Positions 1 through 64,000 of a stretch of DNA of 64,000 bases are shown here, piece after piece. Source of the stretch: a virus. The notes beneath the pieces are model-generated. The model did not search any database. It was not told where the DNA came from and saw nothing but the letters and a program-made list of their open reading frames with translations. The DNA lies in IMG/VR virus record IMGVR_UViG_3300025154_000061, positions 28,260 to 92,259 of that record; one strand, written 5' to 3'. Every line of letters starts with the position of its first letter. The stretch's first letter is position 1. Position numbers and translations under genes: made by a program.

Positions 1-1
1 G

Positions 2-1501
2 CTTGACGTTGGCGAAATGGTGGCTTACGCTACCGGCCCGACGGGGTTAGATGAAAGGGGCGGGGATGAAGCGCAAGGTGATTCAGGGGAAGTGCGTCGA
101 GTGCGGCTCGCAGATCGAGATCGTGGGATACAATCGGTGTCACCTTTACGAGACGACGGGCCGGGGGTACTGCTCGGAAGTCTGCAAAAAGACTTGGATG
201 TCCCGCCGTTGGTCAGAAACGATGGCCCGCACGAATCGAGTTTACGCGTCGGCGAGGATGCGCAAGCACAACCCGATGCACGACCCCGAAGTGCGCGAGG
301 CCGTGACTGCGAAAGCTCGGGCTCGTGGTTGGCCTGTCGGCGTGCCGCGAGGGGGGAACGGGCACGGGCCGACGAGCGCGCAATCGACGTTGGCACTCGC
401 TCTTGGCTGGGCGATCGAAGTAGCTGTGCCGACGGGCAGGGGGGCTCGCGCGAAGGGATTCCCGCCTTGCTACAAGATCGACGTAGCGAATCCGGCCGCG
501 AAGATAGCCGTCGAGATCGATGGATCGGGGCACACCTCGACGCGCGTCAAGCTAGCCGACGAGCGCAAGGCCGCGTTCTTGCGTGGGCTCGGGTGGAAAG
601 TATTACGATTCAAGAATCAGGAAGTGATATCGGATCTTCCGACGGTGATTGCCTCGATTATGTCTACAATTTAGAAGTCGAGGGCGTGCATACATATACG
701 GCGAATGGCTTTGTCGTGCATAATTGCCACCACCTCTCGGGGCAGGGCGACGCGTGGCGCGCCGCCGCGAATGCGATCGAGGCCCGGCACCGCTTCGGGC
801 TGTCGGCAACGGTCGGGCTCGACCCCGTCGGCGAGAACGATGCAACCGACGTTTGGCTTCGCGCCGTCTGCGGCCCGATCGTCTACGAGGTTGCGATCTC
901 GACCTTGATCGAGGCGGGTTACCTCGTGCGGCCGACGATCCGCTTTTTGCGCCACGGGGCGCCCGATCTGCCTTACGACCGTTGGTCGACGCGCGCCTAC
1001 GCCGACGGGATCTCGAAGTGCGAGAAGCGCAACGAGAGGATCGTCGCCGAGGCTGCGCGCTACGCGGGGCGCGGGCTGCGCGTGCTCGTCGACGTCGCCC
1101 GCGTGGGGCACGCCCGAGCCCTCGCCAACGCCTGCGCAAAGGCCCTTCCGCCCGGCCGGGTCGCCCTACTGCTCGGCACCTCGTCGGGCGACGAGCGCGC
1201 GGCCGTCGTGGCGTCGTGGCGTCGTGGCGAAGTGCTCGTCGTGGTCGGGACGATCCTCGGCGAAGGCGTCGACATTCCCGAACTCTCGGTCGTGATCAAC
1301 GCCGAGGGGGGCAAGGCGAACGTCTCGGGGCTTCAACGCCTGCGCAACCTGACGCTCTCGCCCGGTAAGACCGAGGCGATCGTCGTCGAGTTTCTCGACA
1401 CGCATCACCCGCACCTCTGCGATTGGACGGCACGCCGCCTCGCGCTCTACAGGCGTGAACGCGCCTTCAAGATCGAGGCTGAACCGAAGGGGGCAACGTG
1501 A
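2..1501 (+). CDS. Superfamily II (DExH) helicase, 5'-truncated by window edge, intein-containing
   Basis: Frame open from base 2. After the intein end (VHN) it reads CHHL (second half of DExH motif II), GLSAT (motif III), GTILGEGVDIP (motif V) and a motif VI-like QRLR. Confidence 0.85.
   Translation, partial: LDVGEMVAYATGPTGLDERGGDEAQGDSGEVRRVRLADRDRGIQSVSPLRDDGPGVLLGSLQKDLDVPPLVRNDGPHESSLRVGEDAQAQPDARPRSARGRDCESSGSWLACRRAARGERARADERAIDVGTRSWLGDRSSCADGQGGSREGIPALLQDRRSESGREDSRRDRWIGAHLDARQASRRAQGRVLAWARVESITIQESGSDIGSSDGDCLDYVYNLEVEGVHTYTANGFVVHNCHHLSGQGDAWRAAANAIEARHRFGLSATVGLDPVGENDATDVWLRAVCGPIVYEVAISTLIEAGYLVRPTIRFLRHGAPDLPYDRWSTRAYADGISKCEKRNERIVAEAARYAGRGLRVLVDVARVGHARALANACAKALPPGRVALLLGTSSGDERAAVVASWRRGEVLVVVGTILGEGVDIPELSVVINAEGGKANVSGLQRLRNLTLSPGKTEAIVVEFLDTHHPHLCDWTARRLALYRRERAFKIEAEPKGAT
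3..31 (+). promoter_or_regulatory. Sigma70-like promoter for the nested endonuclease
   Basis: TTGACG-17bp-TACGCT, same hexamers and spacing as the promoter at 57836-57864. Confidence 0.6.
51..674 (+). CDS. DUF559/Vsr-like (PD-(D/E)xK) endonuclease with N-terminal Zn-binding segment, nested in +1 frame inside intein
   Basis: CVECG...YCSEVC, then YKIDVANPAAKIAVEIDGSGH...DERKAAFLRGLGWKVLRFKNQEV. ATG66 follows AAAGGGGCGGGG and may be the true start. Confidence 0.85.
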   Translation: MKGAGMKRKVIQGKCVECGSQIEIVGYNRCHLYETTGRGYCSEVCKKTWMSRRWSETMARTNRVYASARMRKHNPMHDPEVREAVTAKARARGWPVGVPRGGNGHGPTSAQSTLALALGWAIEVAVPTGRGARAKGFPPCYKIDVANPAAKIAVEIDGSGHTSTRVKLADERKAAFLRGLGWKVLRFKNQEVISDLPTVIASIMSTI

Positions 1502-1743
1502 AGAACCTTCTCGCTTGGTTGGGATTGAAGCCGAGGCCCGCGAACGGACACGCGACCAATCCTCGCGCGACGCTTCCGGGGGTGCCCGACGTAGATCCGG
1601 CGCTCGCGCACTTCCGCCGCGACGACTCGGGGCGCCGCCTCTGCGCCTGCGGGAACGTGGCGAAGGGCGGGCGGGCGCAGTGTGGGCCGTGCTCGCGCGG
1701 CGAGCGCTTCGTTCGCTTCGGGGGAGGCGAACCGAATTTCTAG
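1498..1743 (+). CDS. Small Cys-containing hypothetical protein
   Basis: GTGA overlap with helicase stop; CACG...CGPC. Confidence 0.6.
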   Translation: MKNLLAWLGLKPRPANGHATNPRATLPGVPDVDPALAHFRRDDSGRRLCACGNVAKGGRAQCGPCSRGERFVRFGGGEPNF

Positions 1744-1757
1744 GCTCGGGGGATCCA

Positions 1758-2513
1758 ATGCCGACGCGGGAAGAGATCGTCGCGGGTATCGATCAAGCTC
1801 GGGGCCTTACGCCGCCCCTCGAAGTGCTGCGCGCGTGCCGCCGACTGACGCTGTCGGGGGTGTCGAGCGTTCCGGCGCTCGTTGACGGGCGTTGGTTCGC
1901 GGTCGTGTCGACGGCGACCTCGACGTTTGCAATGCCGATCGCCGGGTCGACCTCGCGCGTCGGCCGCCTCTACGACCGGATCTTCCCGGTCGGGACGCGC
2001 TCGGTGCTCTTCGGGGTTCACCATTGGGCGTTGCACCCCGTGCTCGTCGCGCTGGCGTGGCGCAAGCTCTACGGGGCATGGCCGACGCCTCGCGAGGCCG
2101 CCTGTATCTTCGTTCACGATCTCGGCTACCTCGGGAAGCGCACGATCGACGGCGCCGACGGCAAGCGTCACCCGGTCGCCGGGGCGACGATCGCCGAGCG
2201 CCTCTTCGGCGCCGAGTGGGGGGCGCTCGTGCTCTTCCATTCGGGCGACTTCGCGAAGGCGAAGGGCGGCGCGATCTCGAAGCTCTACGCCCCCGACAAG
2301 CTCTCGTTCTCGCTCTACCCGCGCGCCCTCTATCTCGCCCTCGCCCGGTTGACGGGCGAGCTTCACGAGTATCGGGCGACGGCCGCGATCGCGGGGGTCG
2401 TCGACGAGCACCTTCCCGACGTCGTTTGGTTCGACGTGATCTCTGCGCGCATGGCGGCGAAGGCTTCAAGATCGGCCGCTGCGTTCAGGGCGGCAGGGGG
2501 CGACAGGGGTTGA
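1758..2513 (+). CDS. HD-like domain phage protein
   Basis: GVHHWALHP...FVHDLGY...HP...FHS...PDK; GGGGG RBS before ATG1758. Confidence 0.55.
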   Translation: MPTREEIVAGIDQARGLTPPLEVLRACRRLTLSGVSSVPALVDGRWFAVVSTATSTFAMPIAGSTSRVGRLYDRIFPVGTRSVLFGVHHWALHPVLVALAWRKLYGAWPTPREAACIFVHDLGYLGKRTIDGADGKRHPVAGATIAERLFGAEWGALVLFHSGDFAKAKGGAISKLYAPDKLSFSLYPRALYLALARLTGELHEYRATAAIAGVVDEHLPDVVWFDVISARMAAKASRSAAAFRAAGGDRG

Positions 2514-2673
2514 CGATGCGCGTCGATCGCTGCTACCTTCGAGCCCGCCTTCCGTTTCCTTCCCATTCGCTCGGGGTCGGCCGGGAGATCGCGCGGGCTG
2601 CCTCTCGCGTGATCGCCCACGGGGGCCGACCCTCGCCACGATTCGGCCGCACAACGTTACCGCAGGGCGCCGC

Positions 2674-3588
2674 ATGAAGCGCCCCGCCTTCTGCCCGCTC
2701 GACGCGCTGCGCGCCTACCTTGGCGCGATTGCGAGCGGGCTCGGGGGCGACGGGGCGATCGAGCAGATCGCGCGCGTGACGCAGTGTTCCCGGGCTGGCG
2801 TCTACCGCCTGCTCGACGATCTTCGCGGGGTGGGGCTCGTGAACGGCGATCGCCTCGTGCTCTTCGCAAAGGGGTTGACGGTTCATTCTCATGCGCCGGG
2901 CGAAGAGTGCGCGGGCGAGATCGTGCTGACGCTCGCCGAGTCGGCCGATATGCTCGCCTGCGCTGCCGCCGGGCCGCTGCCGTGCGCCAACCTTCCGCTT
3001 GCGCTGTTGCCCGAAGAGCGCGCCAAGCTCGCCGCCGAGCTTCGACAAGGGGCGGCCGAGATCTGCGTCGTGCGCGAGAGGCGCCGCGAGAAGATCACGC
3101 CCGACGACGAATACCTCTTTCGGCTCTACTCGGCCCGTCGCGTGCGGATCGACGTGGCGTGGTCGGGCGGTCGCTGCCCGAAGAAGATCGCCGACGCCCG
3201 GCGCCTGCTCGTGCGACACCACGTCGAGAAGCCGCAGTTCGCCGCCTATCTCGATTGGCTTTTCGAGAACTTCCCGAAGTGGTCGAAAGAGAAATTGCAC
3301 TACCCGCCGATCGGGATCGTGGCGTCGCAGTCGGTGATCGACTCGTTTGTCGCGACGCTCGGGGAACGCCCGTTGAACTGGCGACGCGCCGTCGAGATTC
3401 TCGCCGAGGGGGGCTTCGCCGACGTCAACGTCTTCGTCGCCCTCGACGTCGCCAAGATCGCTCGCGCCAAGAACCGCGACCCGCGCACGCTGCGCGGGCT
3501 CGACGGGCGCTACCCCGACGCGGTCGCCTACCTGCTCGAACGCTACGCCGAGATCGGGATCCTACCCACCGAAGAGGCCGCCCTATGA
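2674..3588 (+). CDS. HTH-containing protein, possible replication initiator or helicase loader
   Basis: IEQIARVTQCSRAGVYRLLDDLRGVGLV is wHTH-like; ATGA-coupled to the helicase gene. Confidence 0.5.
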   Translation: MKRPAFCPLDALRAYLGAIASGLGGDGAIEQIARVTQCSRAGVYRLLDDLRGVGLVNGDRLVLFAKGLTVHSHAPGEECAGEIVLTLAESADMLACAAAGPLPCANLPLALLPEERAKLAAELRQGAAEICVVRERRREKITPDDEYLFRLYSARRVRIDVAWSGGRCPKKIADARRLLVRHHVEKPQFAAYLDWLFENFPKWSKEKLHYPPIGIVASQSVIDSFVATLGERPLNWRRAVEILAEGGFADVNVFVALDVAKIARAKNRDPRTLRGLDGRYPDAVAYLLERYAEIGILPTEEAAL

Positions 3589-4910
3589 CCACGACGATCG
3601 ACGTAGAGTTCGAGCGAGACGTTGTCGCCTCGTGCCTGCGCGACGAAGACTTCGTGCGCGCTGCGCTGCCTACGCTCTCGCGGCACAATTTCTCGTCGAA
3701 GCCCCTCGCGTTCCTGTGGGATGCGATCTCGACGAACTTCGTCGGCTCGCGCGAGCTTGTGACGCCGCGCCTGCTCTTCGCCAGGATCGATCGCGACTTC
3801 GCCCGCGAGGAAGAGCGCGACTTCATGCTCGACGTCGTGCGCGGGCTCTACGCCCGCAAGCCTGCCGCGCCGCGATCGTCGCTCGACCAGATCCGCGAGT
3901 TCGTGCGCCTGACCTCGGCCCGCGACACCGTCGGCGAGATCCTCGAAGGGCTTGACTCGGGGGATCTCGCGCGGGCCGAGGCCGCCATGATTGCCGGGAT
4001 CGAGCGCGCGAGGAAGGTCGTCGACGACGACGAGCCCGTCGAGTGGGCGACGTCGGCCTCGGCCCGCCTCGATCGCTACCGCCGCGAGAAGTCGATCGCC
4101 TCGATCAAGACGCCGCTCGAATCGCTGAACCGCTTCCTCGGGGGCGGGATGCGCCCCGGGCACCTTGGCTTGATCGTGGCGACGACGAACGTCGGCAAGT
4201 CGTCGCTCGCGACTGACTTCGGCTACTGCGCCGCCTTCCATTCCGACGCCGCCGTGATTCACCTCACGACCGAAGAGCCCGAATTCGAGCAGTCGGCCCG
4301 CTACGACAGCCGCTTCACGGGGATCGAGCGTTCGAAGTTCTTGCGGGGGGATCTGAGCGAGGCCGAAGAGATCTTCTACCTCGACCGCTTCAAGAGGCGC
4401 GAGGCCGAGATCAACCGGATCGCCGTGAAGGAAATCGGGACCGGGGGAAGCGCCGTTGTCGTGCGCCTGCTCGCCGAGTGGGCGAGAAGGAAGCACCCGA
4501 CGCGGCCCCTGCTCGTGATCGTCGACACGCCCGATCAATTGAAGATGCCGGGCAAGAGCGAGTCGAAGCGCCTCGACGCGACCGACGTCTATCTCGGGCT
4601 GCGTGGCATGGCGTTAGACAAGTCTTTAGCCCCGATCGCGGTGTGGGCAGTCACCCACGCCCCGGCCGCGTTCGAGGGGAAGAGCTTGACCCCGAAGGCC
4701 GTCAGCGAGTCTTACGACAAGGCGCGCTGTGCCTCGGTCATGGTAGGCGCCGAGGAAAAGGGCGATCTGCCGTCGGGCAAGAAGACGATCGTCGTGCGAA
4801 TCGTGAAGAACCGTCTCGGCCCCGTGAAGCATTACCGGATTTACACCGAGGCAGACTTCGGGATCTGCAAGTTCGAAGAGGTCGCGGGATGCGAGGAAGA
4901 CGAGGAATAG
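3585..4910 (+). CDS. dnaB: DnaB-like replicative helicase
   Basis: LNRFLGGGMRPGHLGLIVATTNVGKS (Walker A), HLTTE, LVIVD, IVKNR; followed by primase. Confidence 0.8.
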   Translation: MTTTIDVEFERDVVASCLRDEDFVRAALPTLSRHNFSSKPLAFLWDAISTNFVGSRELVTPRLLFARIDRDFAREEERDFMLDVVRGLYARKPAAPRSSLDQIREFVRLTSARDTVGEILEGLDSGDLARAEAAMIAGIERARKVVDDDEPVEWATSASARLDRYRREKSIASIKTPLESLNRFLGGGMRPGHLGLIVATTNVGKSSLATDFGYCAAFHSDAAVIHLTTEEPEFEQSARYDSRFTGIERSKFLRGDLSEAEEIFYLDRFKRREAEINRIAVKEIGTGGSAVVVRLLAEWARRKHPTRPLLVIVDTPDQLKMPGKSESKRLDATDVYLGLRGMALDKSLAPIAVWAVTHAPAAFEGKSLTPKAVSESYDKARCASVMVGAEEKGDLPSGKKTIVVRIVKNRLGPVKHYRIYTEADFGICKFEEVAGCEEDEE

Positions 4911-5920
4911 CCCGCGCCTTCGACGTCGAGGGCTACGTCGATCGCGAGATCGGGGTCGTCTCTCGCTCGACCGGGAAGCACGGCGCCGAGTTGATCTGCG
5001 TCTGCCCGTTCTGCGGGCGCCCGAAGCTCTACGTCAACGTCGAGTCGGGGCTTTGGGTCTGCTACCGCTGCGCGCCGAAGGGCGGCACCGTGATCGACCT
5101 CGTCGCCAAGACGCAGGGGATCCCGCGATCGCAGGCTCGCGAGATCGTCGCCGACCCGAAGAGCGCCCCGGGCGAGTCGCTCGAACGGATCGCCGAGCGG
5201 GCCGCCGCCTCGCTCGACGAAGAGGCCCGGCACGAGCGGCGGATCGACGCCCCGCGCGTCTCGCTCGACGTGGGGCTGCCCGACGAGTTCGTGCCGATCT
5301 TCGACGCCGCCTCGGGGACGTGGCGGATCCCCGACTACTGCCGCGAGAGGGGCATTCGCGGCCGCACCGCCCGCGCCTACGGCCTCGGCTATTGCACGGG
5401 CGGCCGCTACGGCGGGCGGTTGATCTTCCCGGCGCACGTCTTCGGCGAGACGGTCACGTTCCAAGGGCGGATCATGCGCCCGCTGGCAGACGACGAGCAC
5501 GTTCCGAAGTATCTCGGCCCGTCGGTCGAGAAGAGCGTCGCCGTCTACGGGCTCGACGAGGCGATCGGGGTGCGCCGCGTGGCGCTCGTCGAGGGGCCGA
5601 TTGACGTCGTGAAGCTCTATCAATTCGGCGTGCCTGCGGTCGCCCTTATGGGCAAGTCGGCGAGCATGGGGCAGGCGACCACGCTTTCGCGAGCGGGGTT
5701 CAGGTCGATCGACCTACTGCTTGACGCCGACGATCCGGGGATAGAAGCTCGCGCCGACGCCGTCGCGGTCTTGGGTCTGACCTTCGACGTTAGACTTGCC
5801 TTTCTACCCTACGGGGTCGATCCGGGGTCTGCGACCCGCGACCAAGTCGAAGACGCTCTCGCCCTCGCCCGTGCCCCGAAACTTAGCGAAACGATTGGCC
5901 GATCTAGAAAAGCGACGTGA
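4889..5920 (+). CDS. dnaG: DNA primase (Zn finger + Toprim)
   Basis: CPFC...CYRC, GRLIFP, PKYL, LVEGPID, LLLDAD; start uncertain. Confidence 0.85.
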   Translation: MRGRRGIARAFDVEGYVDREIGVVSRSTGKHGAELICVCPFCGRPKLYVNVESGLWVCYRCAPKGGTVIDLVAKTQGIPRSQAREIVADPKSAPGESLERIAERAAASLDEEARHERRIDAPRVSLDVGLPDEFVPIFDAASGTWRIPDYCRERGIRGRTARAYGLGYCTGGRYGGRLIFPAHVFGETVTFQGRIMRPLADDEHVPKYLGPSVEKSVAVYGLDEAIGVRRVALVEGPIDVVKLYQFGVPAVALMGKSASMGQATTLSRAGFRSIDLLLDADDPGIEARADAVAVLGLTFDVRLAFLPYGVDPGSATRDQVEDALALARAPKLSETIGRSRKAT

Positions 5921-5926
5921 TCTTTT

Positions 5927-5964
5927 CAAAAAGTATTGACGTGCCTATCCTCCCCGACTATACC
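5927..5964 (+). promoter_or_regulatory. Sigma70-like promoter with A-tract
   Basis: CAAAAAGTA-TTGACG-17-TATACC; near-identical at 7027 and 53912. Confidence 0.75.
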
Positions 5965-6002
5965 TGTAGTCGACCGCCACGACGGCGGGGAAGGGGCACC
6001 CA

Positions 6003-6935
6003 ATGACGACCGAACGACCGACGCTGCGATTCGGGGTTGCGACCGTTGCAGTTCGTGACGACCTGACGCCTTACGACGAAGTCTTCGTTCCCGAGTGGGA
6101 CGAGAATTTCCAAGTCGACGACCGGCTCTTCGAGACGCTCGCCGTCTGCGCCGCCGACGATATCCCCGCGCTGCTCGTCGGCCCGGCCGGGTGTGGCAAG
6201 ACGCAGGGCGTCAGAATGATCGCCGCCCTTCTGAATCAGCCCGTGCGCAAGATCTCGCTGAACGCCGACGTGCGGTCGAGCGACTTCGTCGGGCAGAAGT
6301 CGATCGACGTCGACGAGGCGACGGGCACCTCGATCGTCACCTTCAAAGACGGGATCCTTCCCGACGCTATGCGGCGCGGTCATTGGTTGGTTCTCGACGA
6401 GTTCGACGCCACGCCCCCGGGGATCGCCTTCGTGCTGCAAAGCGTGCTCGAACCCGGTCACGTCTTGACGCTGCTCGACAACTACGGCGAAGTCGTGACC
6501 CCGCACCCGAGCTTCCGCCTCTTCGCCACGGGCAACACGATCGGCAAGGGCGACGAGTCGGGACTCTACACCGGAACGAACGTCATGAACGAGGCGACGC
6601 TTGATCGCTTCGTCACGATCGAATGCACCTACGTTGTCCCGTCGGTCGAGTGCGAGATCCTGACCTCGAAGACGGGCGTCGCCGCGCAGATCGCGAAGCG
6701 CCTCGTCGACGTGGCGACGCTCGTTCGGCAGGGGTTCGACAAGAACGAGTGTTTCTGCACCTTCTCGACGCGCCGCCTGCTCGCGTGGGCTGCCTTCACG
6801 ACCCGGTTCGGCGCCAACGACGCCGCCGTCGTGCGGGGCTACAAGCTCGCGGTCGCCTCGAAGCTCGGCCGCGAGGATCGGCTCTACGTCGCCGGGGTCG
6901 TTCAGCGTGTGATCGGCCTCGACGTCGCTCGCTAA
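6003..6935 (+). CDS. CobS/MoxR-like AAA+ ATPase
   Basis: GPAGCGKT, LVLDE, FRLFATGN, NEATLDRF, STRRL. Confidence 0.9.
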   Translation: MTTERPTLRFGVATVAVRDDLTPYDEVFVPEWDENFQVDDRLFETLAVCAADDIPALLVGPAGCGKTQGVRMIAALLNQPVRKISLNADVRSSDFVGQKSIDVDEATGTSIVTFKDGILPDAMRRGHWLVLDEFDATPPGIAFVLQSVLEPGHVLTLLDNYGEVVTPHPSFRLFATGNTIGKGDESGLYTGTNVMNEATLDRFVTIECTYVVPSVECEILTSKTGVAAQIAKRLVDVATLVRQGFDKNECFCTFSTRRLLAWAAFTTRFGANDAAVVRGYKLAVASKLGREDRLYVAGVVQRVIGLDVAR

Positions 6936-7026
6936 CCCCGCCCCGTCGGTGTGCATCATGAAGAAAATCGACCCTCGCCCCGGCCGCCCTCGGGGCGGGG
7001 CTGCGCCTCTCGTGTCGATTTCTAGT

Positions 7027-7064
7027 CAAAAAGTATTGACCCGTTGCGGCGCCCCGACTATACC
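7027..7064 (+). promoter_or_regulatory. Sigma70-like promoter with A-tract
   Basis: CAAAAAGTA-TTGACC-17-TATACC. Confidence 0.75.
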
Positions 7065-7100
7065 TGTGGGCGAGGGCACGACGCCCGAGGGGTTGACGAA

Positions 7101-9386
<2,286 letters not shown>

Positions 9387-9390
9387 GGTC

Positions 9391-10032
9391 ATGGGGCAGA
9401 TCGCGAAGGCAGTCGCGCTCGAAGTTCGTCAGTTCGCCCGCACGGCTACCCGGGCGATTCTCTTCCGGTTCCCGTGCGAGGCCGATCGGGAAGACCTCGA
9501 ACAAGAGGCGGCGATCGGGATCCTGCGCGCGCTCGGGAAGCTCGACGACGCGCGGCCCGAGGCCGAGCGCCGCTCGTTCTTGATCTGCGCGGGGCGTCGA
9601 GCCGCGATCGACGCGCTGCGGCACCGCAAGCGGCACGCGCGCGACGTTCTCGGGTTCGTGCCCGTAGAAGAGTCGGTCGATTGGAACGGCGCCGCCTTCG
9701 TGGGCTGCCGCGACGGCGTGCCGTCAACGGATCCGTGGGGCGAGTTCGCCTCGGCCGACGACCCCGACGGCGCGTTCGTGACCGCCGAGATCGCGGCGCG
9801 GATCGTTGACGTGCTCGAACTGGCCGAGTCGCGCATGACCCCGGGGCAGCGGGCGATCTTCCGCGCCCGCGTCTACGGCGAGATCGTGCCCGAGCAGTTC
9901 GCGCACGTCTCGCAGTCGGGGGTTCGGGATTTGGCGGCGCGTGCCCGTGCGTGCGTGAACGCGGCTTCGAGGGATCTAGGATGCGTCGATTTGATTGGTC
10001 CCGTCGAGTGCGTCGACTTGCTCGCGATCTAG
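9391..10032 (+). CDS. ECF-like RNA polymerase sigma factor
   Basis: Region 2-like DREDLEQEAAIGILRAL...SFLICAGRRAAIDALR; region 4-like MTPGQRAIFRAR...VSQSGVRDLAARAR. Confidence 0.75.
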   Translation: MGQIAKAVALEVRQFARTATRAILFRFPCEADREDLEQEAAIGILRALGKLDDARPEAERRSFLICAGRRAAIDALRHRKRHARDVLGFVPVEESVDWNGAAFVGCRDGVPSTDPWGEFASADDPDGAFVTAEIAARIVDVLELAESRMTPGQRAIFRARVYGEIVPEQFAHVSQSGVRDLAARARACVNAASRDLGCVDLIGPVECVDLLAI

Positions 10033-10754
10033 GCGACCGGCCCGAGTGCGTGGGGCACTACGAGGCGGGCAATCTAGAGTGCGACGGCTCGCCCTCGTGC
10101 GCGTGGCGCGCGCCGTGCCGTGCCTATCGCGATCACTGCGCGATCCGGGGGATCAACCCCGAGGTCGAGAAGGCCGCGACGCCGCCCGACGCGCTCAATG
10201 CGTTGATCTTCGCCGTGCTTCGGCAAGCCCCGCCCGAGGGTGGGTATGCCCGTGCCCACAATTCAACGCGGGGCTGGCGCCGCTTCCTCGACGCCTACGT
10301 CGACGCGCTGCCCGAGGGCGTGGTCGTGCAAGCGTCGCGCGACGTCGCCCTCGTTGGCGAACTCTACGTCGTGACGTGGGCAGGGCGCCGCGAGGGGCGC
10401 ATTCGCGCGGGCGGGATCCGGGTGCGAACGACGATGAAGGGGAACGAGATCCCGATCGTGCGTTACTGGCCGACGCGTTACGACCGCATGACGCCCGAGA
10501 TCGAGATTCGGGCAGATCTCGCACGCCTGCTCGAAGTCTTTCCGGCCGCCCGGGGGATCCCGTGGCGTTGGTCGGAAAAGCACGCGAACGGCGAGGCGAA
10601 ACGCCCGCTCGGCTCGCTTGCGTCGAAGGTGCCGTCGGAACGGATCGAGGATATCGCCCGGCTCGCCGCCCGCGCTCTCGGGGCAGGCTTGATCCGCGAC
10701 TGCCGCGTTCGCGGTTCGGGCGTCGAAGTCAAAGGGAAGGGGGAACGATCATGA
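9981..10754 (+). CDS. Hypothetical protein with N-terminal Cys cluster
   Basis: CVGHYEAGNLECDGSPSCAWRAPC; start uncertain; ATGA-coupled to next gene. Confidence 0.55.
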   Translation: MRRFDWSRRVRRLARDLGDRPECVGHYEAGNLECDGSPSCAWRAPCRAYRDHCAIRGINPEVEKAATPPDALNALIFAVLRQAPPEGGYARAHNSTRGWRRFLDAYVDALPEGVVVQASRDVALVGELYVVTWAGRREGRIRAGGIRVRTTMKGNEIPIVRYWPTRYDRMTPEIEIRADLARLLEVFPAARGIPWRWSEKHANGEAKRPLGSLASKVPSERIEDIARLAARALGAGLIRDCRVRGSGVEVKGKGERS

Positions 10755-11134
10755 CCAAGCTCGAAGACGCTCGCGCCCGGTTCGCCGCGAAGAACGGCGC
10801 CGCGAAGCCCGCGTCGACGCCGTCGCCCGAGCCCGCGCGCCCGAAGCAAAACGTCGCCGCCATGCTAGGCAAGGGGGGCGGTTCGACGGGGATCGACCCT
10901 GCCGCCATGCGCACCGCACGGGGGCGGGGTGGGCGGTTCACGCTCGACCGCGCCCACGACGACGCGACGATCGGCTTCGGCAAGTATTCGGGAACGCGCG
11001 TTTCGGTTCTCGCGAATGACGAGGAAGGGCGGGGGTATCTGCGTTGGATGCTCACCCAAGAGTTCCCCGAGGCGCTGCTCGAAATCGTGCGGCACGCTCT
11101 CGACTCGACGCCTGAACTCGGGGGCCGACGGTGA
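10751..11134 (+). CDS. Small protein with KLEDARARF leader and FGKY-G (DUF3820/ExoX C-terminal-like) domain
   Basis: MTKLEDARARF...IGFGKYSGTRVSVLANDEEGRGYLRWML. Confidence 0.65.
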   Translation: MTKLEDARARFAAKNGAAKPASTPSPEPARPKQNVAAMLGKGGGSTGIDPAAMRTARGRGGRFTLDRAHDDATIGFGKYSGTRVSVLANDEEGRGYLRWMLTQEFPEALLEIVRHALDSTPELGGRR

Positions 11135-11397
11135 TCGACGTCGCCCGTCTGCGCGCTCGACGCGAGGGCTCGATCCGCTTCCCGGTCGAGAACGCCGGGA
11201 GGCTCGACGTCGTGCTCGGCTTCGGCCCGTTCAAGGGCTACGCTGCGAGCGCGATCGCGCTGACGTCGAGGGGGCGCGCCTACCTGTCGCGCCTTTGGTG
11301 CGAGCACGGGCTACCGCACGCGGTCAAGAGCGCGATCGCGTGGCAACTAGAGTTCGCGCTCGACGAGCCCGACTCACTCTTCGGCGAGGTGTGCTGA
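11131..11397 (+). CDS. Small protein, probable paralog of the preceding FGKY-G domain
   Basis: LGFGPFKG...RGRAYLSRL; GTGA-coupled. Confidence 0.55.
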   Translation: MIDVARLRARREGSIRFPVENAGRLDVVLGFGPFKGYAASAIALTSRGRAYLSRLWCEHGLPHAVKSAIAWQLEFALDEPDSLFGEVC

Positions 11398-14300
11398 ATG
11401 CCCGAGAACTTCGTTCACTGCCACGTTCACACCCACGCGAGCGCCTTCGACGGGCTCGGCACCGCGAGCGACTTCTTCAAGCGGGCTGCCGAAATGGGGC
11501 AAGTCGCCCTCGCGACGACCGAACACGGCACGCTGCGCGGGCTCTACGAGGCGACGACGGCCGCGAAAGAGACGGGGGTCAAGTTCATCCCCGGGTGTGA
11601 GTTCTACCTCGCCGACGACGCCCTCGCGCGGGGGTTGACGAAGGAAGAGAAAGCCGCGATCGAAGGGGCGGCCGCCCGTGACGGCGGCGATCCGAAGGAA
11701 CTCGCCAAGGCGGCCGAGCGCCTGCGCCGCGAGCGCGATCACGTCACGGTTTGGGCGCTCGACGACGAGGGGCTCGGGAACTTGATCGCGCTCTCGTCGT
11801 GGTCGTGGCGAGAGGGCTTCTATTACAAGCCGCGCGTCGACGTCGCCCGGTTGACGTCCCGTTCGCGCGGGCTCGCGATCTCGACGGGCTGTCTCGGGGG
11901 CGTCGTTTCGGCGCCGCTGCGAGTCGGCGACGTGCGCGTCGCGTTCGACCGCCTCGACCGCCTCGTCGCTGCGTTCCCCGGGCGAGTCTACGTCGAGCTT
12001 CAACCGCACTGCCCGCCCGGGGCCGAGGGGCTCGCCGAGAAGCTCGCCCGGCTCGCGCGCGACTACGATTTACCCGTGATCGCGACGCAGGATGCGCACT
12101 ACCCCCGCCGCGACGACAGCGTCGCGCAAGAGGCCCTCTTGTGCGTGGGGACGCGCGACAAGATCGCGAACCCCGATCGCTTCCGCTTCGACTCTCGCGA
12201 GTATTGGCTTCGCTCGCGCGCTGAAATGGCCGAGGCGTTCGCCGCGAACTGCCCCGGGCTCTCGTCGCTCGTCGTCGAGAAGGCTCTCGACGAGACGGTC
12301 GCCTTCGCTGAACGGTGCTCGGCCCGGCTTGCCCTCCCCGGCGCGGGCGCCTACCTCGCCGCGCCCGCGTTGCCCGAGGGCGTGACGACCTACGATGCTT
12401 GGTTGCTCCACCTCTGCGCGATCGGTTCGATCGCGAGATATGGCAAGTCTATTTCCGATCTTCCGACCGAGCACCTCGCCCGGCTGCGCGCCGAACTCAC
12501 GACGATCAAGAGCCTCGGCTTCGCTGCTTACTTCGCAATGGTCTACGACCTGCGGGCGTGGGCTCGCGCGCAAGGGATCTTCGTCGGCCCGGGGCGTGGG
12601 TCGGCCGCAGGCTCGCTCGTTGCCTACCTCGCGAGGATCGTCGACGTCGACCCGATCCGACACGGGCTGTCGTTCGATCGCTTCCTCGCACCCGGCCGCG
12701 TCGACCTGCCCGATATCGATCTCGACTTTGAAGACGAGCGCCGCGACGAGGTGCTCGTCTACCTGCGCGAGCGCTACGGCGAAGACCGGGTCGCGCATAT
12801 CTCGACGGTGGGAACGATGCGGGGGAAGAGCCTCGCCCGCGACCTCGGCCGGATCTATGGCGTGCCCGATCGCGACGTCTCGGCCGTCGCCTCGGTGCTA
12901 CCCGACGCGACAGAAGACGTGCCTATGATCGAGGCCCTCGCCTCGACCGCGATCGGCCGCGAGTTTGCCGAGCGCTACCCCGACGTCGTCGACGTGGCGA
13001 CGCGCCTCGAAGGTCAAATGCGCGGGGTGGGGCTTCACCCCGCAGGCGTGGTCGTCTCGCGCGTTCCTGTCGCCACGATCGCCCCGGTCGAGACTCGCCC
13101 GCGCAAGGGCGGGGAACGGGTCGCCGCTGTCGCGTGGGATATGGTGGCGGTAGAGAAGGCGGGGTTCGTCAAGATCGACGTGCTCGGGCTGCGCGCGCTC
13201 TCGTTCTTGCGGCGCGCCTGCCTGCTCGCCGGGATCGCCGACCCGACGACGATCGAACTCGAAGACGCCGAGGCCCTCGACGCCTTCACTGCGCACCGCT
13301 TCGGCGGGATTTTCCAGTTCGACACGCCCTCGGCCCGCAAGGCTTGTCGGGGGTTCGTCTTCCGCCGCTTCGCCGATATCGCCGCCATGACCGCGCTCGA
13401 CCGCCCCGGCCCTATGCAGACCGGCATGGTTGCCGAGTTCGTGAAGCGCAGTGAAGATCCGTCGCTCGTGCCCGCGTTCAATCCCGTCTACGATAGGATC
13501 ACCGCCGAGACGTTCGGGGTCGTGGTCTACCAAGAGCAGATCGTCGCGCTGGCCCGCGAGCTTGCAGGCTTCACGCCCGAGGCCGCCGACAAGTTCCGCA
13601 AGGCGATCTCGAAGAAGAAGCGGGAAGAGGTCGATGCGATCCTGCCCGTCTTCGTGAAGGGCTGCGTCGACGTGGGCGGGATGGATCGGGGCGACGCCGA
13701 GAAGTTTGCAGAATCATTGGAGGGCTTCGCCGAGTATTGTTTCAACAAGGCGCACGCGATCTCGTATGCCGCGATCGCGCTTTGGTCAATGCACTTGAAG
13801 GTTCACTATCCCGAGGCGTTCTTCGCCGCGTTCTTGCAGACCGAGCCGAACGCCCAAGTTCAATTGAGAGTCGCCGCCGAGGCCCGGCACCTCGGGATCC
13901 CGGTCATGCCGCCCGACGTCAACGCCGCCGCCGAAGGGCTTACGCTTGCCTATTCCTCGACCGGGGCCGCGCAGATCGTGAACGGGATCGCCGAGATCAA
14001 GGGGATCGGCAAGCCGACCGCCGCCTCGATCGCGGCCCGCGCGCCGTTCAAGTCGCTTGTCGACTTCTACGATCGCACGGCTGGCGACGGGCTGCGCGTC
14101 ACGGTCGCGACGTTCGAGCTTCTCGCCCGCGCTACCGCCTTCCGCTCGCTCTTCCCGAGCGTGCGCTTCCTCGTCGAGAACGCCCGCGAGGTGTGGGATT
14201 GGTTGAAGGTGGGGGTCGAGCCCGTGCTCGACGTCGACTACGACTACGACGGCGACACGATCGCTCGAATCGCTGGCGAGGTGTGCCCGCTCTACGTCGA

Positions 14301-15000
14301 CGCGAAGGGGCGTTCTGCGTTCACGGTCGTCGAGCGCCTACTTCGAGAGGGGACACGCCGCGAGATCGCTACCGTGGGCGAAATCGCCGACGCTGGCGCC
14401 TACGTCGTGCTCGCCCGCGTCAGCGCCGCCCGGCTCTTCTCGGAAGACGGGGGCGGGAAGACGCTTCGAGTGCTGCTATCCGACAACGAGGGCGCCGAGG
14501 TCGCCGCGAAAGTCGATCAAGACGTGACCGAGGCGACGCTCGGGGTGCTCGACGATCCCGGTCGGCTCGTGCTCGTCGTGTTGCGCGTCTCGAATCGCGG
14601 GATGATCACGGTTGAAGTCGGGCTCGACGCGAACGCAGCGATCACCACGTCTTCGCCGCTCGCCGACGCGATCTTGCGCCCGAAGCGCACGAGCCCCCGC
14701 GACCCGGGCGCCGCCCTCGAACGCACCCCGCCCGACGCGTCGTTCGCTGCCGAGGGCGTGGTCGTGCGATCCTTGAAGCGCCGCGACAAGTCGGGGGGCA
14801 AGCTGCGCGTCGTGACCCTTGCCGGTTCGGCGGGCTTCGCGCGCTTCTTCGTCTTCGATCGTCGGCACCGCGCCGACGTCAAGGCGCTGACCGTCGGCGC
14901 TCGGGTGCGCGTCAAGTTGACGCGCCTCGAAGGCGACGCCGCCTGCCTCGCCGACGCGGCCGTCGAGGTGTGCGCGACGCTTGCGCCCGCCGTTTCGTAA
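11398..15000 (+). CDS. dnaE: DNA polymerase III alpha subunit (family C)
   Basis: PHP HCHVH, TEHG, GCEFY; GPGRGSAAGSL; PDIDLDF; KIDVLGL; YQEQI; FNKAHA; C-terminal OB-like folds. Confidence 0.97.
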   Translation: MPENFVHCHVHTHASAFDGLGTASDFFKRAAEMGQVALATTEHGTLRGLYEATTAAKETGVKFIPGCEFYLADDALARGLTKEEKAAIEGAAARDGGDPKELAKAAERLRRERDHVTVWALDDEGLGNLIALSSWSWREGFYYKPRVDVARLTSRSRGLAISTGCLGGVVSAPLRVGDVRVAFDRLDRLVAAFPGRVYVELQPHCPPGAEGLAEKLARLARDYDLPVIATQDAHYPRRDDSVAQEALLCVGTRDKIANPDRFRFDSREYWLRSRAEMAEAFAANCPGLSSLVVEKALDETVAFAERCSARLALPGAGAYLAAPALPEGVTTYDAWLLHLCAIGSIARYGKSISDLPTEHLARLRAELTTIKSLGFAAYFAMVYDLRAWARAQGIFVGPGRGSAAGSLVAYLARIVDVDPIRHGLSFDRFLAPGRVDLPDIDLDFEDERRDEVLVYLRERYGEDRVAHISTVGTMRGKSLARDLGRIYGVPDRDVSAVASVLPDATEDVPMIEALASTAIGREFAERYPDVVDVATRLEGQMRGVGLHPAGVVVSRVPVATIAPVETRPRKGGERVAAVAWDMVAVEKAGFVKIDVLGLRALSFLRRACLLAGIADPTTIELEDAEALDAFTAHRFGGIFQFDTPSARKACRGFVFRRFADIAAMTALDRPGPMQTGMVAEFVKRSEDPSLVPAFNPVYDRITAETFGVVVYQEQIVALARELAGFTPEAADKFRKAISKKKREEVDAILPVFVKGCVDVGGMDRGDAEKFAESLEGFAEYCFNKAHAISYAAIALWSMHLKVHYPEAFFAAFLQTEPNAQVQLRVAAEARHLGIPVMPPDVNAAAEGLTLAYSSTGAAQIVNGIAEIKGIGKPTAASIAARAPFKSLVDFYDRTAGDGLRVTVATFELLARATAFRSLFPSVRFLVENAREVWDWLKVGVEPVLDVDYDYDGDTIARIAGEVCPLYVDAKGRSAFTVVERLLREGTRREIATVGEIADAGAYVVLARVSAARLFSEDGGGKTLRVLLSDNEGAEVAAKVDQDVTEATLGVLDDPGRLVLVVLRVSNRGMITVEVGLDANAAITTSSPLADAILRPKRTSPRDPGAALERTPPDASFAAEGVVVRSLKRRDKSGGKLRVVTLAGSAGFARFFVFDRRHRADVKALTVGARVRVKLTRLEGDAACLADAAVEVCATLAPAVS
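14974..14999 (+). promoter_or_regulatory. GCGACG-N16-CGTA putative phage promoter
   Basis: Exact motif upstream of HU gene. Confidence 0.65.
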
Positions 15001-15026
15001 CACTGGCAGACCTGGGGGAACGAAGC

Positions 15027-15308
15027 ATGAAGAGCACGAACCAATCGACCCTTGCAGACGTCGCCCGCCGAGCGGGCGTCGACGCAGAGGTCGCCGAGAA
15101 GATCGTCGAAGCGCTGCTCGAAGAGGCGAAGCTCGGCCGCAAGGTTTGGATCCGCTCGCTTGGGATCTTCCGGGTGACGCATACCAAGGCCCGCGAGCAC
15201 GCGACGCCGCTCGTGCCCGGGGGGATCGCCAAGATTCCCGCGCGCTGCGTGCTGCGCTTCCGCAGTTCCGAGGCCGCGCAAGAGTTCTTGAATCGGGGGC
15301 AGGCGTGA
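15027..15308 (+). CDS. HU/IHF-like DNA-binding protein
   Basis: VWIRSLGIFRVTHTKAR...IPARCVLRFRSS; about 93 aa. Confidence 0.85.
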   Translation: MKSTNQSTLADVARRAGVDAEVAEKIVEALLEEAKLGRKVWIRSLGIFRVTHTKAREHATPLVPGGIAKIPARCVLRFRSSEAAQEFLNRGQA

Positions 15309-15913
15309 CGACGTCGCCCGCTGCCCGGCACAAGGCCGTCGGCCGCACGTTCACGCTCGACGGGGGCGAACGCGTGACGCTGCTCGTTGGGGATCTCTTC
15401 CCGGGCGAGGATCTCGACGAGGAAGCCGGTTGGTTGTCGTCGACGATCGGGCTCGTCGGGGAACTGCTCGGGCAGACGACGCACGCGCTCGAACGCGAAG
15501 ACGCCGCCTATCGACGTTGGCGCGCGGGGGCTTCGCGCGACGTGCTCGCCAGCGAGCCGAAGACCCCCGAATGGAAGATCAAGCACGAGGTCGAGAACGA
15601 CCCGAAGTTCGAGGCGTTCAAGAACCGGGTCGCCGCGCTCGAAGGCGACAGCGAGTTCTTGCGCGCCTATCACGACGCGCTGCGCACCAAGTCGAGCATG
15701 ATCCGCGCCCGGGTGGAACTGCGCGGGGGCGAGCGCCGCTCGCAGCACGAGCCCGACACGCGCGGGGACGAGGAACGAGGATCGGCCGGGGGTGTCACCC
15801 GGCCGCGCTTCTACGAGCCCGAGGTTCGCGAGCCGACCGCCGATCGTGCGGCCCGCGTGCGAGAGGCTCTCGCGAACGGCAGGAAATCACCGAAGGAAGG
15901 GGAACGGCAATGA
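15305..15913 (+). CDS. Helical protein, possible UvsY-like recombination mediator
   Basis: Coiled-coil character, EWKIKHEVENDPKF...ALRTKSSMI; located next to SSB and RecA. Confidence 0.5.
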   Translation: MTTSPAARHKAVGRTFTLDGGERVTLLVGDLFPGEDLDEEAGWLSSTIGLVGELLGQTTHALEREDAAYRRWRAGASRDVLASEPKTPEWKIKHEVENDPKFEAFKNRVAALEGDSEFLRAYHDALRTKSSMIRARVELRGGERRSQHEPDTRGDEERGSAGGVTRPRFYEPEVREPTADRAARVREALANGRKSPKEGERQ

Positions 15914-17202
15914 GTCTCGATCTTGGCAAGCTGCGCGATCGCCACGCGCAGGGGAAGCGTTTCGCTGGCGGCGACAAGGGGTCGTTCTTGAAGATCCCCG
16001 ACGGCCTCTCGACCTACTACCTCGTCGCGCCGACCGAGGCAATGGGGGGGATCCCGTTCGTCGAGTTCCTCGTTCACCGCGAGGTCGGCCCCGAAGGCAA
16101 GATGACCGTGTGTCTCGCCGACGAGAACGAGATCTTGCGCGACCCGAGCGTCGCGCCCGCGCTGCGCGAGAAGGGCGTCGACGTCGGTCGCTGCCCGGTC
16201 GACGACTTCCTCGCCGACGACGCGGCGGCCGCGTCGCTGCCCGAGGTGAAGCTCGCGAAGATGGTCGCGAAGCCGCAATATCTCTTCGCGGTCGTGCCGT
16301 GGGAAATCCAGAACGCGGCGGGCGAACTCGTGCCCCTGCCCGACGGCGATCGCGTGCCCCGCCCGCTCTTCTGCGGCCCGCAGATATGGGATGGGATCTG
16401 CGACGTGATCGAGGCCGAGGGCAACGTCACCGATCCGAACGCCGCGATCTTGATCCGCATCAAGAAGAGCGTCGTCAAGAAGCGCACGAGCTACAAGGTC
16501 GAGGTCGACACCCGCTGCATTCGCGAGCCGATTCGGATCTCGAAGTCGACCAAGGCCGCGATCGCCGCCGCCTGCGCCTCGACGGGCGACTGCAACCTCT
16601 TCCGCATCGTCGTCAACATGACGAAGAGCGCCGACGTCGTCGACGCCTTCCTGCGCGGCGACACGGTCGAGACGCGCACGACGACCACGGGCGACGCCAA
16701 GCCGCACTGTTACTCGAAGGATCACGACCACGACGACGACGAGTGTCGCGTCTGCGTCTACGAGGTCGACTGCGCGAAGGCGTGCGGCACCGCGCCGTTC
16801 AAGGGCGCCGACAAGCCCGCGCCGCGTGGCGCCGTGACCGCCGCGCCCGCCACGAAGCCCGCCCCGGCCGCTGCCGCCGTCAAGGCGCCCGCCGCCCGCG
16901 CGGCCGCCCGGCCCGCGACGCCGCCGCCCCCGCCGCCCGAAGAGGAAGAACCCGAGTTCGACGCCGACCCGCCCGCGCCCGAACCGCCCCCGCCGCCGCC
17001 GCCCGCGCGTCGTCGTGCGGCGACGCCCCCGCCGCCGCCCGAGCCCGAGAGCAGCGTCGACGACGCGTTCCCCGACGAGCCCGAGCCCGGCGACGAGCCC
17101 GAGCCCGCCGAGGCCCCCGCCGCCGCGCCCGTCGACGAGGATCCCCTCGCCGAGATCGACCGCGAACTCGAAGCCCGCCGCGCGCGCAAGGGCGCCCGTT
17201 AG
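15910..17202 (+). CDS. gp32-like single-stranded DNA-binding protein
   Basis: FLKIPDG, VHR...CL...CPVD, TDPNAA..IRIKK...TSYKV; Cys cluster; Pro/acidic tail; precedes RecA. Confidence 0.65.
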   Translation: MSLDLGKLRDRHAQGKRFAGGDKGSFLKIPDGLSTYYLVAPTEAMGGIPFVEFLVHREVGPEGKMTVCLADENEILRDPSVAPALREKGVDVGRCPVDDFLADDAAAASLPEVKLAKMVAKPQYLFAVVPWEIQNAAGELVPLPDGDRVPRPLFCGPQIWDGICDVIEAEGNVTDPNAAILIRIKKSVVKKRTSYKVEVDTRCIREPIRISKSTKAAIAAACASTGDCNLFRIVVNMTKSADVVDAFLRGDTVETRTTTTGDAKPHCYSKDHDHDDDECRVCVYEVDCAKACGTAPFKGADKPAPRGAVTAAPATKPAPAAAAVKAPAARAAARPATPPPPPPEEEEPEFDADPPAPEPPPPPPPARRRAATPPPPPEPESSVDDAFPDEPEPGDEPEPAEAPAAAPVDEDPLAEIDRELEARRARKGAR

Positions 17203-17237
17203 AACCTTCAACCCGGGAACTTGATCGAGGTCTTTCA

Positions 17238-18374
17238 ATGTCGCACCGTGGCGCGTTCAGCACGAAGAAGGCGAAGTCGATCGCGAGCGCCCTCGCCCGC
17301 GATAAGGCGTTCGCCGAGTTCGACGATATCGTCGCGACGCGACGACGCACGACCTCGATCTCGACGGGGTCGCCAACCCTCGATCTCGCAATCGGGATCG
17401 GGGGTTGGCCCCTCGCCCGGCTCTCGATCCTTCACGGGGGCGAGGCGACCGGCAAGACGACGATCGCTCTCGAAGCGGTCGCGCAGTGGCAGCGCGCCGG
17501 GGGCGTCGTGCTCTACGCCGACGTCGAGCACGCGCTCGATCTCGACTACCTCGCCCGCGTCGTGCCCGATCCCGAGGGGATCATTCTGACGCACCCGCCC
17601 TATATCGAGAAGGGCTTCGAGTTGTTCGCCGCCTTCATCGATCGGGCGCGTGCCGCGAGCGTCGACGCGCCGCTCTTGATCGTGCTCGACTCGTTGCAGG
17701 CGTGGCCCGCAATGCGCACGTTCAACGGCGAGTATGATCGCCAGGACTACGGCCCCGAGGCGAACGCCTATTCGCGCGTGCTGCGCAAGTTCACCCCCAA
17801 GCTCTCGACGAGCAACACCGCCATGATCGCGATCTCGCAAGTGCGAACCAAAATGGACGGGTGGGGGAACTCGAAAGAGAAGGTCGGCGTCGGTCAAGCG
17901 CCGCTCTTCTATGCCAGCGTGATCGCCGACGTGAAGTCGAAGACCTTGCGCGGCACGACCGCCGAGGGCGTGACCGGGAATCACCTTCGGGTTCGCGTCG
18001 TCAAGAACAAGGTCGCCCCGCCGTTCCGCACGGCCGAGTTCGAGATCATCTTCGGCAAGGGCTTCGACCGCGTGCGCGCGCTCGTCGACTGCGCCAAGAC
18101 GATCGGCGTCGCCCGTGCCTTGAAGGGGAAGATCCTTTGGACGATCGACGGCGCCAAGGCCGACGCCTCGGGGCGAGCCTACGAGTGGGCGGCCGACGAT
18201 CTGTCGAGTCTGCTCGTGAAGGCGCCCGACCTCTACGACGGGCTCTTCGATCACGTTCACGATCTGCTAGTCGCCCGGCCCGACTTGATCGCGGTCGAGG
18301 TCGACGCCAGCCCCGCCGAGATCGACCTCGACGCGCCGCCCGCCGACGCGCCCGAAGACGAGGGCGACGCGTGA
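17238..18374 (+). CDS. recA: RecA recombinase
   Basis: ISTGSPTLDLAIGIGGWP, GGEATGKTT, DVEHALD, IVLDS, ISQVR, VKNKVAPPFR. Confidence 0.95.
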   Translation: MSHRGAFSTKKAKSIASALARDKAFAEFDDIVATRRRTTSISTGSPTLDLAIGIGGWPLARLSILHGGEATGKTTIALEAVAQWQRAGGVVLYADVEHALDLDYLARVVPDPEGIILTHPPYIEKGFELFAAFIDRARAASVDAPLLIVLDSLQAWPAMRTFNGEYDRQDYGPEANAYSRVLRKFTPKLSTSNTAMIAISQVRTKMDGWGNSKEKVGVGQAPLFYASVIADVKSKTLRGTTAEGVTGNHLRVRVVKNKVAPPFRTAEFEIIFGKGFDRVRALVDCAKTIGVARALKGKILWTIDGAKADASGRAYEWAADDLSSLLVKAPDLYDGLFDHVHDLLVARPDLIAVEVDASPAEIDLDAPPADAPEDEGDA

Positions 18375-19180
18375 CGCTACCGCACGACAAGCCCAAGAAG
18401 CCCGCGAAGCGCAAGCGCCCGGCCCGGCCCGAGGTCTTCGCGCGGTCTGCGGGGATCACCGCGCCGCGCCGCGATTGGGAAGCCGTGGGGCTAGACGTGT
18501 CTATCAATCACGCCGGGGCGGTCAAGCTCGACGGCGTCGACGGGGAGCTTCTCGACTTCGCGTTCTTGACGCCCCTCGTCGGGCTCGCGAAGTCGAGCCG
18601 CTCGTTCGGCACGCGGATCCCCGCGTTCAAGCAGGCCGACGTCGAGCGGCACCAATCCGAGATCGACCGCCTGCGTTGGTTGCGCGAGTGGTTCGGCCGC
18701 CTCGCCGACCGCCTCTTCCCGCTCGACGGGGTCGACTACTTCGTCGCGATCGAAGACTACGCTCTCGACGCCGCCCGGGGGGCTCACCAAATGGGCGAGG
18801 TCGGGGGAGCGCTGCGGTTGGCGTTGTTCGACTTCGCCGCCCGGCACCCCGGCCGCTCGATCAACCTGCGCTTTTGGGAACCGGGTTCAGTCAAGATCTT
18901 CGCGACCGGCAACGGCAACGCCGAGAAGGAACTCGTCGGCGAGTGCGCTCGCGCCAAGTGGCGCACCGCGCCGCTATTCGGCGACGACGACGTCGACGGG
19001 GATCTCGCCGACGCGCACACCCTCGCCCGCATGGTTTGGCGCGAGTGCCGCGTTCGCCTCGGTCGCGACGCGCTCGCCGACCTGCCCGACGAAGAGCGCC
19101 GGATCTTCCTGCGCACCACGAAGAGCGAGCCCGTCGCGGTATGCGACAGGCCGTTCGCGAGCTACCATGCCCCCGCGTAA
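18371..19180 (+). CDS. RuvC-like Holliday junction resolvase
   Basis: VGLDVSINHAGAV, VAIEDY, VKIFATGNGNAEK, DLADA. Confidence 0.75.
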   Translation: MTLPHDKPKKPAKRKRPARPEVFARSAGITAPRRDWEAVGLDVSINHAGAVKLDGVDGELLDFAFLTPLVGLAKSSRSFGTRIPAFKQADVERHQSEIDRLRWLREWFGRLADRLFPLDGVDYFVAIEDYALDAARGAHQMGEVGGALRLALFDFAARHPGRSINLRFWEPGSVKIFATGNGNAEKELVGECARAKWRTAPLFGDDDVDGDLADAHTLARMVWRECRVRLGRDALADLPDEERRIFLRTTKSEPVAVCDRPFASYHAPA

Positions 19181-20036
19181 CCTTCGAGAACTCGGCGCCG
19201 AGTGGGCGACGTGCGCGCGTTGCCCGTTGCACGAGCGGCGCTCGTGCGTGATCGTGGGGGCTGCGGTCAAGAACGCGCCGACCGTCGACGATCCCCTTCT
19301 GCTCGTGATCGGCGAGGCGCCCGGCAGCGAGGAAGACGCCGAGGGCGTGCCGTTCGCCGGGAAGGCCGCCCGGGTCTTGCACGACGAGATCTTCGCGGGG
19401 GCTGGCGTTAGGCTTGCCTATGTCTCGAACTGCGTCGGCTGTCGCCCGCCCGGCAACCGCACCCCGGCACGCGCCGAGATCGAGGCGTGCGCGCCGCGTG
19501 TCGCTGCGTTGATCGAACTCACCGCGCCCGACGCGATCGTCGTGGTCGGCCCGGTCGCCGAGGAAGCCCTCGCCTCGGGGGTGTGGGGCGAGGGGGCCTC
19601 GACGCTGCCTTCCTGCGCGATCCTTCACCCGGCGACCCTTCTACACCGGGGGCACCCGACCGACGCAACGCGCCGGGCTTTGCGCGCCGAGGTCGCCAAG
19701 ATCTCGCGCCTGCTCGTGCGCCTCGGGGCGAAGAGGCCCGCCAAAGCCGAGCCCGTGCCCGAGGTCGCCGAGGTCGTCGCGCCCGAGTGCGCGCACGTCG
19801 GGGTTCCGCTCGGTCGGCTCGTCGCTCGCGACGGCCGCGAGGCGCCCCTCGTAGTTTGTCGCGAGTGCGGCGTCGCCCTCTCGGATCCCAAGGCGGCAGG
19901 ATTGACGCCAAGGCGTTCCGGCCGTCGAGGGGATACGACGTCAGGGGGCGCGCGCTCGAAACGCGCCACAATCGATCCTCGTGCGTCAGGCGACGAACGG
20001 GAGGGGGTAGACGATGCGACTCGCAACGATCGGTGA
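19167..20036 (+). CDS. udg: Uracil-DNA glycosylase, family 4-like
   Basis: CARCPL, IGEAPG, NCVGCRPPGNRTP, HPA. Confidence 0.9.
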   Translation: MPPRNLRELGAEWATCARCPLHERRSCVIVGAAVKNAPTVDDPLLLVIGEAPGSEEDAEGVPFAGKAARVLHDEIFAGAGVRLAYVSNCVGCRPPGNRTPARAEIEACAPRVAALIELTAPDAIVVVGPVAEEALASGVWGEGASTLPSCAILHPATLLHRGHPTDATRRALRAEVAKISRLLVRLGAKRPAKAEPVPEVAEVVAPECAHVGVPLGRLVARDGREAPLVVCRECGVALSDPKAAGLTPRRSGRRGDTTSGGARSKRATIDPRASGDEREGVDDATRNDR

Positions 20037-21264
20037 TCTTCACGTCGTCGACGGTGAACTCGACACGCAAGGCCCCGTGCTCGACGAGATCGCCGCAGGG
20101 GTCGAAGAGGCCCGGCCCGATCTCGTGCTCGTCGTGGGCGATCTGTCGGGACACCGCGTCCCGCACAAGGCGACGCCCCGCGAGCGAAACGCGCTCGTCG
20201 GCTTCTTCGCGAAGCTGGCGCAGTGTGCGCCCGTCGTGATCGTGCGGGGGAATCACGACTACCCGCGCGATTGGGAGTTCCTGAACGCGATCGGCGGGCA
20301 TTCGTTCTACTCGATCGGGTTCGTCGACGAGCCTTCGACGCTGACCGCTGGCAAGGCGGGGGCGCTCGCGCTCGTCGCGTGCTTCCCGTGGGTCGACCGT
20401 TCCCGGTTCGGTCCCGACGTCGACTACGGCGAGGCCGTGCGCACGCTCTACGACGCCGTCGTCGACGAGGCGCGCTCGACGATCGCCACGCTGCCCGACG
20501 ACGAGTTGCCGAACGCCGTGGTCGCCCTCGGTCACTGCGCGATCGCCGGGGGCATGATCGGGATCTTCGGTCAACCGTCGGTCCCGACCGCCGATCCCGT
20601 GGTCGCGATCGACGACGTCTGCCCGAGCGACGTCTTCGACGCGGGGTTCTTCGGGCACTACCACGCGCCGCAGGAACTACCCCGAGAGGGCGAGAGCGGG
20701 GGCGCCGCGTGCCGCTACGTGGGAAGCGCTTTCGTGTCGCAGCACGGCGAAGCGACCGCGAAGTCGTGGGGCGTGGTCGATATCTCGGGCGAGGGCAAGG
20801 CCCGAGCGCGAGAGATCCCGATCCCGCAGGCCCCGCGCGTGCTCTTGCGCGTCGACGGCGTCGCCCGTCGCATCGTCGAGATCGTGCCCGCCGCCCTTGT
20901 CGGGCTCTCGGCCGGGACGTTGATCGACGAGTGCAAGCCGATCGCCTTACCTCGGGGCGCGCCGAGCGCGAGCGTGAAGGTGCGGATCGAGGGGGCGATC
21001 TCGATCACCGAGGCGGCCCGCGCGTTCGATGAGATCGCCGCGTTGGTCGCCCCGGCTGCGCACTCGATCAAGCGCGAGTTCGCGATCGAGCGCGTCGCCC
21101 GTGCTCGCGAGGGCGCCGACGAGATCGCCAAGGCGACGACGACGGCCGACAAGCTCGCGCGCTACCTCGACACGATCAACCCCGCGCCGAGAGGCGTGAT
21201 CCGCAAGCGGGCGATCGCGTTGCTGGCCGAAATCGAAGCGACGCTCGACGCCCCGATCGCGTAG
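20014..21264 (+). CDS. sbcD: SbcD/Mre11-like nuclease
   Basis: GDLH, GD, RGNHD, GHYH, YVGS. Confidence 0.9.
   Translation: MRLATIGDLHVVDGELDTQGPVLDEIAAGVEEARPDLVLVVGDLSGHRVPHKATPRERNALVGFFAKLAQCAPVVIVRGNHDYPRDWEFLNAIGGHSFYSIGFVDEPSTLTAGKAGALALVACFPWVDRSRFGPDVDYGEAVRTLYDAVVDEARSTIATLPDDELPNAVVALGHCAIAGGMIGIFGQPSVPTADPVVAIDDVCPSDVFDAGFFGHYHAPQELPREGESGGAACRYVGSAFVSQHGEATAKSWGVVDISGEGKARAREIPIPQAPRVLLRVDGVARRIVEIVPAALVGLSAGTLIDECKPIALPRGAPSASVKVRIEGAISITEAARAFDEIAALVAPAAHSIKREFAIERVARAREGADEIAKATTTADKLARYLDTINPAPRGVIRKRAIALLAEIEATLDAPIA
21238..21263 (+). promoter_or_regulatory. GCGACG-N16-CGTA putative phage promoter
   Basis: Exact motif upstream of ORF 21298. Confidence 0.6.
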
Positions 21265-21297
21265 TTCGGGCGAGGCGCGCACACCACGGGGGCGATC

Positions 21298-21636
21298 ATG
21301 ACGACCGACGGCAAGCTCGACGTCACCAAGTCGACGAAGAAGCGGGGCGATCTCGCCCCGGGCGCAGCGAGTGAGGCCGTGCCGGTCCCCTCGGGGCTGG
21401 CGCCTTCGGCGCACGAGCCCGAACATAGGTTCGCGCGGATCCGCGTGAACAAGGGGGCGACGATCAACATTGGCCGAATGGAGTTCCTTCGCTGCGACGT
21501 CGCGGTCGAACTCCCGTGCAAGCCCGATCTCGCCTCGCTCGACCGGGCGATCGATATCGCCGATACGATCGCGAACGACCGCCTCGTCGCTGAGATCGAG
21601 AACGCCCGCAAGCAGTCGGGCGGGGGCGACAAGTGA
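21298..21636 (+). CDS. Hypothetical protein
   Basis: GGGGG RBS; GATINIGRMEFLRCDV; GTGA-coupled to next gene. Confidence 0.65.
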   Translation: MTTDGKLDVTKSTKKRGDLAPGAASEAVPVPSGLAPSAHEPEHRFARIRVNKGATINIGRMEFLRCDVAVELPCKPDLASLDRAIDIADTIANDRLVAEIENARKQSGGGDK

Positions 21637-23459
21637 AGACCTACCCCTCGCTCTTGCGCGCCGCGAAGATCGAAATGCACGGGGCCTTTCAGCCCCGCAA
21701 GATCGACGGGCTCTTCTCGGCCGACGACGTCGAGAAGATGCGCCAAGGCGGCCGCGACGCGGGCCGCCCCTCGGGGTGGGATCCCGCGCGCTACGAGCCG
21801 ATCAAGGTGTGGAACCCCGACAGCAACGACGCGACCTGCCCGGCCGCGCTGCGCGATCGCTTCGCCGAGTGGTTCGTGATCAAGGGCTTTCACCGCCTCG
21901 CGCTGGCGAGGGCGTGCGGGATCGAGTCGCTCGACGTGATCGTCTGCGCGGGCTCGTTCGACGAGGCGGTCGCCGCGAGCAAGCGCTCGAACTTCGAGAC
22001 GCGCGCGCTTCACCCGATCGACGAAGCCGCCGTCTATCGCGATCGCCTTGAAGCGGGCGACACGCCCGAGCAGATCTCGCGCGACCTCGACCGCCGCGCG
22101 CCCGCCTACTACCGCAAGCGGGCCGCCGTCGCCTACCTGTCGCCCTCGTTGATCGCCGACGTGCGCTCGGGGCTTCTGCGCCTCGACTACGCCGAGCACG
22201 TCGGCCGCGCCGCGCAAGTCGGGGCGAGCCCGGCCGCGCAGGTCGCGATCGCCTCGGTCGCTGCCCGAACTTCCATGCGCGCCGAGCTTTTCGGGCGTTA
22301 CGTCGACAAGGTGATCGCCGCAATTGCCGCCGCGAAACCGGGCGAAGACGTGGTCGACGTCGCCGCCCGCGAGGGGAAGACGCTTGATCTCTTCCCGCCG
22401 ACGTTCGACGCGGGGGTCGCTGCCGTCGAGTCGATCACGATCGGCGAGGCTCGACGCGAGAGCGTGCGCGACGGGTGGGCGTCGATCGGGCACGCCGCCC
22501 GAGCGCAGTTGAAGCGCCTCGAAACCGAGGGGGTTCCGCCCCCGCCCGCCCTTGGAAGGTTGATCGCCATGATCGATAAGCAGCGCGCAGGGGAAGACAG
22601 GGCGGTCGCCGCGAGCGTCGGGGCAACCGACACGCGCGAAGCGCTGCCGTTGATCAAGTGGGTCGGGTCGAAGCGCACCGAGGCCCCGACGCTCGCCGCG
22701 ATCATTCGCGCACGCCTGCGGCCCGGCGCCGAATACTTCGAGCCCTTCTTCGGATCGGGCTCGGTCTTCTTCGCCGTCGCCCCCGAAACCGCCGTGATCG
22801 GCGACGTGCTCGAACCCGTGGTAAACCTTTACAAGTCGACCCGAGACGACCCCCGCGCGGTCTTCGCCGCCATGCGGGCGATCGTCGAGAAGGGGCTCGA
22901 CAAGGCGTCGTTCCTCGCCGCCCGTGACGCCGACCCGCCCGCCGATCGCTTCGAGCGCGCGGGGTGGTTTCTCTACCTGAACCGCACGGGGTTCAACGGG
23001 CTGTGGCGCACGAACAAGTCGGGCAAGCTGAACGCCCCCTTCGGCACGCCGAAGACCGTCGCCGCCTTCCCGACGCTCGATCGCTTCGAGCGCTGCGCCG
23101 AGATTCTCTCGGGCGCCGTGCTCTACTGCGGCGACTACTCGAAGGGCGTCGCCCGCGCCAAGGCTGGCGACGTGGTCTTCGCCGACCCGCCCTACCCCGG
23201 CACGTTCAGCGACTACGCCAAGCGCACGGGGCCGATCGACTACGCCAAGCTCGCCGCCGACCTGCGCGCCGCGCACGATCGGGGGGCGCACGTCGTGACG
23301 ACCCTCGCCGCGAGCGAAGACCTCGACGCGCTCTTCTCGCCTTGGTGCTACCGCGTCGACCTTTCGCGCACCTCGAACGTCTCTTGCAAGGCGTCGACGA
23401 GGGGCGAGTTCAAGCAGGTCGTTTGGTGCTCGCACGAGCGAGAGGGGGCCGCCGAATGA
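21633..23459 (+). CDS. ParB-like domain fused to Dam-type (D12 class) DNA adenine methyltransferase
   Basis: N-terminal FQPR...VIKGFHRLALA...SN...LHPIDEA + HTH; C-terminal LIKWVGSKR, EPFFGSGSV, YLNRTGFNGL, DPPY. Confidence 0.85.
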   Translation: MKTYPSLLRAAKIEMHGAFQPRKIDGLFSADDVEKMRQGGRDAGRPSGWDPARYEPIKVWNPDSNDATCPAALRDRFAEWFVIKGFHRLALARACGIESLDVIVCAGSFDEAVAASKRSNFETRALHPIDEAAVYRDRLEAGDTPEQISRDLDRRAPAYYRKRAAVAYLSPSLIADVRSGLLRLDYAEHVGRAAQVGASPAAQVAIASVAARTSMRAELFGRYVDKVIAAIAAAKPGEDVVDVAAREGKTLDLFPPTFDAGVAAVESITIGEARRESVRDGWASIGHAARAQLKRLETEGVPPPPALGRLIAMIDKQRAGEDRAVAASVGATDTREALPLIKWVGSKRTEAPTLAAIIRARLRPGAEYFEPFFGSGSVFFAVAPETAVIGDVLEPVVNLYKSTRDDPRAVFAAMRAIVEKGLDKASFLAARDADPPADRFERAGWFLYLNRTGFNGLWRTNKSGKLNAPFGTPKTVAAFPTLDRFERCAEILSGAVLYCGDYSKGVARAKAGDVVFADPPYPGTFSDYAKRTGPIDYAKLAADLRAAHDRGAHVVTTLAASEDLDALFSPWCYRVDLSRTSNVSCKASTRGEFKQVVWCSHEREGAAE

Positions 23460-26356
23460 AGATCGAACGCGTGCGCCTCGACGGGATCACCCGCTACCGC
23501 AGGCCGATCGAACTCGCGCTTCCCGAGGGGGTCGTCGCGATCGTCGGGCCGAACGGGTGCCTACAGGGCGACGTAGAGATTTACGATCCAACGGACGGAT
23601 CGTCCGTCGCCGTTCGCGATCGTTACAATCGGGGCGTGCCGTTTCACGTATGGGCGTTAGGGCCGCATGGGGTCGTAACGACGGCCGCAATGCCCCCTTG
23701 CAAGTATCCGCCCGCTCAAATGCTGCGATTGCGGTTCGCGGACGGGAAGTCGATTACGGTGACTCCGGCGCACAAGTTTTGGAGCGGCGCCGAGTGGTTG
23801 ACAGCTTCCGCCATTTTTCAAGCCCTGCGAGAGAACGGGCGCGTCCGGCTGCCGTCCAGTTCGGCCGCTTACCTGTCAACTCATGCCGAAGATGATCTGC
23901 GTTGGTGCGAAATAATTCCAGATTCTCCGGGCGGTTGTCGGCGTGTTCCCCGTTGCGATGATGCACGACTTCTTCCGGCAGAAGTCGGCGCCCGAGAATC
24001 CGTTCCATTACGAGGCGATGCTCCCGAACTAGCCCTTTGCGATCTGCGTCGGGGTGATACGGAAGCCGTAGAAGAATGTAGCCGTCGGCGTCAATCACCC
24101 GACCGCCGCGCCACGACCCATTGCGAGCGCCCGGCGCTCCCCGGTCACGAATCGCTCCTCCGACGTTGCGGATTGCCTTCGCGATCCGGCTTTGATTCGA
24201 GTGCATTGACCGGGCGATCTCCGCGAGACTCGCCCCGCTCTCGTAGCGTGCAAGAGCTTCGCGCCTCCGCTCATCCGTCCAATTCTGACGCATCGACGCC
24301 CCCCGGGGTTATGGTTCCTTTCGAAACATACCCCGCGATTGACCCGTCGACAATCGAAATTGTCGCGGTTGGCGAGCTACCGTGCGAGCCTTACTACGAC
24401 TTCCACGTCCCGGTTCACCTAAACTATTGGGCCGCCGGGGTCTGGAATCACAACTCCGGCAAGACGACGCTTCTCGAATGCCTCGGCCCGGCCGTCTTCT
24501 TCCGCGAGTTGCCGACCCGCGAGCCCTCGGGAATCCAGAATTGGATCGGGCCGAAGGGCGGCCGGATCGAACTCGACTTCGTGCGGGGCTCGCGCCGCTA
24601 CGAAGCGATCGTCGAGATCGACGGGTCGGGCAGGCAAGCCGCGTTCCTGACGTGCGACGGGGTCAAGCTCGCGTCGGGCAAGGTGCGCGACTACGACGTC
24701 GAGATCGCGAAGGTGGTCGGCAACCGCGACGCCTTCTACGCCTCGGTCTTCGGGATGCAGGGCGGGGGCGGGCGCTTCGAGTCGCTCGAAGTCACCGACC
24801 GCAAGGCGATCTTTCGCTACTACCTCGGGCTCGACCGGGTCGACAAGGCGCACCGCGCCGCCCGCGCCCGCCTCGAAGCGCTCGACGTCTCGAAGATCGC
24901 CACGCTGCGCGCCGATCTCGAAGCCTGCGAGACGGCGATCGCCGAGGCCGAGGCCGACGTCAAGGCTGCGGTCTTCGCGGCCGACGCCGAGCGCGAGGTA
25001 AGTCGCAAGGCGCGCGCCAAGCTCGACGACCTGCTCGCGCTCTCGTCGACGGCCGAACTCGTCGACGCCTACGACACCGCTCTCGACGCGGCGGGCGAGG
25101 CGCAAGACGCGCTCACCGCCCTACCTGCCCGCCCGGCCGCCGCGCCTGCGCCGACGGGCGACAAGGGCGCCGCTACGATCGCCTTAGAGGCCGCGAGGAA
25201 GAAGAACGAGGGCTACCTCGTCAAGAGCGCCGAGATCGCCCGCGTCGGCTCTTCGCTGGCGACGGCGAACGCCGACCTCGTGCGGGCGAACAAGGCGACC
25301 GAGCGTCTCGCGCGCGTGCCGTGCAAGGGCGAGGGCGCCTTCGCCGGGTGCGAGTTGCTGCGCGACGCGATCGCCGCGCGCGAATCGATCGCTGCGCTGC
25401 GCGACGTGTGCGCCAAGGCCGAGCAGGCGCACGAGACGTTGAAGGTCGAGGTCGCCGCGCTCGTCGTGCCCCGCGAGAAGCTCGACGCACTGCGCGCCAA
25501 GGTCGCCGAGGCCGAGCGGGAACTTGAAGCGCACCGCCTCGGGGCCGAGCGCTGCCGCGCCTACGACGAGAAGCGCGATCGACTGAACCGTGCGCTCGCT
25601 GACGCGAAGAGGCAGGCCGCCGCGCTGCGTGCCCGGCTGCCGAAGGTGATCGACGACGTGCCGTCGCTGGCGCAGATCGACGCCGCTCGCGAGGCGAGCG
25701 CCGCCGCGAGTGCCGCCTACGAGAAGGCGATCCGCGAGCACGAGGCGGGCGTCGCTGCGTTCGGCGGCGCCCTCGATCGCAAGGCCGGGATCGAGAAGGC
25801 CCTCGCCGCCGAGGAAGCTCGCGCCGCCGACGCGCCCGCGCTCGAACTGCTCGCCCGCGCTCTCGGGGCGAACGGGATCCAAGCCTACGAGATCGACGCC
25901 GCAGGCCCCCGCGTCTCGGCCCTCGCGAACTCGCTCTTGCATGCCTGCTACGGGCCGCGCTTCGACGTCGAGGTGCGCACGACGAAGGCGTTGAAGAGTG
26001 GCAAGGGCGAGAAGGAAGACTTCGACGTCGTCGTCTACGACAACGACAGCGGGATCGAGAACACGATCGCCGGGCTGTCGGGGGGCGAGAAGGTGATCGT
26101 CGACGAGGCGCTTCGGCTGTCGCTCGTGATCTTCGCCGACGAGCGCCTCTCGGTTCCGTTCCGGGTGCTCTACCGCGACGAGACGATCGGCGGGCTCACC
26201 CGGGACAACCGCGCCGCCTATGCGCGAATGCTTCACCGCGCCCGCGATCTCGGCGACTTCGGGCAGATCTTCCAAGTGACCCACGACGAAGAGTCGAGCG
26301 AGAGCGCCGATGTCGTGATCGCGATCGACGAGTCGGGCAATGTCTCGGTCGCATGA
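23456..26356 (+). CDS. sbcC: SbcC/Rad50-like SMC ATPase, intein-containing
   Basis: GPNG/[intein]/SGKTT Walker A, Q-loop MQG, coiled coil, LSGGE, DE, QVTH. Confidence 0.92.
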   Translation: MKIERVRLDGITRYRRPIELALPEGVVAIVGPNGCLQGDVEIYDPTDGSSVAVRDRYNRGVPFHVWALGPHGVVTTAAMPPCKYPPAQMLRLRFADGKSITVTPAHKFWSGAEWLTASAIFQALRENGRVRLPSSSAAYLSTHAEDDLRWCEIIPDSPGGCRRVPRCDDARLLPAEVGARESVPLRGDAPELALCDLRRGDTEAVEECSRRRQSPDRRATTHCERPALPGHESLLRRCGLPSRSGFDSSALTGRSPRDSPRSRSVQELRASAHPSNSDASTPPGVMVPFETYPAIDPSTIEIVAVGELPCEPYYDFHVPVHLNYWAAGVWNHNSGKTTLLECLGPAVFFRELPTREPSGIQNWIGPKGGRIELDFVRGSRRYEAIVEIDGSGRQAAFLTCDGVKLASGKVRDYDVEIAKVVGNRDAFYASVFGMQGGGGRFESLEVTDRKAIFRYYLGLDRVDKAHRAARARLEALDVSKIATLRADLEACETAIAEAEADVKAAVFAADAEREVSRKARAKLDDLLALSSTAELVDAYDTALDAAGEAQDALTALPARPAAAPAPTGDKGAATIALEAARKKNEGYLVKSAEIARVGSSLATANADLVRANKATERLARVPCKGEGAFAGCELLRDAIAARESIAALRDVCAKAEQAHETLKVEVAALVVPREKLDALRAKVAEAERELEAHRLGAERCRAYDEKRDRLNRALADAKRQAAALRARLPKVIDDVPSLAQIDAAREASAAASAAYEKAIREHEAGVAAFGGALDRKAGIEKALAAEEARAADAPALELLARALGANGIQAYEIDAAGPRVSALANSLLHACYGPRFDVEVRTTKALKSGKGEKEDFDVVVYDNDSGIENTIAGLSGGEKVIVDEALRLSLVIFADERLSVPFRVLYRDETIGGLTRDNRAAYARMLHRARDLGDFGQIFQVTHDEESSESADVVIAIDESGNVSVA
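23754..24293 (-). CDS. HNH homing endonuclease with N-terminal HTH, antisense inside the SbcC intein
   Basis: WRGGRVIDADGYILLRLPYHP...VREHRLVMERILGRRLLPEEVVHHRNGEHADNRPENLELF; G-run RBS upstream of ATG. Confidence 0.88.
   Translation of the reverse strand: MRQNWTDERRREALARYESGASLAEIARSMHSNQSRIAKAIRNVGGAIRDRGAPGARNGSWRGGRVIDADGYILLRLPYHPDADRKGLVREHRLVMERILGRRLLPEEVVHHRNGEHADNRPENLELFRTNADHLRHELTGKRPNWTAAGRARSLAGLEKWRKLSTTRRRSKTCAPESP
24325..24353 (-). promoter_or_regulatory. Sigma70-like promoter for the antisense HNH gene
   Basis: Minus strand TTGTCG-17-TATGTT, about 30 nt upstream of ATG24293. Confidence 0.55.
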
Positions 26357-27359
26357 CCTCGCCGCCGCCAACGCCGAGAGCGCGAGGCGCTACGATTGGA
26401 CGCCTCGCGACTTCGGCGCGCTCGACTTCGACGACGTGCTCGCCGAGAAGGTGCGCGCGTTTCAGCGCGATCGCCTGCTCGACGAGACGGGCTTCGTCGA
26501 CGCCCGCACGTTCAAGGCGTTCCTGCAATGGCAGGTCGCCTACGACGACGGCTCGAAGGATCGCGAGCGCGAGGCGAACCCGCCGCCCGTCGCCGACGTC
26601 AGCGTCTATCCCGACAACGATCCGCGAGTGCTCGCGACGCGCGTCTTCCGCGCGTCGAACTGCGTCGTCTCGGCTCTCGATCCCGCGATCTGCGACGTGC
26701 TGACGGGCTGCGGAAAGAGGGCGAACGTGATCACCTCGCCCCGTGCGTGGGAAGGGGCCGCCCGCGCGTTCGAGGGCGCGCCCCTCGTCGACGTAGGGGC
26801 CGCGCTCTCGACCCGCATCCTAGACGAAGGTCGAGCGTCAGGCGCCAAGGGTTGCGCGTTCGCCGTCTTCGCCCTCTCGTCGGCCGACTTCGACACGAAC
26901 GAGCGCGCGCCGACGTGGGCGGGCGACACCGTCGCGCGAATCAAGGCGCTCGTCGGCGACGTGCCCGTCGGCGTGCTCACTGCGATCTGCGTGCGTGACG
27001 CCCGCCGCGTTGAACGTCGCCGCGCGTGGGCTCGGCTCGCCGCGTTCGACGCCGCGCTGCCCCTCGTGCCCGGCCCCTATACCGGGGTCGAGACTGCGAC
27101 GGGGCTCGCCTCGTTCGAGTGGGCGATCTATGGGCAGATCCGCGCGCCGTTTCAATTCCCCGTCTACGCTGGCCCCGCGAACGCCCCGATCGAGCAGCAA
27201 GAGCAAGAGCTTTTCCGTCTGCGCGATTGGCTTGCCCGGTGGGGGTTTCGGGGTTACGGTGCCCGGGTGTCGAGCGATAGGCTAGTCAAAGCCCTTGTCG
27301 GGGACGTCCCCCGCGAGGTGGTTCGGATCGACGTGCGCCGTGAAGGCGCCCAAGACTGA
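26340..27359 (+). CDS. Protein with N-terminal peptidoglycan-binding-like domain
   Basis: VRAFQRDRLLDETGFVDARTFKAF resembles PG_binding_1. Confidence 0.55.
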   Translation: MSRSHDLAAANAESARRYDWTPRDFGALDFDDVLAEKVRAFQRDRLLDETGFVDARTFKAFLQWQVAYDDGSKDREREANPPPVADVSVYPDNDPRVLATRVFRASNCVVSALDPAICDVLTGCGKRANVITSPRAWEGAARAFEGAPLVDVGAALSTRILDEGRASGAKGCAFAVFALSSADFDTNERAPTWAGDTVARIKALVGDVPVGVLTAICVRDARRVERRRAWARLAAFDAALPLVPGPYTGVETATGLASFEWAIYGQIRAPFQFPVYAGPANAPIEQQEQELFRLRDWLARWGFRGYGARVSSDRLVKALVGDVPREVVRIDVRREGAQD

Positions 27360-27369
27360 GGGGGATCCC

Positions 27370-27861
27370 ATGTTGGTATTCATGCAGCCCAACGTGATCG
27401 ACGCGATCAAGTCGTGCGTCGGGAAGGTGGTCGTGATCGAGACGGCCGAGGGTGTGACGCGCCGGGGCAAGCTGACGCAGATCCGCACGCGGGCGATCAA
27501 CGTCGGGGTGCGCACGGGCGAGCCCCGCGAGTTCGTGCCCGGCATTCGCGCGACTCGCTCGCGCGACTTCAACTTCCCGATCGAGTTCATCCTCGACGGC
27601 GACGCGGCCGATCCGATCCCGTTCGCGACCTGCTCGCGCTTCGACGTCGACGGGGTCGCCGAGAAGATCGACGTCGTCGCCGAACTCGCCGAGATCGAGA
27701 AGGCCGAGAAGAAGGGCGCCGAGCCCGCGAAGAAGCCCGCGCCCGAGGCGCCCGCCAAGGCCGAGCCCAAGACGTCGGCCGTCGACGACGCCTTCCCCGA
27801 TCCACCCCCGGCCGAGGGCAAGAAGGGCGTGGGCGCGACGCCCAAGGCGCCCAAGGCGTAG
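27370..27861 (+). CDS. Hypothetical protein with K/P/A-rich tail
   Basis: GAGGGGG RBS; typical codon usage. Confidence 0.65.
   Translation: MLVFMQPNVIDAIKSCVGKVVVIETAEGVTRRGKLTQIRTRAINVGVRTGEPREFVPGIRATRSRDFNFPIEFILDGDAADPIPFATCSRFDVDGVAEKIDVVAELAEIEKAEKKGAEPAKKPAPEAPAKAEPKTSAVDDAFPDPPPAEGKKGVGATPKAPKA
27835..27860 (+). promoter_or_regulatory. GCGACG-N16-CGTA putative phage promoter
   Basis: Exact motif followed by GAA. Confidence 0.7.
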
Positions 27862-27899
27862 AAGGGGCGAACGCACCAACGCAACGACAGGGGGCGAAC

Positions 27900-28445
27900 G
27901 TGGGCGAAGAGCAGAGGGCAACGCAGGCGGCGGGGCGCAAGCTCGTGATCGCGGATCTCGGGCTCGTGAACCGGGCGATCTCGGCCGCCTTCAAGGCGGG
28001 CAGCGACTACAAGCTGCTCGAAGTGGGCGCGCGCTTGCAGGAAGACAAGCGGCTTCCGCCGAAAGACGTGCTCTTGCAGCGCGCCATGAACCAAGCGGGG
28101 ATCCCGAACGGGCTGCCCGTCTTCGACGTGGCGTCGGGGGCCGACCCCGCGACGGTGGCGCTGCGCGTCAAGCACGAGGTCGCCGAGGGCGAGGGGCGCC
28201 CGACGCCCACGATCGGCGACTACCTGCGCCGGGCTCGCGCCGGGCGGCCGCAGGGCGAGATCGCCAAGGCGGCCGGGATCTCGGTCGAGACGCTCGCGCG
28301 CTACGAGAGCGACGGCGTCGCGCAGAAGGGCGAGATCCTGGCCAAGATCGGCGACGCCCTCGGGGTGCCGAAGGCGCACGCCGCCCTTTGGATCAAGCTC
28401 GCCGACGCGACCAAGGGCGCCAAGACCCCCGCTGCCGCCGCCTGA
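27900..28445 (+). CDS. XRE-family HTH protein
   Basis: IGDYLRRARAGRPQGEIAKAAGISVETLARYES...LAKIGDALGV. Confidence 0.75.
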   Translation: MGEEQRATQAAGRKLVIADLGLVNRAISAAFKAGSDYKLLEVGARLQEDKRLPPKDVLLQRAMNQAGIPNGLPVFDVASGADPATVALRVKHEVAEGEGRPTPTIGDYLRRARAGRPQGEIAKAAGISVETLARYESDGVAQKGEILAKIGDALGVPKAHAALWIKLADATKGAKTPAAAA

Positions 28446-28520
28446 CCCGTCCCCGGGGCTGCCTGCGTTGGGGCGGGCGCTCCGGGGGCTTGGGTCTTCG
28501 CCTCGTCGAAAGGCCCGCCT

Positions 28521-28997
28521 ATGACTTCGATTGTCGTTTCAATCCTCGCCGCCCTCGCGCTGCAACCGACGAGCAAGATCTCGAAGCCCGAGGCCGTCGC
28601 CTTCGCGATCGTGGCGCACGTCTGCGCCTGCCTTCATGACGTGCCGCCCGTCGAAGCGATCGCGAACGCCTACGTCGAGAGCCGCTTCGACAACGCCGCC
28701 GAGGCCGGGCACGGTCGGGGGCGCTTCCAAGTTCTCTGCGGCCCGGGTCGGCGTTGGTGCTCGCCGTTGGTTTGGGCGTTCAAGCTCGACGTGCGCGGCC
28801 CGATCCTGAACGCCTACGAAGGGGCGCGTCGCATGGGCGCGTTCTTGCACGACTGGCGCCCGGCCGTGCGCGCCCGCTACCTTTGCCACTACAACGCGGG
28901 CTCGCGCTGCGACGCCGACGGGCGCCGCCACGAAAGGCGCGTGAAGGCCGTTCTCGCGAGGCTCGCCGATCGCCTGCCCGATTCCCGCGCCTTCTGA
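28521..28997 (+). CDS. Lytic transglycosylase (SLT-like)
   Basis: Hydrophobic N-terminus; YVESRF, GRFQV, CHYNAG. Confidence 0.65.
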   Translation: MTSIVVSILAALALQPTSKISKPEAVAFAIVAHVCACLHDVPPVEAIANAYVESRFDNAAEAGHGRGRFQVLCGPGRRWCSPLVWAFKLDVRGPILNAYEGARRMGAFLHDWRPAVRARYLCHYNAGSRCDADGRRHERRVKAVLARLADRLPDSRAF

Positions 28998-29004
28998 CCT
29001 GCGA

Positions 29005-29030
29005 GCGACGCACGGGCACGCCGACGCGTA
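29005..29030 (+). promoter_or_regulatory. GCGACG-N16-CGTA putative phage promoter
   Basis: Exact motif. Confidence 0.7.
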
Positions 29031-29059
29031 GAACCGGGCGAACAAGCAAGGGGTCGAGA

Positions 29060-29914
29060 ATGTCGAAGCCCGTTCCGCCCGAATTCAAAGAGAGCGTGCT
29101 CGGTCTGCTCGTCGACCGGATCAAGGCGGCCCGGCCCGAGGTCGTGGTCGTGGGGGTCGTCGACGCGACCTACAAGTCGCCCGTCTGCTCGATCGTCTTC
29201 GACGCCGACCCGCTCGATCCCGAGGGCACGACCCGCAAGACGATCGCGCAGGCCGAACAAGACAACGCGCCCGGCCCGATCGCGTTCGACCTGGGCTTCG
29301 CCAAGCCCTACGGCAGCGACAAGACGAAGGTCACGCTTCATTCGCGCAAGTGGTCGTTCGGCGCCGACGAGTCGAAGACGTTGACGCAGAGGCGCGACGG
29401 CGACTTCAACCTCTCGCTCGGCGCGGTGTGGGTGCTCGACGTGCTCGACGACGTCAAGCGCTGCCGCCTCGCCAAGAAGAAGGCGGCCGAGGATCGCGCC
29501 GTGATCGTCGAGGCGGTCTTCGAGAAGCTCGGCTCGAAGTTCTGCGACCCCTCGACGGGCGCGCCCTTCGCCCGCCGCGAAGACGGCACGGCCCCGGGTT
29601 CCTACCGTATGAACGCCGCGAGCGATCGAACGCGCCTCGACGTCGTGCGCGTCGACCCTTCGGGCGTCGACATTCCCTGCGTCAAGATCGAGGCCGTGCT
29701 TCACGGGGTGCCCCTCGACGCCGCCGAGCGCATCTTGCGCCGCCTCGTGCTCGAAGGCTTCGTCGACGAGGCGCCGCGCTGCCCGCCGAACGAGGTCTTG
29801 CGCAAGGCGTTCGCGCACGCCGACGCGACCCACGAAGAGCGCCTCGCCGAGCACGACGCCGCGTTCCTGCCCGGGGTCGACGCGCGGCCCGACCTCACCG
29901 ACCCGCGCGAATAG
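29060..29914 (+). CDS. Hypothetical protein
   Basis: RBS, promoter motif, codon usage. Confidence 0.65.
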   Translation: MSKPVPPEFKESVLGLLVDRIKAARPEVVVVGVVDATYKSPVCSIVFDADPLDPEGTTRKTIAQAEQDNAPGPIAFDLGFAKPYGSDKTKVTLHSRKWSFGADESKTLTQRRDGDFNLSLGAVWVLDVLDDVKRCRLAKKKAAEDRAVIVEAVFEKLGSKFCDPSTGAPFARREDGTAPGSYRMNAASDRTRLDVVRVDPSGVDIPCVKIEAVLHGVPLDAAERILRRLVLEGFVDEAPRCPPNEVLRKAFAHADATHEERLAEHDAAFLPGVDARPDLTDPRE

Positions 29915-29923
29915 GGGCGACCC

Positions 29924-30463
29924 ATGACGACGACCACGACAGCGCCCGAGACGGGCGCCGAAGAAGCGCTCGGTTGGCTTGGCGGCGACGCCGCCCGCCT
30001 GACCGCGCTCGCGAAGCGCTGCGCCCGCATCGTCGACAAGCTCGCCCCGATCGGCGACGAACTGCGCACGCAAGACAACCTCGGCACGAGCGATCCCGTC
30101 TTCATCGTTCAGCAGAAGCGCCGGATCTATGGCGGCGACGAGGGCTACGGCGATCACGTTTGGGTCAACGACGGGTGCGAGGCCGACGAGGAAGATCACA
30201 AGCGCTTCGACGAACTCGACCGGAACTTCGACGAGATCCCCGAGGGGTGGTCGCGCCTCGACTACGTCGACGTCTTCGACTTCGTGCGTGCGTGCTTCAC
30301 CCGCAAGGCGGCCGAGCGCTACCTCGAAGAGAATCGCCACAACCTGACCGAGCCCCGGATCTGGACCGACACCGCCTATCGCAATCGCGAATGGATCGAA
30401 CTGCGGGCGCTCTTCGTCGAGTGCTCGCAGATCGTCGAGGAAGAGCGGGGCCGCCCGCTATGA
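29924..30463 (+). CDS. Ead/Ea22-like phage protein
   Basis: TQDNLGTSDPVFIV...ACFTRKAAERYLEENRHNL...RNREW; family recalled from memory. Confidence 0.55.
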   Translation: MTTTTTAPETGAEEALGWLGGDAARLTALAKRCARIVDKLAPIGDELRTQDNLGTSDPVFIVQQKRRIYGGDEGYGDHVWVNDGCEADEEDHKRFDELDRNFDEIPEGWSRLDYVDVFDFVRACFTRKAAERYLEENRHNLTEPRIWTDTAYRNREWIELRALFVECSQIVEEERGRPL

Positions 30464-30675
30464 CGCTCGCGACCTGCAACCCCGCGCTCGCGACGGCCGT
30501 CGGTGCGGCGGTAGGGCTGGCGCTCTTTCTCGCTGCGATCGGCCTCGGCGCGCTCGTGCGTGGGCTCGTGCGGGATCGTGAGTTCCGACGTTGGGCGCTG
30601 CGCGAGAGCGCCGAGATCGCAGCATGGATCGCCCTCACCCTATCCGCGCTCGCCCTTCTTCGGTCGTGCGCATGA
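30460..30675 (+). CDS. Small membrane protein (two predicted TM segments)
   Basis: Two hydrophobic stretches; ATGA-coupled. Confidence 0.55.
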   Translation: MTLATCNPALATAVGAAVGLALFLAAIGLGALVRGLVRDREFRRWALRESAEIAAWIALTLSALALLRSCA

Positions 30676-30935
30676 CGACCAAGGCCGAGGCCCGCGTAGG
30701 CGAGATCGTGGTTGCCGCCATGCGCGCGATCGCGGCCCGGGGCGACCGGGCGATCGTCTTCGTGACGCAGGGGCGCCGCGTCGAGAGCGATCTCGCGCCC
30801 GTCGTGGCGCGCGGGATCGACGACGTGCGCTTCGCCGAGGCCGTGCTCGTGCTGTCGGCGAACGGCTCGTCGATCGTCGTCGCCAAGAACAACCACGGGC
30901 GCCCCGAGGCGATCCCGCTCGACGAGCAATCGTGA
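30672..30935 (+). CDS. Hypothetical protein
   Basis: ATGA-coupled. Confidence 0.5.
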   Translation: MTTKAEARVGEIVVAAMRAIAARGDRAIVFVTQGRRVESDLAPVVARGIDDVRFAEAVLVLSANGSSIVVAKNNHGRPEAIPLDEQS

Positions 30936-31111
30936 ACCGCGCCGACGACCTCGCCCTCGTGCTCGAAGTCTTCGCCGTGCGTTGGGTCGGGCAGACCTGC
31001 GCCCGCCTCGCTGGCGCGCAGACGTGGGCCTACGACCTCGACGTTCGCGAAGTGGGCTACCTCGCCCGGGTCGTGACGTTGATCGCGACGCCTGCCCCGC
31101 CTGACGCGTAG
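30932..31111 (+). CDS. Hypothetical protein
   Basis: GTGA-coupled. Confidence 0.45.
   Translation: MNRADDLALVLEVFAVRWVGQTCARLAGAQTWAYDLDVREVGYLARVVTLIATPAPPDA
31085..31110 (+). promoter_or_regulatory. GCGACG-N16-CGTA putative phage promoter
   Basis: Exact motif. Confidence 0.7.
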
Positions 31112-31139
31112 AAGGGGCGAACGCTTCGAGGGGATCGCC

Positions 31140-31349
31140 GTGAAGCTCGCCGACGCCCGCCAACGCCACGACGAACGCACGCCGCGCGAGGTGCCGATCG
31201 TGCATTGGGCGGATCCCGCGCCTGACGCGCCGGGCTTTCGTTCGGTGCTCGCCGTCTGCGGGAACCTCGCGGGCTTCGCTGCGACGCACGCCTACGACAC
31301 GACCTGCCCCGAATGCCTCGCCCGGTTGCGCGAAAGGTCGGGGAAGTGA
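31140..31349 (+). CDS. KLADAR-leader protein with Cys/His motif
   Basis: MKLADARQRH...VH...CG...TCPEC. Confidence 0.65.
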   Translation: MKLADARQRHDERTPREVPIVHWADPAPDAPGFRSVLAVCGNLAGFAATHAYDTTCPECLARLRERSGK

Positions 31350-31759
31350 AGCTCGCCGACGCCCGCGATCGCTTCGTGCGTGGCGTCCCGACGTCGACGC
31401 CGCCCTTCACCGCTTCCGAACTGCTCGCCGCGTTGAAGGCGGCCCGCCTTCCGCTGACCGCTGGCGAGTTCGACGCAACGCACGAGTGGGCGATCCGCTA
31501 CGGGCTGCCGCTCGCAGACGTGGTCGAGCGCATGAAGAAGGCGACCGACGACAAGGCCCTCGAACGCGCACAACGCAAGCGCCTCGACGCCAGCGCTCGC
31601 GCGCAGATCGACGCCGCGTTCGAGGCCCGCGAGCATTCGCCCGAAGCGCACGAGAGCCGCACCGCTGCGGATCTCTACCGGGAGGGGCACACTGTAGCCG
31701 ACGCGGTCGCGATCGTCGTGGAATCGGCCGCCGCGTTCGCCAAGAGGGGCAGGCCGTGA
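31346..31759 (+). CDS. KLADAR-leader protein
   Basis: MKLADARDRFVRGVPTSTP; GTGA-coupled. Confidence 0.65.
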   Translation: MKLADARDRFVRGVPTSTPPFTASELLAALKAARLPLTAGEFDATHEWAIRYGLPLADVVERMKKATDDKALERAQRKRLDASARAQIDAAFEAREHSPEAHESRTAADLYREGHTVADAVAIVVESAAAFAKRGRP

Positions 31760-32484
31760 AGCTCGCCGACGTGCGCGCCCGCTTCGAGAAGGGGGTTCCG
31801 ACCTCGACGCCCGAGGTCGAGGCCGTGACCGAGCCCGCCGAGCGCCCCGAAGACTACGGGCCGCACCTCTTCTCGACCCGCGAGCAACTCGAAAAGCTCG
31901 CCGACGCGTTCAAGGCTGGCGCGGTGTCGGCGAGTGCCTTCGGCGAGGCGTTCGCCCGCGTGGGTCGTTCGTTCGCCCACGGCTTCGGCACGCCGCCGAC
32001 GTTCGTAATGTCGCTCGAACTGGCCGAGGCATACAAGAAGGCCGGGATCTCGGGCGTCAGCGTCGAGGGGCCGACGGTCGATCGCGTCGCCGGGATCAAG
32101 GTCGTGACGAGCCCGCACGTTCCAAAGGGGACCGTGCTAGTCGTCGGCGACGATCCATTCGCGGGGGTGAAGGGGATCTTCGACGACCCGCCCGCGCACC
32201 CCGCCTGTCGGTGCGGGATCGATCACGGCTTCATGGCCGAAGACGCGCTCGCGCTGTCGAGGATCTCGGCCGACCCGTGCGGCTTCGAGGCCCGCTTCCC
32301 GCGCCTCTTGAATCGCGACTTCAAGTTCGCCGCGCAGGCTCGCGCCGCAGGGCTCGCCGCCGCCGCGTGGGTCGTGCGCCTCTTCGCCTCGGTGGTCGGA
32401 GGCAGTCGACCGCCCGAACCCCGCGCCCGGTCGCCTACCTGCGCCCGGTTCGGGGCGCTTCTTGCGTGTCAACCGATAGGCTAG
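31756..32484 (+). CDS. KLADAR-leader protein
   Basis: MKLADVRARFEKGVPTSTP; GTGA-coupled. Confidence 0.6.
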   Translation: MKLADVRARFEKGVPTSTPEVEAVTEPAERPEDYGPHLFSTREQLEKLADAFKAGAVSASAFGEAFARVGRSFAHGFGTPPTFVMSLELAEAYKKAGISGVSVEGPTVDRVAGIKVVTSPHVPKGTVLVVGDDPFAGVKGIFDDPPAHPACRCGIDHGFMAEDALALSRISADPCGFEARFPRLLNRDFKFAAQARAAGLAAAAWVVRLFASVVGGSRPPEPRARSPTCARFGALLACQPIG

Positions 32485-32491
32485 CCTATCG
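32474..32491. promoter_or_regulatory. Perfect 18-bp palindrome, best copy of the dispersed WTAGRC-NN-GYCTAW motif
   Basis: CGATAGGCTAGCCTATCG. Confidence 0.6.
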
Positions 32492-32520
32492 CCAACCCCG
32501 CACGCCAAGCCGACCCGCGA

Positions 32521-32600
32521 ACAATCGACACAAGCCCTTCGCTTTTTTCTTGCGACGTTTACGCCCTAGACGTAAAAGGAAGGCGTCGGCAATGACGCCG
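32521..32600 (+). repeat. 80-bp promoter/leader cassette, copy 1
   Basis: One mismatch to 33989-34068; contains TTGCGA-17-TAAAAG and a leader hairpin. Confidence 0.9.
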
Positions 32601-32614
32601 CGCAGGGGTTGAAG

Positions 32615-32935
32615 ATGAACGCCGTTCAGACCGAGACGATTCGCCAGTTCGTGACCCTCACGCCCGAGAGCCTGCGCTCGAACGGCCGCACCTTCAAGCG
32701 CACGACGACGCTCTTCGGCGCCGGGACCGAGGTCGTCTTCGCGTGGGCGAGCAAGCGCAAGGGCGCCTTCTGCGCCGACAAGGTCGTCGCGACGGTCGCC
32801 TACGACCACGCGAGCGACACCTACGGGATCAAGGTCGTTCGGTTCGACGGCGTCACCTTCGCGACCGAGACGCTCGCCGACCTCGACGGCGCGACCTTCG
32901 AGGCGTTCGAGAACGTCGCCGCGATCGCGGCGTAG
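32615..32935 (+). CDS. Hypothetical protein
   Basis: AGGGG RBS after cassette. Confidence 0.7.
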   Translation: MNAVQTETIRQFVTLTPESLRSNGRTFKRTTTLFGAGTEVVFAWASKRKGAFCADKVVATVAYDHASDTYGIKVVRFDGVTFATETLADLDGATFEAFENVAAIAA

Positions 32936-32947
32936 GGGGGGGCGGCC

Positions 32948-33154
32948 ATGAAAGAGCACTGCGGGAACTGCGCGAAGACGCGCACCTTGTTCGACGTGAC
33001 CGGGGCGCTCGCCTCTCACACGACCTGCGGCGTCGAGGCCGTGATCGGCGAGGCGACCGATCAACCCCCGAAGCGCTGCGTCTGTCAGAACGTCTACGAC
33101 GAGACGAAGCCCGAGGGCTGCCCGGGTTGGGCGAAAGCGGCGGTGACGCGATGA
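32948..33154 (+). CDS. Small Cys-rich protein
   Basis: CGNC...C...CVC...CPGW. Confidence 0.6.
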   Translation: MKEHCGNCAKTRTLFDVTGALASHTTCGVEAVIGEATDQPPKRCVCQNVYDETKPEGCPGWAKAAVTR

Positions 33155-33366
33155 CCTGCGAGCGCCAGATCGACGGGCTGTATATGGTGCGTGGGCTCGG
33201 GGCGCCCTTCCTCATGGCCGACAAGCCCCGCAAGCTCGGGATGACCGACCCCGCCCGTAAGGGGTGGGCGTTCGCCCGTACCAACGGGCTGTCGTTCGGT
33301 TGGGGGCACAAGACCCGCAAGGCGTGCTTGGTCGAGATTGAACGCGTCATGAACCGCGACGCGTGA
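33151..33366 (+). CDS. Hypothetical protein
   Basis: ATGA-coupled. Confidence 0.55.
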   Translation: MTCERQIDGLYMVRGLGAPFLMADKPRKLGMTDPARKGWAFARTNGLSFGWGHKTRKACLVEIERVMNRDA

Positions 33367-33376
33367 GGGGGCAGCC

Positions 33377-33946
33377 GTGATCGAACGACACGAGATCTTG
33401 ATCGCCAGCGTGGCCGAGGGGGACGTCGTTACCTATTGGTCGAGGAAGAGAAAGCAAGTGCGCACGGGGCGCGTCGTGCTCGTGCGGCCGCGCAAGCATA
33501 CCTTGAAGGTCGAGCACGCGCGCGGCTTCAACGAAGAGATCGACCCCGCCGACGTGCGCCGCGTCGAGCGCGAGGGGCCGCCGCCGTTGACCGAGGCGCA
33601 GGCCGCCGCGTTGAAGCACACCCTCGACGGGATCGACGCCTGCCTCGATTTGCTCGCCAGCGACGAGAAGGCCCCGCCCGCCGTTCACCCGTTCAAGGCT
33701 GCGGTCGAAGCCGCCCTCTCGCGTGGCGGCGTCTTGAAGGGCGATCTCTGCGACGCCCTCGGGCGGGGCTCGCGCCCGGCTTGGTTCACCGAGATCATGG
33801 GACGGGTCGAGAGGGGCACGGCGACGATCGACGAGATCGGATCGATCGCTGTCGTCTGCGCCAAGCACGACCCCGAGGCGACTCGCCGCGCTCGCTACCT
33901 GCGGGATCTCGTGCTGCTCGCCTTCGACTTCGGCACCTACCAATAG
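33377..33946 (+). CDS. Hypothetical protein (SH3/KOW-like N-terminus)
   Basis: GDVVTYW...TGRVVLV; RBS. Confidence 0.55.
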   Translation: MIERHEILIASVAEGDVVTYWSRKRKQVRTGRVVLVRPRKHTLKVEHARGFNEEIDPADVRRVEREGPPPLTEAQAAALKHTLDGIDACLDLLASDEKAPPAVHPFKAAVEAALSRGGVLKGDLCDALGRGSRPAWFTEIMGRVERGTATIDEIGSIAVVCAKHDPEATRRARYLRDLVLLAFDFGTYQ

Positions 33947-33988
33947 ACAGCCCTATCGCTCGGCCTCGCCTGCCGTGCGGCCTTCCCG

Positions 33989-34068
33989 ACAATCGACACA
34001 AGCCCTTCGCTTTTTTCTTGCGACGCTTACGCCCTAGACGTAAAAGGAAGGCGTCGGCAATGACGCCG
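33989..34068 (+). repeat. 80-bp promoter/leader cassette, copy 2
   Basis: Matches 32521-32600. Confidence 0.9.
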
Positions 34069-34084
34069 AGGCGAGGGGCCGAAG

Positions 34085-34312
34085 ATGGAAATGGTTCAGG
34101 CGGTTCGTAGCGAGATCGTGAAAGACACGTTCCCCGGTTCGCGTCGCCCCTACGGCGTGCGCGTCTACCTGACCACGAACTACGGCACCGAGATCAAGGC
34201 CGTCGATACGTTCAACGGGGGCACGGGCTACAAGACGCGCCCCGAGGCCCTCACCGCCGCGCGCGGCTTCGTCGCCGCCTACGCGCCGCACGTCTCAAAG
34301 ACCGGGAACTAG
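34085..34312 (+). CDS. Hypothetical protein
   Basis: GAGGGG RBS. Confidence 0.65.
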   Translation: MEMVQAVRSEIVKDTFPGSRRPYGVRVYLTTNYGTEIKAVDTFNGGTGYKTRPEALTAARGFVAAYAPHVSKTGN

Positions 34313-34321
34313 GGGATCAAG

Positions 34322-34783
34322 ATGGATCAAGCGACCTTCGACACCCGCGCCGCCCTCTACGTCGACGTCGTCTCGCGGCTCCCCTTCGGCCGCGCCTTCC
34401 GCGCCCGGTTCGCTGGCGTCTCGCCCGTGACCGGGATCCGCTTCAACGTCGGCGACCCCTGCCGCATGATCGACGGCCTCGGCTGCGTGCCTGACGCCGA
34501 TATGGGAACCGAGCGCCTCTCGATTCGACAGGGCGACACCGTCGCCCGCGTGCTCGACCGCTGCAACCTGCCGACCGTCGAGCGGGCGAAGGCGTGGGCG
34601 ACCCGCGCCGACGTGCGCATCGTCGCGACGGTCAACGCGCAGGGGAAGGCGACGCCCTACGCGGCCGACGCGCAAGGTCGCTTCGGGCGCTCGGGTTGGG
34701 GCGGTCACGTCGAGCCCATGACCGACAAGCAGATCGCCGCCCGCATGAACGCCGCGACGCTGCTTGTCGCGTGGCCGAAGTAG
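34322..34783 (+). CDS. Hypothetical protein
   Basis: AGGGG RBS. Confidence 0.65.
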   Translation: MDQATFDTRAALYVDVVSRLPFGRAFRARFAGVSPVTGIRFNVGDPCRMIDGLGCVPDADMGTERLSIRQGDTVARVLDRCNLPTVERAKAWATRADVRIVATVNAQGKATPYAADAQGRFGRSGWGGHVEPMTDKQIAARMNAATLLVAWPK

Positions 34784-34838
34784 CACCTCCTGCACCTCCT
34801 GCCGATCTGCGTTGCGCCTGCACCTCCTGCCCCTTCCC

Positions 34839-34864
34839 GCGACGCCCGACCCCTTCCTCTCGTA
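34839..34864 (+). promoter_or_regulatory. GCGACG-N16-CGTA putative phage promoter
   Basis: Exact motif. Confidence 0.7.
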
Positions 34865-34896
34865 GAACTCGGCGAAGACACCCCGCAGGGGCTACC

Positions 34897-35163
34897 ATGA
34901 CCGACGCCGCGCCCGTCAGAACGATCCCGAAGCTGACCCCGGTCGACTCGTCGAACATCAAGGCGATCGGCTACGCCAAGGCCGCCCGCGAGTTGTTCGT
35001 CGAGTTCAACAAGGGCGGGCTCTACGTCTATCTCGACGTCCCGCCCGAAGAGGCGCTCGCCTTCGTGAAGGCCGAGAGCCTCGGCTCGCACCTCGCCAAG
35101 CGGATCAAGCCGACCTTCCGCTTCGAGAAGTGCCCGTCGCAGCCCGTCGAGGTGAGGCCGTGA
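34897..35163 (+). CDS. KTSC domain protein
   Basis: VDSSNIKAIGY...LFVEFNKGGLYVYLDVP...AESLGSHL. Confidence 0.9.
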   Translation: MTDAAPVRTIPKLTPVDSSNIKAIGYAKAARELFVEFNKGGLYVYLDVPPEEALAFVKAESLGSHLAKRIKPTFRFEKCPSQPVEVRP

Positions 35164-35384
35164 AGCGCCAGCGCTGCGACGCCGACACGGGCGGCCCCGG
35201 GAAGCCTTGGAAGCATTGCACGCGGCCCGCCGTCGTGAAGATCTGGACGAAGGGCGGCGTCGAGCTTTGCTACTGCGACGAGCACAAGGCGCGGGCTAAC
35301 GACACGACGGGCCGCTACCATTCCGGCGCCGCCTCGACGCTGTCGCTCGTGCTCGAACCTGCGGGGGTTAACGATGCACTTTGA
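35160..35384 (+). CDS. Small Zn-finger-like protein
   Basis: C...CTRPA...YCDEH. Confidence 0.5.
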   Translation: MKRQRCDADTGGPGKPWKHCTRPAVVKIWTKGGVELCYCDEHKARANDTTGRYHSGAASTLSLVLEPAGVNDAL

Positions 35385-36594
35385 GATCTGCCGCGAGACA
35401 CTCTCGGCCGCGCTGCGTTCGCTCTCGACGGGGATCGAGGTCGTGCGGCTTGAAGCCGACAAGACCCAACCGAAGCGGATCGCCCTCGTCGCGCGCCTGT
35501 CGGGCGTCGAGGTGACGACCTTCGTTCGCGCCTTCGGCGTGCGTTGGTCGGGGGCTTGCAGCCTGCCGCGCGCGGTGCTCGCGCGAGTCGTCGGCGCCAT
35601 GCCCGCCAATGCGATCGAGTTCGAGTCGGTCGCCGGGTGGCGCACGAGCCCCGCCTTGAGGTTCAAGCCCGATTCGCCATCGGCTTGCGAGGCGATCCCG
35701 GGTTGGAATGCGCGCCGGGGTGTGCTCGTCAGCGGCGGCACAATGGGGGCGATCCTCCACCAACGCGCGACCTACGACGCCGTCGAGGTGCCGACGCGCC
35801 CAACGACCCGCGCGACGGTGCCTGCCCGTGCGCTCGCCCGTGCGATCTCGCTGGCGCTCGACTACACCGAGAACGTCGCGAATCACCCCGAGTTTCTGCT
35901 CGTCAACGTCGAGGCGTTCGCCGATCCCGCCGCGCTGCGCGTCATGGCGACCGACGGCGCCCGCCTGACCTCGATCGACTTCGGCGACACGCGGGGCGAG
36001 GTCACGGGGCGCGCGCAGATCGACCGCGCAGGCGCCAACGTGATCGCCTCCGCTCTCGCTCGCCAGCCTGCCGAGGCGTGGGCGACGGTCGAGGTCGACA
36101 CCTCGCCGACCACGGGCAGGCACGGCGTCGAGGTGCTTTCGGTGCGCGCTGGCGACGCGGCGATCAAGGCCGTGACGAGCGATCAAGGCGCCGGGCAGTT
36201 CCCCGACTTTCGCCGCGTGCTGCGGCGCACCTACGCCGGGCGCGCCGTCGTCGAGAAAGGCGCCTTCAAGAGCGCCCTCGCCGGGCTCGGCGTGCTCGCC
36301 GAGAAGCGCCAAGGCTTCAACGTGAGGGCGATCGCCCGCGCGCTCGTGCTGTCGGTCGCGCATCCCGAGCGGGGCAGGGCCGAGCAGGCGCTCGCCGCCG
36401 AAACCTCGCTCGACGTGCTCGACACGATCGACGCGGGGCACTACAACCGCGCCTTTCTCGCCGCGATCGTCGACGCCTCGCCCGGCAAGACGATCGCCTT
36501 CGACCTGTCGAGCGTCGAGGGCGAGCCGTTGCGCTGCGCCTTCGACGTCGAGGGCGGGCGCGTCTCGATCCTCGTCGCCCCTATGCGCGCGTGA
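35374..36594 (+). CDS. dnaN: Divergent DNA polymerase III beta sliding clamp
   Basis: VMATDGARL, GQFPDFRRVL, YNRAFL, C-terminal ILVAPMR. Confidence 0.75.
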   Translation: MHFEICRETLSAALRSLSTGIEVVRLEADKTQPKRIALVARLSGVEVTTFVRAFGVRWSGACSLPRAVLARVVGAMPANAIEFESVAGWRTSPALRFKPDSPSACEAIPGWNARRGVLVSGGTMGAILHQRATYDAVEVPTRPTTRATVPARALARAISLALDYTENVANHPEFLLVNVEAFADPAALRVMATDGARLTSIDFGDTRGEVTGRAQIDRAGANVIASALARQPAEAWATVEVDTSPTTGRHGVEVLSVRAGDAAIKAVTSDQGAGQFPDFRRVLRRTYAGRAVVEKGAFKSALAGLGVLAEKRQGFNVRAIARALVLSVAHPERGRAEQALAAETSLDVLDTIDAGHYNRAFLAAIVDASPGKTIAFDLSSVEGEPLRCAFDVEGGRVSILVAPMRA

Positions 36595-36624
36595 ATAGGC
36601 AAGCCAATCGACAAGGGGGAAGCC

Positions 36625-37005
36625 TTGGAAGTCAGGAACGCCGCACAAGCTCGCGAGTGGTTGAACGCCTGGGGGAAGGGCGCGTTCGAGTTGAACCGCG
36701 CCGCCCGTCTCGCCGACGATATGGACGCCTGTCGGAACCTCTGCCCCGATTGTCGTGGCGAAGAGGCCCGGGGCTATGTCGAAGCCGCCGAGGTCTTGCG
36801 GAAAGCCGTGGCGGCGCACGAGGCGGCGCCGGAAGTGATCGTTGACGAAGCCGAGGTCGACCGGGTTCTCGCCTGCGTTGCGGCCGGTCGCTCGCCGTGC
36901 TGCGACGCGCCGCTCGATCAAAGTCGGGTGGTCCCGACCGGGCGTTACAAGGGGCACGGGCCGCGCCTGTGCTCGAAGTGCGGCGTCGAGGTCTTCCGGG
37001 TCTAG
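36625..37005 (+). CDS. Cys-rich hypothetical protein
   Basis: CPDC, CC...CSKCG; TTG start after AGGGGA. Confidence 0.55.
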   Translation: MEVRNAAQAREWLNAWGKGAFELNRAARLADDMDACRNLCPDCRGEEARGYVEAAEVLRKAVAAHEAAPEVIVDEAEVDRVLACVAAGRSPCCDAPLDQSRVVPTGRYKGHGPRLCSKCGVEVFRV

Positions 37006-37027
37006 TGCAAACCGCGAGGGGGCAGCC

Positions 37028-37495
37028 GTGAGTGATTGGAAGTGGGGCCGGGCGCCGTTTTCCTTTAGCGATCAACCCGTGCTGATTCACGGGGCGCACG
37101 AGGGGCACGTCTCGCCGGATTGGGACTACGACAACGGCGAAGCCGTTAGCACGGGGAAGTTCCGCGCCAACGTCACGACACGCGCCGACGGGCACAAGAC
37201 CCCCTATCGCGTGGGGGTCTGTGACACCGAGGAAGACGCGCGCCGGGCAATCGAGACGCTCTTCGAGGCGTGGGGCTTGCGCGCCAACGCCAACCCGAAC
37301 CATCCCGATCACCCCGACAACGCGGCCGACCACGCCAAGCTGATTCGGCTCGAACGCGGCGCCGACAAGTTGAAGTTCTACCATCCCGACTATCCAAAGC
37401 ACCGATTCTATTCGGAAATCGACACGATCCGTAACGCGCAGAAGCTCAGGGCCGAAGGGGGAAGGCGAGCCCCTCCCGCCCCTGAAACGTGCTAG
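37028..37495 (+). CDS. Hypothetical protein
   Basis: GAGGGGG RBS, GTG start. Confidence 0.55.
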   Translation: MSDWKWGRAPFSFSDQPVLIHGAHEGHVSPDWDYDNGEAVSTGKFRANVTTRADGHKTPYRVGVCDTEEDARRAIETLFEAWGLRANANPNHPDHPDNAADHAKLIRLERGADKLKFYHPDYPKHRFYSEIDTIRNAQKLRAEGGRRAPPAPETC

Positions 37496-37529
37496 ACTTC
37501 CGCCGCAACCGCGAGGGGGATCGCCCAAG

Positions 37530-37679
37530 ATGAACGAGACGACCCGAACCAAGACACAAGTACACTTCGACGCCGTGCTCGGGAAGGCGAAGGCCGCCGC
37601 CCCGCAAAAGCTCGTCGGCGAGGAAGCCCCGCCCGAGCGCACGAAGAAGCGCGCCCGTAAGAAGGGGCTGCCGTCATGA
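37530..37679 (+). CDS. 49-aa basic protein (not in ORF track)
   Basis: GAGGGGG RBS; ATGA overlap with next gene. Confidence 0.5.
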   Translation: MNETTRTKTQVHFDAVLGKAKAAAPQKLVGEEAPPERTKKRARKKGLPS

Positions 37680-38047
37680 AGCATCCCGACACGCTGACCG
37701 CCCGCCCGAACCCGCGCGCACGCCTGCCGCTCGTCGAGTGCCTGAACGACCCGGGCTTCCGCCGAGCCCGAGCCCCCGAGCCCGAGCGGCAGTATATCCC
37801 GTGCGTGACCAACGACGCCGAGGCGGCCGCCGCGCCTGTGATCGACTGGCCGAGCGAGCACCTCGCGCACTACCCCGAGACGGTGGTCATGGCCCCCGCC
37901 AAGCCCAAGCGCACGAGGAAGCCGCGCTCGACGTCGAGCGCCTTCGAGACGATGGGCGGCGCCCCGGGATTCCCCGACGCCCAAGCTGCCAAGCCCAAGA
38001 AGCCGCCACGCGCACGCAAGGGCACCAAGAAGAAGCCGACGACCTAG
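37676..38047 (+). CDS. Basic hypothetical protein
   Basis: K/R/P-rich C-terminus; coupled. Confidence 0.55.
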   Translation: MKHPDTLTARPNPRARLPLVECLNDPGFRRARAPEPERQYIPCVTNDAEAAAAPVIDWPSEHLAHYPETVVMAPAKPKRTRKPRSTSSAFETMGGAPGFPDAQAAKPKKPPRARKGTKKKPTT

Positions 38048-38102
38048 CCCCGCCCTCGACACCCCGCCCCGCACACCAAGACGCCTTCCCGCGCGCGCCC
38101 AA

Positions 38103-38128
38103 GCGACGCGCCCGACCTCGACGACGTA
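38103..38128 (+). promoter_or_regulatory. GCGACG-N16-CGTA putative phage promoter
   Basis: Exact motif. Confidence 0.7.
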
Positions 38129-38159
38129 GAAGGTGCGAACCACGACGAGGGGGCCGCCC

Positions 38160-38318
38160 GTGACGCGCTACGGTCAAACGATGCTCTGCGCCTTCTGCGC
38201 TGCCGTGTCCTATCTCGCGAGCACCAAGACGCCGAGTCTTCTCGCCGGGTCTGCCGTCGTGCTCGCCGCCGCTCTCGTCGGCTTCGTCATAGGGTCGACC
38301 GCCACGCCCAAGCGCTAG
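38160..38318 (+). CDS. Small membrane protein
   Basis: GAGGGGG RBS; two hydrophobic stretches. Confidence 0.55.
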   Translation: MTRYGQTMLCAFCAAVSYLASTKTPSLLAGSAVVLAAALVGFVIGSTATPKR

Positions 38319-38319
38319 C

Positions 38320-39598
38320 CTGCGACCTGCGAGCCTAACCTCACCCGCCCGCGCGTCTACCAATCCAACCCGACCCAACAACCGACCAAGAAACCGCAGG
38401 CGCAACCAACACAACGATCGACACCGCAGCGGAGAGGAACGCACACCCAACGCCCGCACTCGCACCCGCCCGTCACGCGCTGCGCCTGCTCGCCCTCCCC
38501 GGTGTGCAAGCCCACGGGGGACGCAAGCCCCAACCCGACCGAGGCCCGAGCGCCCGAGCCCGCACTCGTGGGGGGCTGGGGGGCCGGCAAGCGGTAGGGT
38601 GGGGCGCTCGCTCGGTAGGGCACACTCGCTCGCGCGAGCACGAGGGGGAAGGCAGGCACTCACCCCCGCAGGTAAGCCAACCCCGCAACCCCGCACCCCG
38701 GGCCGGTTTGCTGACGCGCGGGCCTAGTCGTATGGAAATGAGCTTGCGCCCGGGTGAGAGGGGGCAGGGACAATGGGTAAGCGGTAGGATGCACGGGCGC
38801 CCCCGGGGCCGCCCTGGGTGCGGGAATGCGAATGCAGGCAGGCCCGGAATGCAGGCAGGGGCACGCGGTCGGGCAAGCATGGGGGAAGGAAGGATCGCTC
38901 CAATAACCCCCTGCCCGACCAAAGCCCAAAAGATTACCATGACTTACGCTCGCGCTCCGCTTTCTCGGGCGCCCTTCCCGGTCTATCAATAGGGCTGTGT
39001 ATAGGTCGACCGGAAAGGGCGCGCCCAAGCACCCCCGGGGGCAGGCGCTCGACCCCGATCGTGCTACTGGCCCGACCCGCAAACTTGCCCGGTCGGAGCT
39101 ATCTCGGGAGGGGGCGATCCTATCAATAGGGCTGTGTATAGGTCCGAGGATCGAGGGGGATGATTCCCGCGCCCCCGGGGGTGGGGGACTGGCGATCGGA
39201 TCGGGGGTGGGGGAGGGGGTGTTTTAGCAGTGACCCGCCCGCGCGCTATGCGAAAAAGTGGCGAGGGGGTCTGCCCCCTGACCGGGTGCAAGGCGGCCCC
39301 CTGTGCGGGATTGGTTGTTTTCTTGGTGGCCGACCAATGCACGCCAGCACCGAGAGGGTCGTCGGTCCCGCGAGCCCCGAGGCGTGCGCCTGCCCCAAGT
39401 GCCCCGGCCGCTTTGCCAGTGGCCCCCGACCCCAATCGCTTGATATATGCACGCCCCCGCGCTCGAACCCGTCAGGGGAACGAGTGCGCTTTGTGAATAG
39501 CCCCAACCCCGCGCCCTGGGCTTGTGCGTTCAGGTTCGGGCCGATCCGGGGATCCCGGGTTCGTGCTTTCTTGATTTATAGGTGTCGCGTGGGGCGGG
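38320..39598. other. About 1.3-kb non-coding island between convergent gene blocks
   Basis: Atypical composition, strand-skewed tracts, 25-bp direct repeat at 38983-39007 and 39120-39144. Confidence 0.6.
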
Positions 39599-40132
39599 CT
39601 AGAGGTCGTCGGGCCAGCCTTCGCCGCCCCGAGGAACCCCGCCCGGCTCGTCTTCGTCGAACGCGGCAGGGGCGGGGCAGCGAGCCCACAACGTGCGCCC
39701 GACACTCGGGCTCGGGTCGGCCCGCTTGCCTGCGCTCGCTGCCGCTCGCGTGCGTGAGGCGGGCGCGGTTTCCGGGGTGGAATCACGGGCGCCCGGCGCG
39801 GGGGTGGGAACGCCGGGCGATGTCTTCGACGGGGCGCGTCCTATCTTGGGAAGCTCGGGCTCGCGTGCCGTGGTCGCCATAGGGGCGATCTCGTCGGTGT
39901 AGAAGGTGTGCGTCGCCCGCTTCGTCAGCGAGTCAACGAGGTTCCGCATTTCGACGAGGCGCTTCCGGTCGACCTTCCCGAGCCCGTCGCAGACGTAGCG
40001 CGAGACGACGTCGATCACGTCGCCGAGCGTGCCGACTCGCCCGGCGATCCCCTGCGCGGCGGCGGGGGCCTCGACCTTGACGGTCGCCGGGCGCTTGGCG
40101 TCGAACTTGGCGCGCACCCCGTCGAGCTTCAC
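39599..40132 (-). CDS. KLADAR-like leader protein
   Basis: MKLDGVRAKF; GTGA-coupled; C-terminal extent uncertain. Confidence 0.55.
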   Translation of the reverse strand: MKLDGVRAKFDAKRPATVKVEAPAAAQGIAGRVGTLGDVIDVVSRYVCDGLGKVDRKRLVEMRNLVDSLTKRATHTFYTDEIAPMATTAREPELPKIGRAPSKTSPGVPTPAPGARDSTPETAPASRTRAAASAGKRADPSPSVGRTLWARCPAPAAFDEDEPGGVPRGGEGWPDDL

Positions 40133-40908
40133 GACGGCGCCCCCTCGGCCGCCTTCGCCTTCTGCCGCTCGGTGTACCAAGGCAGGTCGCGCCCTTGGTA
40201 GTCGAGCCCCTGCTTTTCCTCGAAGCCGTGCGGCAGAAAGGGCATATAGACGCGGGGGTTGACCTGCTTGCGCCAGCACGCCGCGACGAGCGCGCGCAGG
40301 CCCTCGCCCGGCTTCCGGCGCATGATCTCGACGTCGAGCGGATCCGACACCCACGCGAAGACGAGATAGTCGGGCGCGCGGTTGACCGTGGTGTACGAGG
40401 GGTGGGGGTTCGGCGGATAGCTCTTGACGTCGATCTCGGTGCGCGTCAGGCCGCACGCGTGCGCCTCGATCTCGGCAAGCTCGGCGCGGGCCTTGGCATA
40501 GGCGCCCGCCCCAAACCCCTGCGTCGAGTAGGTCAAGCCCCAAGCCTCTTCGATCTTCACGCGCTCGCCGCCCGTGGCAGGCGACGCCAGCGGGATCCCC
40601 CGGGCTGCCTTGTCGAGCACGGCCTCGATCGTCTTCTTCCGCGCGTCGTGCTGCCGCGAGCGCTCGTCGTAGCGAGCTTGCAGCGGCAGGCGGATCGCCT
40701 CGACCGCTTCGGGGCCGAGCTTCCCGCAGACCTTCGCGCGCCAACCGTCGCCGACAAGGTCGAGCTTCGACTTCGGGAAGGCCGCCCGAAAGGCGGCGCG
40801 GTGCGCCTCGTCGAGTTCGACGTTCAGCGCGGCGCAGTCTTCGTCGTAGGCGGCGCGCTCTTCCCCGAGCAGATCGAACGCGCGCTTGAACGTCTCACGG
40901 TCGGTCAT
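40129..40908 (-). CDS. Hypothetical protein
   Basis: GGGGG RBS; typical codon usage. Confidence 0.7.
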   Translation of the reverse strand: MTDRETFKRAFDLLGEERAAYDEDCAALNVELDEAHRAAFRAAFPKSKLDLVGDGWRAKVCGKLGPEAVEAIRLPLQARYDERSRQHDARKKTIEAVLDKAARGIPLASPATGGERVKIEEAWGLTYSTQGFGAGAYAKARAELAEIEAHACGLTRTEIDVKSYPPNPHPSYTTVNRAPDYLVFAWVSDPLDVEIMRRKPGEGLRALVAACWRKQVNPRVYMPFLPHGFEEKQGLDYQGRDLPWYTERQKAKAAEGAPS

Positions 40909-41128
40909 GGCGAACCCCCGGGAAGTTGCGATAGGCGGCGCCGCGAGCGGCCGTGCCCGGCGAGCAGTTCGTCGCCGCCATGCGCCGCAGCGCGAAATCG
41001 TAGGCGGCCGGGTCGAGCACCTTCACGCCTTGCTTGCGAAAGGCTGCGAATAGGCGTGCCTTAGTATCGTCGGGGATGAACCGACCGGGGTCGGGATCGT
41101 GCGCGAGCCTCGCCTCGTAGAGCTTCAC
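40895..41128 (-). CDS. KLADAR-like leader protein
   Basis: MKLYEARLAH; GTGA-coupled. Confidence 0.5.
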   Translation of the reverse strand: MKLYEARLAHDPDPGRFIPDDTKARLFAAFRKQGVKVLDPAAYDFALRRMAATNCSPGTAARGAAYRNFPGVRHDRP

Positions 41129-42093
41129 CGCTTCGCCCCTGCGACGTGAACGTCGAACTTCTTCCCGAACGCCTCGAACGCCTCGCGGTCGCCGGGCCGC
41201 GCCTTCTCGAAGACGATCTCGATCCGGTAGGTCACGAGCGCCCCGCCCGTCACGGCGGGAACGAAGTCGATCTTCTTGATGCAGCGCGGGAACACCTCGA
41301 CGACGTGCGCCGCCGTCGCCTTGTTGGGCGCCGTCGTCGGGCGGCCGAAGCGCGTCGACTCGGCGCCGAGCGAGACGTCGACGAAGACCGCGACCGTGCT
41401 CTTCGTCTCGCTGCGCAGCGTCGCGGGGTGCCGCCCGTCGTGGAATAGCCCGGGGTTCGCGTCGCGGATCTGCCGCGCGAGGATCGAGTTGACGTGCCCG
41501 TCGTCGGGATCGTAGTCGGCCGCCGTCTTCACCGCAGGGGCGACCTCGGTAAAGACCGGCTTCGAGGGCGCCGGGGCGCACTCGTGAACGCCGAACTCGT
41601 GCCCGCAGTCGCGGCACTCGGTGAAGACCTCGCCGAACTCGTCGGTCCTCCCGATCGAGAGCGTGCCCGATCCGCACTTCGGGCAGGTCATTTCGGCGAG
41701 CGCACCCGGGAAGGTGTAGACGTCGCGCGCCCGCCTCGACTTCCCGACGAGCGTCATGGGCGACGGCTCTTCGTAGGGGTTGGCGAGCGGGATCGGCGCG
41801 CCGCCCCTGCGCCCGGCGACTCGGTCTAGGTCGTCGAGCGTCGGGAACGTCGCGCCTGCCGCACCGCCCGACGGCAAGGCCGCCGCCAACGGATCCCGCT
41901 CGATCGCCGCGATCGCCCGCTTCACCCGCGCAAGGGCATTGAAGTCGACCCGGCCCTCGGCGACGATCAAGGCCCGCACGCGCTCGAACGTCTCGTCGAC
42001 CGTGCTCGACGCGAGCCCCGCGACCGCGACCGGCGCCGGGGCTGGCGTGGCGACGGTGCGGGCGAAGCGTGCGCGAACGGCGTCTACCTTCAT
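41125..42093 (-). CDS. KLADAR-like leader protein with Zn ribbon
   Basis: MKVDAVRARF...CPKCG...CRDCG. Confidence 0.65.
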   Translation of the reverse strand: MKVDAVRARFARTVATPAPAPVAVAGLASSTVDETFERVRALIVAEGRVDFNALARVKRAIAAIERDPLAAALPSGGAAGATFPTLDDLDRVAGRRGGAPIPLANPYEEPSPMTLVGKSRRARDVYTFPGALAEMTCPKCGSGTLSIGRTDEFGEVFTECRDCGHEFGVHECAPAPSKPVFTEVAPAVKTAADYDPDDGHVNSILARQIRDANPGLFHDGRHPATLRSETKSTVAVFVDVSLGAESTRFGRPTTAPNKATAAHVVEVFPRCIKKIDFVPAVTGGALVTYRIEIVFEKARPGDREAFEAFGKKFDVHVAGAKR

Positions 42094-42101
42094 GCCCCAA
42101 C

Positions 42102-42383
42102 CTACGCGCCGGGCTCGGCGAGCGTCGCGACGCTGCGGTGCTTGTCGCAGAACTCGACCCGCCCCGATTGGTGCGCCTTGTCGCACGAGAACTCGGCGAG
42201 GCACGTCTCGCAAAGCCCCCGGTCAGGCTTCGGGCGGTGCGAGTGGCAGTCGATCACGGGCCGGGCGCCCGAGGTGCGCGCGAGCTTGCAGGCGGGCGCG
42301 TCAATGCACGAGGCGCAGAGGTCGACCGGCGCAGGCGGGCGCCTCACCTTCGAGAACTGCGCGCGGGCGTCGGCGAGCTTCAC
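42102..42383 (-). CDS. KLADAR-leader protein with duplicated Cys motif
   Basis: MKLADARAQF...LCASC..C..CHSH / LCETC..C..CDKH. Confidence 0.65.
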   Translation of the reverse strand: MKLADARAQFSKVRRPPAPVDLCASCIDAPACKLARTSGARPVIDCHSHRPKPDRGLCETCLAEFSCDKAHQSGRVEFCDKHRSVATLAEPGA

Positions 42384-43183
42384 GGGCGCGCCTTGACGAC
42401 GAGCACGGGGCACTTGAACCGCCCGCCGTTCCCGTCGCACCCCGCCGCCTTGGCGACGAGCGCTTGCAACCGCGCGACTTCGCCTTGCAACCGCGCGATC
42501 TCGTTCATGCTTTCAAGCCAAGCCTTCCGCGACTCGCCGCCGCAGTAGCGCACGTTCGCTTCGTCGCGTGCGTGCTTGGCGGCGCGCGCGACGTCGGCGC
42601 ACACCGAGGGCGGCACGCCAGCCCAACGGGCGATCCCCGCCTTCATGCCGCCCCGGTTCGCCCGGTCGTCGATCGCTTGTTGTGCCTCGTGCTCGAAGCC
42701 TTCGAGAACGCCGCGCAAGTAGAGCGCCTCGCCTTCGAGGTCGTCGCACTTGTTCTCGGCCGCCGCAGCCCGCGCCCCGAGTTCGCGATAGCCGTCTAGC
42801 TTCTCGTCGCAGGCGCGCTCTACCATGAAGCGGTAGTCGGCGAGAGCCTTGTCGCGGTCGGCGATCGCCTTGCGCACGAGGTCGAGCAGCGCGCCGATCT
42901 CGATCGTGCAAGGCTCGCCGAGCAGCGCGGCGACAACGATCGCGAAGCCTCGCGCGCTCTTCACTGCGGCGAGAACGTGGGGGCGCGGCGCCGACGCGTC
43001 GTTGACCGCGAGCGACGCGACTTGCTGTCGGAACTCGCGAAGCGTCGCGGTCGCGTCGGTGATCCCCTGAACGCAGGCACTCGCCCGCGACGGGTCGACC
43101 CGCCCGCCCTTGTAGAGCGGATCGAGCTTCCCGATCTGCCTGCCGACCGCGCGCCACGCTTCGAGTTCTTCGTCGATCGTCAT
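42380..43183 (-). CDS. Coiled-coil hypothetical protein
   Basis: First gene after the minus-strand promoter; GGGAGGG RBS. Confidence 0.65.
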   Translation of the reverse strand: MTIDEELEAWRAVGRQIGKLDPLYKGGRVDPSRASACVQGITDATATLREFRQQVASLAVNDASAPRPHVLAAVKSARGFAIVVAALLGEPCTIEIGALLDLVRKAIADRDKALADYRFMVERACDEKLDGYRELGARAAAAENKCDDLEGEALYLRGVLEGFEHEAQQAIDDRANRGGMKAGIARWAGVPPSVCADVARAAKHARDEANVRYCGGESRKAWLESMNEIARLQGEVARLQALVAKAAGCDGNGGRFKCPVLVVKARP

Positions 43184-43209
43184 GGGCTGCGCCCTCCCGG
43201 TTGCGCAAG

Positions 43210-43244
43210 TTCTACGCCGCGACGGTCGGCGGCGTCGCGTCGTA
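43210..43244. promoter_or_regulatory. Overlapping divergent GCGACG-N16-CGTAGAA promoter pair
   Basis: + copy 43219-43247 and - copy 43238-43210, at the divergence point of two gene blocks. Confidence 0.8.
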
Positions 43245-43268
43245 GAATGGGCGAACGAGGGGGCCGCC

Positions 43269-43514
43269 ATGAAGTCGATCGCCGTCGCGCTGCTCGCGCT
43301 GCTCGCCGCCTGCGCCGAGACCTCGGGGCCGTCGCTCGACTACCTGCCCGGGGTGTGCTTCGAGGGCGAGCGCGTCTCGTGCCCGAAGTGCGACTCGGGG
43401 TGGGGGACGTGCGTCGACTACCGGGGCGCGTGCGAGTGCAACGTCGAGCCCGTCGACTTCGACGACGTCACGCCCGACGAAACGACCGAAACCGAAGAAG
43501 GAATCAGCGAATGA
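43269..43514 (+). CDS. Small Cys-rich lipoprotein
   Basis: MKSIAVALLALLAAC lipobox. Confidence 0.7.
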   Translation: MKSIAVALLALLAACAETSGPSLDYLPGVCFEGERVSCPKCDSGWGTCVDYRGACECNVEPVDFDDVTPDETTETEEGISE

Positions 43515-44128
43515 AGAGGCTCGAAGGCCGCGTGCTCGACCTGCTTGCACTGCTCGAAGACGACGAGGCGATCTGCGAGGCGATCAACCGGGGTTACGTC
43601 GTGTCGCAGGGCGGGATCACCTCGACTCACAAGGGGCGGGCCGCGCTCGTCACCGCCCGTGCGATCAAGCAGTGGTTCGACGACGGCGCCAAACCGCCCA
43701 ACCCCGAGCCCATGCGGATCGAGTTCTACGATCCGATGTGGAAACGCGGGCGCTCGGCCGAGGTGTCGACGATCGAGGCGCGCGTCGTGGCGCTCGCGCA
43801 GGTCGACGACGAAGCGTTCGCGCTCGAACTCGCCCGCCGCCTGAACGCCATGCTCGCCGAGCCGGGCGGCGAGGCCGCGATCGACGTGCTCTTGAACCTC
43901 TCGGCGCCCGTGGCGCCCGAGTTCGCGGCGACGATGCAGCGCGAGCCCCCGGGCGACCGTCTCGGCGTCTTCGCGTTGATCGCCTGCCTGTCGGGGCTGC
44001 CGTCGCACTTCGCCGCAGTGGCGGGGGCGCGTGAGTGGGACGCGACCGAGATCCCCTTCAAGGGCTTCTGCCTCGTCGGCTTGAAGAAGCCGCAGCCCGC
44101 GCCCAAGCCCGAAGAGGTGCCCGAATGA
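43511..44128 (+). CDS. Hypothetical protein
   Basis: ATGA-coupled. Confidence 0.6.
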   Translation: MKRLEGRVLDLLALLEDDEAICEAINRGYVVSQGGITSTHKGRAALVTARAIKQWFDDGAKPPNPEPMRIEFYDPMWKRGRSAEVSTIEARVVALAQVDDEAFALELARRLNAMLAEPGGEAAIDVLLNLSAPVAPEFAATMQREPPGDRLGVFALIACLSGLPSHFAAVAGAREWDATEIPFKGFCLVGLKKPQPAPKPEEVPE

Positions 44129-44529
44129 AACGCGCCGCATTGCAGGCTCGCAAGCTCACCCGCGCGATCTTCAACCTGCACTTGAAGTGGCCCGCTTGGT
44201 GGTGGCGCCGTCGCGTCGCCTTCTTCGCCCGCGTGGCCCGCGAGCGCGACGAACGCGACGGCACAACGCGGCACACCGAGCGCTTTCGCAAGGTCTTGTC
44301 GCGCGAGCGCCCGTGGTCGACGTGGCGCGCCTTCCGATGGGTCGCGGGCTTCGCGACGATGATCGCGCTCGGGGTGATCCCCCTGTTGCTGGCGATCGTC
44401 GGCGCGGTCTTCGAGAAGTTCTTCGAGATCACCGCGCCAAAAATCGAGAAGGCCGTCGAGGTGATTCGGGGAAACTACCCCGATCGCCGCGCGCCTGTCG
44501 ACGTCAAGTTCGGGAGGGCCGACGAATGA
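44125..44529 (+). CDS. Membrane protein
   Basis: One long hydrophobic segment; coupled. Confidence 0.6.
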   Translation: MKRAALQARKLTRAIFNLHLKWPAWWWRRRVAFFARVARERDERDGTTRHTERFRKVLSRERPWSTWRAFRWVAGFATMIALGVIPLLLAIVGAVFEKFFEITAPKIEKAVEVIRGNYPDRRAPVDVKFGRADE

Positions 44530-44921
44530 AGCGCGCCCTACGAAGCAACGGCGCTGCGCTGCAAGAGGCGGCGGGCCAGATCCTAGCGCTCGTGCGCGCG
44601 TCGTGGTGTGCGACCCCGCTCGACGCCGCGATCTCGCGTGAGTTCGGCGAGGGCTCGGCGGCCCGCGTGCGCGAGGCCCTCGCCTACCTGCTCGACGGCC
44701 CGCTTCAAGACGTCTGCGACGGGCGCCCCGTGCTCGTCGCGCTGACGCCGCTCGAAGCGCGCACGCTGTCGAGCGCGGCCGGGCAGACCACCGGGGATCC
44801 TGACGCGATCAAAGGTTGGTTCAGCGGGCCGGACGAACGCGCCGCTGTCTTGTCGGCGCACTGTCGCCTTGATCGCGCGGCGTCGCGCGCCCTCACCTAC
44901 CGGAAGGGATCCCGTCCATGA
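44526..44921 (+). CDS. Hypothetical protein
   Basis: ATGA-coupled. Confidence 0.55.
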   Translation: MKRALRSNGAALQEAAGQILALVRASWCATPLDAAISREFGEGSAARVREALAYLLDGPLQDVCDGRPVLVALTPLEARTLSSAAGQTTGDPDAIKGWFSGPDERAAVLSAHCRLDRAASRALTYRKGSRP

Positions 44922-45313
44922 AGCGCGAGGAACTCACGACGATCCGGTTGAAGGTCGAGACGCTCGGCCGCCCGCTGCGCGTCTTCATTGCCAGCCCTTA
45001 CGCGGGCGAGGTCGAGCGCAACGTCAGGCGCGCGAAGCGTCTCGTCGTCGACGCGCTCGCGCTTCACTGCGCGCCCTACGCGCCGCACTTGCTCTATGTG
45101 AACCACCTCGACGACAACAACCCCGTCGAACGCCAGCGCGGGATCGACGCGGGGCTCGCGTGGTTGGAAGCCTGCGACGAGGTTTGGTCGTGGGGCTTGA
45201 TCTCTCCCGGGATGCTTCGCGAGATCGAGCACGCGAACTCGCTCGGGATCAAGGTGCGCTTCCCGTGGGGGCTCGACCCTTCGTGCGTCGCGCTCGTCAG
45301 GGGGTGCGCATGA
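44918..45313 (+). CDS. Nucleoside 2-deoxyribosyltransferase-like (DUF4406-type) protein
   Basis: VFIASPYAG, APHLLY, WLEACDEVW, SPGMLREI. Confidence 0.75.
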   Translation: MKREELTTIRLKVETLGRPLRVFIASPYAGEVERNVRRAKRLVVDALALHCAPYAPHLLYVNHLDDNNPVERQRGIDAGLAWLEACDEVWSWGLISPGMLREIEHANSLGIKVRFPWGLDPSCVALVRGCA

Positions 45314-45639
45314 AGACCGAGATCGAGATCCGTAAGATAATCGACGAGTTGCGCTTGTCGATCGCGCTCGCGCGCGATCCCGACTGGCGCAGCGACGACA
45401 GCCCGCCCCGATTGAACGTGCTCGTCGACGAACTCGAAGCACTGCTCGACGAACTGTGCGCGAGCGACGGCAGGTTGCCCGGTCGCCTCGACGGCACGGG
45501 CCGCCTGTGCCTCGCGCTCTACGGGCGCCAAGCTCGCCCCCGCGACTACCTCGGGGGCAGCGAAGCGAGGATGCTTCACGACGCGGCCGACAAGCTCGAA
45601 GCCGCCAACACGAGAGGGGGTGCGCCTTGTGGGTCATAA
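45310..45639 (+). CDS. Hypothetical protein
   Basis: ATGA-coupled. Confidence 0.5.
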   Translation: MKTEIEIRKIIDELRLSIALARDPDWRSDDSPPRLNVLVDELEALLDELCASDGRLPGRLDGTGRLCLALYGRQARPRDYLGGSEARMLHDAADKLEAANTRGGAPCGS

Positions 45640-45989
45640 CGCGTGAGGGGTTCTTCTCGGTGTGCCGCCGCGACGGGGATCGCCCCGGGCACCTTCGGAT
45701 CCGCGCCCGGGTGCGCGCCGACTTCGGCAAGCTCGCGGGCTTCGTCGACCTCGTCGACGTCGAGCACAAGCCGCACGCCGATTACAAGTGGCACGCGCAG
45801 ATCGAAGAGGGCGCGCTCGGGCGCTACTTGGCGCAGGCCGTCGCCCGGATTGACTATGCCGACGTGAAAGACAAGATCACGCGAGGCAACCACGCCCGGC
45901 ACCGTACCTACATGAACGTTTGGGGCGCGCTGCTCGCAATCGAAGACGAAGAGGGGGCGCGCGGTGTCGCAACTTCCAAGCGTCGTTGA
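45627..45989 (+). CDS. Hypothetical phage protein
   Basis: TTG start after GAGGGGG; WVITREGFFSV...RAR...ADY...IDY. Confidence 0.6.
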   Translation: MWVITREGFFSVCRRDGDRPGHLRIRARVRADFGKLAGFVDLVDVEHKPHADYKWHAQIEEGALGRYLAQAVARIDYADVKDKITRGNHARHRTYMNVWGALLAIEDEEGARGVATSKRR

Positions 45990-46263
45990 CGTCGTCGACG
46001 GCTTCGAGATCCTCGGGGCGCCTATGCCCTCACCGAAAGGCAGGTCTAAATTGACGATTCGCGCTCGCTGCTCGAAGTGCGGGGCGGGCCTCACCGCCAA
46101 GATCGAGATCAAGCTCGCGACGGGCGGCGAGGATCCCGCCGTCGAGATCAAGGCCGAGCCGTGCCGCGCCTGCCTCGACGCCGCCTACGAGTCGGGGACG
46201 CTCGACGAGCGCGCTCTTCACGGCTGCGCGGCGAACGCCGACCCGGCGCGGCCGAGGGGGTGA
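45964..46263 (+). CDS. Zn-ribbon hypothetical protein
   Basis: CSKCG...PCRAC. Confidence 0.5.
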   Translation: MSQLPSVVDVVDGFEILGAPMPSPKGRSKLTIRARCSKCGAGLTAKIEIKLATGGEDPAVEIKAEPCRACLDAAYESGTLDERALHGCAANADPARPRG

Positions 46264-46267
46264 CGCC

Positions 46268-46966
46268 GTGCCCCGCTTCTTCTCGCTCGGCCCCGACTGC
46301 CAGTGTGCGCACCAATTGAAGGCGCACGGCCTACGGCGTGAAGCCGGGCCGTTCGATTGGCTTCTCGTGCCGCGCCTCGCCGACGCCTTCGTGCCCGTGC
46401 TCTCGGGCGAGGTCGACCTCTTCGACGGGCTGCGCAAGAACGAGCGCGCCCACGACGAGAACTCGCTCGCGATCGAGTTCACCCACCACGAAGCAACAAT
46501 CCCCGAGGTGCGCGCCGCGCTCTACCGACGCCTCGATCGCCTACGCGCCGCGCTCACCGATCCCGACGTGCTGCTCTTGCAGCGCTTCAACGTCTTCGAC
46601 GTTGACCCGCGCGCGATCGACGTCGTGACCGCCAACGTGCGCGCGCTGCGTACCTACCTCGACGGCGTAGGCGCTCGGGCGCGGATCCTCACGGCGATCC
46701 GCGTGCCGCAGCGTAGCGGCGTCTCGAACGGGGCGCTCGACTCGATCGCGCTCTCGGCCGTCGCCTGCGCGGCGAAAGGCCCTGACGCCGCCTTCGTCGT
46801 CTTCGCCCCTGGAATAGTCGGCTTCGATCCGCCCGAAGCGTGGTCGTTCCTCTCGCACTTCAAGCCCCGCCAGAACTTGACGCCCCCCCTGCCCGATCGG
46901 ACACTACGGCCTGAACGGATCCCGGGGCGGGAATGCCGCAGAGCGCCGACAGATTGCACCTCGTGA
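46268..46966 (+). CDS. DUF1796-like putative papain-like peptidase
   Basis: FSLGPDC...GLRREAGPFDW...FTHH...YRRLDRL. Confidence 0.7.
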   Translation: MPRFFSLGPDCQCAHQLKAHGLRREAGPFDWLLVPRLADAFVPVLSGEVDLFDGLRKNERAHDENSLAIEFTHHEATIPEVRAALYRRLDRLRAALTDPDVLLLQRFNVFDVDPRAIDVVTANVRALRTYLDGVGARARILTAIRVPQRSGVSNGALDSIALSAVACAAKGPDAAFVVFAPGIVGFDPPEAWSFLSHFKPRQNLTPPLPDRTLRPERIPGRECRRAPTDCTS

Positions 46967-47511
46967 CCCTCGTCGGGACCGGCGAAGGCGTTTGGATCGC
47001 CCCGCAAGCATATTTGGATATGTCCCAAACGTGGTCGTCGAAGCTAATAGAAATGGACGATTACGCGGTTATAACATACGGGGCGGTTGTGCTAGTTCAC
47101 GAAATGGTATACCAGTCTGATATTATAAGTCACTACGGGCGCGTTCGTATGGAAAAATTTTCGACAATCAGAGTCAATGCGTTTGTCGGTCCTGGCGTGC
47201 ATATTGGCCTCGGATCGATCGTTGCCGTTGGGGCTGTGCTAACGGGGCCTTGCGTGATCCCGCCAATGGAAATATGGGGCGGTGTCCCGGCCCGACGCAT
47301 CGGTAGCGTCTACGATATGCTCGCGAAGCGCCGGGCACTTGTCGTTGAAGGTGCGCAACGAGGCTATGAAGCAATAAAGGCGATACCGCTAGGGCAACGT
47401 CTGACGATACAATATAGACCGAATGCAATCCGCAACACCGCTATATTGAACGGCGAATTGAGGAAAATAGGTATGCCGGAAGTGCCCATGCCCCCCGAGG
47501 TGCGCCCATGA
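46933..47511 (+). CDS. Hexapeptide-repeat (LbH) O-acyltransferase, low GC
   Basis: FVGPGVHIGLGSIVAVGAVL...IWGGVPARRI. Confidence 0.8.
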   Translation: MPQSADRLHLVTLVGTGEGVWIAPQAYLDMSQTWSSKLIEMDDYAVITYGAVVLVHEMVYQSDIISHYGRVRMEKFSTIRVNAFVGPGVHIGLGSIVAVGAVLTGPCVIPPMEIWGGVPARRIGSVYDMLAKRRALVVEGAQRGYEAIKAIPLGQRLTIQYRPNAIRNTAILNGELRKIGMPEVPMPPEVRP

Positions 47512-48200
47512 TCGGATTACAAACGACCGCAGTTCTCGACCTGCCCGGTCGGCACTTCGTGATCCGCTGTCACGAGGGCGACCACGTCACGAACCGGATC
47601 GAAGCCGACGGGGGCTACGAGCGCGAGCTTCTCGCACGCGTGCTCGCGCTGAACCCCTCGATCCCCGCCGACCGCGTCTTCGTCGACGCAGGCGCCAATA
47701 TCGGCACTCACTCGATCTTCTTCGCCGTCGTCTGCAAGCGGCGCGTCGTCGCGTTCGAGCCGCAGATCAACAACTACGCGCTCTTGGCAACGAACGTCAC
47801 GTCGAACGGGCTGCCCGTCGAGACGCACTTCGCCGCCCTCGGCGACGCGCACGGCGTCGGGCACGTCGTCGTCGAAGACCCCGCGAACATGGGGCGTTGT
47901 CGGTTCGTCCCGGGCGGCGGGGGCGTCAGCGTCCCCGTGCTGCCGCTCGACGCCGTGCGGTCGTTCGACCGCGTCGCCGTGGGGCTCTTGAAGGTCGACG
48001 TCGAAGGAATGGACGCGGCAGTTCTGCGCGGCGCCGCTCGCCTGCTCGCCCGTGATCGCCCGGTCGTGATCGCCGAGGCGCACGAGCCCGCCGACCTCGC
48101 CGCGATCGAAGCTGCGCTCGGCCCCGACTACGTGCGCGACCCCGAGCCCTACTGCGCGACGCCTACCTTCGTTTGGCTTCCGCGCGAGCCCCGCCCGTGA
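47508..48200 (+). CDS. FkbM-family SAM methyltransferase
   Basis: FVDAGANIGTHS, AFEP, LKVDVEG. Confidence 0.9.
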   Translation: MIGLQTTAVLDLPGRHFVIRCHEGDHVTNRIEADGGYERELLARVLALNPSIPADRVFVDAGANIGTHSIFFAVVCKRRVVAFEPQINNYALLATNVTSNGLPVETHFAALGDAHGVGHVVVEDPANMGRCRFVPGGGGVSVPVLPLDAVRSFDRVAVGLLKVDVEGMDAAVLRGAARLLARDRPVVIAEAHEPADLAAIEAALGPDYVRDPEPYCATPTFVWLPREPRP

Positions 48201-48406
48201 AGCTCACCGACGCCCGGGATCGCTTCGCTCACGCCGAGGCCCCGCCGCCAGTAGAGCCGACGACGCTCGCCCTTCGCGGCGCGCAGTTCGACGAGATCTG
48301 CGCGGCCGTGCGTGCCCGCCGCATGACCTTCGCCGACGTCGAGCGCCTTCACTCGCCCGACGTGCGGCGCGCCGTCGAGGCTCTCGTCGGGCCGTCGAAG
48401 CGATAG
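48197..48406 (+). CDS. KLADAR-leader protein
   Basis: MKLTDARDRF; GTGA-coupled. Confidence 0.6.
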   Translation: MKLTDARDRFAHAEAPPPVEPTTLALRGAQFDEICAAVRARRMTFADVERLHSPDVRRAVEALVGPSKR

Positions 48407-48438
48407 GCAAGCCTAAAGGCAATCGAGCCGGGCGATAG

Positions 48439-48467
48439 TTGACGCCCCGCCGCTCTTGGGGCACTCT
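48439..48467 (+). promoter_or_regulatory. Sigma70-like promoter
   Basis: TTGACG-17-CACTCT. Confidence 0.45.
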
Positions 48468-48522
48468 CGGCCCGTAACCTGCGGCGACTACGCCGCGAGA
48501 CTTCCAAGGGGAGGATCGAACG

Positions 48523-49140
48523 ATGCGAAGAGGATCCGTGTTCGTCGTGCTGCTCGCCTGTGCCGCGCTCTTCGGGCTCGTCGCCTGCGACCCGCAGGCC
48601 CCGCCCGACAACCCCGTCGCCACGATCGGCGCCCCGCCCGCCGACGTGGTCGCCGCCGAACCCGCCGTCGCCGAGAAGGTGGTCGCCGCGCCCGTCATGA
48701 CCGCGATCGAAGTCGCGTTCGTCGAATGCAAGGCCGCGCTCGCCGAATGCAACGGGGCCGCCCCGGCGCCCTCGGTGATCGCCGACGACGCCGCGAAGGC
48801 TCACTCGCTGCCGCCCTCGATCACGCTCTACGTCACGAACGAGACGGGCAACCCCGACACCCCCGCCGACTACTTCATGCTCGACACGGGGATCTTGAAC
48901 GAGCACGCGGGCCGGGTGATCGCCGCCTTCTACAACGAGGTCGCGGCGCACTCGCTCTACCAAGCCAACGCCCCCGGCGCCGTTCCCGCGATCACCCTCT
49001 CGAAGATGCAGGGCGCGATCGTCGTCTTCACGTCGCCGGGCGGGCAGGGGTATTCGCCGTGCTCCGGTTGCACGCTGGCGACGCTGCTCTCGACCTACTC
49101 GGGCACCGCGATCGAGCAGTGGTCTTCCGACGACGCCTGA
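48523..49140 (+). CDS. Lipoprotein
   Basis: Signal peptide ending LVAC; GGGGAGG RBS. Confidence 0.7.
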   Translation: MRRGSVFVVLLACAALFGLVACDPQAPPDNPVATIGAPPADVVAAEPAVAEKVVAAPVMTAIEVAFVECKAALAECNGAAPAPSVIADDAAKAHSLPPSITLYVTNETGNPDTPADYFMLDTGILNEHAGRVIAAFYNEVAAHSLYQANAPGAVPAITLSKMQGAIVVFTSPGGQGYSPCSGCTLATLLSTYSGTAIEQWSSDDA

Positions 49141-49171
49141 CCCCCTTCCCGCCTCACTCCCCGCCCGCACC

Positions 49172-49197
49172 GCGACGCCCGACCCCTCCCCGACGTA
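49172..49197 (+). promoter_or_regulatory. GCGACG-N16-CGTA putative phage promoter
   Basis: Exact motif. Confidence 0.65.
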
Positions 49198-49227
49198 AAC
49201 TCGGGCGACTACAACGAGGGGGCCGAA

Positions 49228-49836
49228 GTGCTCGACGAGTTCAAGGTCGACGTTCCCGAAGGCAAGAGCGGCGAGGTCGAGATCAAGCGCTTCGTCGTCG
49301 ACGCGGCCGGTTCCGCGTTTACGAAGATGCGGGCCGCCATGAAGGGGCGGGGCTACGTCCCCGAGGGCACCTACACCGAGATCCGGCGCGCTGGCGTGCT
49401 TTGGATGAGCGACACGCCCGACGAGATCCGCGATCACCTCGGCTTCATTGGTCGGGCCTCGGGGCGCGTGCTCGTGACCGGGCTCGGCCTCGGAATGGTC
49501 GCGGCCGCCTGCCTGCGCAAGCCCGAGGTCGAGAAGGTCGTCGTCGTCGAGATCGACCCCGACGTCGTCGCGCTCGTCGCCCCGCACCTCGTCGAGCAGT
49601 TCGGGGATCGCGTCGACGTCGTGCTCGCCGACGCCTACAAGTGGAAACCCGCCGAGGGCTCGCGGGTCTTCGACTGTGCGTGGCATGACGTTTGGCCCGA
49701 TATCTGCGGCAGCAACGCGCGCAAGATGCGGGCGATCGTGAAGCATTACGCGCCCTTCATGACGGCGCCGGGCTTCTTCGCACGGCAGGCTTGTTGGTGC
49801 GAGCGCGAGACGGCGCGCGAGAACCGCCGTCGGTGA
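49228..49836 (+). CDS. Class I SAM-dependent methyltransferase (spermidine-synthase-like)
   Basis: WMSDTP, VLVTGLGLG, VVEIDPDV, ADA, WHDVW. Confidence 0.8.
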   Translation: MLDEFKVDVPEGKSGEVEIKRFVVDAAGSAFTKMRAAMKGRGYVPEGTYTEIRRAGVLWMSDTPDEIRDHLGFIGRASGRVLVTGLGLGMVAAACLRKPEVEKVVVVEIDPDVVALVAPHLVEQFGDRVDVVLADAYKWKPAEGSRVFDCAWHDVWPDICGSNARKMRAIVKHYAPFMTAPGFFARQACWCERETARENRRR

Positions 49837-49844
49837 CGCCGAAC

Positions 49845-49873
49845 TTGACGGCGTATCCCCTGCGGGTGACACT
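49845..49873 (+). promoter_or_regulatory. Sigma70-like promoter
   Basis: TTGACG-17-GACACT; shares AACTTGACGGCGTATCCC with 57833. Confidence 0.55.
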
Positions 49874-49896
49874 ACCGGCAACCGAGGGGGGAAGCC

Positions 49897-51549
49897 GTGA
49901 AGTCGATCGCCGTGATCATCCCCGCCTTCAAGGCCGAGGCGTTCCTCGGCGAGTCACTCGACTCGGTGCTCTCGCAGAAGACCCCCGAGGGGATCGTCGT
50001 CGAGGTGCTCGTCGGGATCGACGCCTGCCCCTCGTCGCGTGACGCCGCCCTCGCCTACGTCGCCGCCTGTCACGATCGCCGCCTGCGCCTCTTCTACGCG
50101 GCCGAGAACGTGGGCGCCTACGTCGTGCGAAACGCGTTGGCGCGCAAGACGACGGCCGACGTGCTCGTCTTTCACGACGCCGACGACGTCATGCTTCCCG
50201 GGCACCTCGCCGAGATCGCCGAGGGGTTCGAGAGGCTCCCCGCGATCGACGTCGTGCGCAACCGTTGGCTTTTAGACGGGCCTAATCCCCGGATCGTCCC
50301 GGGCTTCGGCGAGGGGCACTTCGCGATCTCGCGCGCCTCGTTCGAACTCGCAGGCGGCTTCGCCCCGTGGCGCGTGGCGGGCGACACCGAGTTCCGCCTT
50401 CGTGGGAACGCCTTCGGCTTCTCGACGCTGCAACTCGCGACCCCGGGCTTCGTCTACCGTCAGCACGCCGCGCAGGCGACACGCGCGATCCCCGGCGCCA
50501 AGGGCGACGAGCGCGCCCGCCGCCGCGCCGAGATCAAAGAGCGGGCCGAGAAGTGGGAAGGCGGCGAGGTCGTCGAGCCCGAGAGCTTCGCCGTCGTCGA
50601 CCTCGATCCGCTCGAATGGGCGTGGTCGTCGCTTGCCCCGGTTCACGTCTGCCTGTGCTCGTTCCCGCCGCGCGCCGCGAGCCTGCGCGAGACGCTGCGA
50701 TCGCTGCTCGCGCAGTTGCCGTCGAACGGGTGCGTTCACGTCTACCTGAACGACTACGCCGACGGCGAGATCCCGCCCGAGTGCTTCGACCCGCGCGTCG
50801 ACTGCGTGCGCTCGCAAGACGCCGTCGGCGACTTGGGCGACGTCGGGAAGTTCTACTTCGTCGGGCACGTCGAGGGCTACTACCTCACCGTCGACGACGA
50901 CTTCGTCTACCCTCGCGACTACGTCGAGCGCGTCGTCGAGGCGATCGAGGCCCGAGGGCGGCGCGCTGCGGTCGGCTTTCACGGCGTCGTCTTCAACCCC
51001 GAAGGCACGACGACCCACGGGCAGCGCGACAAGTTCTACCCCGTGCTCTCGAACCAACCCGCGCCGCAGTGGGTCAACATGCTCGGCACGGGCGTTCTCG
51101 GCTTTCACACCTCGGCGATCTTGCTATCGCTCGAAGCCTTCCCCGTGCGCAACATGGCCGACGTTTGGTTCGCCCTCACGGCGAAGCGCCAAGGCGTTCC
51201 GCTGTGCTGCCTCGCCCACGTCAAGACGTGGTTGACGCTTTGTCCGTCGTGCGATCAAGCCGTCTCGATCTGGCAGTCGAGCGCCAAGCGCGACGGCACG
51301 CCGCGCAACACCGCGCAAGTTCAGATCGAAACGATCGCCGCCTGCGCCCCGTGGCCCGTGATCGGGACGAACGAACGGGGCGAGACGTTCGTCGTCTACC
51401 GCGTCGACCGTCGAGATCCTGCGGCGCCCAAGACGGCCGCAACGCCCGCGCCCGAGGCCCCGCCCGCCACGACCAAGACGGGCGCGCCCGCCGCCCGCCT
51501 GCCGCGCTTCTCACTGCGCGTCGGCGGCGAACGTGCCCGGGGGCAATAG
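49897..51549 (+). CDS. Two-domain GT-A (GT2-like) glycosyltransferase
   Basis: VIIPAF...NVGAYVVRN...FHDADD; second domain SFPPR...KFYF...LTVDDDFVYP...LGTG. Confidence 0.85.
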   Translation: MKSIAVIIPAFKAEAFLGESLDSVLSQKTPEGIVVEVLVGIDACPSSRDAALAYVAACHDRRLRLFYAAENVGAYVVRNALARKTTADVLVFHDADDVMLPGHLAEIAEGFERLPAIDVVRNRWLLDGPNPRIVPGFGEGHFAISRASFELAGGFAPWRVAGDTEFRLRGNAFGFSTLQLATPGFVYRQHAAQATRAIPGAKGDERARRRAEIKERAEKWEGGEVVEPESFAVVDLDPLEWAWSSLAPVHVCLCSFPPRAASLRETLRSLLAQLPSNGCVHVYLNDYADGEIPPECFDPRVDCVRSQDAVGDLGDVGKFYFVGHVEGYYLTVDDDFVYPRDYVERVVEAIEARGRRAAVGFHGVVFNPEGTTTHGQRDKFYPVLSNQPAPQWVNMLGTGVLGFHTSAILLSLEAFPVRNMADVWFALTAKRQGVPLCCLAHVKTWLTLCPSCDQAVSIWQSSAKRDGTPRNTAQVQIETIAACAPWPVIGTNERGETFVVYRVDRRDPAAPKTAATPAPEAPPATTKTGAPAARLPRFSLRVGGERARGQ

Positions 51550-51605
51550 ACGATCCCGACTTCTCGTGCTAGGCTTCCCGCCGTGACACGGTCCCGAGGA
51601 ACACC

Positions 51606-51986
51606 TTGACCACCAACGAGATCGCGGAAGAACTGACCCGGCTCGAACCGCTCGTCGCCGGGCTCGCGAAGAAGGTCGATCGCGCGACCGCCCGGGGCGT
51701 GGGCGAGGCGTTGCTCGAACTGCGCAAGAGCGCGGGGGCCGACGAGCAGATCTCGAAGTTGATCGACTCGCTCTTCGCTTCCGCGCTGGCGTGCTCGAAG
51801 GCGGCGTCGGCGTCGCGGCCCGGCATGGCGGCGTCGCACGCGACGGCGCTCGCCCGTCTGCTCGCGAGCACGCTCGAAGTCGTGCGGGGGCAGGCAAGGT
51901 CGACGCAAACGTCGCCGCCTGCGGCCGACGTCGTAGCGGCGTGGCCCTCTCGCTTCGACGGGCAAGTGCTCGTCGTGAAGGGGTAG
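51606..51986 (+). CDS. Hypothetical protein
   Basis: GAGGA RBS, TTG start; upstream TAGACG-17-TAGGCT. Confidence 0.55.
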   Translation: MTTNEIAEELTRLEPLVAGLAKKVDRATARGVGEALLELRKSAGADEQISKLIDSLFASALACSKAASASRPGMAASHATALARLLASTLEVVRGQARSTQTSPPAADVVAAWPSRFDGQVLVVKG

Positions 51987-51989
51987 AGC

Positions 51990-52946
51990 ATGGGCGACCA
52001 GATCGAGCGACTCACCGCCGAAGACCTCGCCGGATCCGGCGCCGCACGCGAGCACGTTCCCGCGCTGCTCGAACGATTGAACCTGCTCGTCGACCGCGCC
52101 AACGCTGGCGGCGACTCGGGGCTCACCTTCGAGACGATCGCCGCGCTGCGCGCGCAGTCAACCGAGGGCTTCCTATCCGGCCGTGCCGCGATCGTGAAGG
52201 CGGCGCAGATCGGCGGCGAAGGCCCGGCCGTCGCGGTCGAGTTCCTCTTCGCCGCGACGGTCGACGCGACGCTCTTCGCCGCCACCGACGAGGCGCGCGC
52301 CGAGGCCGAGGCGGCGCTCGTCGTGATCCCCAACGCGATCTGGCAAACGACGAAGGTCGGCGCGTGGTTGGGGGCGCTTCCCGCTGCCTACAACGGGGGC
52401 GGCGACACGGTCTCTTCGACGGGCAAGCTCGACGAGGCGATCTTCTCGGGGCACGTCTACTTCGGCGGCGAGACGGGCGGCGCGCCTGCCGAGCCGATCC
52501 TTCCGATCGACGAGTTCGTCGCCCCGTTTGCGTTCAATCCCGACCGCATTCGCGATCAAGACGGCGTCTACCTAGACGCGTTCCTGTCGGCGGCCGGGAA
52601 CGGCGCGGGGGCGGAGGGCAACGCCGACTTCCCGAACACGACGCGGCACGTATTCGCGCAGACCCTACGCTTCAAGGTGCGCCTGTGGGCGCTCCGCAAC
52701 GACGAGTTCGTCGCGCACGACGTCTCGCCCGCGATCGAGATCTCGCCCGTTCAACCGCAGGGGCGTTGGTCGCTGGCGCGCGTGTCGTGGCAGATCACGA
52801 AGCAAGACCTGACCCCGCCCGAGGGGTTCTCGGTCGTGGCGTGGGGGCTACAGGGCTACTGCGCCGGGTTGAACGCCGCGATCGTCCCGCACGTCGTTCT
52901 GACGATCTCGAACACCCCGGGCGGGCCGCCGTGGGTGAAGCTGTAG
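51990..52946 (+). CDS. Hypothetical protein (possibly virion-associated)
   Basis: Beta-rich C-terminus; AAGGGG RBS. Confidence 0.6.
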   Translation: MGDQIERLTAEDLAGSGAAREHVPALLERLNLLVDRANAGGDSGLTFETIAALRAQSTEGFLSGRAAIVKAAQIGGEGPAVAVEFLFAATVDATLFAATDEARAEAEAALVVIPNAIWQTTKVGAWLGALPAAYNGGGDTVSSTGKLDEAIFSGHVYFGGETGGAPAEPILPIDEFVAPFAFNPDRIRDQDGVYLDAFLSAAGNGAGAEGNADFPNTTRHVFAQTLRFKVRLWALRNDEFVAHDVSPAIEISPVQPQGRWSLARVSWQITKQDLTPPEGFSVVAWGLQGYCAGLNAAIVPHVVLTISNTPGGPPWVKL

Positions 52947-52971
52947 CGACGCGGGGCGCCCCGTCTTCGTA
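52946..52971 (+). promoter_or_regulatory. GCGACG-N16-CGTA putative phage promoter
   Basis: Exact motif. Confidence 0.7.
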
Positions 52972-52993
52972 GAAGATCGCGAAGGTGGTAGAC

Positions 52994-53338
52994 GTGAAGC
53001 TCGCCGACGCCCGCAAGCGGTTCGACAAGACCGAGAGCGCCCCTGCGCCAACGCCCGCCCCGGCGCCCGCGTCGCCGAACCCGTTCACTCTCACGACCTC
53101 GACGACGACCCCGGGCGAAGGCGGCACGACCTCGGTCGTGTTGCTCTTCCGCTGCTCGTCGAAGCTCGTCACGCTCGCCAAGAACGACGCCAAGCTCGGC
53201 GACGCCCTTCGCGCCTCGCTGCAAGTCGCGACGGCCGAGGCGCACCCGGGCGCCGAGGTGATCTCGTTCGCTTGGGCTCTTCGCCCGCAAGACCGCGATC
53301 TCGACTTCGAGGTGCGGGCGATCGTTCGCCCGTTCTAG
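52994..53338 (+). CDS. KLADAR-leader protein
   Basis: MKLADARKRF followed by a P/A/T linker. Confidence 0.65.
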   Translation: MKLADARKRFDKTESAPAPTPAPAPASPNPFTLTTSTTTPGEGGTTSVVLLFRCSSKLVTLAKNDAKLGDALRASLQVATAEAHPGAEVISFAWALRPQDRDLDFEVRAIVRPF

Positions 53339-53574
53339 GTGCGCCTCGTGCGGTGGTCGACGATCGTCAACCGCTTCGTGCGGATCCGCGTGATCGCGGC
53401 TTCGCCCATTACTTCGAGCGCGAGCAGCGCGAGCGAACCCGCGACCCTTACGAACTCGCCAGCGACGGCGCCCGTCGAGCCCGCGAAGCTCGCGATCGCC
53501 TCGCCCGTTGCCTTCGCCGTGACGACAGCGCCTCGGGCCGTGTCGATCGCTAGCGCGACGCCCGCGCGGTTCAC
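53335..53574 (-). CDS. Small hydrophobic protein
   Basis: GTGA-coupled to the lipoprotein gene. Confidence 0.5.
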   Translation of the reverse strand: MNRAGVALAIDTARGAVVTAKATGEAIASFAGSTGAVAGEFVRVAGSLALLALEVMGEAAITRIRTKRLTIVDHRTRRT

Positions 53575-53831
53575 TTCGGCACCTCGGCGGGCTCGGGCTC
53601 GGGCGCGACGGGGACGGGCGACGCGTCGCAGGGGCACGACGAGCAGAGGTCGAACTCGTCGGTCTGCCATTCGACGAGGATCACCTCACTCTTCGGCCCG
53701 ACACACTTCGCGACGACCTTCGTCGTGCCCGGCTCGTCGCCGTCGTAGAGGTCGAGCCTCGTCTTCGGGCACACCGTCGCGCACGACACGAGCAGCGCGA
53801 GCGCGAAGAAACCGAACGCGATCCGCTTCAT
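53571..53831 (-). CDS. Small Cys-rich lipoprotein
   Basis: MKRIAFGFFALALLVSC lipobox; G-run RBS. Confidence 0.7.
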   Translation of the reverse strand: MKRIAFGFFALALLVSCATVCPKTRLDLYDGDEPGTTKVVAKCVGPKSEVILVEWQTDEFDLCSSCPCDASPVPVAPEPEPAEVPK

Positions 53832-53859
53832 GGAATCCCCCCGGGGAAGTTGCGGGGCG

Positions 53860-53949
53860 AGTCTCGCGCGCCCGCGTTCCCGCGTCAAGTGCGGCCCGTG
53901 TCGCTTTTCTGCAAAAAGTATTGACGCGGGGATTAGGCGAGCCCATACT
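53860..53949. promoter_or_regulatory. Divergent sigma70-like promoters
   Basis: Minus TTGACG-17-GAGACT (53888-53860); plus CAAAAAGTA-TTGACG-17-CATACT (53912-53949). Confidence 0.65.
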
Positions 53950-53990
53950 TTGCGTCAAGGCGGGCATGACGCCCGGCGAAGGGAATCAAG

Positions 53991-54230
53991 ATGCACGGTA
54001 ACGACGGACACATTCTGGAAACGTTGGTCGGCGGGCAGACGCGCGAGGAGTTCCTCGCCAATAGCACCGAGGGCACCTACGAGGAAATGGTCGACGCCTA
54101 CCTGCTGACGCCGTGGCTCGTCGAGGCGCTCGCCGACACCGAGAACCCCGCGAGCGAGTGCTACGACCCCGACATCAAGCCGGGCGACGTGCGGCGCGTG
54201 CTGCTCACTTGGCTGCGCGGCGCCGAGTAG
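53991..54230 (+). CDS. Small acidic protein
   Basis: First gene after A-tract promoter; AAGGGA RBS. Confidence 0.65.
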   Translation: MHGNDGHILETLVGGQTREEFLANSTEGTYEEMVDAYLLTPWLVEALADTENPASECYDPDIKPGDVRRVLLTWLRGAE

Positions 54231-54312
54231 CGCCAACGCCCCGGTTCGCCGGGCACGCGATCGCACGGGCGGCGCGTCGCTTCGCGCCCGCAACGTCTAG
54301 GAAGGTGCCGCC

Positions 54313-54564
54313 ATGACGACCACGACGCCCGCCCCCTACCTCGCAGCCCTCGACCCCGAGACGCGCGCCTTCGTGCTGCGCGAGTTCGTCGACCTGCTCG
54401 ACCTCGGGGTGCGGGTGTGGCGCGGCCCCCTCGCCGAACTGCTCGCCAGCAACGAGGAACTCGTTGACGAGCTTCCCGCCCTCGTGCGCGACGGCCGCGC
54501 GATCGTCGGCGGCGGCGCCTCGCCCCTCTACGAGATCGCGATCTCGACCGCCCTCCCGAACTGA
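54313..54564 (+). CDS. Hypothetical protein
   Basis: GGAAGG RBS. Confidence 0.6.
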   Translation: MTTTTPAPYLAALDPETRAFVLREFVDLLDLGVRVWRGPLAELLASNEELVDELPALVRDGRAIVGGGASPLYEIAISTALPN

Positions 54565-54568
54565 CCCC

Positions 54569-54594
54569 GCGACGCCAGCCCCCGCCACGACGTA
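54569..54594 (+). promoter_or_regulatory. GCGACG-N16-CGTA putative phage promoter
   Basis: Exact motif. Confidence 0.7.
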
Positions 54595-54624
54595 GAAGGG
54601 CCGAAGCCCCGAGAGGCGCCCGCC

Positions 54625-54942
54625 ATGCTCTACACCGTCGCCCCGCGTTGCATCGTCGAGGATCTCGCCGCCCGTGGCGAGCGCGTCTTCAAGGCGTATC
54701 AAGGCGTCGTCTTCGAGCACCGCGACGACGCCGAGCGCGTGCTCGCCCTCGGCTCGGGCCGGGTGCGTGTCGACGTCTCGGGGATCGAGCGCGCCTGCGT
54801 CGAAGCCCGCGTCTACGAGGTCAACGCCACGCTCGCCGACACGACGACCCCCGTCTCGCCCGAGCACGCCGAACGGCGCTTGAAGGCGCGCGCCGAGATC
54901 GTCGTCGACGTTCCCAAGCAGGAAGCCCCGCCCGACGCGTGA
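54625..54942 (+). CDS. Hypothetical protein
   Basis: GAGG RBS after promoter motif. Confidence 0.6.
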   Translation: MLYTVAPRCIVEDLAARGERVFKAYQGVVFEHRDDAERVLALGSGRVRVDVSGIERACVEARVYEVNATLADTTTPVSPEHAERRLKARAEIVVDVPKQEAPPDA

Positions 54943-55034
54943 CGTTCAACGCTGGCGCGTTTCTACGCGTCGACCCGCCTCTTCGTAGCCCCCGCGATCC
55001 CCGAACGCATCCTAGACGATCCTCGCGCGTCACG

Positions 55035-55060
55035 GCGACGACGGCGCCCCCGCAGGCGTA
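55035..55060 (+). promoter_or_regulatory. GCGACG-N16-CGTA putative phage promoter
   Basis: Exact motif. Confidence 0.7.
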
Positions 55061-55092
55061 GAAGGGGCGAGAACCGCAAGCGAGGCGCGATC

Positions 55093-55512
55093 ATGGCCGA
55101 GAAGTTGTCGATCGGGATCGTGGGATCCCGTTGGGGGATGAACGTCGCGCAGGGGCTCGCGCTCGACGCGCTCTTCGCCCGCTACACCCCCGCCCGGGTC
55201 GTTCACCACGATCGGCACGGGGCGGGGTGTCAAGCGCACTACAAGGCGCTCGCTTGCAAGATCCCGACCCTCGTCTTCCCGGTCGATCCGCCGCACGAGC
55301 GCGCCTTCGTGCGGGACGCGACGCGCACCTACAGGCCGATCCCGTGGGATGCGGCGTTGCGCGCGGTTGTTGACAGTTCCGATCTTCTCGTGACGATCCC
55401 TTGTAGTGAGACGCAGGCGCACGACGAGCTTTGGATCGCCGTCGACTACGCGCGCGAGGCGGGCGTTCCCGTCGTCGTGGTAGAGCCCGACGGCACAACC
55501 CGCAGGGGGTGA
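55093..55512 (+). CDS. SLOG-family (YspA/DprA-like) protein
   Basis: IGIVGSR...VVDSSDLLV...AVDYAREAGVPVVVV. Confidence 0.55.
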   Translation: MAEKLSIGIVGSRWGMNVAQGLALDALFARYTPARVVHHDRHGAGCQAHYKALACKIPTLVFPVDPPHERAFVRDATRTYRPIPWDAALRAVVDSSDLLVTIPCSETQAHDELWIAVDYAREAGVPVVVVEPDGTTRRG

Positions 55513-55514
55513 CG

Positions 55515-55793
55515 ATGATCAACGCGAAAGACCGCTACAAGCGCCTCGGGGGTGTGATCGCGAGCGACCTCGACGCCGACGTCGAGCGTTGGCTTCTGAC
55601 CGCCGAACCCGTCGAAATCGACGCCGACGATCCGAACCCGCTCGCCCTCGTGCTCGACAACCTGCGCAGGCGTAGGGCGCTCGGGCAGCAAGGCTCGTTC
55701 GTCGTGCTCTACGACGTCGCCGAAGAGCTTCTCGTCGAGGTCACGAACGAAAGCGTCGAGCGCGCACGCGTGGCGAAAGGGGCCGGGGCATGA
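55515..55793 (+). CDS. Hypothetical protein
   Basis: AGGGGG RBS. Confidence 0.55.
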   Translation: MINAKDRYKRLGGVIASDLDADVERWLLTAEPVEIDADDPNPLALVLDNLRRRRALGQQGSFVVLYDVAEELLVEVTNESVERARVAKGAGA

Positions 55794-56101
55794 AAGAGAA
55801 GATCACCGTCGCCGTCGACGGCTTCGGCGTCTACAAGGGGCACCGCCGCGAAGGGCGCGTCGTCGCGCTGCGCAGCGCCGAGGCGCTCGTCGCGATCCCC
55901 TTCTTCGATCCCGACGAGGTGAAGCTCGTTCGGCCCCGCGTCCGCGAGCACGTCGAGGCGTTCCGGCTCACCGACGGGATCGGCGAGTTCGACTGCGAGA
56001 TCTTCGTCGGCCTCGACGACGGGACGCACGATCTCGTTCATTCCGGTTTTCGCCTCGCCCCCGCCGATCTCGACCGCCTGCGCGCCGCCCTTACCGCCTA
56101 G
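55790..56101 (+). CDS. Hypothetical protein
   Basis: ATGA-coupled. Confidence 0.6.
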   Translation: MKEKITVAVDGFGVYKGHRREGRVVALRSAEALVAIPFFDPDEVKLVRPRVREHVEAFRLTDGIGEFDCEIFVGLDDGTHDLVHSGFRLAPADLDRLRAALTA

Positions 56102-56194
56102 TCCCGACGATCACAAAACCTAGATTGAGCGATAGCTGATTCGCGCGCACGCGCGAGGGCGCGCGATCGCCCTTGCGTTTCATGGGCGCCGCAG

Positions 56195-56286
56195 TCTATC
56201 TATAGGCTTACCTAGATACAGACACGCAAGGCCCCCAAAATCTATCTCTAGGCTTGCCTAGAGATAGGCACGCAAAGCCCCCGAAA
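56195..56286. repeat. Two imperfect 46-bp tandem units with palindromic cores
   Basis: Units start at 56195 and 56241; CTATCTCTAGGC-TT-GCCTAGAGATAG at 56242-56267. Confidence 0.8.
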
Positions 56287-56530
56287 TGCCCCGTTTCCGG
56301 CGTGCGAAAATCGCTAAATTGTGGTGAATGCGTCTCAGGATCGGGATTTTGAGACTGCTCCTTCGATCTTTCGCACTTTGCGCTCGCGGATCTCGGCGCA
56401 GTCATTCAAGAACACGACCGGGCGCGGATCGGCTCGGATCGTTGCTGGGATATTCCTTATAAGATCCTGATCTGTTATCTCTAACCAGCAACGATCCGAG
56501 CCGGGGAAATTGGGGCGTTCGGCGGGCATG

Positions 56531-56559
56531 AAAAAGCCCGGCCGAGGGGCCGAGCTTTT
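56531..56559 (-). terminator. Intrinsic terminator, possibly bidirectional
   Basis: AAAAA-GCCCGGCC-GAGG-GGCCGAGC-TTTT just downstream of the minus-strand gene. Confidence 0.7.
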
Positions 56560-56578
56560 GGAACCCCTCGGGCGGGGG

Positions 56579-57340
56579 TTACGCGGGGGTCTTCGTGCTG
56601 AACTTTTCGCGCACTTCGGCGAGCGACTTTTTCGCCTTCTTGGGGGTCGCGGGCTTGACGGTCGGCACGGGCTCGGCCGGGTAGTTCTCGGCGGGCGTGT
56701 CGTTCTCGACGACCGGCTCGGCCGCTTCGGGCTCGGGCGCGAAGGTGGGCTCGCTGGCGAAGACGGGCGCCTCGACCGGGGTCGCCTCGTCGCGGCCGTA
56801 GAAGTGTTCGACGATCTTCGTCACGAGGGCGGGCTTCGTCTCGTAGGCGCGCAGCGTAACGCCGTTGTCGCTAGCGAAGGCGCGAAGGTTCTTCACCGTG
56901 CGGCGGGCGAGATATTCGACGGCACGGGCGCGCTTCATCTTCGGGATCGAGTCGCCGATAATCTCGTCGTCGCGCTCGACCGGGGCGGCCGCGACGACGA
57001 TCTTCGGGGCCTTGACGGTGACGATCTCGGGGTTGTCGCTGCCGCCTTCGAGCACGGCGAGCGCCTCGCGAACCTGCGTCAAGGCGCGCTTCAACGACGC
57101 CTTCAAGTAGGCGAGCCCCTTCGCCGAGTTCGCGATCGACTTGTAGGAATGCGAGAAGCCCTTGCCCCGGCCGAGGCCGATCGCCTCGATCACTTCGAGC
57201 GGGTAGGTGCCCGCCGCGTCGAACGCGGGGCGGTGCGCGGTGCGGCCGCAGCACGGGCAGCGCACTTGAACGTTCGCGGTCTTCTTCGTGGTCGTGGCGG
57301 GCGCGGTCGTCGTCGTGGTCGTTTCGGGCGTGGTCGTCAT
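56579..57340 (-). CDS. Protein with Thr-rich N-terminus, CPCC motif and Rho-N/HeH-like segment
   Basis: GAAGGA RBS; TVKNLRAFASDNGVTLRAYETKPALVTKI; own promoter-like TTGCCT..TATTAT and terminator. Confidence 0.65.
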   Translation of the reverse strand: MTTTPETTTTTTAPATTTKKTANVQVRCPCCGRTAHRPAFDAAGTYPLEVIEAIGLGRGKGFSHSYKSIANSAKGLAYLKASLKRALTQVREALAVLEGGSDNPEIVTVKAPKIVVAAAPVERDDEIIGDSIPKMKRARAVEYLARRTVKNLRAFASDNGVTLRAYETKPALVTKIVEHFYGRDEATPVEAPVFASEPTFAPEPEAAEPVVENDTPAENYPAEPVPTVKPATPKKAKKSLAEVREKFSTKTPA

Positions 57341-57485
57341 GGCCGGGTTCCTTCGTTGTGCGTCATGCACGACCCCATAATAGGCGGGCCTAAAGGCAAG
57401 GCAACAAAAAAACGCACGGGAATTTTCTTCGTTTGTAATCCGACGGGATTACAGGCGAATCGGTGTGCTGATTTTCTCGTGCCGT

Positions 57486-57511
57486 GCGACGATCTGCCGT
57501 CGTTGCGCGTA
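57486..57511 (+). promoter_or_regulatory. GCGACG-N16-CGTA putative phage promoter
   Basis: Exact motif. Confidence 0.7.
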
Positions 57512-57543
57512 GAATCGCCCAAGAATCGGGGGCGGGGTGGGGC

Positions 57544-57888
57544 ATGGCGCGACGCAGGAAGAGCGAGGATCGGCTTCGTAGCGTGAACGTCGACGGCGTC
57601 GGCGCGAACGCGGTCGTGATCCTGCGAGTTCTGCTTGCCCGTGGTCACGAGAAGCGCACGGCCTCGCAGGTCGCCGCCGAAACGGGGATCGTGGTCTTCC
57701 GGGTGCGCGAGAGCTTCAAGGCGCTTGCCTCTCGGGGCGTGGTCGACCTCGATGAGCAGGGGCGCGCGTCGGCTGGCGCTGTCGCCGCGTTCGCGCTGCG
57801 CGAGATCGAGCACTCGTCGCCCGCCGTCGCGAAACTTGACGGCGTATCCCGCCCGGCTTACGCTGGCAACCGAACGAACCGCCCTTGA
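57544..57888 (+). CDS. Winged-HTH protein
   Basis: TASQVAAETGIVVFRVRESFKALASRGVV. Confidence 0.65.
   Translation: MARRRKSEDRLRSVNVDGVGANAVVILRVLLARGHEKRTASQVAAETGIVVFRVRESFKALASRGVVDLDEQGRASAGAVAAFALREIEHSSPAVAKLDGVSRPAYAGNRTNRP
57836..57864 (+). promoter_or_regulatory. Sigma70-like promoter
   Basis: TTGACG-17-TACGCT. Confidence 0.6.
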
Positions 57889-57899
57889 CGGGGATCCCC

Positions 57900-58064
57900 A
57901 TGACGAGAGCCCGGCGCTACCAGATCGCGAAGGCGTGCTCGCACGCCGCTACGACCCCGAAGAAGCCCCTCTCGCTGCGGGACGTGGGCGAGCGTCTCGG
58001 CGGCGCTGTCTTCGTGCTCGGTGTCGTCGCGCTGCTCGTCGGCGGGCTTGCCGTTGCAAGCTGA
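57900..58064 (+). CDS. 54-aa single-TM protein (not in ORF track)
   Basis: GGGGA RBS; basic N-terminus then GAVFVLGVVALLVGGLAVAS. Confidence 0.5.
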   Translation: MTRARRYQIAKACSHAATTPKKPLSLRDVGERLGGAVFVLGVVALLVGGLAVAS

Positions 58065-58362
58065 CGCCCCGACCCTTCACGACCGAATCGGCGCGCGCCT
58101 CGAAGCTCGCTTCGCGACGTTCGCCGATCTCGCCCGAGCGCTCGGCCTCACGAGGCAATCGTTTTGGAAAAAGCTCGTCAGGCGCCCCGACGACCTGCGG
58201 TTGCGCGAGATCCGCGCGATCGCGGCGTTCCTCGCCGTCCCGCCCGGGTGGTTGTTCGACGCCGACCCGCTGACGCGCGAGGATCGTCTAGGATGCGTTT
58301 CGGGCGACGGGGCGTCGACGGGTGGGGGCGACGCGACCGTCGCGACGCACGGGGGCGCCTAG
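58054..58362 (+). CDS. Cro/XRE-like HTH protein
   Basis: FADLARALGLTRQSFWKKL...IRAIAAFLAVPPGWLF; start uncertain. Confidence 0.65.
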   Translation: MQADAPTLHDRIGARLEARFATFADLARALGLTRQSFWKKLVRRPDDLRLREIRAIAAFLAVPPGWLFDADPLTREDRLGCVSGDGASTGGGDATVATHGGA

Positions 58363-58401
58363 CTCTTCGGGGAGGCCGTTTCACGGCGATCGGGGGATAG
58401 C

Positions 58402-59100
58402 GTGACGACGAAGCCGAGCGGCGACGACAAGACGATCGTTCGAGCCTTGATCGCAGACGGCAAGACGATCGTCGAGGTCGCCGACGATCTCGGGGGGGAA
58501 CCGCAGCGCGTCGTCGACGCGTGGGAATCGGTCGTCACCGACGAAGAGCAACACCTCGTCGGGCGGCGAAGCGAAGAGGTTTACGTCGCCTACGTCACCC
58601 GCACGAACTCGAACATTCGCAAGCTCGACGAGGCGATCGTCGAGTTGAAGGGCTCGAAGCAAGGCTCGGCGATCGTCGGCGCTATCAAGGCGCGACAAGA
58701 ACTCTTCGATCGGATCATCGATCGCGGGCAGGAACTCGGCTTCGTGGCGAAGAAGGCCGAGCGCCGCGAGGTCGTGCTCGCGCGCCTCGACGACGCCGCC
58801 TTGCAGGAAATGCTCTTCTCGGAAATGAACCGACTGCGCGAGTCAATGCGGGCAGCGGGCGACGTGCGGCTTCTCGAAGTCGCGGCCCCTGCGCTTCCCG
58901 CGCTGTCGGGCGACGTGGTAATCGAGGCGAGGCCCGGCGTGCCTGTCGTGGCGCGAACCCCCTACGTGTCGCCGAAGCCCCCGAGCGAGTTCCGCGCGCC
59001 GCCGATCCCGGGACGTGCCCCGGTCGACCCCGGGCCGCCGACCGCGAGTCTCGGCGGGATCGTGCGCAGGAAGGCCGTCGCGCCCACGGGAAAGGGCTAG
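58402..59100 (+). CDS. terS: Terminase small subunit (putative)
   Basis: N-terminal HTH-like segment, helical body, directly upstream of TerL. Confidence 0.6.
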   Translation: MTTKPSGDDKTIVRALIADGKTIVEVADDLGGEPQRVVDAWESVVTDEEQHLVGRRSEEVYVAYVTRTNSNIRKLDEAIVELKGSKQGSAIVGAIKARQELFDRIIDRGQELGFVAKKAERREVVLARLDDAALQEMLFSEMNRLRESMRAAGDVRLLEVAAPALPALSGDVVIEARPGVPVVARTPYVSPKPPSEFRAPPIPGRAPVDPGPPTASLGGIVRRKAVAPTGKG

Positions 59101-59103
59101 CCT

Positions 59104-60540
59104 ATGGCCCCGCGTGCGACTCGCGCCTCGTTGCACGATCGCCGGGCGGTGATCAAGAAACTCGAAGAGATCCGCGAGACTCGGCGCGATTGGTTGCGGC
59201 GCCAGATCCTAGAGAAAGACCGGATCGACCTGCTCGCGACCGAGGTTCTCGGCTTGCAGGTCGAGCCGCATCATTTCGCCATGATCGCGCACCAACACCG
59301 CTACTCGCCCGACCCCGGCTGCATGATCCTGTGCTGGCGTGGCGCGGGGAAGACGAGTATCACGAGCGTAGCCCGAACGGTCTTCAAGCTCTTGAAGAAC
59401 CCCGACGAGCGGATCCTCTTGGCGTCGAAGTCGGGCACGAACGCGGTCGGGATCCTGTCGGAAGTGAAGCGGCGTCTCGTGCTGCCCGAGGTCGAAGAGA
59501 TCTTCGGGCCGCAGATCGGCGACAAGTGGGACGACGTCGAGATCAACGTCGCGGGCCGCAAGTCGGCGTCGAAAGAGTCGAACGTCACCGCGATCGGCGC
59601 CGAGTCGGCCGTCGTCTCGCGGCACTACGACGCGATCAACGCCGACGACCTCGTCGACGAGAAGAACTCGCGAACGCGCTACATGCGCGACCAGATCAAG
59701 ACGTTCCTCTACAAAACGCTCTTGCCGACGCTCGAACCCGGGGGCGAGTTCTCGGTTCAGGGCACGCGCTACCACGATCAAGACCTCTACGGGCACCTCG
59801 TCGAGAACGAACTCGCGGGGCGCGTGCTCGTGATCCCGGCCCTCGTCGGCAGCGAGGAACACGGCTACCGCTCGAACTGGCCCGCGAAGTTCCCGGTCGA
59901 GTGGTTGTTGCAGCGTCGCGCGAGCATGGGCTCGATCCTCTTCGACGGGCAATATCGCTGCGATACCGCGAAGATGAAGGGCGGCGGGGTCTTCGATATC
60001 GACGACGTCGACACGATCGCGCTCTCGCAAGTTCCGGCCGGGCTGCCGCGCTACCTCGGCGTCGACCTCGCGATCTCGCAGAAGGCGAAGGCCGACCGCT
60101 TCTTCGCGGTCGTGATCGCCTACGACGCCGCGACCGATACCGTCTATGTCGTCGACAACGTCTACGGGCGCTTCTCGTTCGTCAAGCAGCGCGAGATCGT
60201 GATCGACCTGTGCGACCGTCACTCGATCGTCAGGGGCGCGATCGAAGCGCAGTTCTATCAAGCCGCCTTGTGGCAGGAAGTGAAGCGCGAGCGGCCCGAC
60301 CTGCCGATCGTGGCGTGGCAACAACGCGTCGACAAGTTGACGAGGGCGCAGCGCTTCTCGGCCCGGTTCGAGGGCGGGAAGGTGCATTTCGTTCACGGGC
60401 TAGACACCCTCGTCGAAGAACTGATAGCATTCCCCGACGGGGAGCACGACGACGGCTTCGACGGCCTCGATCTCGCCGTCGCCGCGACGCGAGCCCGTTC
60501 TCGCAAACCGGCCCGCGATCGCGAGCCGGGCGTTTTCTGA
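59104..60540 (+). CDS. terL: Terminase large subunit
   Basis: WRGAGKT, INADD, GTRYH, LGVDLA, HDDGFD. Confidence 0.92.
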   Translation: MAPRATRASLHDRRAVIKKLEEIRETRRDWLRRQILEKDRIDLLATEVLGLQVEPHHFAMIAHQHRYSPDPGCMILCWRGAGKTSITSVARTVFKLLKNPDERILLASKSGTNAVGILSEVKRRLVLPEVEEIFGPQIGDKWDDVEINVAGRKSASKESNVTAIGAESAVVSRHYDAINADDLVDEKNSRTRYMRDQIKTFLYKTLLPTLEPGGEFSVQGTRYHDQDLYGHLVENELAGRVLVIPALVGSEEHGYRSNWPAKFPVEWLLQRRASMGSILFDGQYRCDTAKMKGGGVFDIDDVDTIALSQVPAGLPRYLGVDLAISQKAKADRFFAVVIAYDAATDTVYVVDNVYGRFSFVKQREIVIDLCDRHSIVRGAIEAQFYQAALWQEVKRERPDLPIVAWQQRVDKLTRAQRFSARFEGGKVHFVHGLDTLVEELIAFPDGEHDDGFDGLDLAVAATRARSRKPARDREPGVF

Positions 60541-60556
60541 CGGGGAGGGGGCGATC

Positions 60557-62335
60557 ATGGCCGACGAGTTGACGAAGAAGGTCGCGGACGCAGCCCGCGC
60601 CGTTCGCTCGCTGACCGCCCGAATCTTCCCCGACTCGTCGCGAATCATGAAGGCCGCCGCGTCTGACTCGACGACGCCAGCCTCGAAGGCGATCTCGACC
60701 GACGACCTCTTCGCGTCGGTGAGTGGGCGGATCGTCGACCCGCCCTACGATCCCGCCGTGCTTGTCGAACTCGCGACGCAGTCGAGCGAACTCGGGCAGG
60801 CCGTCGAGGCAATGGAAACGAATATCGCGGGCTTCGGCTGGCGCATCGTCCCGACCCACGTCCTACCGAAAGACGCGCCCGCCGACGTCGTCAAGCGGGC
60901 GTCGTGGGAAAAGACCTTCGTCAAGAATTTCTTCGACTACTGCTCGATCGGGCAGCGCTTGTCGTTCACGGCGCTACGTCGCCGCGTGCGCAAAGACGCC
61001 GAGATCGTGGGCTACGCCTTCGTCGAGATCGTGTGCAACCTGAACGGGCGGATCGTCGAGTTCCGGCACCTCCCGGCGCATACCGTCAGGCTCGGGAAAG
61101 AGTCGACCGACCTCGTCGAGTTCAACGAGCCCGTCTTGACGCAGGGCGAAGACGGCTCGGTTGTCTACGAGATTCGGTTGATCCTGCGTCGGGCGCGCCT
61201 CTTCGCGCAGGGCGGGGGATCGACGTCAAAGGTGCGTTGGTTCAAAGAGGTCGGCGACGCCCGCGTGATCGACAACGAGACGGGCGAGGTCGTGCCGCCT
61301 GAGCAGGTCGCGTCGTTCGGGAACACCAACGAGCCCATGCCCGAGAGCCGCAAGGCGGGCGAACTGCTTTACTTTTCGCTCTACTTCCCGGGAACCCCCT
61401 ACGGCGTGCCGCGTTGGATCGGCAACACGACGGCGGTTCTCGGGGTGCGTCAGGCCGAAGAGACGTCGTATCATACGATGAAAAACAACATGATCCCTTC
61501 GGCTTTCATTACGGTTTCCGACGGTCGGTTGACCCCGACGTCGATTGACCGGATCTCGCAGTTCGTCGACGAGTCGATCAAGGGCGAGTCGAACTATTCG
61601 CGCTTCGTGTTGCTCGAAGCCGAAGCCGAGTTCGAGGGCGACACCCCGGGCGCCCCGAAGATCGACGTCAAGCCCATGACCGATATGCAGCGCACCGAAG
61701 GGCTTTTCCCCAATTATATCGAGCTTTCCAAAGACTCGATCCGCCGCTCGTTCCGCCTGCCCGGGATCTTCGTGGGCTCGGTAAAAGACGTCAACAAGTC
61801 GAACCTCGACGGATCGCGCGCGCTCGCCGACGAGCAGGTCTTCGCCCCCGAGCGCACCGAAGAGGATTGGACTTGGAACGTCGTCGTCTTGGCGCGCCTC
61901 GGGATCCTGCACTACCGGATCGCGAGCCGCACGCCGAACGTCACCGACAACCAAGAGTTGATCTCCATGCTCTCGGTCGTCGAGCGCACGGGCGGGCTCA
62001 CCCCGAGGATTGCGCGAAGCGTCGTCGAAGACGTCTTCCCGAGCGCGGCCGAGGCGCCGCCGCTCGACTCGGAGAAGTTCGATCCCGACGTGCCGTTCTC
62101 GCTGACGTTGGCCGAGCGCATGAAGAACCTTGCCGACCCGACCGAACCAAACCAAACGACCGCCCCGGTCATGGGCGCGCGAGGCGACGCCGTCACGCAG
62201 CGCGCCGACCCCGAGCCGAAGGCCGACGAGGGCGATCTCTTCGGGGTTCACCTTCGCCGGTTGATCGACGTCTCGGGGCGCGCCAATGCCGAATTGAAGA
62301 GGGCGATCGGTGTGCCTTCCCACGACCCCGACTGA
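60557..62335 (+). CDS. Portal protein (PBSX-like)
   Basis: GYAFVEI, HLPAHTVR, YGVPRW, NNMIP, SFRLP; follows TerL. Confidence 0.88.
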   Translation: MADELTKKVADAARAVRSLTARIFPDSSRIMKAAASDSTTPASKAISTDDLFASVSGRIVDPPYDPAVLVELATQSSELGQAVEAMETNIAGFGWRIVPTHVLPKDAPADVVKRASWEKTFVKNFFDYCSIGQRLSFTALRRRVRKDAEIVGYAFVEIVCNLNGRIVEFRHLPAHTVRLGKESTDLVEFNEPVLTQGEDGSVVYEIRLILRRARLFAQGGGSTSKVRWFKEVGDARVIDNETGEVVPPEQVASFGNTNEPMPESRKAGELLYFSLYFPGTPYGVPRWIGNTTAVLGVRQAEETSYHTMKNNMIPSAFITVSDGRLTPTSIDRISQFVDESIKGESNYSRFVLLEAEAEFEGDTPGAPKIDVKPMTDMQRTEGLFPNYIELSKDSIRRSFRLPGIFVGSVKDVNKSNLDGSRALADEQVFAPERTEEDWTWNVVVLARLGILHYRIASRTPNVTDNQELISMLSVVERTGGLTPRIARSVVEDVFPSAAEAPPLDSEKFDPDVPFSLTLAERMKNLADPTEPNQTTAPVMGARGDAVTQRADPEPKADEGDLFGVHLRRLIDVSGRANAELKRAIGVPSHDPD

Positions 62336-63419
62336 CCTTGCCCTCGCGAGGATCTATGCCGCGACGTCGCTTGCTGCGCTCGCCAAGGCGAGCCCGGCCC
62401 TTCGCGACTTCGTCGCCGCCGAGTCGGCCCTCGAAGCCGCCCTCTTCGACGCCAACGAGCAGGCCGCGAAGGTCGCGATCGCTGCGTCGCTGCGCGCGCT
62501 GAATGCGGGCGCGAGCCCCGACGAGATCGGGGCCGTCGCTGGCGCCGCCTTCTCGCCCGCCTTCGCGCCCCTCGCCTCGCGGGCGATTGACGCCGCGACG
62601 CCGCTCTTCTACGTGATCGGCAAGGCCGACGGCTACGCCCGCGCCACGGGGAAGAGCGTAGGCGTCGCGACCGTCAACACGCCGCAGATCGCGAAGGTCG
62701 ATCCCGCCAAGCTCGCGGCAGGCTTCAACGTCGATTGGAACCTCGCCGACAACGAGGCGATCGCCGCGTTGAAGACGCACCGCACCTTTTGGGTGAACGG
62801 CGCCGACGAGGTGCTCTATACGGGCATGGCGACGGCAAGCGTCGCCCGCGACGTCATGGTTCGCGACGGGCTCTCGGGCTTCGAGGCCGCGAAGGCGCTC
62901 GAAGCTCGATTGAAGGTTCTCTCGGGCGGGGTCGATCCCGACGTCCCCGGGCATTGGTTGGGCGCCTCGGGGCGCGCTTCCTACTTCCGGGGCGTCGCGA
63001 CGAATGCCGCGACGGTCGGGCGCACGCTTGGGTCGGTGAAGGCGATCGGCGACGCTGGCGTTCAAGAAATCCAGATCAACGCCGTGCTCGACGAGCGAAC
63101 GTGCTCGCGCTGCCGAATGATGGACGGCCGCAGGATCGCGATCGGCGACGCGCTCGCCGCACGTTCGGCGCTGCTCACCTCGAAGAGCAGGGTCGACGTT
63201 CAGACCGCGCACCCGTGGCGCGGTGAAAAGTGGTTCGGCGCGAACGTCGGACACGGCGACGAGTCGCGCGAGAAGCTCGACCCCGCCTTCTCGGCGAAGT
63301 TACGGGCGGCCGGTGTCGCTATTCCGCCTTGGCATATGTTTTGCAGATGCGCCGCCGACGTGCCTATAAACGCGCGCCTCGCGCCCCCGGGGCGGCCGCG
63401 TGCTCTCGGTCGAGCCTGA
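62310..63419 (+). CDS. Head morphogenesis protein (SPP1 gp7/Mu F-like)
   Basis: AVLDERTCSRCRMMDGR...PPWHMFCRC. Confidence 0.85.
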   Translation: MCLPTTPTDLALARIYAATSLAALAKASPALRDFVAAESALEAALFDANEQAAKVAIAASLRALNAGASPDEIGAVAGAAFSPAFAPLASRAIDAATPLFYVIGKADGYARATGKSVGVATVNTPQIAKVDPAKLAAGFNVDWNLADNEAIAALKTHRTFWVNGADEVLYTGMATASVARDVMVRDGLSGFEAAKALEARLKVLSGGVDPDVPGHWLGASGRASYFRGVATNAATVGRTLGSVKAIGDAGVQEIQINAVLDERTCSRCRMMDGRRIAIGDALAARSALLTSKSRVDVQTAHPWRGEKWFGANVGHGDESREKLDPAFSAKLRAAGVAIPPWHMFCRCAADVPINARLAPPGRPRALGRA

Positions 63420-63951
63420 CGGCGACGATCTCGTCGTGAAGCTCGAACGCGACGAGACGATCCTCGCGCTGACGCTCTCGCCGCTCTACCCCGACGACTT
63501 CGCCGCGTTCGACGACGCCGCCGCGCAAGACGTCGCGACGCGCTCGCCCGAGGCCGCCCCCGGCAGGCAGACCGTCGCGAGCGCCGCCGCCATGCGCGAC
63601 GAGCCCACGCCCCCGGCCGCCGCCTCGCACCCGTTCAGCGCGATCGAGGTCGGCGTCAGGCTGCCCGACGGGACGCAGATCCCGATCGCCGCGATCGCCT
63701 ACGACGGGAAGACCTGCGACGCCGCCGTTGCCTACGGCTTCGACTTCGCCGCCGCCCGCGTGGTTGGGTGGGTGCAATGCGTCGCGCAGGGGTCGGCGAC
63801 CGTGCCCGAATTGCTCGAACGGATCGCCGAGCAGGGGGCGCAGGCCGCCGAGACGTTCAGCGCGCCCGCGAAGCTCTCGGCCCCGACGGCGCGCGCCGCC
63901 GCGATCGATCGCCTCGTCGCCTCTCTCGTCGCCGCGAAGCTCCCGGCTTGA
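63400..63951 (+). CDS. Hypothetical protein in head module
   Basis: Codon usage and position. Confidence 0.55.
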   Translation: MLSVEPDGDDLVVKLERDETILALTLSPLYPDDFAAFDDAAAQDVATRSPEAAPGRQTVASAAAMRDEPTPPAAASHPFSAIEVGVRLPDGTQIPIAAIAYDGKTCDAAVAYGFDFAAARVVGWVQCVAQGSATVPELLERIAEQGAQAAETFSAPAKLSAPTARAAAIDRLVASLVAAKLPA

Positions 63952-63958
63952 CCCCTCG

Positions 63959-63987
63959 TTGACGCTTTTCGTGCTCTAGGCTAGTCT
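63959..63987 (+). promoter_or_regulatory. Sigma70-like promoter
   Basis: TTGACG-17-TAGTCT. Confidence 0.55.
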
Positions 63988-64000
63988 TTCCCCCGAAGAC

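Follow-up and report, generated by a model that had tools for sequence, protein, structure and literature searches.

The window, the whole 64,000-nt stretch of DNA analysed here, contains two ATPase genes that are each interrupted by an intein; the source of both inteins is a groundwater phage. A tRNA scan of the window gave no hits, and a megablast search of GenBank phages with window positions 1–6000 returned no match.

The visible part of the first gene, a helicase, occupies positions 2–1501 (+ strand), and its full ORF (605–3001 of locus L001, 798 aa) begins outside the window, 895 nt upstream. The gene is identified as a DEAD/ResIII helicase by matches of the N-extein to ResIII (E 1.6e-13) and DEAD and of the C-extein to Helicase_C. 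The intein is inserted into motif II (DE|CHH) and is cut by the window edge: positions 2–724 (+) are visible, and the full intein of 319 aa (L001 1268–2224; window −232 to 724) begins 232 nt upstream. The original prediction, which placed the intein at 2–724, had its end right but took the window edge for its start. The intein begins with CFPAGT and ends with VVHN|C, and it has the splicing residues of class 1, namely Cys1, block B TPNH, the C-terminal His-Asn pair and a +1 Cys, which opens the helicase C-extein (725–727, +; CHH of the DECH box). Once the intein is taken out of the sequence, the DECH box is complete; locus L063 carries an intein-free helicase with IIDEAH.

The Pfam profile Intein_splicing scores the helicase intein at 38.7 bits, above the curated cut-off of 35.8. 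In the AF2 model, confidence exceeds 90 at residues 1–91 and 268–319, and the best Foldseek matches of the model are the Mtu RecA and Ssp DnaB mini-inteins. The intervening residues 92–267 (41–568, +) constitute a stop-free host-frame spacer without predicted structure, with pLDDT below 50 and secondary structure absent from the model.

The second gene, at 23456–26356 (+), encodes an SbcC/SMC-like ATPase with matches to SMC_N and AAA_23, both weak. Its start codon overlaps the stop codon of an upstream D12 methyltransferase gene (ATGA). The intein of 299 aa (23558–24454, +) lies inside the P-loop (GPNG|SGKT), with CLQGD at its N-terminus and NHN|S at its C-terminus. Its class 1 splicing residues are Cys1, block B TPAH (in which H72 is invariant), the C-terminal His-Asn pair and a +1 Ser, which opens the C-extein (SGKT of Walker A; 24455–24457, +); in sequence, removal of the intein leaves a complete Walker A motif. 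Intein_splicing scores only 14–16 bits against this intein, below the cut-off of 35.8. The AF2 model, built from 5 sequences only, has a pLDDT of about 80–89 at residues 1–95 and 68–86 at residues 260–299, and Foldseek matches it to the Mtu RecA mini-intein (E 6e-7). For the two intein models taken together, the HINT fold is found at E about 1e-6 with TM up to 0.8. In the SbcC intein, residues 96–259 (23843–24334, +) make up the host-frame spacer, which is stop-free and modelled at low confidence (pLDDT below 50); two short helices within it are likewise predicted with low confidence.

The splicing blocks of both inteins (Cys1, TxxH, His-Asn and +1 Cys or Ser) are intact, as had been predicted. 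The centres were also said to comprise about 200 residues without a nuclease motif; a profile search found no nuclease family in the host-frame centre of either intein, and the centres measure about 165–176 residues.

Nuclease genes nested in the inteins

In each intein, a nuclease is encoded in another frame of the same DNA, in agreement with the original prediction, and in each the nuclease gene occupies the endonuclease slot of the HINT domain. The helicase intein contains a gene for a Zn-ribbon and EDxHD/Vsr-like (DUF559) homing endonuclease in the +1 frame (51–674, +; 207 aa from ATG 51). The start codon is likely ATG 66, which lies behind AAAGGGGCGGGG. The DUF559 profile matches this ORF with E 4e-12 and 46.3 bits (cut-off 20.6), and with E 1e-13 in a second search. 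Residues E155, D157, H161 and D170 and the four Zn-ribbon cysteines are invariant or nearly so in the EDxHD alignment. Profile matches in the PDB are 3hrl (6e-12) and I-Bth0305I, the EDxHD prototype (PDB 3R3P; Taylor et al. 2011, PMC3239194; E 0.005), which has the same Vsr-like catalytic core. The similarity to I-Bth0305I is remote, and unlike the present nuclease, which has an N-terminal Zn ribbon, that enzyme is encoded by a group I intron.

The C-terminus of the EDxHD nuclease overlies the C-terminal HINT half in a dual-coding stretch (569–674, +), the bases of which encode both GLGWKVLRFKN... of the nuclease and ARVESITIQE... of the first strands of the HINT half. HINT strand 270–283 has a pLDDT of 96 in this stretch, and both motifs are kept across loci.

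The SbcC intein contains a gene for an HTH and HNH_3 homing endonuclease on the opposite strand (23754–24293, −; 179 aa), and the 3' tail of this gene (23754–23842) lies opposite the N-terminal HINT half, block B included. HNH_3 matches the ORF with E 4e-8 and 8.8e-10 (33.1–35.5 bits, cut-off 24.8), and H111, H112, N114 and N124 of the HH..N..N motif are invariant in the alignment. A profile search with the ORF gave matches that cover its N-terminal HTH part only. Kinase matches in a single-sequence PDB search were at chance level and were rejected; nothing else was found in that search.

Each nested ORF is preceded by a Shine-Dalgarno-like run and ends in a stop codon, as originally noted; for the HNH ORF, a GGGGGG run lies 7–12 nt 5' of the ATG. 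The promoter-like elements of the original prediction found no support. The hexamers proposed near 38 (+) and 24318 (−) match at 8/12 positions by eye, and a sigma-70 promoter scan around both nested genes on both strands found none. This negative result weighs most against the antisense HNH gene.

Selection by frame and recurrence among relatives

High-GC DNA often has open shadow frames, and the original prediction had raised this worry about the open intein frame. We shuffled the nuclease ORFs synonymously and counted the stops that arose in the host frame. This phage has 0 host-frame stops, versus 5.1 expected for the EDxHD locus (P 0.001) and 3.3 for the HNH locus (P 0.009). The host frame likewise has 0 stops in 16/16 loci, where shuffling gives 3–19, and the probability of finding none is at most 0.009 across these loci and 0 in the low-GC ones. 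Since shuffles hardly ever leave the host frame open and the layout recurs at loci with a GC content of 0.29–0.69, a chance ORF in high-GC DNA is ruled out, and the sequence data indicate that the open host frame is selected.

Among relatives, dN/dS on the same bases is 0.08–0.33 in the nuclease frame and 1.1–3.6 in the host frame (1.1–2.0 for the EDxHD unit and 1.4–3.6 for the HNH unit), the direction that the original prediction had expected; these figures, including those for purifying selection, come from comparisons among relatives rather than from this phage's own copies. Host-frame amino-acid identity among EDxHD relatives is 22%, which equals the level of the non-coding third frame, and among HNH relatives it is 19%, compared with 39% when the HNH frame is translated. 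At the three codon positions of the nuclease frame, nucleotide identity is.50/.58/.38 for EDxHD and.50/.57/.33 for HNH. The view that selection acts on the nuclease frame, with the intein frame apparently under stop avoidance alone, holds on these comparisons.

We examined the best 80 of at least 328 EDxHD relatives and the best 80 of 238 HNH relatives in IMG/VR. Nesting in the same relative frame is found in 75/80 of these closest EDxHD loci and in 31/80 of the closest HNH loci, including all of the 25 closest HNH relatives. The EDxHD loci were gathered with the pattern WKVLRFK; since this is the dual-coded motif itself, 75/80 may overstate the frequency of nesting in the EDxHD family. For the HNH loci only the C-junctions were used, as N-terminal intein junctions from a regex guess are unreliable. 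By sequence reading alone, the hosts of the EDxHD unit are helicases and other ATPases, and those of the HNH unit are apparent terminases, a helicase-like ATPase and an SbcC-like ATPase. Each unit thus occurs in more than one ATPase family, which speaks for mobility. Other arrangements, which fit a life cycle of such elements, also occur: free-standing relatives adjoin intein-free helicase genes, L031 and L032 have the EDxHD nuclease in frame with the intein, and L033 is a mini-intein with a nuclease remnant. The fractured (split-gene) form is absent from the best 80 EDxHD loci; in 75/80, as in this phage, the host ORF runs on unbroken. The EDxHD and HNH units are unrelated to each other, and each of them has a separate set of relatives elsewhere, which indicates independent origins, as had been proposed.

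A proposed composite selfish element

Each locus is very probably a composite selfish element, that is, a class 1 intein with a slot that holds a free-standing-type nuclease gene outside the intein frame. We infer splicing, separate expression, a cleavage target and homing, which most likely proceed as follows. Ribosomes translating the host ATPase would read across the nuclease DNA without a break, in a frame kept stop-free by selection. The off-frame product would be an unstructured spacer, and protein splicing would excise the whole insert, thereby restoring both interrupted motifs, the DECH box in the helicase and the Walker A loop in the SbcC-like ATPase. The nuclease would be produced separately from its own start codon; internal initiation on the host mRNA is possible for the +1 EDxHD gene, and the antisense HTH-HNH gene would require its own transcript. 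During co-infection, the nuclease presumably cleaves alleles that lack the intein, at their Walker-B or P-loop site, and repair of the cut would then copy intein and nuclease together.

The nested genes could instead be relics, in which case the inteins splice, the endonucleases are unexpressed or inactive and inheritance is vertical only. The failure of the sigma-70 scan to detect a promoter would fit such a history, and the closest relatives are only 49–52% identical, so that recent transfer of these copies is not demonstrable. However, both ORFs are full length with all invariant catalytic and Zn-binding residues present, and dN/dS is 0.1–0.3 in relatives. Moreover, a 179-codon antisense ORF without selection would quickly gain stops, and the remaining frames of the antisense HNH stretch carry 4–7. 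We therefore consider decay of the nucleases improbable.

A programmed +1 ribosomal frameshift that takes ribosomes out of the intein frame and yields the EDxHD nuclease as a fusion protein, rather than from its own start codon, is very unlikely. The shared strand and the +1 offset, which is identical in 75/75 nested loci, would be consistent with frameshifting, but a TAG in the nuclease frame lies immediately 5' of ATG 51. In 62/64 distinct nested EDxHD ORFs an ATG immediately precedes the Zn ribbon, this ATG lies a median of 8.5 codons after the in-frame stop upstream of it, and an SD-like motif is found in 63% of these ORFs versus 23% at control positions; these features speak for separate initiation. 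A frameshift fusion would also be without the C-terminal HINT half and unable to splice, and frameshifting is inapplicable to the antisense HNH gene.

We give still less credence to a functional domain in the host-frame centre (true dual coding), or to an insert that is retained as a tolerated loop, the fate suggested for the out-of-frame HNH insertion of ShiLan. Selection does keep the frame open, and ShiLan-type insertions without splicing domains exist (PMC11855218). Against these readings stand the host-frame identity at the non-coding baseline, dN/dS above 1, pLDDT below 50 and the whole HINT halves that flank the centre; in addition, 300 extra residues within Walker A or the DECH box would probably destroy ATPase function. 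Finally, although this is a metagenome assembly and in-frame EDxHD inteins exist (L031, L032), sequencing or assembly indels that disguise an ordinary in-frame endonuclease intein are effectively refuted, since two compensating indels would be required, a 91x contig shows 0 gaps over both frame junctions, as do independent low-depth contigs from other samples, the frame offset is identical in 75 independent loci and the antisense case is beyond the reach of such errors.

Relation to known systems

The composite layout had been put forward as a new, third arrangement of intein and endonuclease, a claim that does not stand, since out-of-frame and antisense forms have been published (Gorbalenya 1998; Gogarten lab 2025–2026: 10.1101/2025.01.02.630785 and 10.64898/2026.09.14.751524). 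An antisense LAGLIDADG intein endonuclease was first noted by Gorbalenya (1998). In actinophages, Gosselin, Arsenault & Gogarten (bioRxiv 10.1101/2025.01.02.630785) described intein endonucleases of the antisense LAGLIDADG, antisense VSR-like and frame-3 EndoVII-like types. There, as here, the splicing blocks enclose a whole endonuclease ORF that is read in another frame or from the other strand, the intein frame is stop-free and the VSR-like nuclease is tied to EDxHD/3R3P; invasion of the intein by a free-standing endonuclease gene was proposed as the origin. The combinations differ, with antisense VSR-like and in-frame HNH nucleases in the actinophages and sense +1 EDxHD and antisense HNH nucleases here, where the hosts are a helicase and an SbcC-like ATPase. 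Whereas that study deems such layouts rare, they predominate here among the closest relatives in IMG/VR.

In a cyanobacterial dnaX intein, the LAGLIDADG endonuclease lies in the +2 frame (Phillips, DeSimone & Gogarten, bioRxiv 10.64898/2026.09.14.751524). That intein shares with the helicase intein a sense-strand overlapping endonuclease ORF, an upstream SD, a disordered in-frame centre and the contrast between a low dN/dS for the endonuclease frame and an elevated one for the intein frame. The nuclease family and the frame offset are different, and so is the host gene (bacterial dnaX versus phage helicase). Both inteins of the window have the features of the published inteins with an out-of-frame or antisense endonuclease: a complete nested nuclease ORF, an open intein frame and the pattern of selection. 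In phage DNA methylase genes with the ShiLan-type out-of-frame insertion (Arsenault et al. 2025, PMC11855218), an HNH gene is likewise hidden in a stop-free host ORF, but it lies on the sense strand without a splicing domain, whereas here the HNH gene is antisense with a whole HINT domain around it; in the models, whole HINT halves flank both nested genes.

In fractured genes, the endonuclease gene between the split-intein halves is free-standing and of the Vsr-like or GIY-YIG type (Dassa et al. 2009, PMC2677866). These share with the EDxHD intein the Vsr-like/EDxHD family, the slot flanked by the N- and C-terminal splicing halves and phage helicase-type genes as hosts, and in both the nuclease 3' end overlaps the C-intein coding region, by 6–69 bp there and by about 100 bp here. 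The fractured host gene consists of two ORFs and is spliced in trans; here the frame is open and contiguous, and splicing in cis is predicted. A link between the EDxHD intein and fractured genes is plausible, given the common nuclease family, slot and 3' overlap.

The two nuclease and orientation combinations, sense +1 EDxHD and antisense HNH, together with their frequency, go beyond the published papers and add to the short list of inteins with an off-frame endonuclease. More speculatively, the sense +1 EDxHD genes of Walker-B inteins and the antisense HTH-HNH genes of P-loop inteins might be two large undescribed lineages, which would make out-of-frame endonuclease genes common rather than rare in environmental phage inteins, and the Vsr-type split inteins of fractured genes might have their direct counterpart that splices in cis, whether ancestor or sister, in the contiguous EDxHD form. 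If so, one stop codon and a restart could convert the contiguous EDxHD form to the split form.

Nested nucleases of this kind can be expected to escape gene callers, and annotators would log such inteins as endonuclease-free or 'degenerate'. At loci with a GC content of 0.29–0.69, a junk frame appears to be kept open by selection solely to be spliced away. The layout favours the view of intein evolution in which the splicing domain came first and the endonuclease invaded later, and the free-standing, out-of-frame nested, in-frame, remnant-bearing mini-intein and fractured forms would provide a natural series for the origins of split inteins.

Two inteins with nested nuclease genes

The source record is a 92-kb IMG/VR virus with a GC content of about 68%, and the window comprises its bases 28260–92259; near-identical DNA is found in groundwater metagenomes. 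The intein-bearing region is a replication and repair module encoding a ResIII/DEAD helicase, a DnaB-like helicase, a D12 adenine methyltransferase and an SbcC/SMC-like ATPase. Profile searches of the whole 92-kb record find only two inteins, in the helicase and the SbcC-like protein, together with one DUF559 and one HNH_3 match, each within an intein.

The helicase ORF (605–3001 of L001, the numbering on a longer stretch of the source record; 798 aa) is interrupted by a 319-aa intein that splits motif II between DE and CHH. Its splicing residues are Cys1, TPNH and VVHN followed by Cys, and its Pfam Intein_splicing score exceeds the cut-off (38.7 versus 35.8 bits). The original prediction placed this intein from window position 2; its end does lie within the window, but it begins 232 nt upstream, so that only the last 241 codons had been visible. 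The SbcC-like ORF (window 23456–26356, plus strand) carries a 299-aa intein within Walker A (GPNG/.../SGKT; slashes mark junctions) with Cys1, TPAH and NHN followed by Ser, and its Intein_splicing match is weak (14–16 bits; cut-off 35.8). The ATG of the ORF and the stop codon of the preceding D12 methyltransferase gene overlap (ATGA, 23456–23459), an arrangement that suggests translational coupling.

In AlphaFold2 models, the N- and C-terminal halves of both inserts are confident, whereas the centres (residues 92–267 in the helicase and 96–259 in the SbcC intein) have pLDDT values below 50 and almost no secondary structure. Both models match the Mtu RecA and Ssp DnaB mini-inteins in Foldseek (E about 1e-6).

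The EDxHD gene (window 51–674, plus strand; 207 aa) is offset by one base from the helicase reading frame and encodes an N-terminal Zn ribbon followed by a DUF559/Vsr-like core (E 4e-12). Ten relatives retain the catalytic E, D, H and D and the Zn-ribbon cysteines, three of the cysteines being nearly invariant, and a profile of EDxHD proteins matches the DUF559 structure 3hrl (6e-12) and the EDxHD prototype I-Bth0305I (3r3p; 0.005). The HNH gene (window 23754–24293, minus strand; 179 aa) encodes an HTH and an HNH_3 domain (E 4e-8) with an intact HH-N-N motif. The original observation of two inteins containing off-frame nuclease genes is confirmed. Candidate ribosome-binding sites, as predicted, appear as SD-like runs 5′ of each ATG; the predicted promoter-like elements are not supported, a sigma-70 scan around both genes finding none. 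In the EDxHD gene, the ATG at 51 comes directly after an in-frame TAG, and AAAGGGGCGGGG precedes another ATG at 66. The GC content of the nested genes is 0.61–0.62 versus 0.66–0.71 in the surrounding genome, consistent with either foreign origin or dual-coding constraint.

Both nuclease ORFs extend beyond the spacer into HINT-coding DNA. The same bases specify the end of the EDxHD protein (last ~35 codons; GLGWKVLRFKN...) and the opening strands of the C-terminal HINT half (RVES[IV]xIQ, pLDDT 96), and both dual-coded motifs are kept across loci. In the HNH gene, the 3′ tail is poorly conserved and runs antisense to the N-terminal HINT half, block B included.

Relatives, variants and initiation

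In IMG/VR, profile queries find at least 328 EDxHD relatives and 238 HNH relatives, and the off-frame layout is common in metagenomic phages. At 75 of the best 80 EDxHD loci, the nuclease gene sits within a long ORF that stays open in the same relative frame; contig ends truncate two others, and the last three are free-standing. This survey favours nested forms, because one of its search patterns, WKVLRFK, is itself the dual-coded motif. Of the best 80 HNH loci, 31 carry the gene antisense within a host ORF at the same relative offset (nuclease codon position 1 opposite host codon position 1), among them all 25 closest relatives, and 47 lack a long overlapping ORF and look free-standing. At L171 and L172 (about 1756–3600), an HNH relative lies antisense in a long ORF in a relative frame unlike all others; a simple search found no intein junction there.

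With host families judged from sequence for both units, the EDxHD unit occupies Walker-B/motif-II sites (DE/C) in a range of dissimilar-looking helicases and ATPases. The HNH unit sits mostly at P-loops (HHN/[ST]GK[ST]), in apparent terminases, in a helicase-like ATPase and in the SbcC-like ATPase. It also occupies other sites, as the C-junctions at L122, L126 and L127 (HHN/TEGMGGYE, HHN/TFGAGGYE and HHN/TVIMDYYY) are not P-loops. Intein-free helicase genes lie directly downstream of free-standing EDxHD relatives (L063, L091); in L091 (2968–5105), the helicase frame shifts exactly at the usual insertion site (IIIDE / GHH), which could reflect a frameshift, a repair scar or an assembly error. 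L031 (2560–3456) and L032 represent the canonical version of the pairing, with the EDxHD core in frame with the intein of another ATPase (VVDE/C...VHN/C). L033 (2578–3003) holds a 142-aa mini-intein at the DE/CHH site, in which the 3′ end of the nuclease gene survives in the +1 frame (~38 codons), and looks like a product of endonuclease loss. On a 314-kb low-GC viral contig (L024, 1536–4433), the host helicase contains two inteins: a P-loop mini-intein (ATG/C...VHN/SGKTE) without a nuclease, and one at DE/C with a nested +1 EDxHD gene.

Synthesis of the EDxHD nuclease could begin separately or by frameshift fusion. Of 64 distinct nested EDxHD ORFs, 62 place an ATG just 5′ of the Zn ribbon; SD-like motifs occur more often than at control positions (63% versus 23%), and the in-frame stop upstream lies a median of 8.5 codons away. 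These features favour separate initiation.

Selection on the two frames

High-GC DNA often has open shadow frames, a caution raised in the original prediction. When synonymous codons were permuted within each nuclease ORF, preserving protein and codon usage, host-frame stops averaged 5.1 for EDxHD (0.1% of shuffles stop-free) and 3.3 for HNH (0.9%); none is observed in either gene. Related phage contigs with the same layout and GC down to 0.29 have no host-frame stops where 9–19 are expected. Shuffles and low-GC loci together reject a high-GC shadow frame as the cause.

Among relatives, nucleotide identity at the three nuclease codon positions is.50/.58/.38 for EDxHD and.50/.57/.33 for HNH, and amino acid identity is 38–39% in the nuclease frame versus 19–22% in the host frame, as expected of a frame that is non-coding. 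Nei–Gojobori dN/dS was calculated for the same nucleotides in both frames within closer groups, leaving out the HINT-overlapping ends. The EDxHD group gives 0.11–0.24 in the nuclease frame and 1.1–2.0 in the host frame, and the HNH group 0.08–0.33 and 1.4–3.6; the anticipated pattern, with purifying selection on the nuclease frame and no more than stop avoidance in the host frame, is borne out (0.08–0.33 versus 1.1–3.6 overall).

An indel error is excluded, because independent contigs, drawn from other groundwater and soil samples, span the two frame junctions without gaps or differences and the layout recurs at 75 independent loci; for the antisense HNH gene, such an origin is impossible in any event. 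A 91x contig, possibly from the source sample, also shows no differences from the window.

Proposed mechanism and published designs

The mechanism originally proposed is supported by the anatomy and by frame-wise selection; splicing, nuclease expression and cleavage are steps that we infer. The host precursor would be translated across the stop-free junk spacer and rescued by protein splicing, while the nuclease would be produced separately and drive homing.

The claim of a novel third arrangement was overstated, as the off-frame design is already published. Actinophage inteins whose endonucleases are antisense LAGLIDADG, antisense VSR-like/EDxHD or frame-3 EndoVII-like are described by Gosselin, Arsenault and Gogarten (bioRxiv 10.1101/2025.01.02.630785), who credit the first antisense case to Gorbalenya 1998 and propose that free-standing endonuclease genes invaded the inteins. 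A dnaX intein with a +2-frame LAGLIDADG gene (Phillips et al., bioRxiv 10.64898/2026.09.14.751524) has the same dN/dS pattern as both inteins here. Hidden out-of-frame HNH insertions occur without an intein (Arsenault et al., PMC11855218). In fractured genes, the endonuclease 3′ end overlaps the C-intein coding region by 6–69 bp (Dassa et al., PMC2677866), the same topology as at the EDxHD 3′ end. We found no paper reporting an intein that contains an EDxHD gene in the sense-strand +1 frame or an HNH gene in antisense. The presence of two units of this kind in a single genome is an attractive illustration, not a new principle.

Follow-up and report, generated by a model that had tools for sequence, protein, structure and literature searches.

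How can a single stretch of a phage helicase gene encode, in two frames of the same strand, both a protein-splicing element and a nuclease of its own? The question is raised by the beginning of the window that we analysed, a 64,000-nucleotide stretch (positions 28,260 to 92,259) of the IMG/VR virus record IMGVR_UViG_3300025154_000061, which comes from a groundwater phage with a genome GC content of 68%. We read the locus, with considerable confidence, as a mobile intein and homing-endonuclease module in the gene of an SF2 (ResIII/DExH) helicase, with its two proteins encoded in different, overlapping frames of a single strand. An assembly artefact can be dismissed: contigs of three more groundwater or soil runs show zero differences from the sequence at both extein/intein junctions and at both ends of the nuclease ORF. 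No RNA run is listed among the sequencing runs that contain it.

The helicase gene, of 798 codons (L001 605-3001), is already open when the window starts. Its frame, frame 2 of the window and also that of the intein, runs without any stop from DE/CFPAGTLV through TPNH to VVHN/CHH (here and below, a slash marks a boundary between extein and intein, or between the two exteins). The precursor consists of an N-extein of 221 amino acids, which matches ResIII (E=1.6e-13), an intein of 319 and a C-extein of 258. The parts that concern us here are these:

2-724, + strand: the part of the intein within the window, residues 79-319 of 319, in frame 2, with the last Asn codon at 722-724.
50-571, + strand: the intein-frame linker, residues about 95-268 (~175 residues), with the nuclease gene in the other frame.
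725-1501, + strand: the C-extein of the helicase, from the ORF list and Pfam Helicase_C.
Extein junction DNA in the intein-less form (N-extein end joined to C-extein start): ...GACGAA/TGCCACCAC...

The intein begins upstream of the window, with Cys1 at L001 1268-1270 (G000 28027-28029). The initial annotation, made from the window alone, predicted that the upstream sequence would supply DE followed by the Cys or Ser of block A; what we retrieved is FIDE/CFPAGTLV, together with a TPNH block B. It also held that a stop upstream in the intein frame would signify a true split intein. We looked for such a stop and found none, and the frame is contiguous. The insertion point splits helicase motif II (DE/CHH), and the intein thus ends, as annotated, just before the CH of that motif, with HN at 719-724 and CHH at 725-733. 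The C-extein supplies the +1 Cys (725-727), the remainder of motif II, motif III (SAT), Helicase_C and the stop at 1499-1501. A second intein, accompanied by an antisense HNH gene, lies elsewhere in the window at 23558-24454.

The sequence features and the predicted fold expected of a class 1 intein are present. The nucleophile, Cys1, is the first residue of the intein and directly follows the N-extein; block B has the TxxH form (TPNH), with conservation of at least 90% at T62 and an invariant H65 among 61 related inteins; and the C-terminus has His-Asn followed by Cys (VVHN/CHH, 713-733), with N319 invariant in the same 61. The match to the Pfam Intein_splicing profile, at 38.7 bits, exceeds the cut-off of 35.8, and the frame is uninterrupted with both exteins. 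AlphaFold models a complete HINT fold from residues 1-92 and 270-319, mostly at pLDDT above 90, and this aligns with the NpuDnaB intein (4o1r; VIA-align) over 130 residues with a Z of 19.7 and an rmsd of 1.5 A. The linker between these two segments is modelled at pLDDT 44-53 without secondary structure, and is predicted to be disordered. Disorder-promoting residues make up about 69% of it, a slight excess over the expectation from synonymous shuffling; hydrophobic content, at 0.242 against an expected 0.241, gives no sign of selection on the linker beyond the avoidance of stops. The locus, then, holds a contiguous intein of 319 amino acids that is predicted to splice by the class 1 pathway.

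The nuclease gene is read in the frame +1 to the intein:

51-674, + strand: nuclease ORF of 207 codons when counted from ATG51, in frame 3 (+1 to the intein frame), with the stop TAG at 672-674.
93-185, + strand: four-Cys zinc ribbon, comprising C15 (93-95), C18 (102-104), C41 (171-173) and C45 (183-185).
513-569, + strand: Vsr/EDxHD-type catalytic motif, comprising E155 (513-515), D157 (519-521), H161 (531-533), D170 (558-560) and K173 (567-569).

An alternative start at ATG66 gives 202 codons and is the likelier of the two; as in homologues, it lies 9 codons 5' of the first zinc-ribbon Cys. The initial annotation called this protein a +1-frame DUF559/Vsr-like nuclease within a helicase intein, and the further evidence agrees. 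Pfam assigns it to DUF559 (PF04480; E=4.3e-12, 46.3 bits against a cut-off of 20.6), and a PDB profile search aligns the catalytic motif with the catalytic regions of 3hrl (E=2.7e-9) and the homing endonuclease I-Bth0305I (3r3p, E=0.0074). The AlphaFold model has a pLDDT of 88.9 and a Vsr-type fold; its best Foldseek rows are 3r3p, 3hrl (a DUF559 protein), 1vsr and 1cw0, with probabilities of 0.91-1.00 and E-values of only 6e-3 to 5e-2. The zinc ribbon, two strands and one helix in the model, is placed at pLDDT 96-98. Alignment A1, of 23 homologues, shows full invariance or conservation of at least 90% at each zinc-ribbon Cys; in the catalytic motif it shows no variation at E155, H161, D170 or K173, and conservation of at least 90% at D157. 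The N-terminus consists of the zinc ribbon and long helices; Pfam finds no NUMOD, and the NUMOD/HTH region of I-Bth0305I has no counterpart here. For this reason the nuclease belongs to a distinct branch, nearer to DUF559 than to I-Bth0305I. We predict that it is a homing endonuclease of the Vsr/DUF559 type. Homologues at 39-50% identity number 29, and the family contains 894 clusters at E<=1e-30. A search for longer homologues with the nuclease fused in frame found none, a weak negative since in-frame versions do exist in other inteins (L012 and L013), where they lack the complete N-terminal zinc ribbon.

Are the two frames both maintained, or is the openness of one an accident of the other? 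When the codons of the nuclease ORF are shuffled synonymously, 5.1 stops are expected in the intein frame across the gene and the frame stays open in only 0.1% of trials; the actual count is zero (p about 0.001). The same holds in nine relatives, some with only 30% GC, which have no intein-frame stops where 9-19 are expected. Taken together, the ten loci have no stop in the intein frame, where 5.1-18.8 would be expected, and 7-34 in the third frame, as expected. GC3 over 51-674 marks frame 3 as the selected one, at 0.74 compared with 0.53 in frame 2; in the host genes it is 0.86. Double coding is real, and it is maintained by selection; in this respect the proposal of intein and nuclease information superimposed in one stretch of DNA is upheld. 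Over most of the overlap the intein frame codes for the disordered linker, and near the end both frames encode structured protein:

575-674, + strand: the deep dual-coding zone, in which both frames are translated side by side.

In this zone the C-terminus of the nuclease (GWKVLRFKN...IMSTI and the stop) shares its bases with the C-lobe of the intein (RVESITIQ...DYVYNL, block F). The nuclease stop falls, as annotated, inside the codons of block F (DYVYNLEVEG), where it overlaps those for Leu and Glu. In the composition profile the zone is a low-GC island (0.43-0.50), and across 65 loci of 30-68% GC, 16 of 30 columns of its DNA are conserved to at least 90%. The distance from the end of the nuclease ORF to the end of the intein is 8-65 nt in all 65 non-identical loci.

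Two elements may serve the expression of the nuclease:

54-60, + strand: Shine-Dalgarno-like AAAGGGG, 5 nt 5' of ATG66, with an anti-SD duplex of -7.0 kcal/mol.
3-31, + strand: promoter-like TTGACG-17-TACGCT within the intein codons for LDVGEMVAYA, with 8/12 matches; plausible, unproven.

Both had been pointed out in the initial annotation. The ribosome-binding site holds up well, for across the family the mean duplex energy is -5.5 kcal/mol against -3.9 in controls (p=7e-5). The promoter fares less evenly. Its boxes (TTGACG at 3-8 and TACGCT at 26-31, with a 17-nt spacer) are present and, as claimed, also encode LDVGEMVAYA in frame 2. The pattern TTGAC[GA]-N16-18-TAnnnT occurs in this phage six times on the coding strand (five of them unique) and never on the opposite strand; each of the four remaining unique sites is found no more than about 150 nt 5' of an ORF start. 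Of 70 relatives, 15 have a comparable site 5' of the nuclease start; among control windows the share is 4.7%. On the other side, a standard promoter and terminator scan of 4.5 kb around the gene returned nothing, and the 8/12 match falls below its threshold. An internal promoter at 3-31 is plausible. We also considered a programmed frameshift that would fuse intein and nuclease, and set it aside: in the nuclease frame a TAG (48-50) stands directly 5' of ATG51, and relatives have starts of their own with SD-like sequences.

The layout is not peculiar to this locus, and to read the initial annotation in that sense would be an overstatement. From a related-loci search, which gave the genomic context of database homologues, the same arrangement was found in 77 of 80 viral loci and in at least 56 of 69 loci from bacterial genomes or MAGs, including that of an isolate, Ktedonobacter racemifer DSM 44963 (L116), and the frame offset is identical in more than 130 loci. 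The overlapping layout is the norm of a large phage gene family. Between loci the nucleases share about 50% identity and the intein N-lobes about 45%, whereas the host helicases share 21-35%, a difference that in sequence comparison has the look of a mobility signature. The distance matrices of nuclease and intein are only weakly correlated (Mantel r=0.18), too weakly to be informative on co-evolution. Other arrangements occur as well. Free-standing relatives of the nuclease exist, one of them (L059) directly upstream of an intein-less DExH helicase; one locus, L065, is effectively broken, since it is the nuclease frame that contains its N-extein and IntN; and some have decayed nucleases, with TGA at a zinc-ribbon Cys codon (L007), or with the first CxxC missing and no early ATG (L005). 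It follows from the last two that an open intein frame can persist without a working nuclease.

From these elements a mechanism can be proposed. Ribosomes would pass straight through N-extein, intein and C-extein in the helicase frame, and a HINT domain would form from residues 1-92 and about 270-319, with the disordered loop of ~175 residues between them tolerated because selection has removed every stop from the intein frame. Class 1 splicing, by Cys1, TPNH, HN and the +1 Cys, would restore DE-CHH and so yield a helicase of 479 amino acids. Separate initiation at ATG66, with its SD-like AAAGGGG and possibly from a transcript of the internal promoter, would produce an enzyme of ~202 amino acids: a four-Cys zinc ribbon, a helical linker and a C-terminal Vsr/DUF559 (EDxHD-type) nuclease. 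Where infections are mixed, helicase alleles that lack the intein would be cleaved by this enzyme in or close to the motif II coding DNA, a target suggested by the enzyme's family, and repair by recombination would leave the cleaved allele with a copy of intein and nuclease.

Three other readings have to be weighed against the mobile module. The locus might be a fractured gene of the type described by Dassa et al. (2009), in which two polypeptides trans-splice and a free-standing Vsr-like gene lies between the halves of a split intein. Two features do recall fractured genes, the family of the nuclease and the way in which its 3' end overlaps the C-part of the intein; the broken relative L065 points the same way. 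Here, however, a single intein ORF without stops takes the place of two; its openness is statistically selected in this locus and nine relatives and recurs in the 77 viral loci with the same layout; and no non-coding spacer precedes the nuclease gene. A fractured gene is very improbable. Less probable still, to the point of being barely credible, is that this is an ordinary intein with an in-frame Vsr-type domain that two compensating frameshifts, whether sequencing errors or recent mutations, have displaced so that no nuclease is made. The in-frame domains of L012 and L013 lend this idea what substance it has. Against it stand the nuclease's own start with an SD-like sequence, the stops that bound its frame (TAG at 48-50 and at 672-674), the complete zinc ribbon that the in-frame versions lack, the identical sequence in independent runs and the recurrence of one offset in so many loci.

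The relic reading deserves somewhat more weight, although we consider it unlikely. Here the element would in effect be a mini-intein with a long, tolerated loop, late in its homing cycle, and the nuclease intact by descent only, either unexpressed or inactive. Some relatives with decaying nucleases do keep the intein frame open, and the GC3 of the nuclease ORF is below that of the host genes. The relic reading also draws on a point that, like the decayed nucleases of relatives, the weak correlation of nuclease and intein distances and the lack of an RNA run with the sequence, counts against the mobile module, namely that no intein-less allele of this helicase was seen among viral contigs or run contigs; homing may therefore no longer be going on in this lineage. 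A search with the C-extein found no close helicase relatives in viral contigs, and so no intein-less sister allele for comparison; and no contig joints that skip the intein were found in four sequencing runs, although contigs drop rare variants and absence is not implied. What speaks against a relic is the intact state of the start codon, the SD-like sequence and every invariant residue of the zinc ribbon and catalytic motif, together with a run of 207 codons free of stops in a frame for which the helicase has no need.

If the mobile module is the right reading, is the deep overlap more than an accident of insertion? It might amount to a genetic interlock, an idea that we hold tentatively and would not bet on. 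The best-conserved C-terminal motif of the nuclease (GWKVLRFKN...) and its stop share bases with the first strand of the C-lobe and block F, and because of this, deletion of the endonuclease gene would also destroy splicing, and hence an essential helicase. Were this so, the usual decay of homing endonucleases to leave mini-inteins would be slowed, and the predominance of the nested form over free-standing and in-frame forms, in a family of about 900 clusters, would be explained.

Whatever its cause, the arrangement indicates that out-of-frame intein endonucleases are more than rare curiosities of actinobacteriophages. One Vsr/DUF559 lineage has the nested layout as its norm, in phages and prophages of many bacterial phyla and over 30-68% GC. 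It provides a natural, replicated case of long (about 0.6 kb) same-strand dual coding in which one frame need only stay open, except over the last ~100 nt, where each encodes a structured, conserved protein. Fractured-gene split inteins, in-frame Vsr-type inteins and free-standing endonucleases join with it in one series, small indels apart, that is relevant to the acquisition of endonucleases by inteins and to the origin of split inteins. Annotation is likely to mistake such elements for mini-inteins or decaying inteins, and the nuclease family is a pool of candidate site-specific enzymes with the coding sequence of helicase motif II as putative target.

How does the locus compare with known systems? 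This kind of layout was first described in preprints of 2025-2026. The inteins of Gosselin, Arsenault and Gogarten (bioRxiv 10.1101/2025.01.02.630785) are, like ours, contiguous, with a homing endonuclease as a separate ORF that overlaps the linker between splicing blocks and an in-frame linker predicted to be unstructured; an open frame, an endonuclease in another frame or strand and an unstructured linker are all found here. Those authors propose that such inteins arose when a free-standing endonuclease gene invaded an intein. Their VSR-like endonucleases, however, are antisense, and their sole same-strand, out-of-frame type is endonuclease VII-like, whereas here a Vsr/DUF559 nuclease lies on the same strand at +1. 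Their hosts are DNA polymerase, minor capsid, terminase and thymidylate synthase genes rather than a DExH helicase, and their second ORFs typically lie outside the splicing domain, whereas here the last ~100 nt are co-read with the C-lobe and block F. A cellular overlapping-frame intein study likewise describes an intein of wide distribution whose endonuclease is conserved, evolves under purifying selection and is read in an overlapping frame, and it proposes secondary invasion of a mini-intein as the origin; the host gene is another one, the setting is cellular rather than phage, and no Vsr term occurs in the text of that paper.

Fractured genes (Dassa et al. 2009, PMC2677866) have a free-standing endonuclease gene, Vsr-like or GIY-YIG, flanked by split inteins, and they resemble our locus in placing a same-strand, Vsr-related gene between N- and C-parts of an intein in phage genes of DNA metabolism. 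In them the 3' end of the endonuclease gene overlaps the downstream intein part by 6-69 bp. They differ in having a stop after IntN, a spacer of 27-51 nt and a new start for IntC, where our frame is uninterrupted and kept open by selection; with the frame open, splicing would be in cis. I-Bth0305I, the prototype EDxHD homing endonuclease, cuts adjacent to its insertion site (Taylor et al. 2011, PMC3239194). It shares with our nuclease a Vsr-like catalytic domain with conserved E/D/H/D, and is both its best structural match and a profile match; it resides, however, in a recA group I intron and carries an N-terminal NUMOD/HTH region in place of the zinc ribbon and helical linker. ShiLan, an out-of-frame HNH insertion in phage DNA methylases (Arsenault et al. 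2025, PMC11855218), also hides an endonuclease ORF in another frame of an insertion while the host frame is free of stops, but it has no detectable splicing domain and would remain in the host protein, whereas here a complete HINT domain surrounds the nuclease. The locus is thus the same-strand, Vsr-type form of a non-canonical kind of intein that has already been described.

Because the window starts within the helicase gene, we fetched the upstream DNA (L001, a stretch whose position 1501 is window position 1). A single open frame of 798 codons (L001 605–3001) encodes an SF2 helicase, with matches to ResIII in the N-extein (E=1.6e-13) and to Helicase_C in the C-extein. Motif II is interrupted by an intein of 319 aa, read in window frame 2: FIDE/CFPAGTLV...TPNH...GFVVHN/CHH (slashes mark intein boundaries or insertion points). 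The initial annotation had predicted DE and a block A Cys upstream of the window, as FIDE/CFPAGTLV bears out; an upstream stop in the intein frame, which it had named as telling against its reading, was sought in L001 and none was found. The neighbours of this gene form a replication module (window 1758–5917).

Helicase intein and neighbouring genes
L001 1268–1270: intein Cys1
Window 722–724: last Asn of the intein
Window 1758–2510: ORF of HD-like sequence, without a Pfam match
Window 2674–3585: HTH protein
Window 3585–4907: DnaB-like helicase
Window 4952–5917: DnaG-type primase

AlphaFold, run on an alignment of 61 inteins, folds residues 1–92 and ~270–319 as a HINT domain (pLDDT mostly >90) and leaves residues 95–268 unstructured (pLDDT 44–53). 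With the linker trimmed, the model strongly matches mini-inteins (NpuDnaB: Z 19.7, rmsd 1.5 Å, 130 residues). The unstructured residues correspond to window 50–571, and their start coincides with that of a second ORF, at 51–674 in frame 3 (+1 relative to the intein), bounded by TAG at 48–50 and TAG at 672–674 and with ATGs at 51 and 66. As first proposed, it encodes a predicted DUF559/Vsr-like endonuclease, scoring above the curated DUF559 cut-off. A word-indexed database contains 29 homologues at 39–50% identity, and 894 clusters, almost always 190–270 aa long, reach E<=1e-30 in an exhaustive profile search. C15, C18, C41 and C45, together with E155, D157, H161, D170 and K173, are either invariant or conserved to at least 90%. 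The AlphaFold model is confident (pLDDT 88.9), with an alpha/beta nuclease domain accompanied by long helices and a zinc ribbon; in structural comparison it comes closest to 3r3p (the catalytic domain of I-Bth0305I), the DUF559 protein 3hrl and Vsr of E. coli, and the sequence profile also finds 3hrl (2.7e-9) and 3r3p (7e-3) in the PDB. Across 51–674, GC3 is 0.74 in frame 3 versus 0.53 in the intein frame, and by this measure frame 3 is the selected frame.

Between ~575 and 674, structured and conserved protein is encoded in each of the two frames. In the intein frame, the nuclease segment GWKVLRFKN becomes RVESITIQ, which forms the C-lobe's first strand, and the nuclease end, IMSTI*, becomes DYVYNL, so the nuclease stop does lie inside block F, as originally noted. 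This zone coincides with a low-GC island at 570–720. Among 65 loci ranging from 30 to 68% GC, a 30-nt block within it has 16 columns at least 90% conserved, and the nuclease stop always falls 8–65 nt before the intein end.

Could the intein frame be open merely by chance? When the nuclease ORF was shuffled among synonymous codons, the intein frame averaged 5.1 stops and stayed open in ~0.1% of trials, or in 4% with the phage's own codon usage. At nine related loci, some of only 29–35% GC, 9–19 intein-frame stops were expected and 0 observed in each, while the third frame held 7–34, as expected. The openness is therefore not chance: read-through is maintained by selection, and the helicase should be translated as a single precursor, on which grounds we reject a split intein. 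An assembly artefact is likewise rejected, by exact matches in contigs from independent runs and samples. A 41-kb contig from the probable source run spans the stretch with no differences. Low-depth contigs from three other runs, of other samples, show 0 differences over the N-extein/intein junction and nuclease start (532–1620, not window numbering) and over the nuclease end and intein/C-extein junction (1900–2394 and 2020–2281, likewise not window numbering); no intein-skipping contig was seen among the contigs of these runs.

The viral record itself (92,259 nt, GC 68%, of which the window is 28260–92259) is present in contigs from groundwater and soil metagenome runs. It is classed as ‘linear’, yet its last 126 nt (window 63875–64000) recur exactly near its start (11–136 in record numbering), and it probably represents a complete genome, either terminally repeated or assembled as a circle.

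ATG66 lies nine codons ahead of the first zinc-ribbon Cys, matching the homologues, and the ribosome-binding site assigned to it holds up: AAAGGGG precedes it, with an SD duplex of -7.0 kcal/mol. Family-wide, the strongest duplex ahead of the nuclease start has a mean of -5.5 kcal/mol, compared with -3.9 at matched control start triplets (p=7e-5). The promoter proposed within the intein is a weaker case: TTGACG-17-TACGCT is present, but it scores 8/12 against consensus and a promoter scan tool reported none there. On the phage's coding strand the pattern TTGAC[GA]-N16-18-TAnnnT is found six times (five unique); the opposite strand has none, whereas TTGACG alone is equally frequent on the two strands. 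The four unique sites outside the intein each precede an ORF start by ~150 nt or less.

TTGACG-N17/18-TAnnnT sites, coding strand only, shortly upstream of ORF starts
Window 2510–2540
Window 57836–57864 (hexamers identical to those within the intein)
Whole-record position 95
Whole-record position 1636

This may be the phage's promoter type. In 15 of 70 relatives a comparable site falls in the 200 nt ahead of the nuclease start, versus 4.7% of control windows; the loci are not independent, and the -35 hexamer often overlaps a conserved intein Leu-Thr/Asp. We judge the putative intein-internal promoter plausible.

The layout recurs widely. In 77 of the best 80 viral loci that encode a family member, an open intein frame encloses the nuclease ORF at the same frame offset, almost all of them at DE/CHH of DExH helicases, with some in SNF2-type ATPases and one in a terminase. 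A further 69 loci come from bacterial and archaeal genomes or MAGs spanning many phyla; of these, 56 are nested under the same strict test and six more are frame-open; one nested case is a cultured isolate. L058, where the nuclease is free-standing, and all but the first locus listed here are informative exceptions.

Related loci
L116 2244–4556 (NZ_ADVG01000004.1): Ktedonobacter racemifer DSM 44963, cultured isolate; same helicase intein with intact overprinted nuclease
L059 2995–5266: free-standing nuclease gene immediately 5' of an intein-less DExH helicase gene (LIIDEAHRA), the two overlapping slightly
L065 2338–4601: N-extein and IntN share the nuclease frame; C-part in the -1 frame
L012/L013 2828–5317: nuclease domain without zinc ribbon, fused in-frame within an intein at DE/CQD of a UvrD-like protein
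L007 3851–4591: TGA replaces a zinc-ribbon Cys codon; intein frame open
L005 3953–4519: N-terminally truncated nuclease without the first CxxC or an early ATG; intein frame open

L059 possibly represents the state before intein invasion, or intronless homing. L065 is effectively broken, or else heading towards a split intein, and the nucleases of L007 and L005 look inactivated or decaying while the intein frame stays open. Separately, the L116 helicase has an apparent second intein further downstream (EGYD/CLDRETEIL...), and the L005 jumbo-phage helicase an additional mini-intein in its Walker A region.

The best-supported mechanism is one in which the read-through precursor would cis-splice, the zinc-ribbon/Vsr-type homing endonuclease would arise by separate internal initiation, and the element would home into helicase alleles that lack the intein, at the DNA coding for motif II; splicing, cleavage and expression we infer. 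Between loci, the nuclease is ~50% and the intein N-lobe ~45% identical, far more than the carrier helicases (21–35%), which fits movement between divergent hosts. Conservation of the extein flanks is confined to GAYGAR/TGYCAYCAY, as expected from DE/CHH. The observation in the initial annotation is confirmed, then, and its interpretation partly supported.

The phage carries a second non-canonical intein.

Second intein
Window 23558–24454, + strand: intein of 299 aa, GPNG/CLQGD...VWNHN/SGKT, splitting Walker A of an SMC/Rad50-like ATPase
Window 23754–24293, - strand (antisense): HNH_3 endonuclease ORF of 179 aa within this intein (E=4.2e-8, above cut-off)

Its frame has 0 stops versus 3.3 expected (p=0.007). 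An antisense HNH gene inside an intein was not found in the published reports compared, where the antisense genes described are LAGLIDADG and VSR-like. Searching full texts for intein together with DUF559 returned just an unrelated genome paper, and neither a Vsr/DUF559 gene in the +1 frame of the same strand at helicase motif II, nor the family size, nor the splicing-block overlap was found in the literature searched. Out-of-frame intein endonucleases as a kind are already known. Gosselin et al. 2025 (bioRxiv 10.1101/2025.01.02.630785) describe contiguous inteins in which LAGLIDADG and VSR-like genes run antisense and endonuclease VII-like genes lie in frame 3, and speculate that indels could bring same-strand ORFs into frame; Phillips et al. 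2026 describe a cyanobacterial dnaX intein with an out-of-frame endonuclease. Dassa et al. 2009 (PMC2677866) found Vsr-like endonuclease genes between split-intein halves, with 3'-end overlaps of 6–69 bp, and I-Bth0305I, the EDxHD prototype, cleaves beside its own insertion site (Taylor et al. 2011, PMC3239194).

Follow-up and report, generated by a model that had tools for sequence, protein, structure and literature searches.

A portable N-terminal peptide on unrelated small proteins of an uncultivated environmental phage looks like a docking tag

In the uncultivated 92-kb phage IMGVR_UViG_3300025154_000061, ten small and otherwise unrelated proteins open with a peptide of the type M-K-L-A-D-A-R-x-R-F. 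The window analysed here is a stretch of 64,000 nucleotides (positions 28,260 to 92,259 of the record), to which all coordinates refer. A sequence-only reading of this DNA had listed ten KLADARxRF-type peptides; all of them were recovered at the positions it gave, and the same ten starts were chosen independently by our own codon-bias gene caller, from which all gene calls are taken. The tagged genes are:

10751-11134, plus strand: tagged gene, 127 aa, MTKLEDARARF, disordered tether of 45 residues, probable C-terminal ExoX-like_C/DUF3820-type domain
31140-31349, plus strand: tagged gene, 69 aa, MKLADARQRH, linker, Cys-containing body
31346-31759, plus strand: tagged gene, 137 aa, MKLADARDRF, GVPTSTP linker, all-helical domain
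31756-32484, plus strand: tagged gene, 242 aa, MKLADVRARF, GVPTSTP linker, unrelated body
39599-40132, minus strand: tagged gene, divergent copy, 177 aa, MKLDGVRAKF
40895-41128, minus strand: possible tagged gene, marginal, 77 aa, MKLYEARLAH
41125-42093, minus strand: tagged gene, 322 aa, MKVDAVRARF, TPAPAP linker, body with a CPKC...CRDC zinc ribbon
42102-42383, minus strand: tagged gene, 93 aa, MKLADARAQF, PPAP linker, Cys-rich body
48197-48406, plus strand: tagged gene, 69 aa, MKLTDARDRF, APPP linker
52994-53338, plus strand: tagged gene, 114 aa, MKLADARKRF, (AP)n linker

Gene 10751 lies one small gene upstream of DnaE and is the ancestral, clade-wide tagged gene. The ExoX-like_C/DUF3820 assignment (PF20600, PF12843) refers to a C-terminal FGK..G...Y..W domain and concerns the body of this gene only; the protein itself reached 15.5 bits with PF12843, for which the cut-off is 22, and its phmmer homologues P0063 and P0025 scored 39.9 and 27.3 bits against PF20600 (cut-off 26.5). 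Gene 31140 is the first of a three-gene tagged operon behind a promoter-like site, GCGACG-N16-CGTA, and a promoter-like site also precedes 52994. Seven of the ten tagged starts sit in a 4-nt GTGA or ATGA overlap with the upstream gene, as had been noted for many of them; 31346 starts in such a GTGA overlap, and 48197 overlaps an FkbM-type methyltransferase gene in the same manner. GTG is the start codon in 8/10 copies vs. 36% genome-wide. The exact sequence said to be common to four copies is the 21-mer GTGAAGCTCGCCGACGCCCGC, present in exactly 31140, 31346, 52994 and the minus-strand gene starting at 42383. The marginal gene 40895 has the common GTGAAGCTC start and belongs to the same operon as the neighbouring tagged genes. 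The P/A/T linker was borne out as well, since residues 12-31 are 20% Pro vs. 4.7% in other proteins (P = 4e-7). In GC3 the tagged ORFs matched other genes (0.87 vs. 0.88), with the peak in the called frame; they are therefore genuine genes.

The sequence-only reading was to stand or fall on whether the peptide is commoner at N-termini than internally. Matches to K[LV].[DE][AV]R..[FH] lay at residue 2-3 in 8/8 cases, with none internal in 27,719 residues, and a looser expression gave ten N-terminal matches and one internal match (10/11 at residue 2-3). Six-frame scanning of the whole 92-kb genome with these expressions revealed no further tag copies. The distribution of scores was bimodal, the ten copies reaching 19.0-26.5 bits in a PSSM scan and the best other match in six frames of the 92-kb genome 14.2 bits. 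With a matrix trained on seven core copies only, 39599 and 41125 scored 10.5 and 10.4 bits, both at residue 2, and internal positions with at least 10 bits occurred at a frequency of 8e-5; 40895 (KLYEARLAH) was marginal at 7.4 bits. The observation of a shared tag is real and far beyond chance.

The tagged proteins are mutually unrelated, mostly basic (median pI 8.9 vs. 6.5, P = 0.006) and DNA-associated-looking. Pairwise comparison of the tagged bodies within the phage showed no similarity (E > 0.2), and family searches with them returned no family matches. Both tagged proteins tested against the protein database were orphans (2/2); 41125 had no relatives in a database of 5.8 billion proteins. 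Gene 10751 has 136 homologues in metagenomes, most of which open with a related peptide (MPTLEELRRWL, MPTLDEVRRRF, MKLSDARARF); counting 10751 itself, the motif fell within the first 32 residues in 97/137, with Leu at residue 4 in 61 and an acidic residue at motif position +2 in 86/97. The clade bearing the tag consists of 85-113-kb environmental phages, among which five complete or large relatives (31-41 genes in common) carry 1-7 tagged, mostly unrelated proteins each, and no more than two orthologous groups occur among the 27 tagged proteins in six genomes. In other genomes the tag stands in front of WGR and ExoX_C bodies as well as many orphan ones. The claim that the peptide stands on dissimilar proteins thus extends from this phage to at least five related phages and to the 136-member family. 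Tags of relatives come as genome-specific "dialects", such as MPT (Pro at residue 2) and MKL (Lys at residue 2), around a clade-wide consensus of [KT]-L-x-[DE]-hydrophobic-R-x-R-[FY]; the MPT form reads MPTLDELRRRF.

On a helical wheel the invariant residues K2, L3, A6, R7 and F10 cluster within an arc of 0-140 degrees, with the most variable positions, 4 and 8, opposite. AF2 placed a helix at residues 3-12 of 31346, followed by coil and then a confident domain, and in 10751 (85 sequences) a helix at residues 4-15 (pLDDT 62-69), the 45-residue disordered tether and a domain of pLDDT 85-95. The conserved residues thus share one face of a predicted short helix, in keeping with the amphipathic helix suggested earlier. 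The peptide is probably a portable docking tag, a short linear motif that recruits unrelated proteins to one common partner; it looks like an undescribed address label by which changing accessory proteins are plugged in. That it works by binding a partner is our inference from these features. About ten residues at the very N-terminus, occasionally at the C-terminus, would fold into a single short amphipathic helix, which a flexible proline-rich or basic tether would hold off the protein body. The conserved face (L, A/V/L, R, F and a neighbouring acidic residue) would bind the partner, so that proteins of unrelated fold would be recruited to the same place. Among the partners proposed earlier, the prohead, the AAA+/VWA pair and the protease stand as candidates; a portable tag on dissimilar proteins and the helix held up, but a partner in the membrane is unlikely because the tagged proteins are without a hydrophobic stretch. 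A Tat or Sec signal peptide was rejected, as the motif is R-x-R and not RR, and residues 12-31 are Pro/Ala/Thr-rich and 17.5% hydrophobic vs. 32% in others. The bacterial sliding-clamp motif QL[SD]LF was also rejected; the tag consensus does not fit it and has helical periodicity.

Two looser relatives had been proposed. The SSB N-terminus (LGKLRDRH) scored 5.8 bits, which is noise. The C-terminus of the 253-aa Zn-ribbon protein at 56579-57340 fared better:

56597-56626, minus strand: probable C-terminal tag copy SLAEVREKFS, residues 239-248 of the protein

With the clade-wide matrix its score was 17.7 bits, higher than that of any other internal match. Five residues separate it from the end of the protein and a long P/E/A linker precedes it, a layout that mirrors the N-terminal tag-linker architecture; it is probably a genuine C-terminal copy.

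Candidate partners were sought in the gene neighbourhood, where the following genes lie close to 10751:

6003-6935, plus strand: MoxR/CbbQ-type AAA+ ATPase (CobS-like), kept in all clade members, candidate partner module
7101-9386, plus strand: CobT-like protein with an HExxH motif, a long acidic linker and a VWA domain with intact MIDAS
11398-15000, plus strand: DnaE-type DNA polymerase

In 4/6 large genomes (G001, G002, G004 and G006) the next gene downstream of the CobT-like one carries the tag, and the tagged ExoX_C gene abuts or overlaps the DnaE start in G002, G004, G006 and L067-L069. The MIDAS is intact in 6/6 CobT-like proteins and G[LM]LDHExxH is kept in those of 5/6 genomes. Because of this neighbourhood, the CobS/CobT-like AAA+/VWA machine of the replication module is our tentative first choice of partner, with the prohead core second, and the CobT-like protein is a candidate reader of the tag. 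Against this link, G007 has no tagged gene adjoining its CobT-like gene, and the nine tagged genes other than 10751 are far from the module in this phage. The tagged genes beside CobT-like and DnaE genes come from two conserved families, one WGR-type and one ExoX_C-type, and their position might be owed to the bodies instead of the tag.

In its specific form, a handle by which the CobS/CobT-like AAA+/VWA (HExxH) machine recognises its clients, the proposal is rather doubtful. DNA-associated accessory proteins would be docked, remodelled or clipped via the common N-terminal helix, whose acidic residue would complete the MIDAS site. Many phages have the CobS/CobT-like genes as a pair beside DnaE, and to our knowledge no function has been assigned to them; if the handle is true, a changing set of accessory proteins would be the first substrate class of this machine. 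The clade resembles known MoxR AAA+/VWA pairs (NorQ/NorD-cNOR, CbbQ/CbbO-Rubisco, CobS/CobT) in having a MoxR-type ATPase and a VWA protein with intact MIDAS, and gene neighbourhood is what links these systems to the tag. We know of no MoxR/VWA system that reads a short terminal peptide common to many substrates. In such systems the VWA MIDAS site receives an acidic residue from the target (PMC9976466); the tag has a conserved acidic residue, and tagged genes lie in or beside the operon.

The docking tag has to be weighed against readings in which the peptide is a by-product or a remnant, or serves another end. Selection on the peptide was assessed by the comparison of synonymous and nonsynonymous change among copies that the sequence-only reading had proposed: pN/pS was 0.157/0.333 at conserved tag positions vs. 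0.516/0.461 at positions 4, 8 and 9. Class-preserving residue changes involve two nucleotides (CGC/AGG for Arg, CTC/GTA for Leu/Val, GCC/GTG for Ala/Val), and G002, G004 and G007 write the same tag residues with many different codons. The peptide is kept across related phages while codons vary freely, and selection therefore acts on the peptide. Within the phage, codon identity was in excess (196 same-codon pairs vs. 141 +/- 14 expected from codon bias, P = 5e-5); the copies are almost identical in DNA, which points to recent local expansion by intragenomic copying, and the excess leaves room for an additional nucleotide-level role. That 21-30 nt at gene starts are a translation-initiation site, an operator for a regulator or a recombination cassette, with the peptide as by-product, is very improbable. 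The exact 21-mer, the frequent GTG starts, the codon identity and the greater likeness of tags at nucleotide level within than between genomes (P < 2e-4) would fit such an element, but from genome to genome the peptide persists in differing DNA (ATGCCGACGCTGGAYGAG vs. GTGAAGCTCGCCGACGCC), the sites that vary are entire codons and map to one face of the helix, and divergent copies retain residues via the two-nucleotide changes. Moreover, flanks are unrelated (31-39% identity), a C-terminal copy exists, and no conserved RNA structure was found (GAAGC/GCTTC pairing in 4/10 copies; MFE vs. other starts, P = 0.09). The DNA cassette of the sequence-only reading therefore survives as a record of recent copying but not as the function: with conservation across genomes at the peptide level, DNA is the vehicle. 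Descent of all ten genes from one by duplication, with the N-terminus as the slowest-evolving remnant and without separable function, is scarcely credible. The tandem genes 31346 and 31756 have only their first 19 residues and about 27 nt upstream in common, and some pairs show traces of linker similarity; bodies, however, range from 69 to 322 aa with varied content (Zn ribbons, all-helical, ExoX_C; E > 0.2), and synonymous sites in the tag are far from saturated, yet the bodies are unalignable. The WGR, ExoX_C and orphan bodies behind the same tag in other genomes argue in the same direction.

Two further explanations grant the peptide a function of its own. A signal marking early proteins for timed destruction or cleavage, read by host ClpXP, Lon or FtsH or by the CobT-like protein of the phage, which bears HExxH and would be driven by its AAA+ partner, is improbable. 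The tag is terminal and on a disordered tether, like degrons, and the CobT-like proteins that keep G[LM]LDHExxH adjoin tagged genes and are putative proteases. Residue 2, however, is Pro in the MPT dialect and Lys in the MKL dialect, and Met is removed before Pro and retained before Lys by the usual rule; a classical N-end-rule signal is therefore unlikely. The tag has no match among the ClpX N-motifs known to us. It is also unlikely that the tag is a capsid-targeting propeptide, a specific version of the docking tag with the prohead core as partner, which would load diverse small basic proteins into the prohead for injection with the DNA as T4 internal proteins are, perhaps being removed by the XkdF-type prohead protease. 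The T4 precedent raised in the sequence-only reading holds in that the T4 CTS (IPI, IPII, IPIII, Alt) consists of 10-19 residues at the N-termini of divergent proteins, with hydrophobic determinants at residues 4 and 7 (PMC9026906; PMC3012670), and the tag of about ten residues likewise precedes unrelated, fast-evolving sequence. T4 IPII and IPIII open with MKTYQEFIAE, and the consensus MPTLDELRRRF has T3, hydrophobic 4, E6 and hydrophobic 7 alike, positions 4 and 7 being conserved in the MPT dialect; the KLADAR dialect resembles MKTYQEFIAE less. Small, basic cargo and a location of the tagged genes in variable regions are common to both phages, the peptide serving as a grafting point for new accessory proteins; this phage encodes a prohead protease, and the C-terminal propeptide of T4 Alt (PMC9026906) parallels the C-terminal copy in 56579. 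Against capsid targeting, likeness to the T4 CTS is limited to these four or five positions, and no conserved cleavage motif follows the tag: there is no T4-type (L/I)-x-E site, positions 11-13 are variable, and no fixed Glu or other residue stands after the aromatic. Lineage and prohead protease family (here XkdF/S78) differ from T4. All tagged genes are in the non-structural part, behind the promoter-like motif, which is absent from the structural module (17/18 copies), and no head protein scores tag-like. The oldest tagged gene is translationally coupled to DNA polymerase, not to head genes, and another is in the CobS/CobT operon.

For the docking tag itself, parallels come from terminal hub-binding peptides, the clamp-binding C-termini of T4 gp43, gp55 and gp33 and the acidic C-terminal tails of T7 gp2.5 and gp4, where unrelated proteins are brought to a single hub of the DNA machinery by a short peptide at one end. 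Their sequences are different and sit at C-termini, whereas the tag is N-terminal and unlike QL[SD]LF; the clamp-like gene of this phage is not conserved in relatives. An N-terminal tag of another phage group, MNRYDIALGKKPPP, differs in sequence from the KLADARxRF peptide. The cargo domains of the tag (ExoX_C, WGR, Zn ribbons) and the DnaE neighbourhood fit a DNA-associated hub.

The shared N-terminal tag described in the sequence-only reading (about ten residues, M-K-L-A-D-A-R-x-R-F in this phage, on ten small proteins) was confirmed: all ten peptides lie at the N-termini where that reading had put them, and a gene caller blind to the motif picked identical starts. The window covers bases 28260-92259 of a single contig of 92,259 bp (68% G+C) from a groundwater community, in which 111 genes were called by a self-trained codon-bias caller with predicted start sites. 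Gene content comprised a myovirus-type structural module, an XkdF-type prohead protease, a MoxR/CbbQ-type AAA+ ATPase, a CobT-like VWA protein, a sigma factor, and a DnaE-type polymerase. Megablast of a 20 kb query against 50,697 isolated phage records revealed no close relatives. Tagged ORFs, named here by window coordinate, had a GC3 of 0.87 (0.88 in other genes) that was maximal in the called frame, indicating genuine genes, and all of them fall in the non-structural region of the genome.

The pattern K[LV].[DE][AV]R..[FH] had eight matches, every one of them at residue 2-3, in a search of 27,719 residues; a looser pattern gave ten N-terminal matches and one internal match among the called proteins, and six-frame translation of the whole genome yielded no further matches to the tag patterns. 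With a position matrix the ten tags scored 19.0-26.5 bits, and the best other match, in a non-coding frame, 14.2 bits. When the matrix was built from the seven core copies only, the divergent copies 39599 and 41125 scored 10.5 and 10.4 bits, both at residue 2. Scores of 10 bits occur internally with a frequency of 8e-5, and the remaining N-termini would be expected to give about 0.025 of them; 40895 was marginal at 7.4 bits. On these scores seven of the ten are firm members, two are probable and one is possible. Residues 12-31 contained 20% proline, against 4.7% elsewhere (P = 4e-7), which confirms the linker. The exact 21-mer common to four copies was likewise recovered, and seven starts overlapped the upstream stop by four bases.

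Past residue 12 no two protein bodies were similar (all E>0.2) except those of the tandem pair 31346/31756, which have 19 residues and approximately 27 nt of upstream sequence in common. The tagged bodies had no match in Pfam or PHROG, and two tagged proteins tested had no homologue among 5.8 billion proteins. In the AF2 model of 31346 a short helix of low confidence (residues 3-12) leads through a coil to a helical domain that starts at residue 23 and is predicted with confidence. For 10751, modelled with 85 sequences of its family, a helix at residues 4-15 (pLDDT 62-69) is joined by a disordered tether of 45 residues to a domain of pLDDT 85-95, so that the tag is not predicted to pack against its own body. 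Foldseek comparison of the 10751 model with the PDB returned no match under E = 4. ESM Atlas look-alikes of 31756 were rejected, as scores of no more than 0.87 with few shared features are at chance level. Tagged proteins were basic (median pI 8.9 vs. 6.5, P = 0.006), and the domains that could be recognised in them (ExoX_C, WGR, zinc ribbons) hint at functions associated with DNA.

DNA searches with the peptide of this phage gave only chance matches elsewhere. The exact 21-mer had no match in viral contigs, and the degenerate back-translation of MKLADARxRF matched 1, 6, and 9 times in viral, metagenome, and genome collections, matches that we attribute to chance because they are embedded in longer frames that stay open for 43-369 codons upstream (a single exception stops after 7 codons). 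Searching isolated phages with 10751 by tblastn gave no match. An exhaustive phmmer search identified 136 homologues of 10751, which have its C-terminal ExoX-like_C/DUF3820-type domain in common. A related peptide was present within the first 32 residues in 97 of these 137 proteins (query included), with Leu at residue 4 in 61, and many of the untagged members are obviously start-truncated. The homologue consensus was M-P-T-L-[DE]-E-[LIAM]-R-x-[WR]-[LF], with the Arg in 96/97; no Pfam model covers this peptide, and the W-L version of the pattern had no match in viral contigs. MPTLDEIRGYF-type strings were also seen internally in three jumbo-size viral contigs (L039, L040, and L044; 195-221 kb), 159-474 codons into the members of a long, conserved family, and may reflect either chance or a domain boundary within these proteins.

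The search in related phages that the sequence-only reading had proposed was made on large contigs from IMG/VR pattern scans, retrieved whole, and most relatives encoded several tagged, mutually unrelated proteins per genome:

Tagged proteins in related phage genomes
G001, 85 kb: one tagged protein
G002, 93 kb: three tagged proteins
G004, 107 kb: four tagged proteins, MPTLEEIRSRF, VPTLDELRARF, MPTLDDLRERF, MPTLDELRRRF
G006, 113 kb: seven tagged proteins, VKLDELRKRY, VKLTDLRKRY, MKLNELRHRY, MKLRDLRRLF, VDLNEFRHRY, MPTLDELRSLF, MAPSLAEMRDRF
G007, 105 kb: two tagged proteins

About 0.13 tagged proteins per genome are expected by chance. These five genomes have 31-41 genes in common with this phage at 25-55% identity and in conserved order, and three further contigs (L067-L069) showed identical synteny. 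The 27 tagged proteins yielded only two orthologous groups, the ExoX_C type and a WGR-domain type (E ~5e-15), the others being mutually unrelated. The tag is thus not private to this phage and extends over a clade of uncultivated 85-113-kb phages and more than 100 metagenomic proteins.

Whether the shared element is a peptide or a DNA cassette that seeds gene shuffling had been left as alternatives, and both leave a trace. Nucleotide conservation was limited to codons 1-10 (71% identity vs. 31-39% in the flanks). Among the copies, positions 2, 3, 5, 6, 7, and 10 were constrained (pN 0.16, pS 0.33), and positions 4, 8, and 9 were neutral (pN 0.52, pS 0.46). Divergent copies kept residue class through two-nucleotide changes (CGC/AGG, CTC/GTA, GCC/GTG), and K2, L3, A6, R7, and F10, all invariant or nearly so, fall within one 0-140 degree arc of a helical wheel, with the two most variable positions opposite, at 200-240 degrees. 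Together, the codon-rate pattern, the two-nucleotide changes and the helical face argue for selection at the peptide level. Copying of DNA is indicated by an excess of same-codon pairs (196 observed vs. 141 +/- 14 expected from codon usage, P = 5e-5) and by GTG starts in 8/10 tagged copies compared to 36% of all genes, so the DNA of the tags in this genome has a more recent common origin than that of the bodies, which cannot be aligned; this implies copying or conversion of the tag-coding segment. The comparison across genomes settles that the conserved object is the peptide: G002, G004, and G007 write identical tag residues with many different codons. Likeness of tags within genomes exceeded that between genomes for amino acids (0.54 vs. 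0.44, P = 6e-4) and nucleotides (0.66 vs. 0.56, P<2e-4). The cassette idea therefore stands only as recent local ancestry, and the ten copies here are an unusually large, recent local expansion. Integron-like or MITE-like cassettes were rejected, as the boundaries of tagged genes share no repeat besides the tag, and so was an RNA structure or operator at the tagged starts, where a conserved fold was not found.

The C-terminal relative listed in the sequence-only reading is probably a genuine copy. With a clade-wide matrix, the top matches away from N-termini included SLAEVREKFS, which follows a long P/E/A linker and occupies residues 239-248 of protein 56579-57340 (253 residues), and TLEQLRDRWR, which occupies residues 134-143 of a protein of 144 residues in G007. 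A tag at the other free end, again tethered, fits a docking peptide and argues against explanations requiring a start codon or nascent chain. A Tat/Sec signal, a clamp-binding motif, and an N-end-rule degron were each rejected on sequence. From the cross-genome evidence, we propose that the tag is probably a portable docking helix that, on its flexible tether, would dock onto one conserved partner and so bring a changing set of accessory proteins to it.

Gene order links the tag to the DnaE polymerase and to the CobS/CobT-like motor of phages, itself enigmatic. In G001, G002, G004, and G006 the gene that directly follows the CobT-like VWA gene is tagged, and in G001 it overlaps the VWA stop. 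In G002, G004, G006, and L067-L069 the start of DnaE is abutted or overlapped by the tagged ExoX_C gene; in this phage one small gene separates 10751 from DnaE. That gene (11131-11397) encodes a second, untagged ExoX_C-like domain and has a counterpart at the equivalent place in L067 and L069. The tagged genes after the CobT-like gene in G004 (L049:8592-9221) and G006 (L058:10664-11248) encode a C-terminal WGR domain (E ~5e-15), which makes a MoxR-VWA-WGR trio in a phage. The MIDAS motif was intact in 6/6 CobT-like proteins, and 5/6 carried G[LM]LDHExxH near residue 60 followed by a 250-residue acidic linker (up to 41% Asp+Glu). In VWA proteins the target supplies the acidic residue that completes the MIDAS site (PMC9976466), and the tag has an acidic residue beside its invariant Arg. 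The neighbourhood, MIDAS, and pI clues only rank candidate partners. The CobS/CobT-like AAA+/VWA machine is the first, though tentative, choice; the prohead core and a conserved host hub are both rather unlikely, DnaE or another replisome protein is somewhat less likely still, and the remaining probability goes to something else. Head proteins were rejected as tag-like, since the apparent resemblance of the G002 XkdF-like protein did not score.

To our knowledge few shared address peptide systems are understood, and the T4 capsid-targeting sequence, cited as precedent in the sequence-only reading, is the best known and the closest described. In T4, divergent internal proteins carry at the N-terminus a peptide of 10-19 residues, of which the first ten are enough, with residues 4 and 7 as determinants (PMC9026906; PMC3012670). 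T4 IPII and IPIII begin MKTYQEFIAE, and the MPT version of the tag matches in T3, a hydrophobic residue 4, E6, and a hydrophobic residue 7, a lead rather than homology. The two are otherwise unrelated in sequence, the tag lacks a T4-type cleavage site, and its genomic neighbours suggest a link with replication, not with head assembly. No paper mentioning the tag peptide was found. Shared address peptides reveal how a virus connects new genes to machinery already in place: with a handle of ten residues, any protein that has been captured or has newly arisen gains immediate access to a fixed partner. This would account for how fast-changing phage accessory regions remain functional. A short synthetic peptide makes two questions testable, the role of phage "cobalt-chelatase-like" genes and the recruitment of orphan phage proteins, and a portable tag with a defined receptor would serve phage engineering in loading or recruiting foreign proteins.

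A promoter-like motif, GCGACG-N16-CGTA, had 17 of 18 copies in the non-structural region and only one in the 28-kb structural module, a distribution to be expected if the phage sigma factor (9391-10032) controls a regulon through it. Copies of the motif stand immediately before 31140, 52994, and 42093, and sites lie 10-40 nt upstream of many non-structural genes (e.g. 31085-31110, 52946-52971, and 42103-42128 on the minus strand). An intergenic direct repeat of ~105 nt (32496-32600 and 33964-34068, 88-90% identical) lies ahead of genes 32615 and 34085; it contains a T-run, TTGCGACG...CGTAAAAGGAAGG, and a ribosome-binding site, and resembles a terminator/promoter cassette that has been duplicated. 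At 43511-45639 five consecutive genes (43511, 44125, 44526, 44918, and 45310) begin ATGAAG(C/A), encoding MKR or MKT, in ATGA overlaps, a translationally coupled array in which the overlap forces Lys2. Finally, a 35-residue N-terminus is common to a 177-aa protein (L017:4477-5010), encoded in a head module just after the major capsid gene, and the 318-aa accessory protein 51990-52946 (46% identity, E = 2e-7), whose gene lies directly upstream of tagged 52994; it is a second, longer shared N-terminal module.
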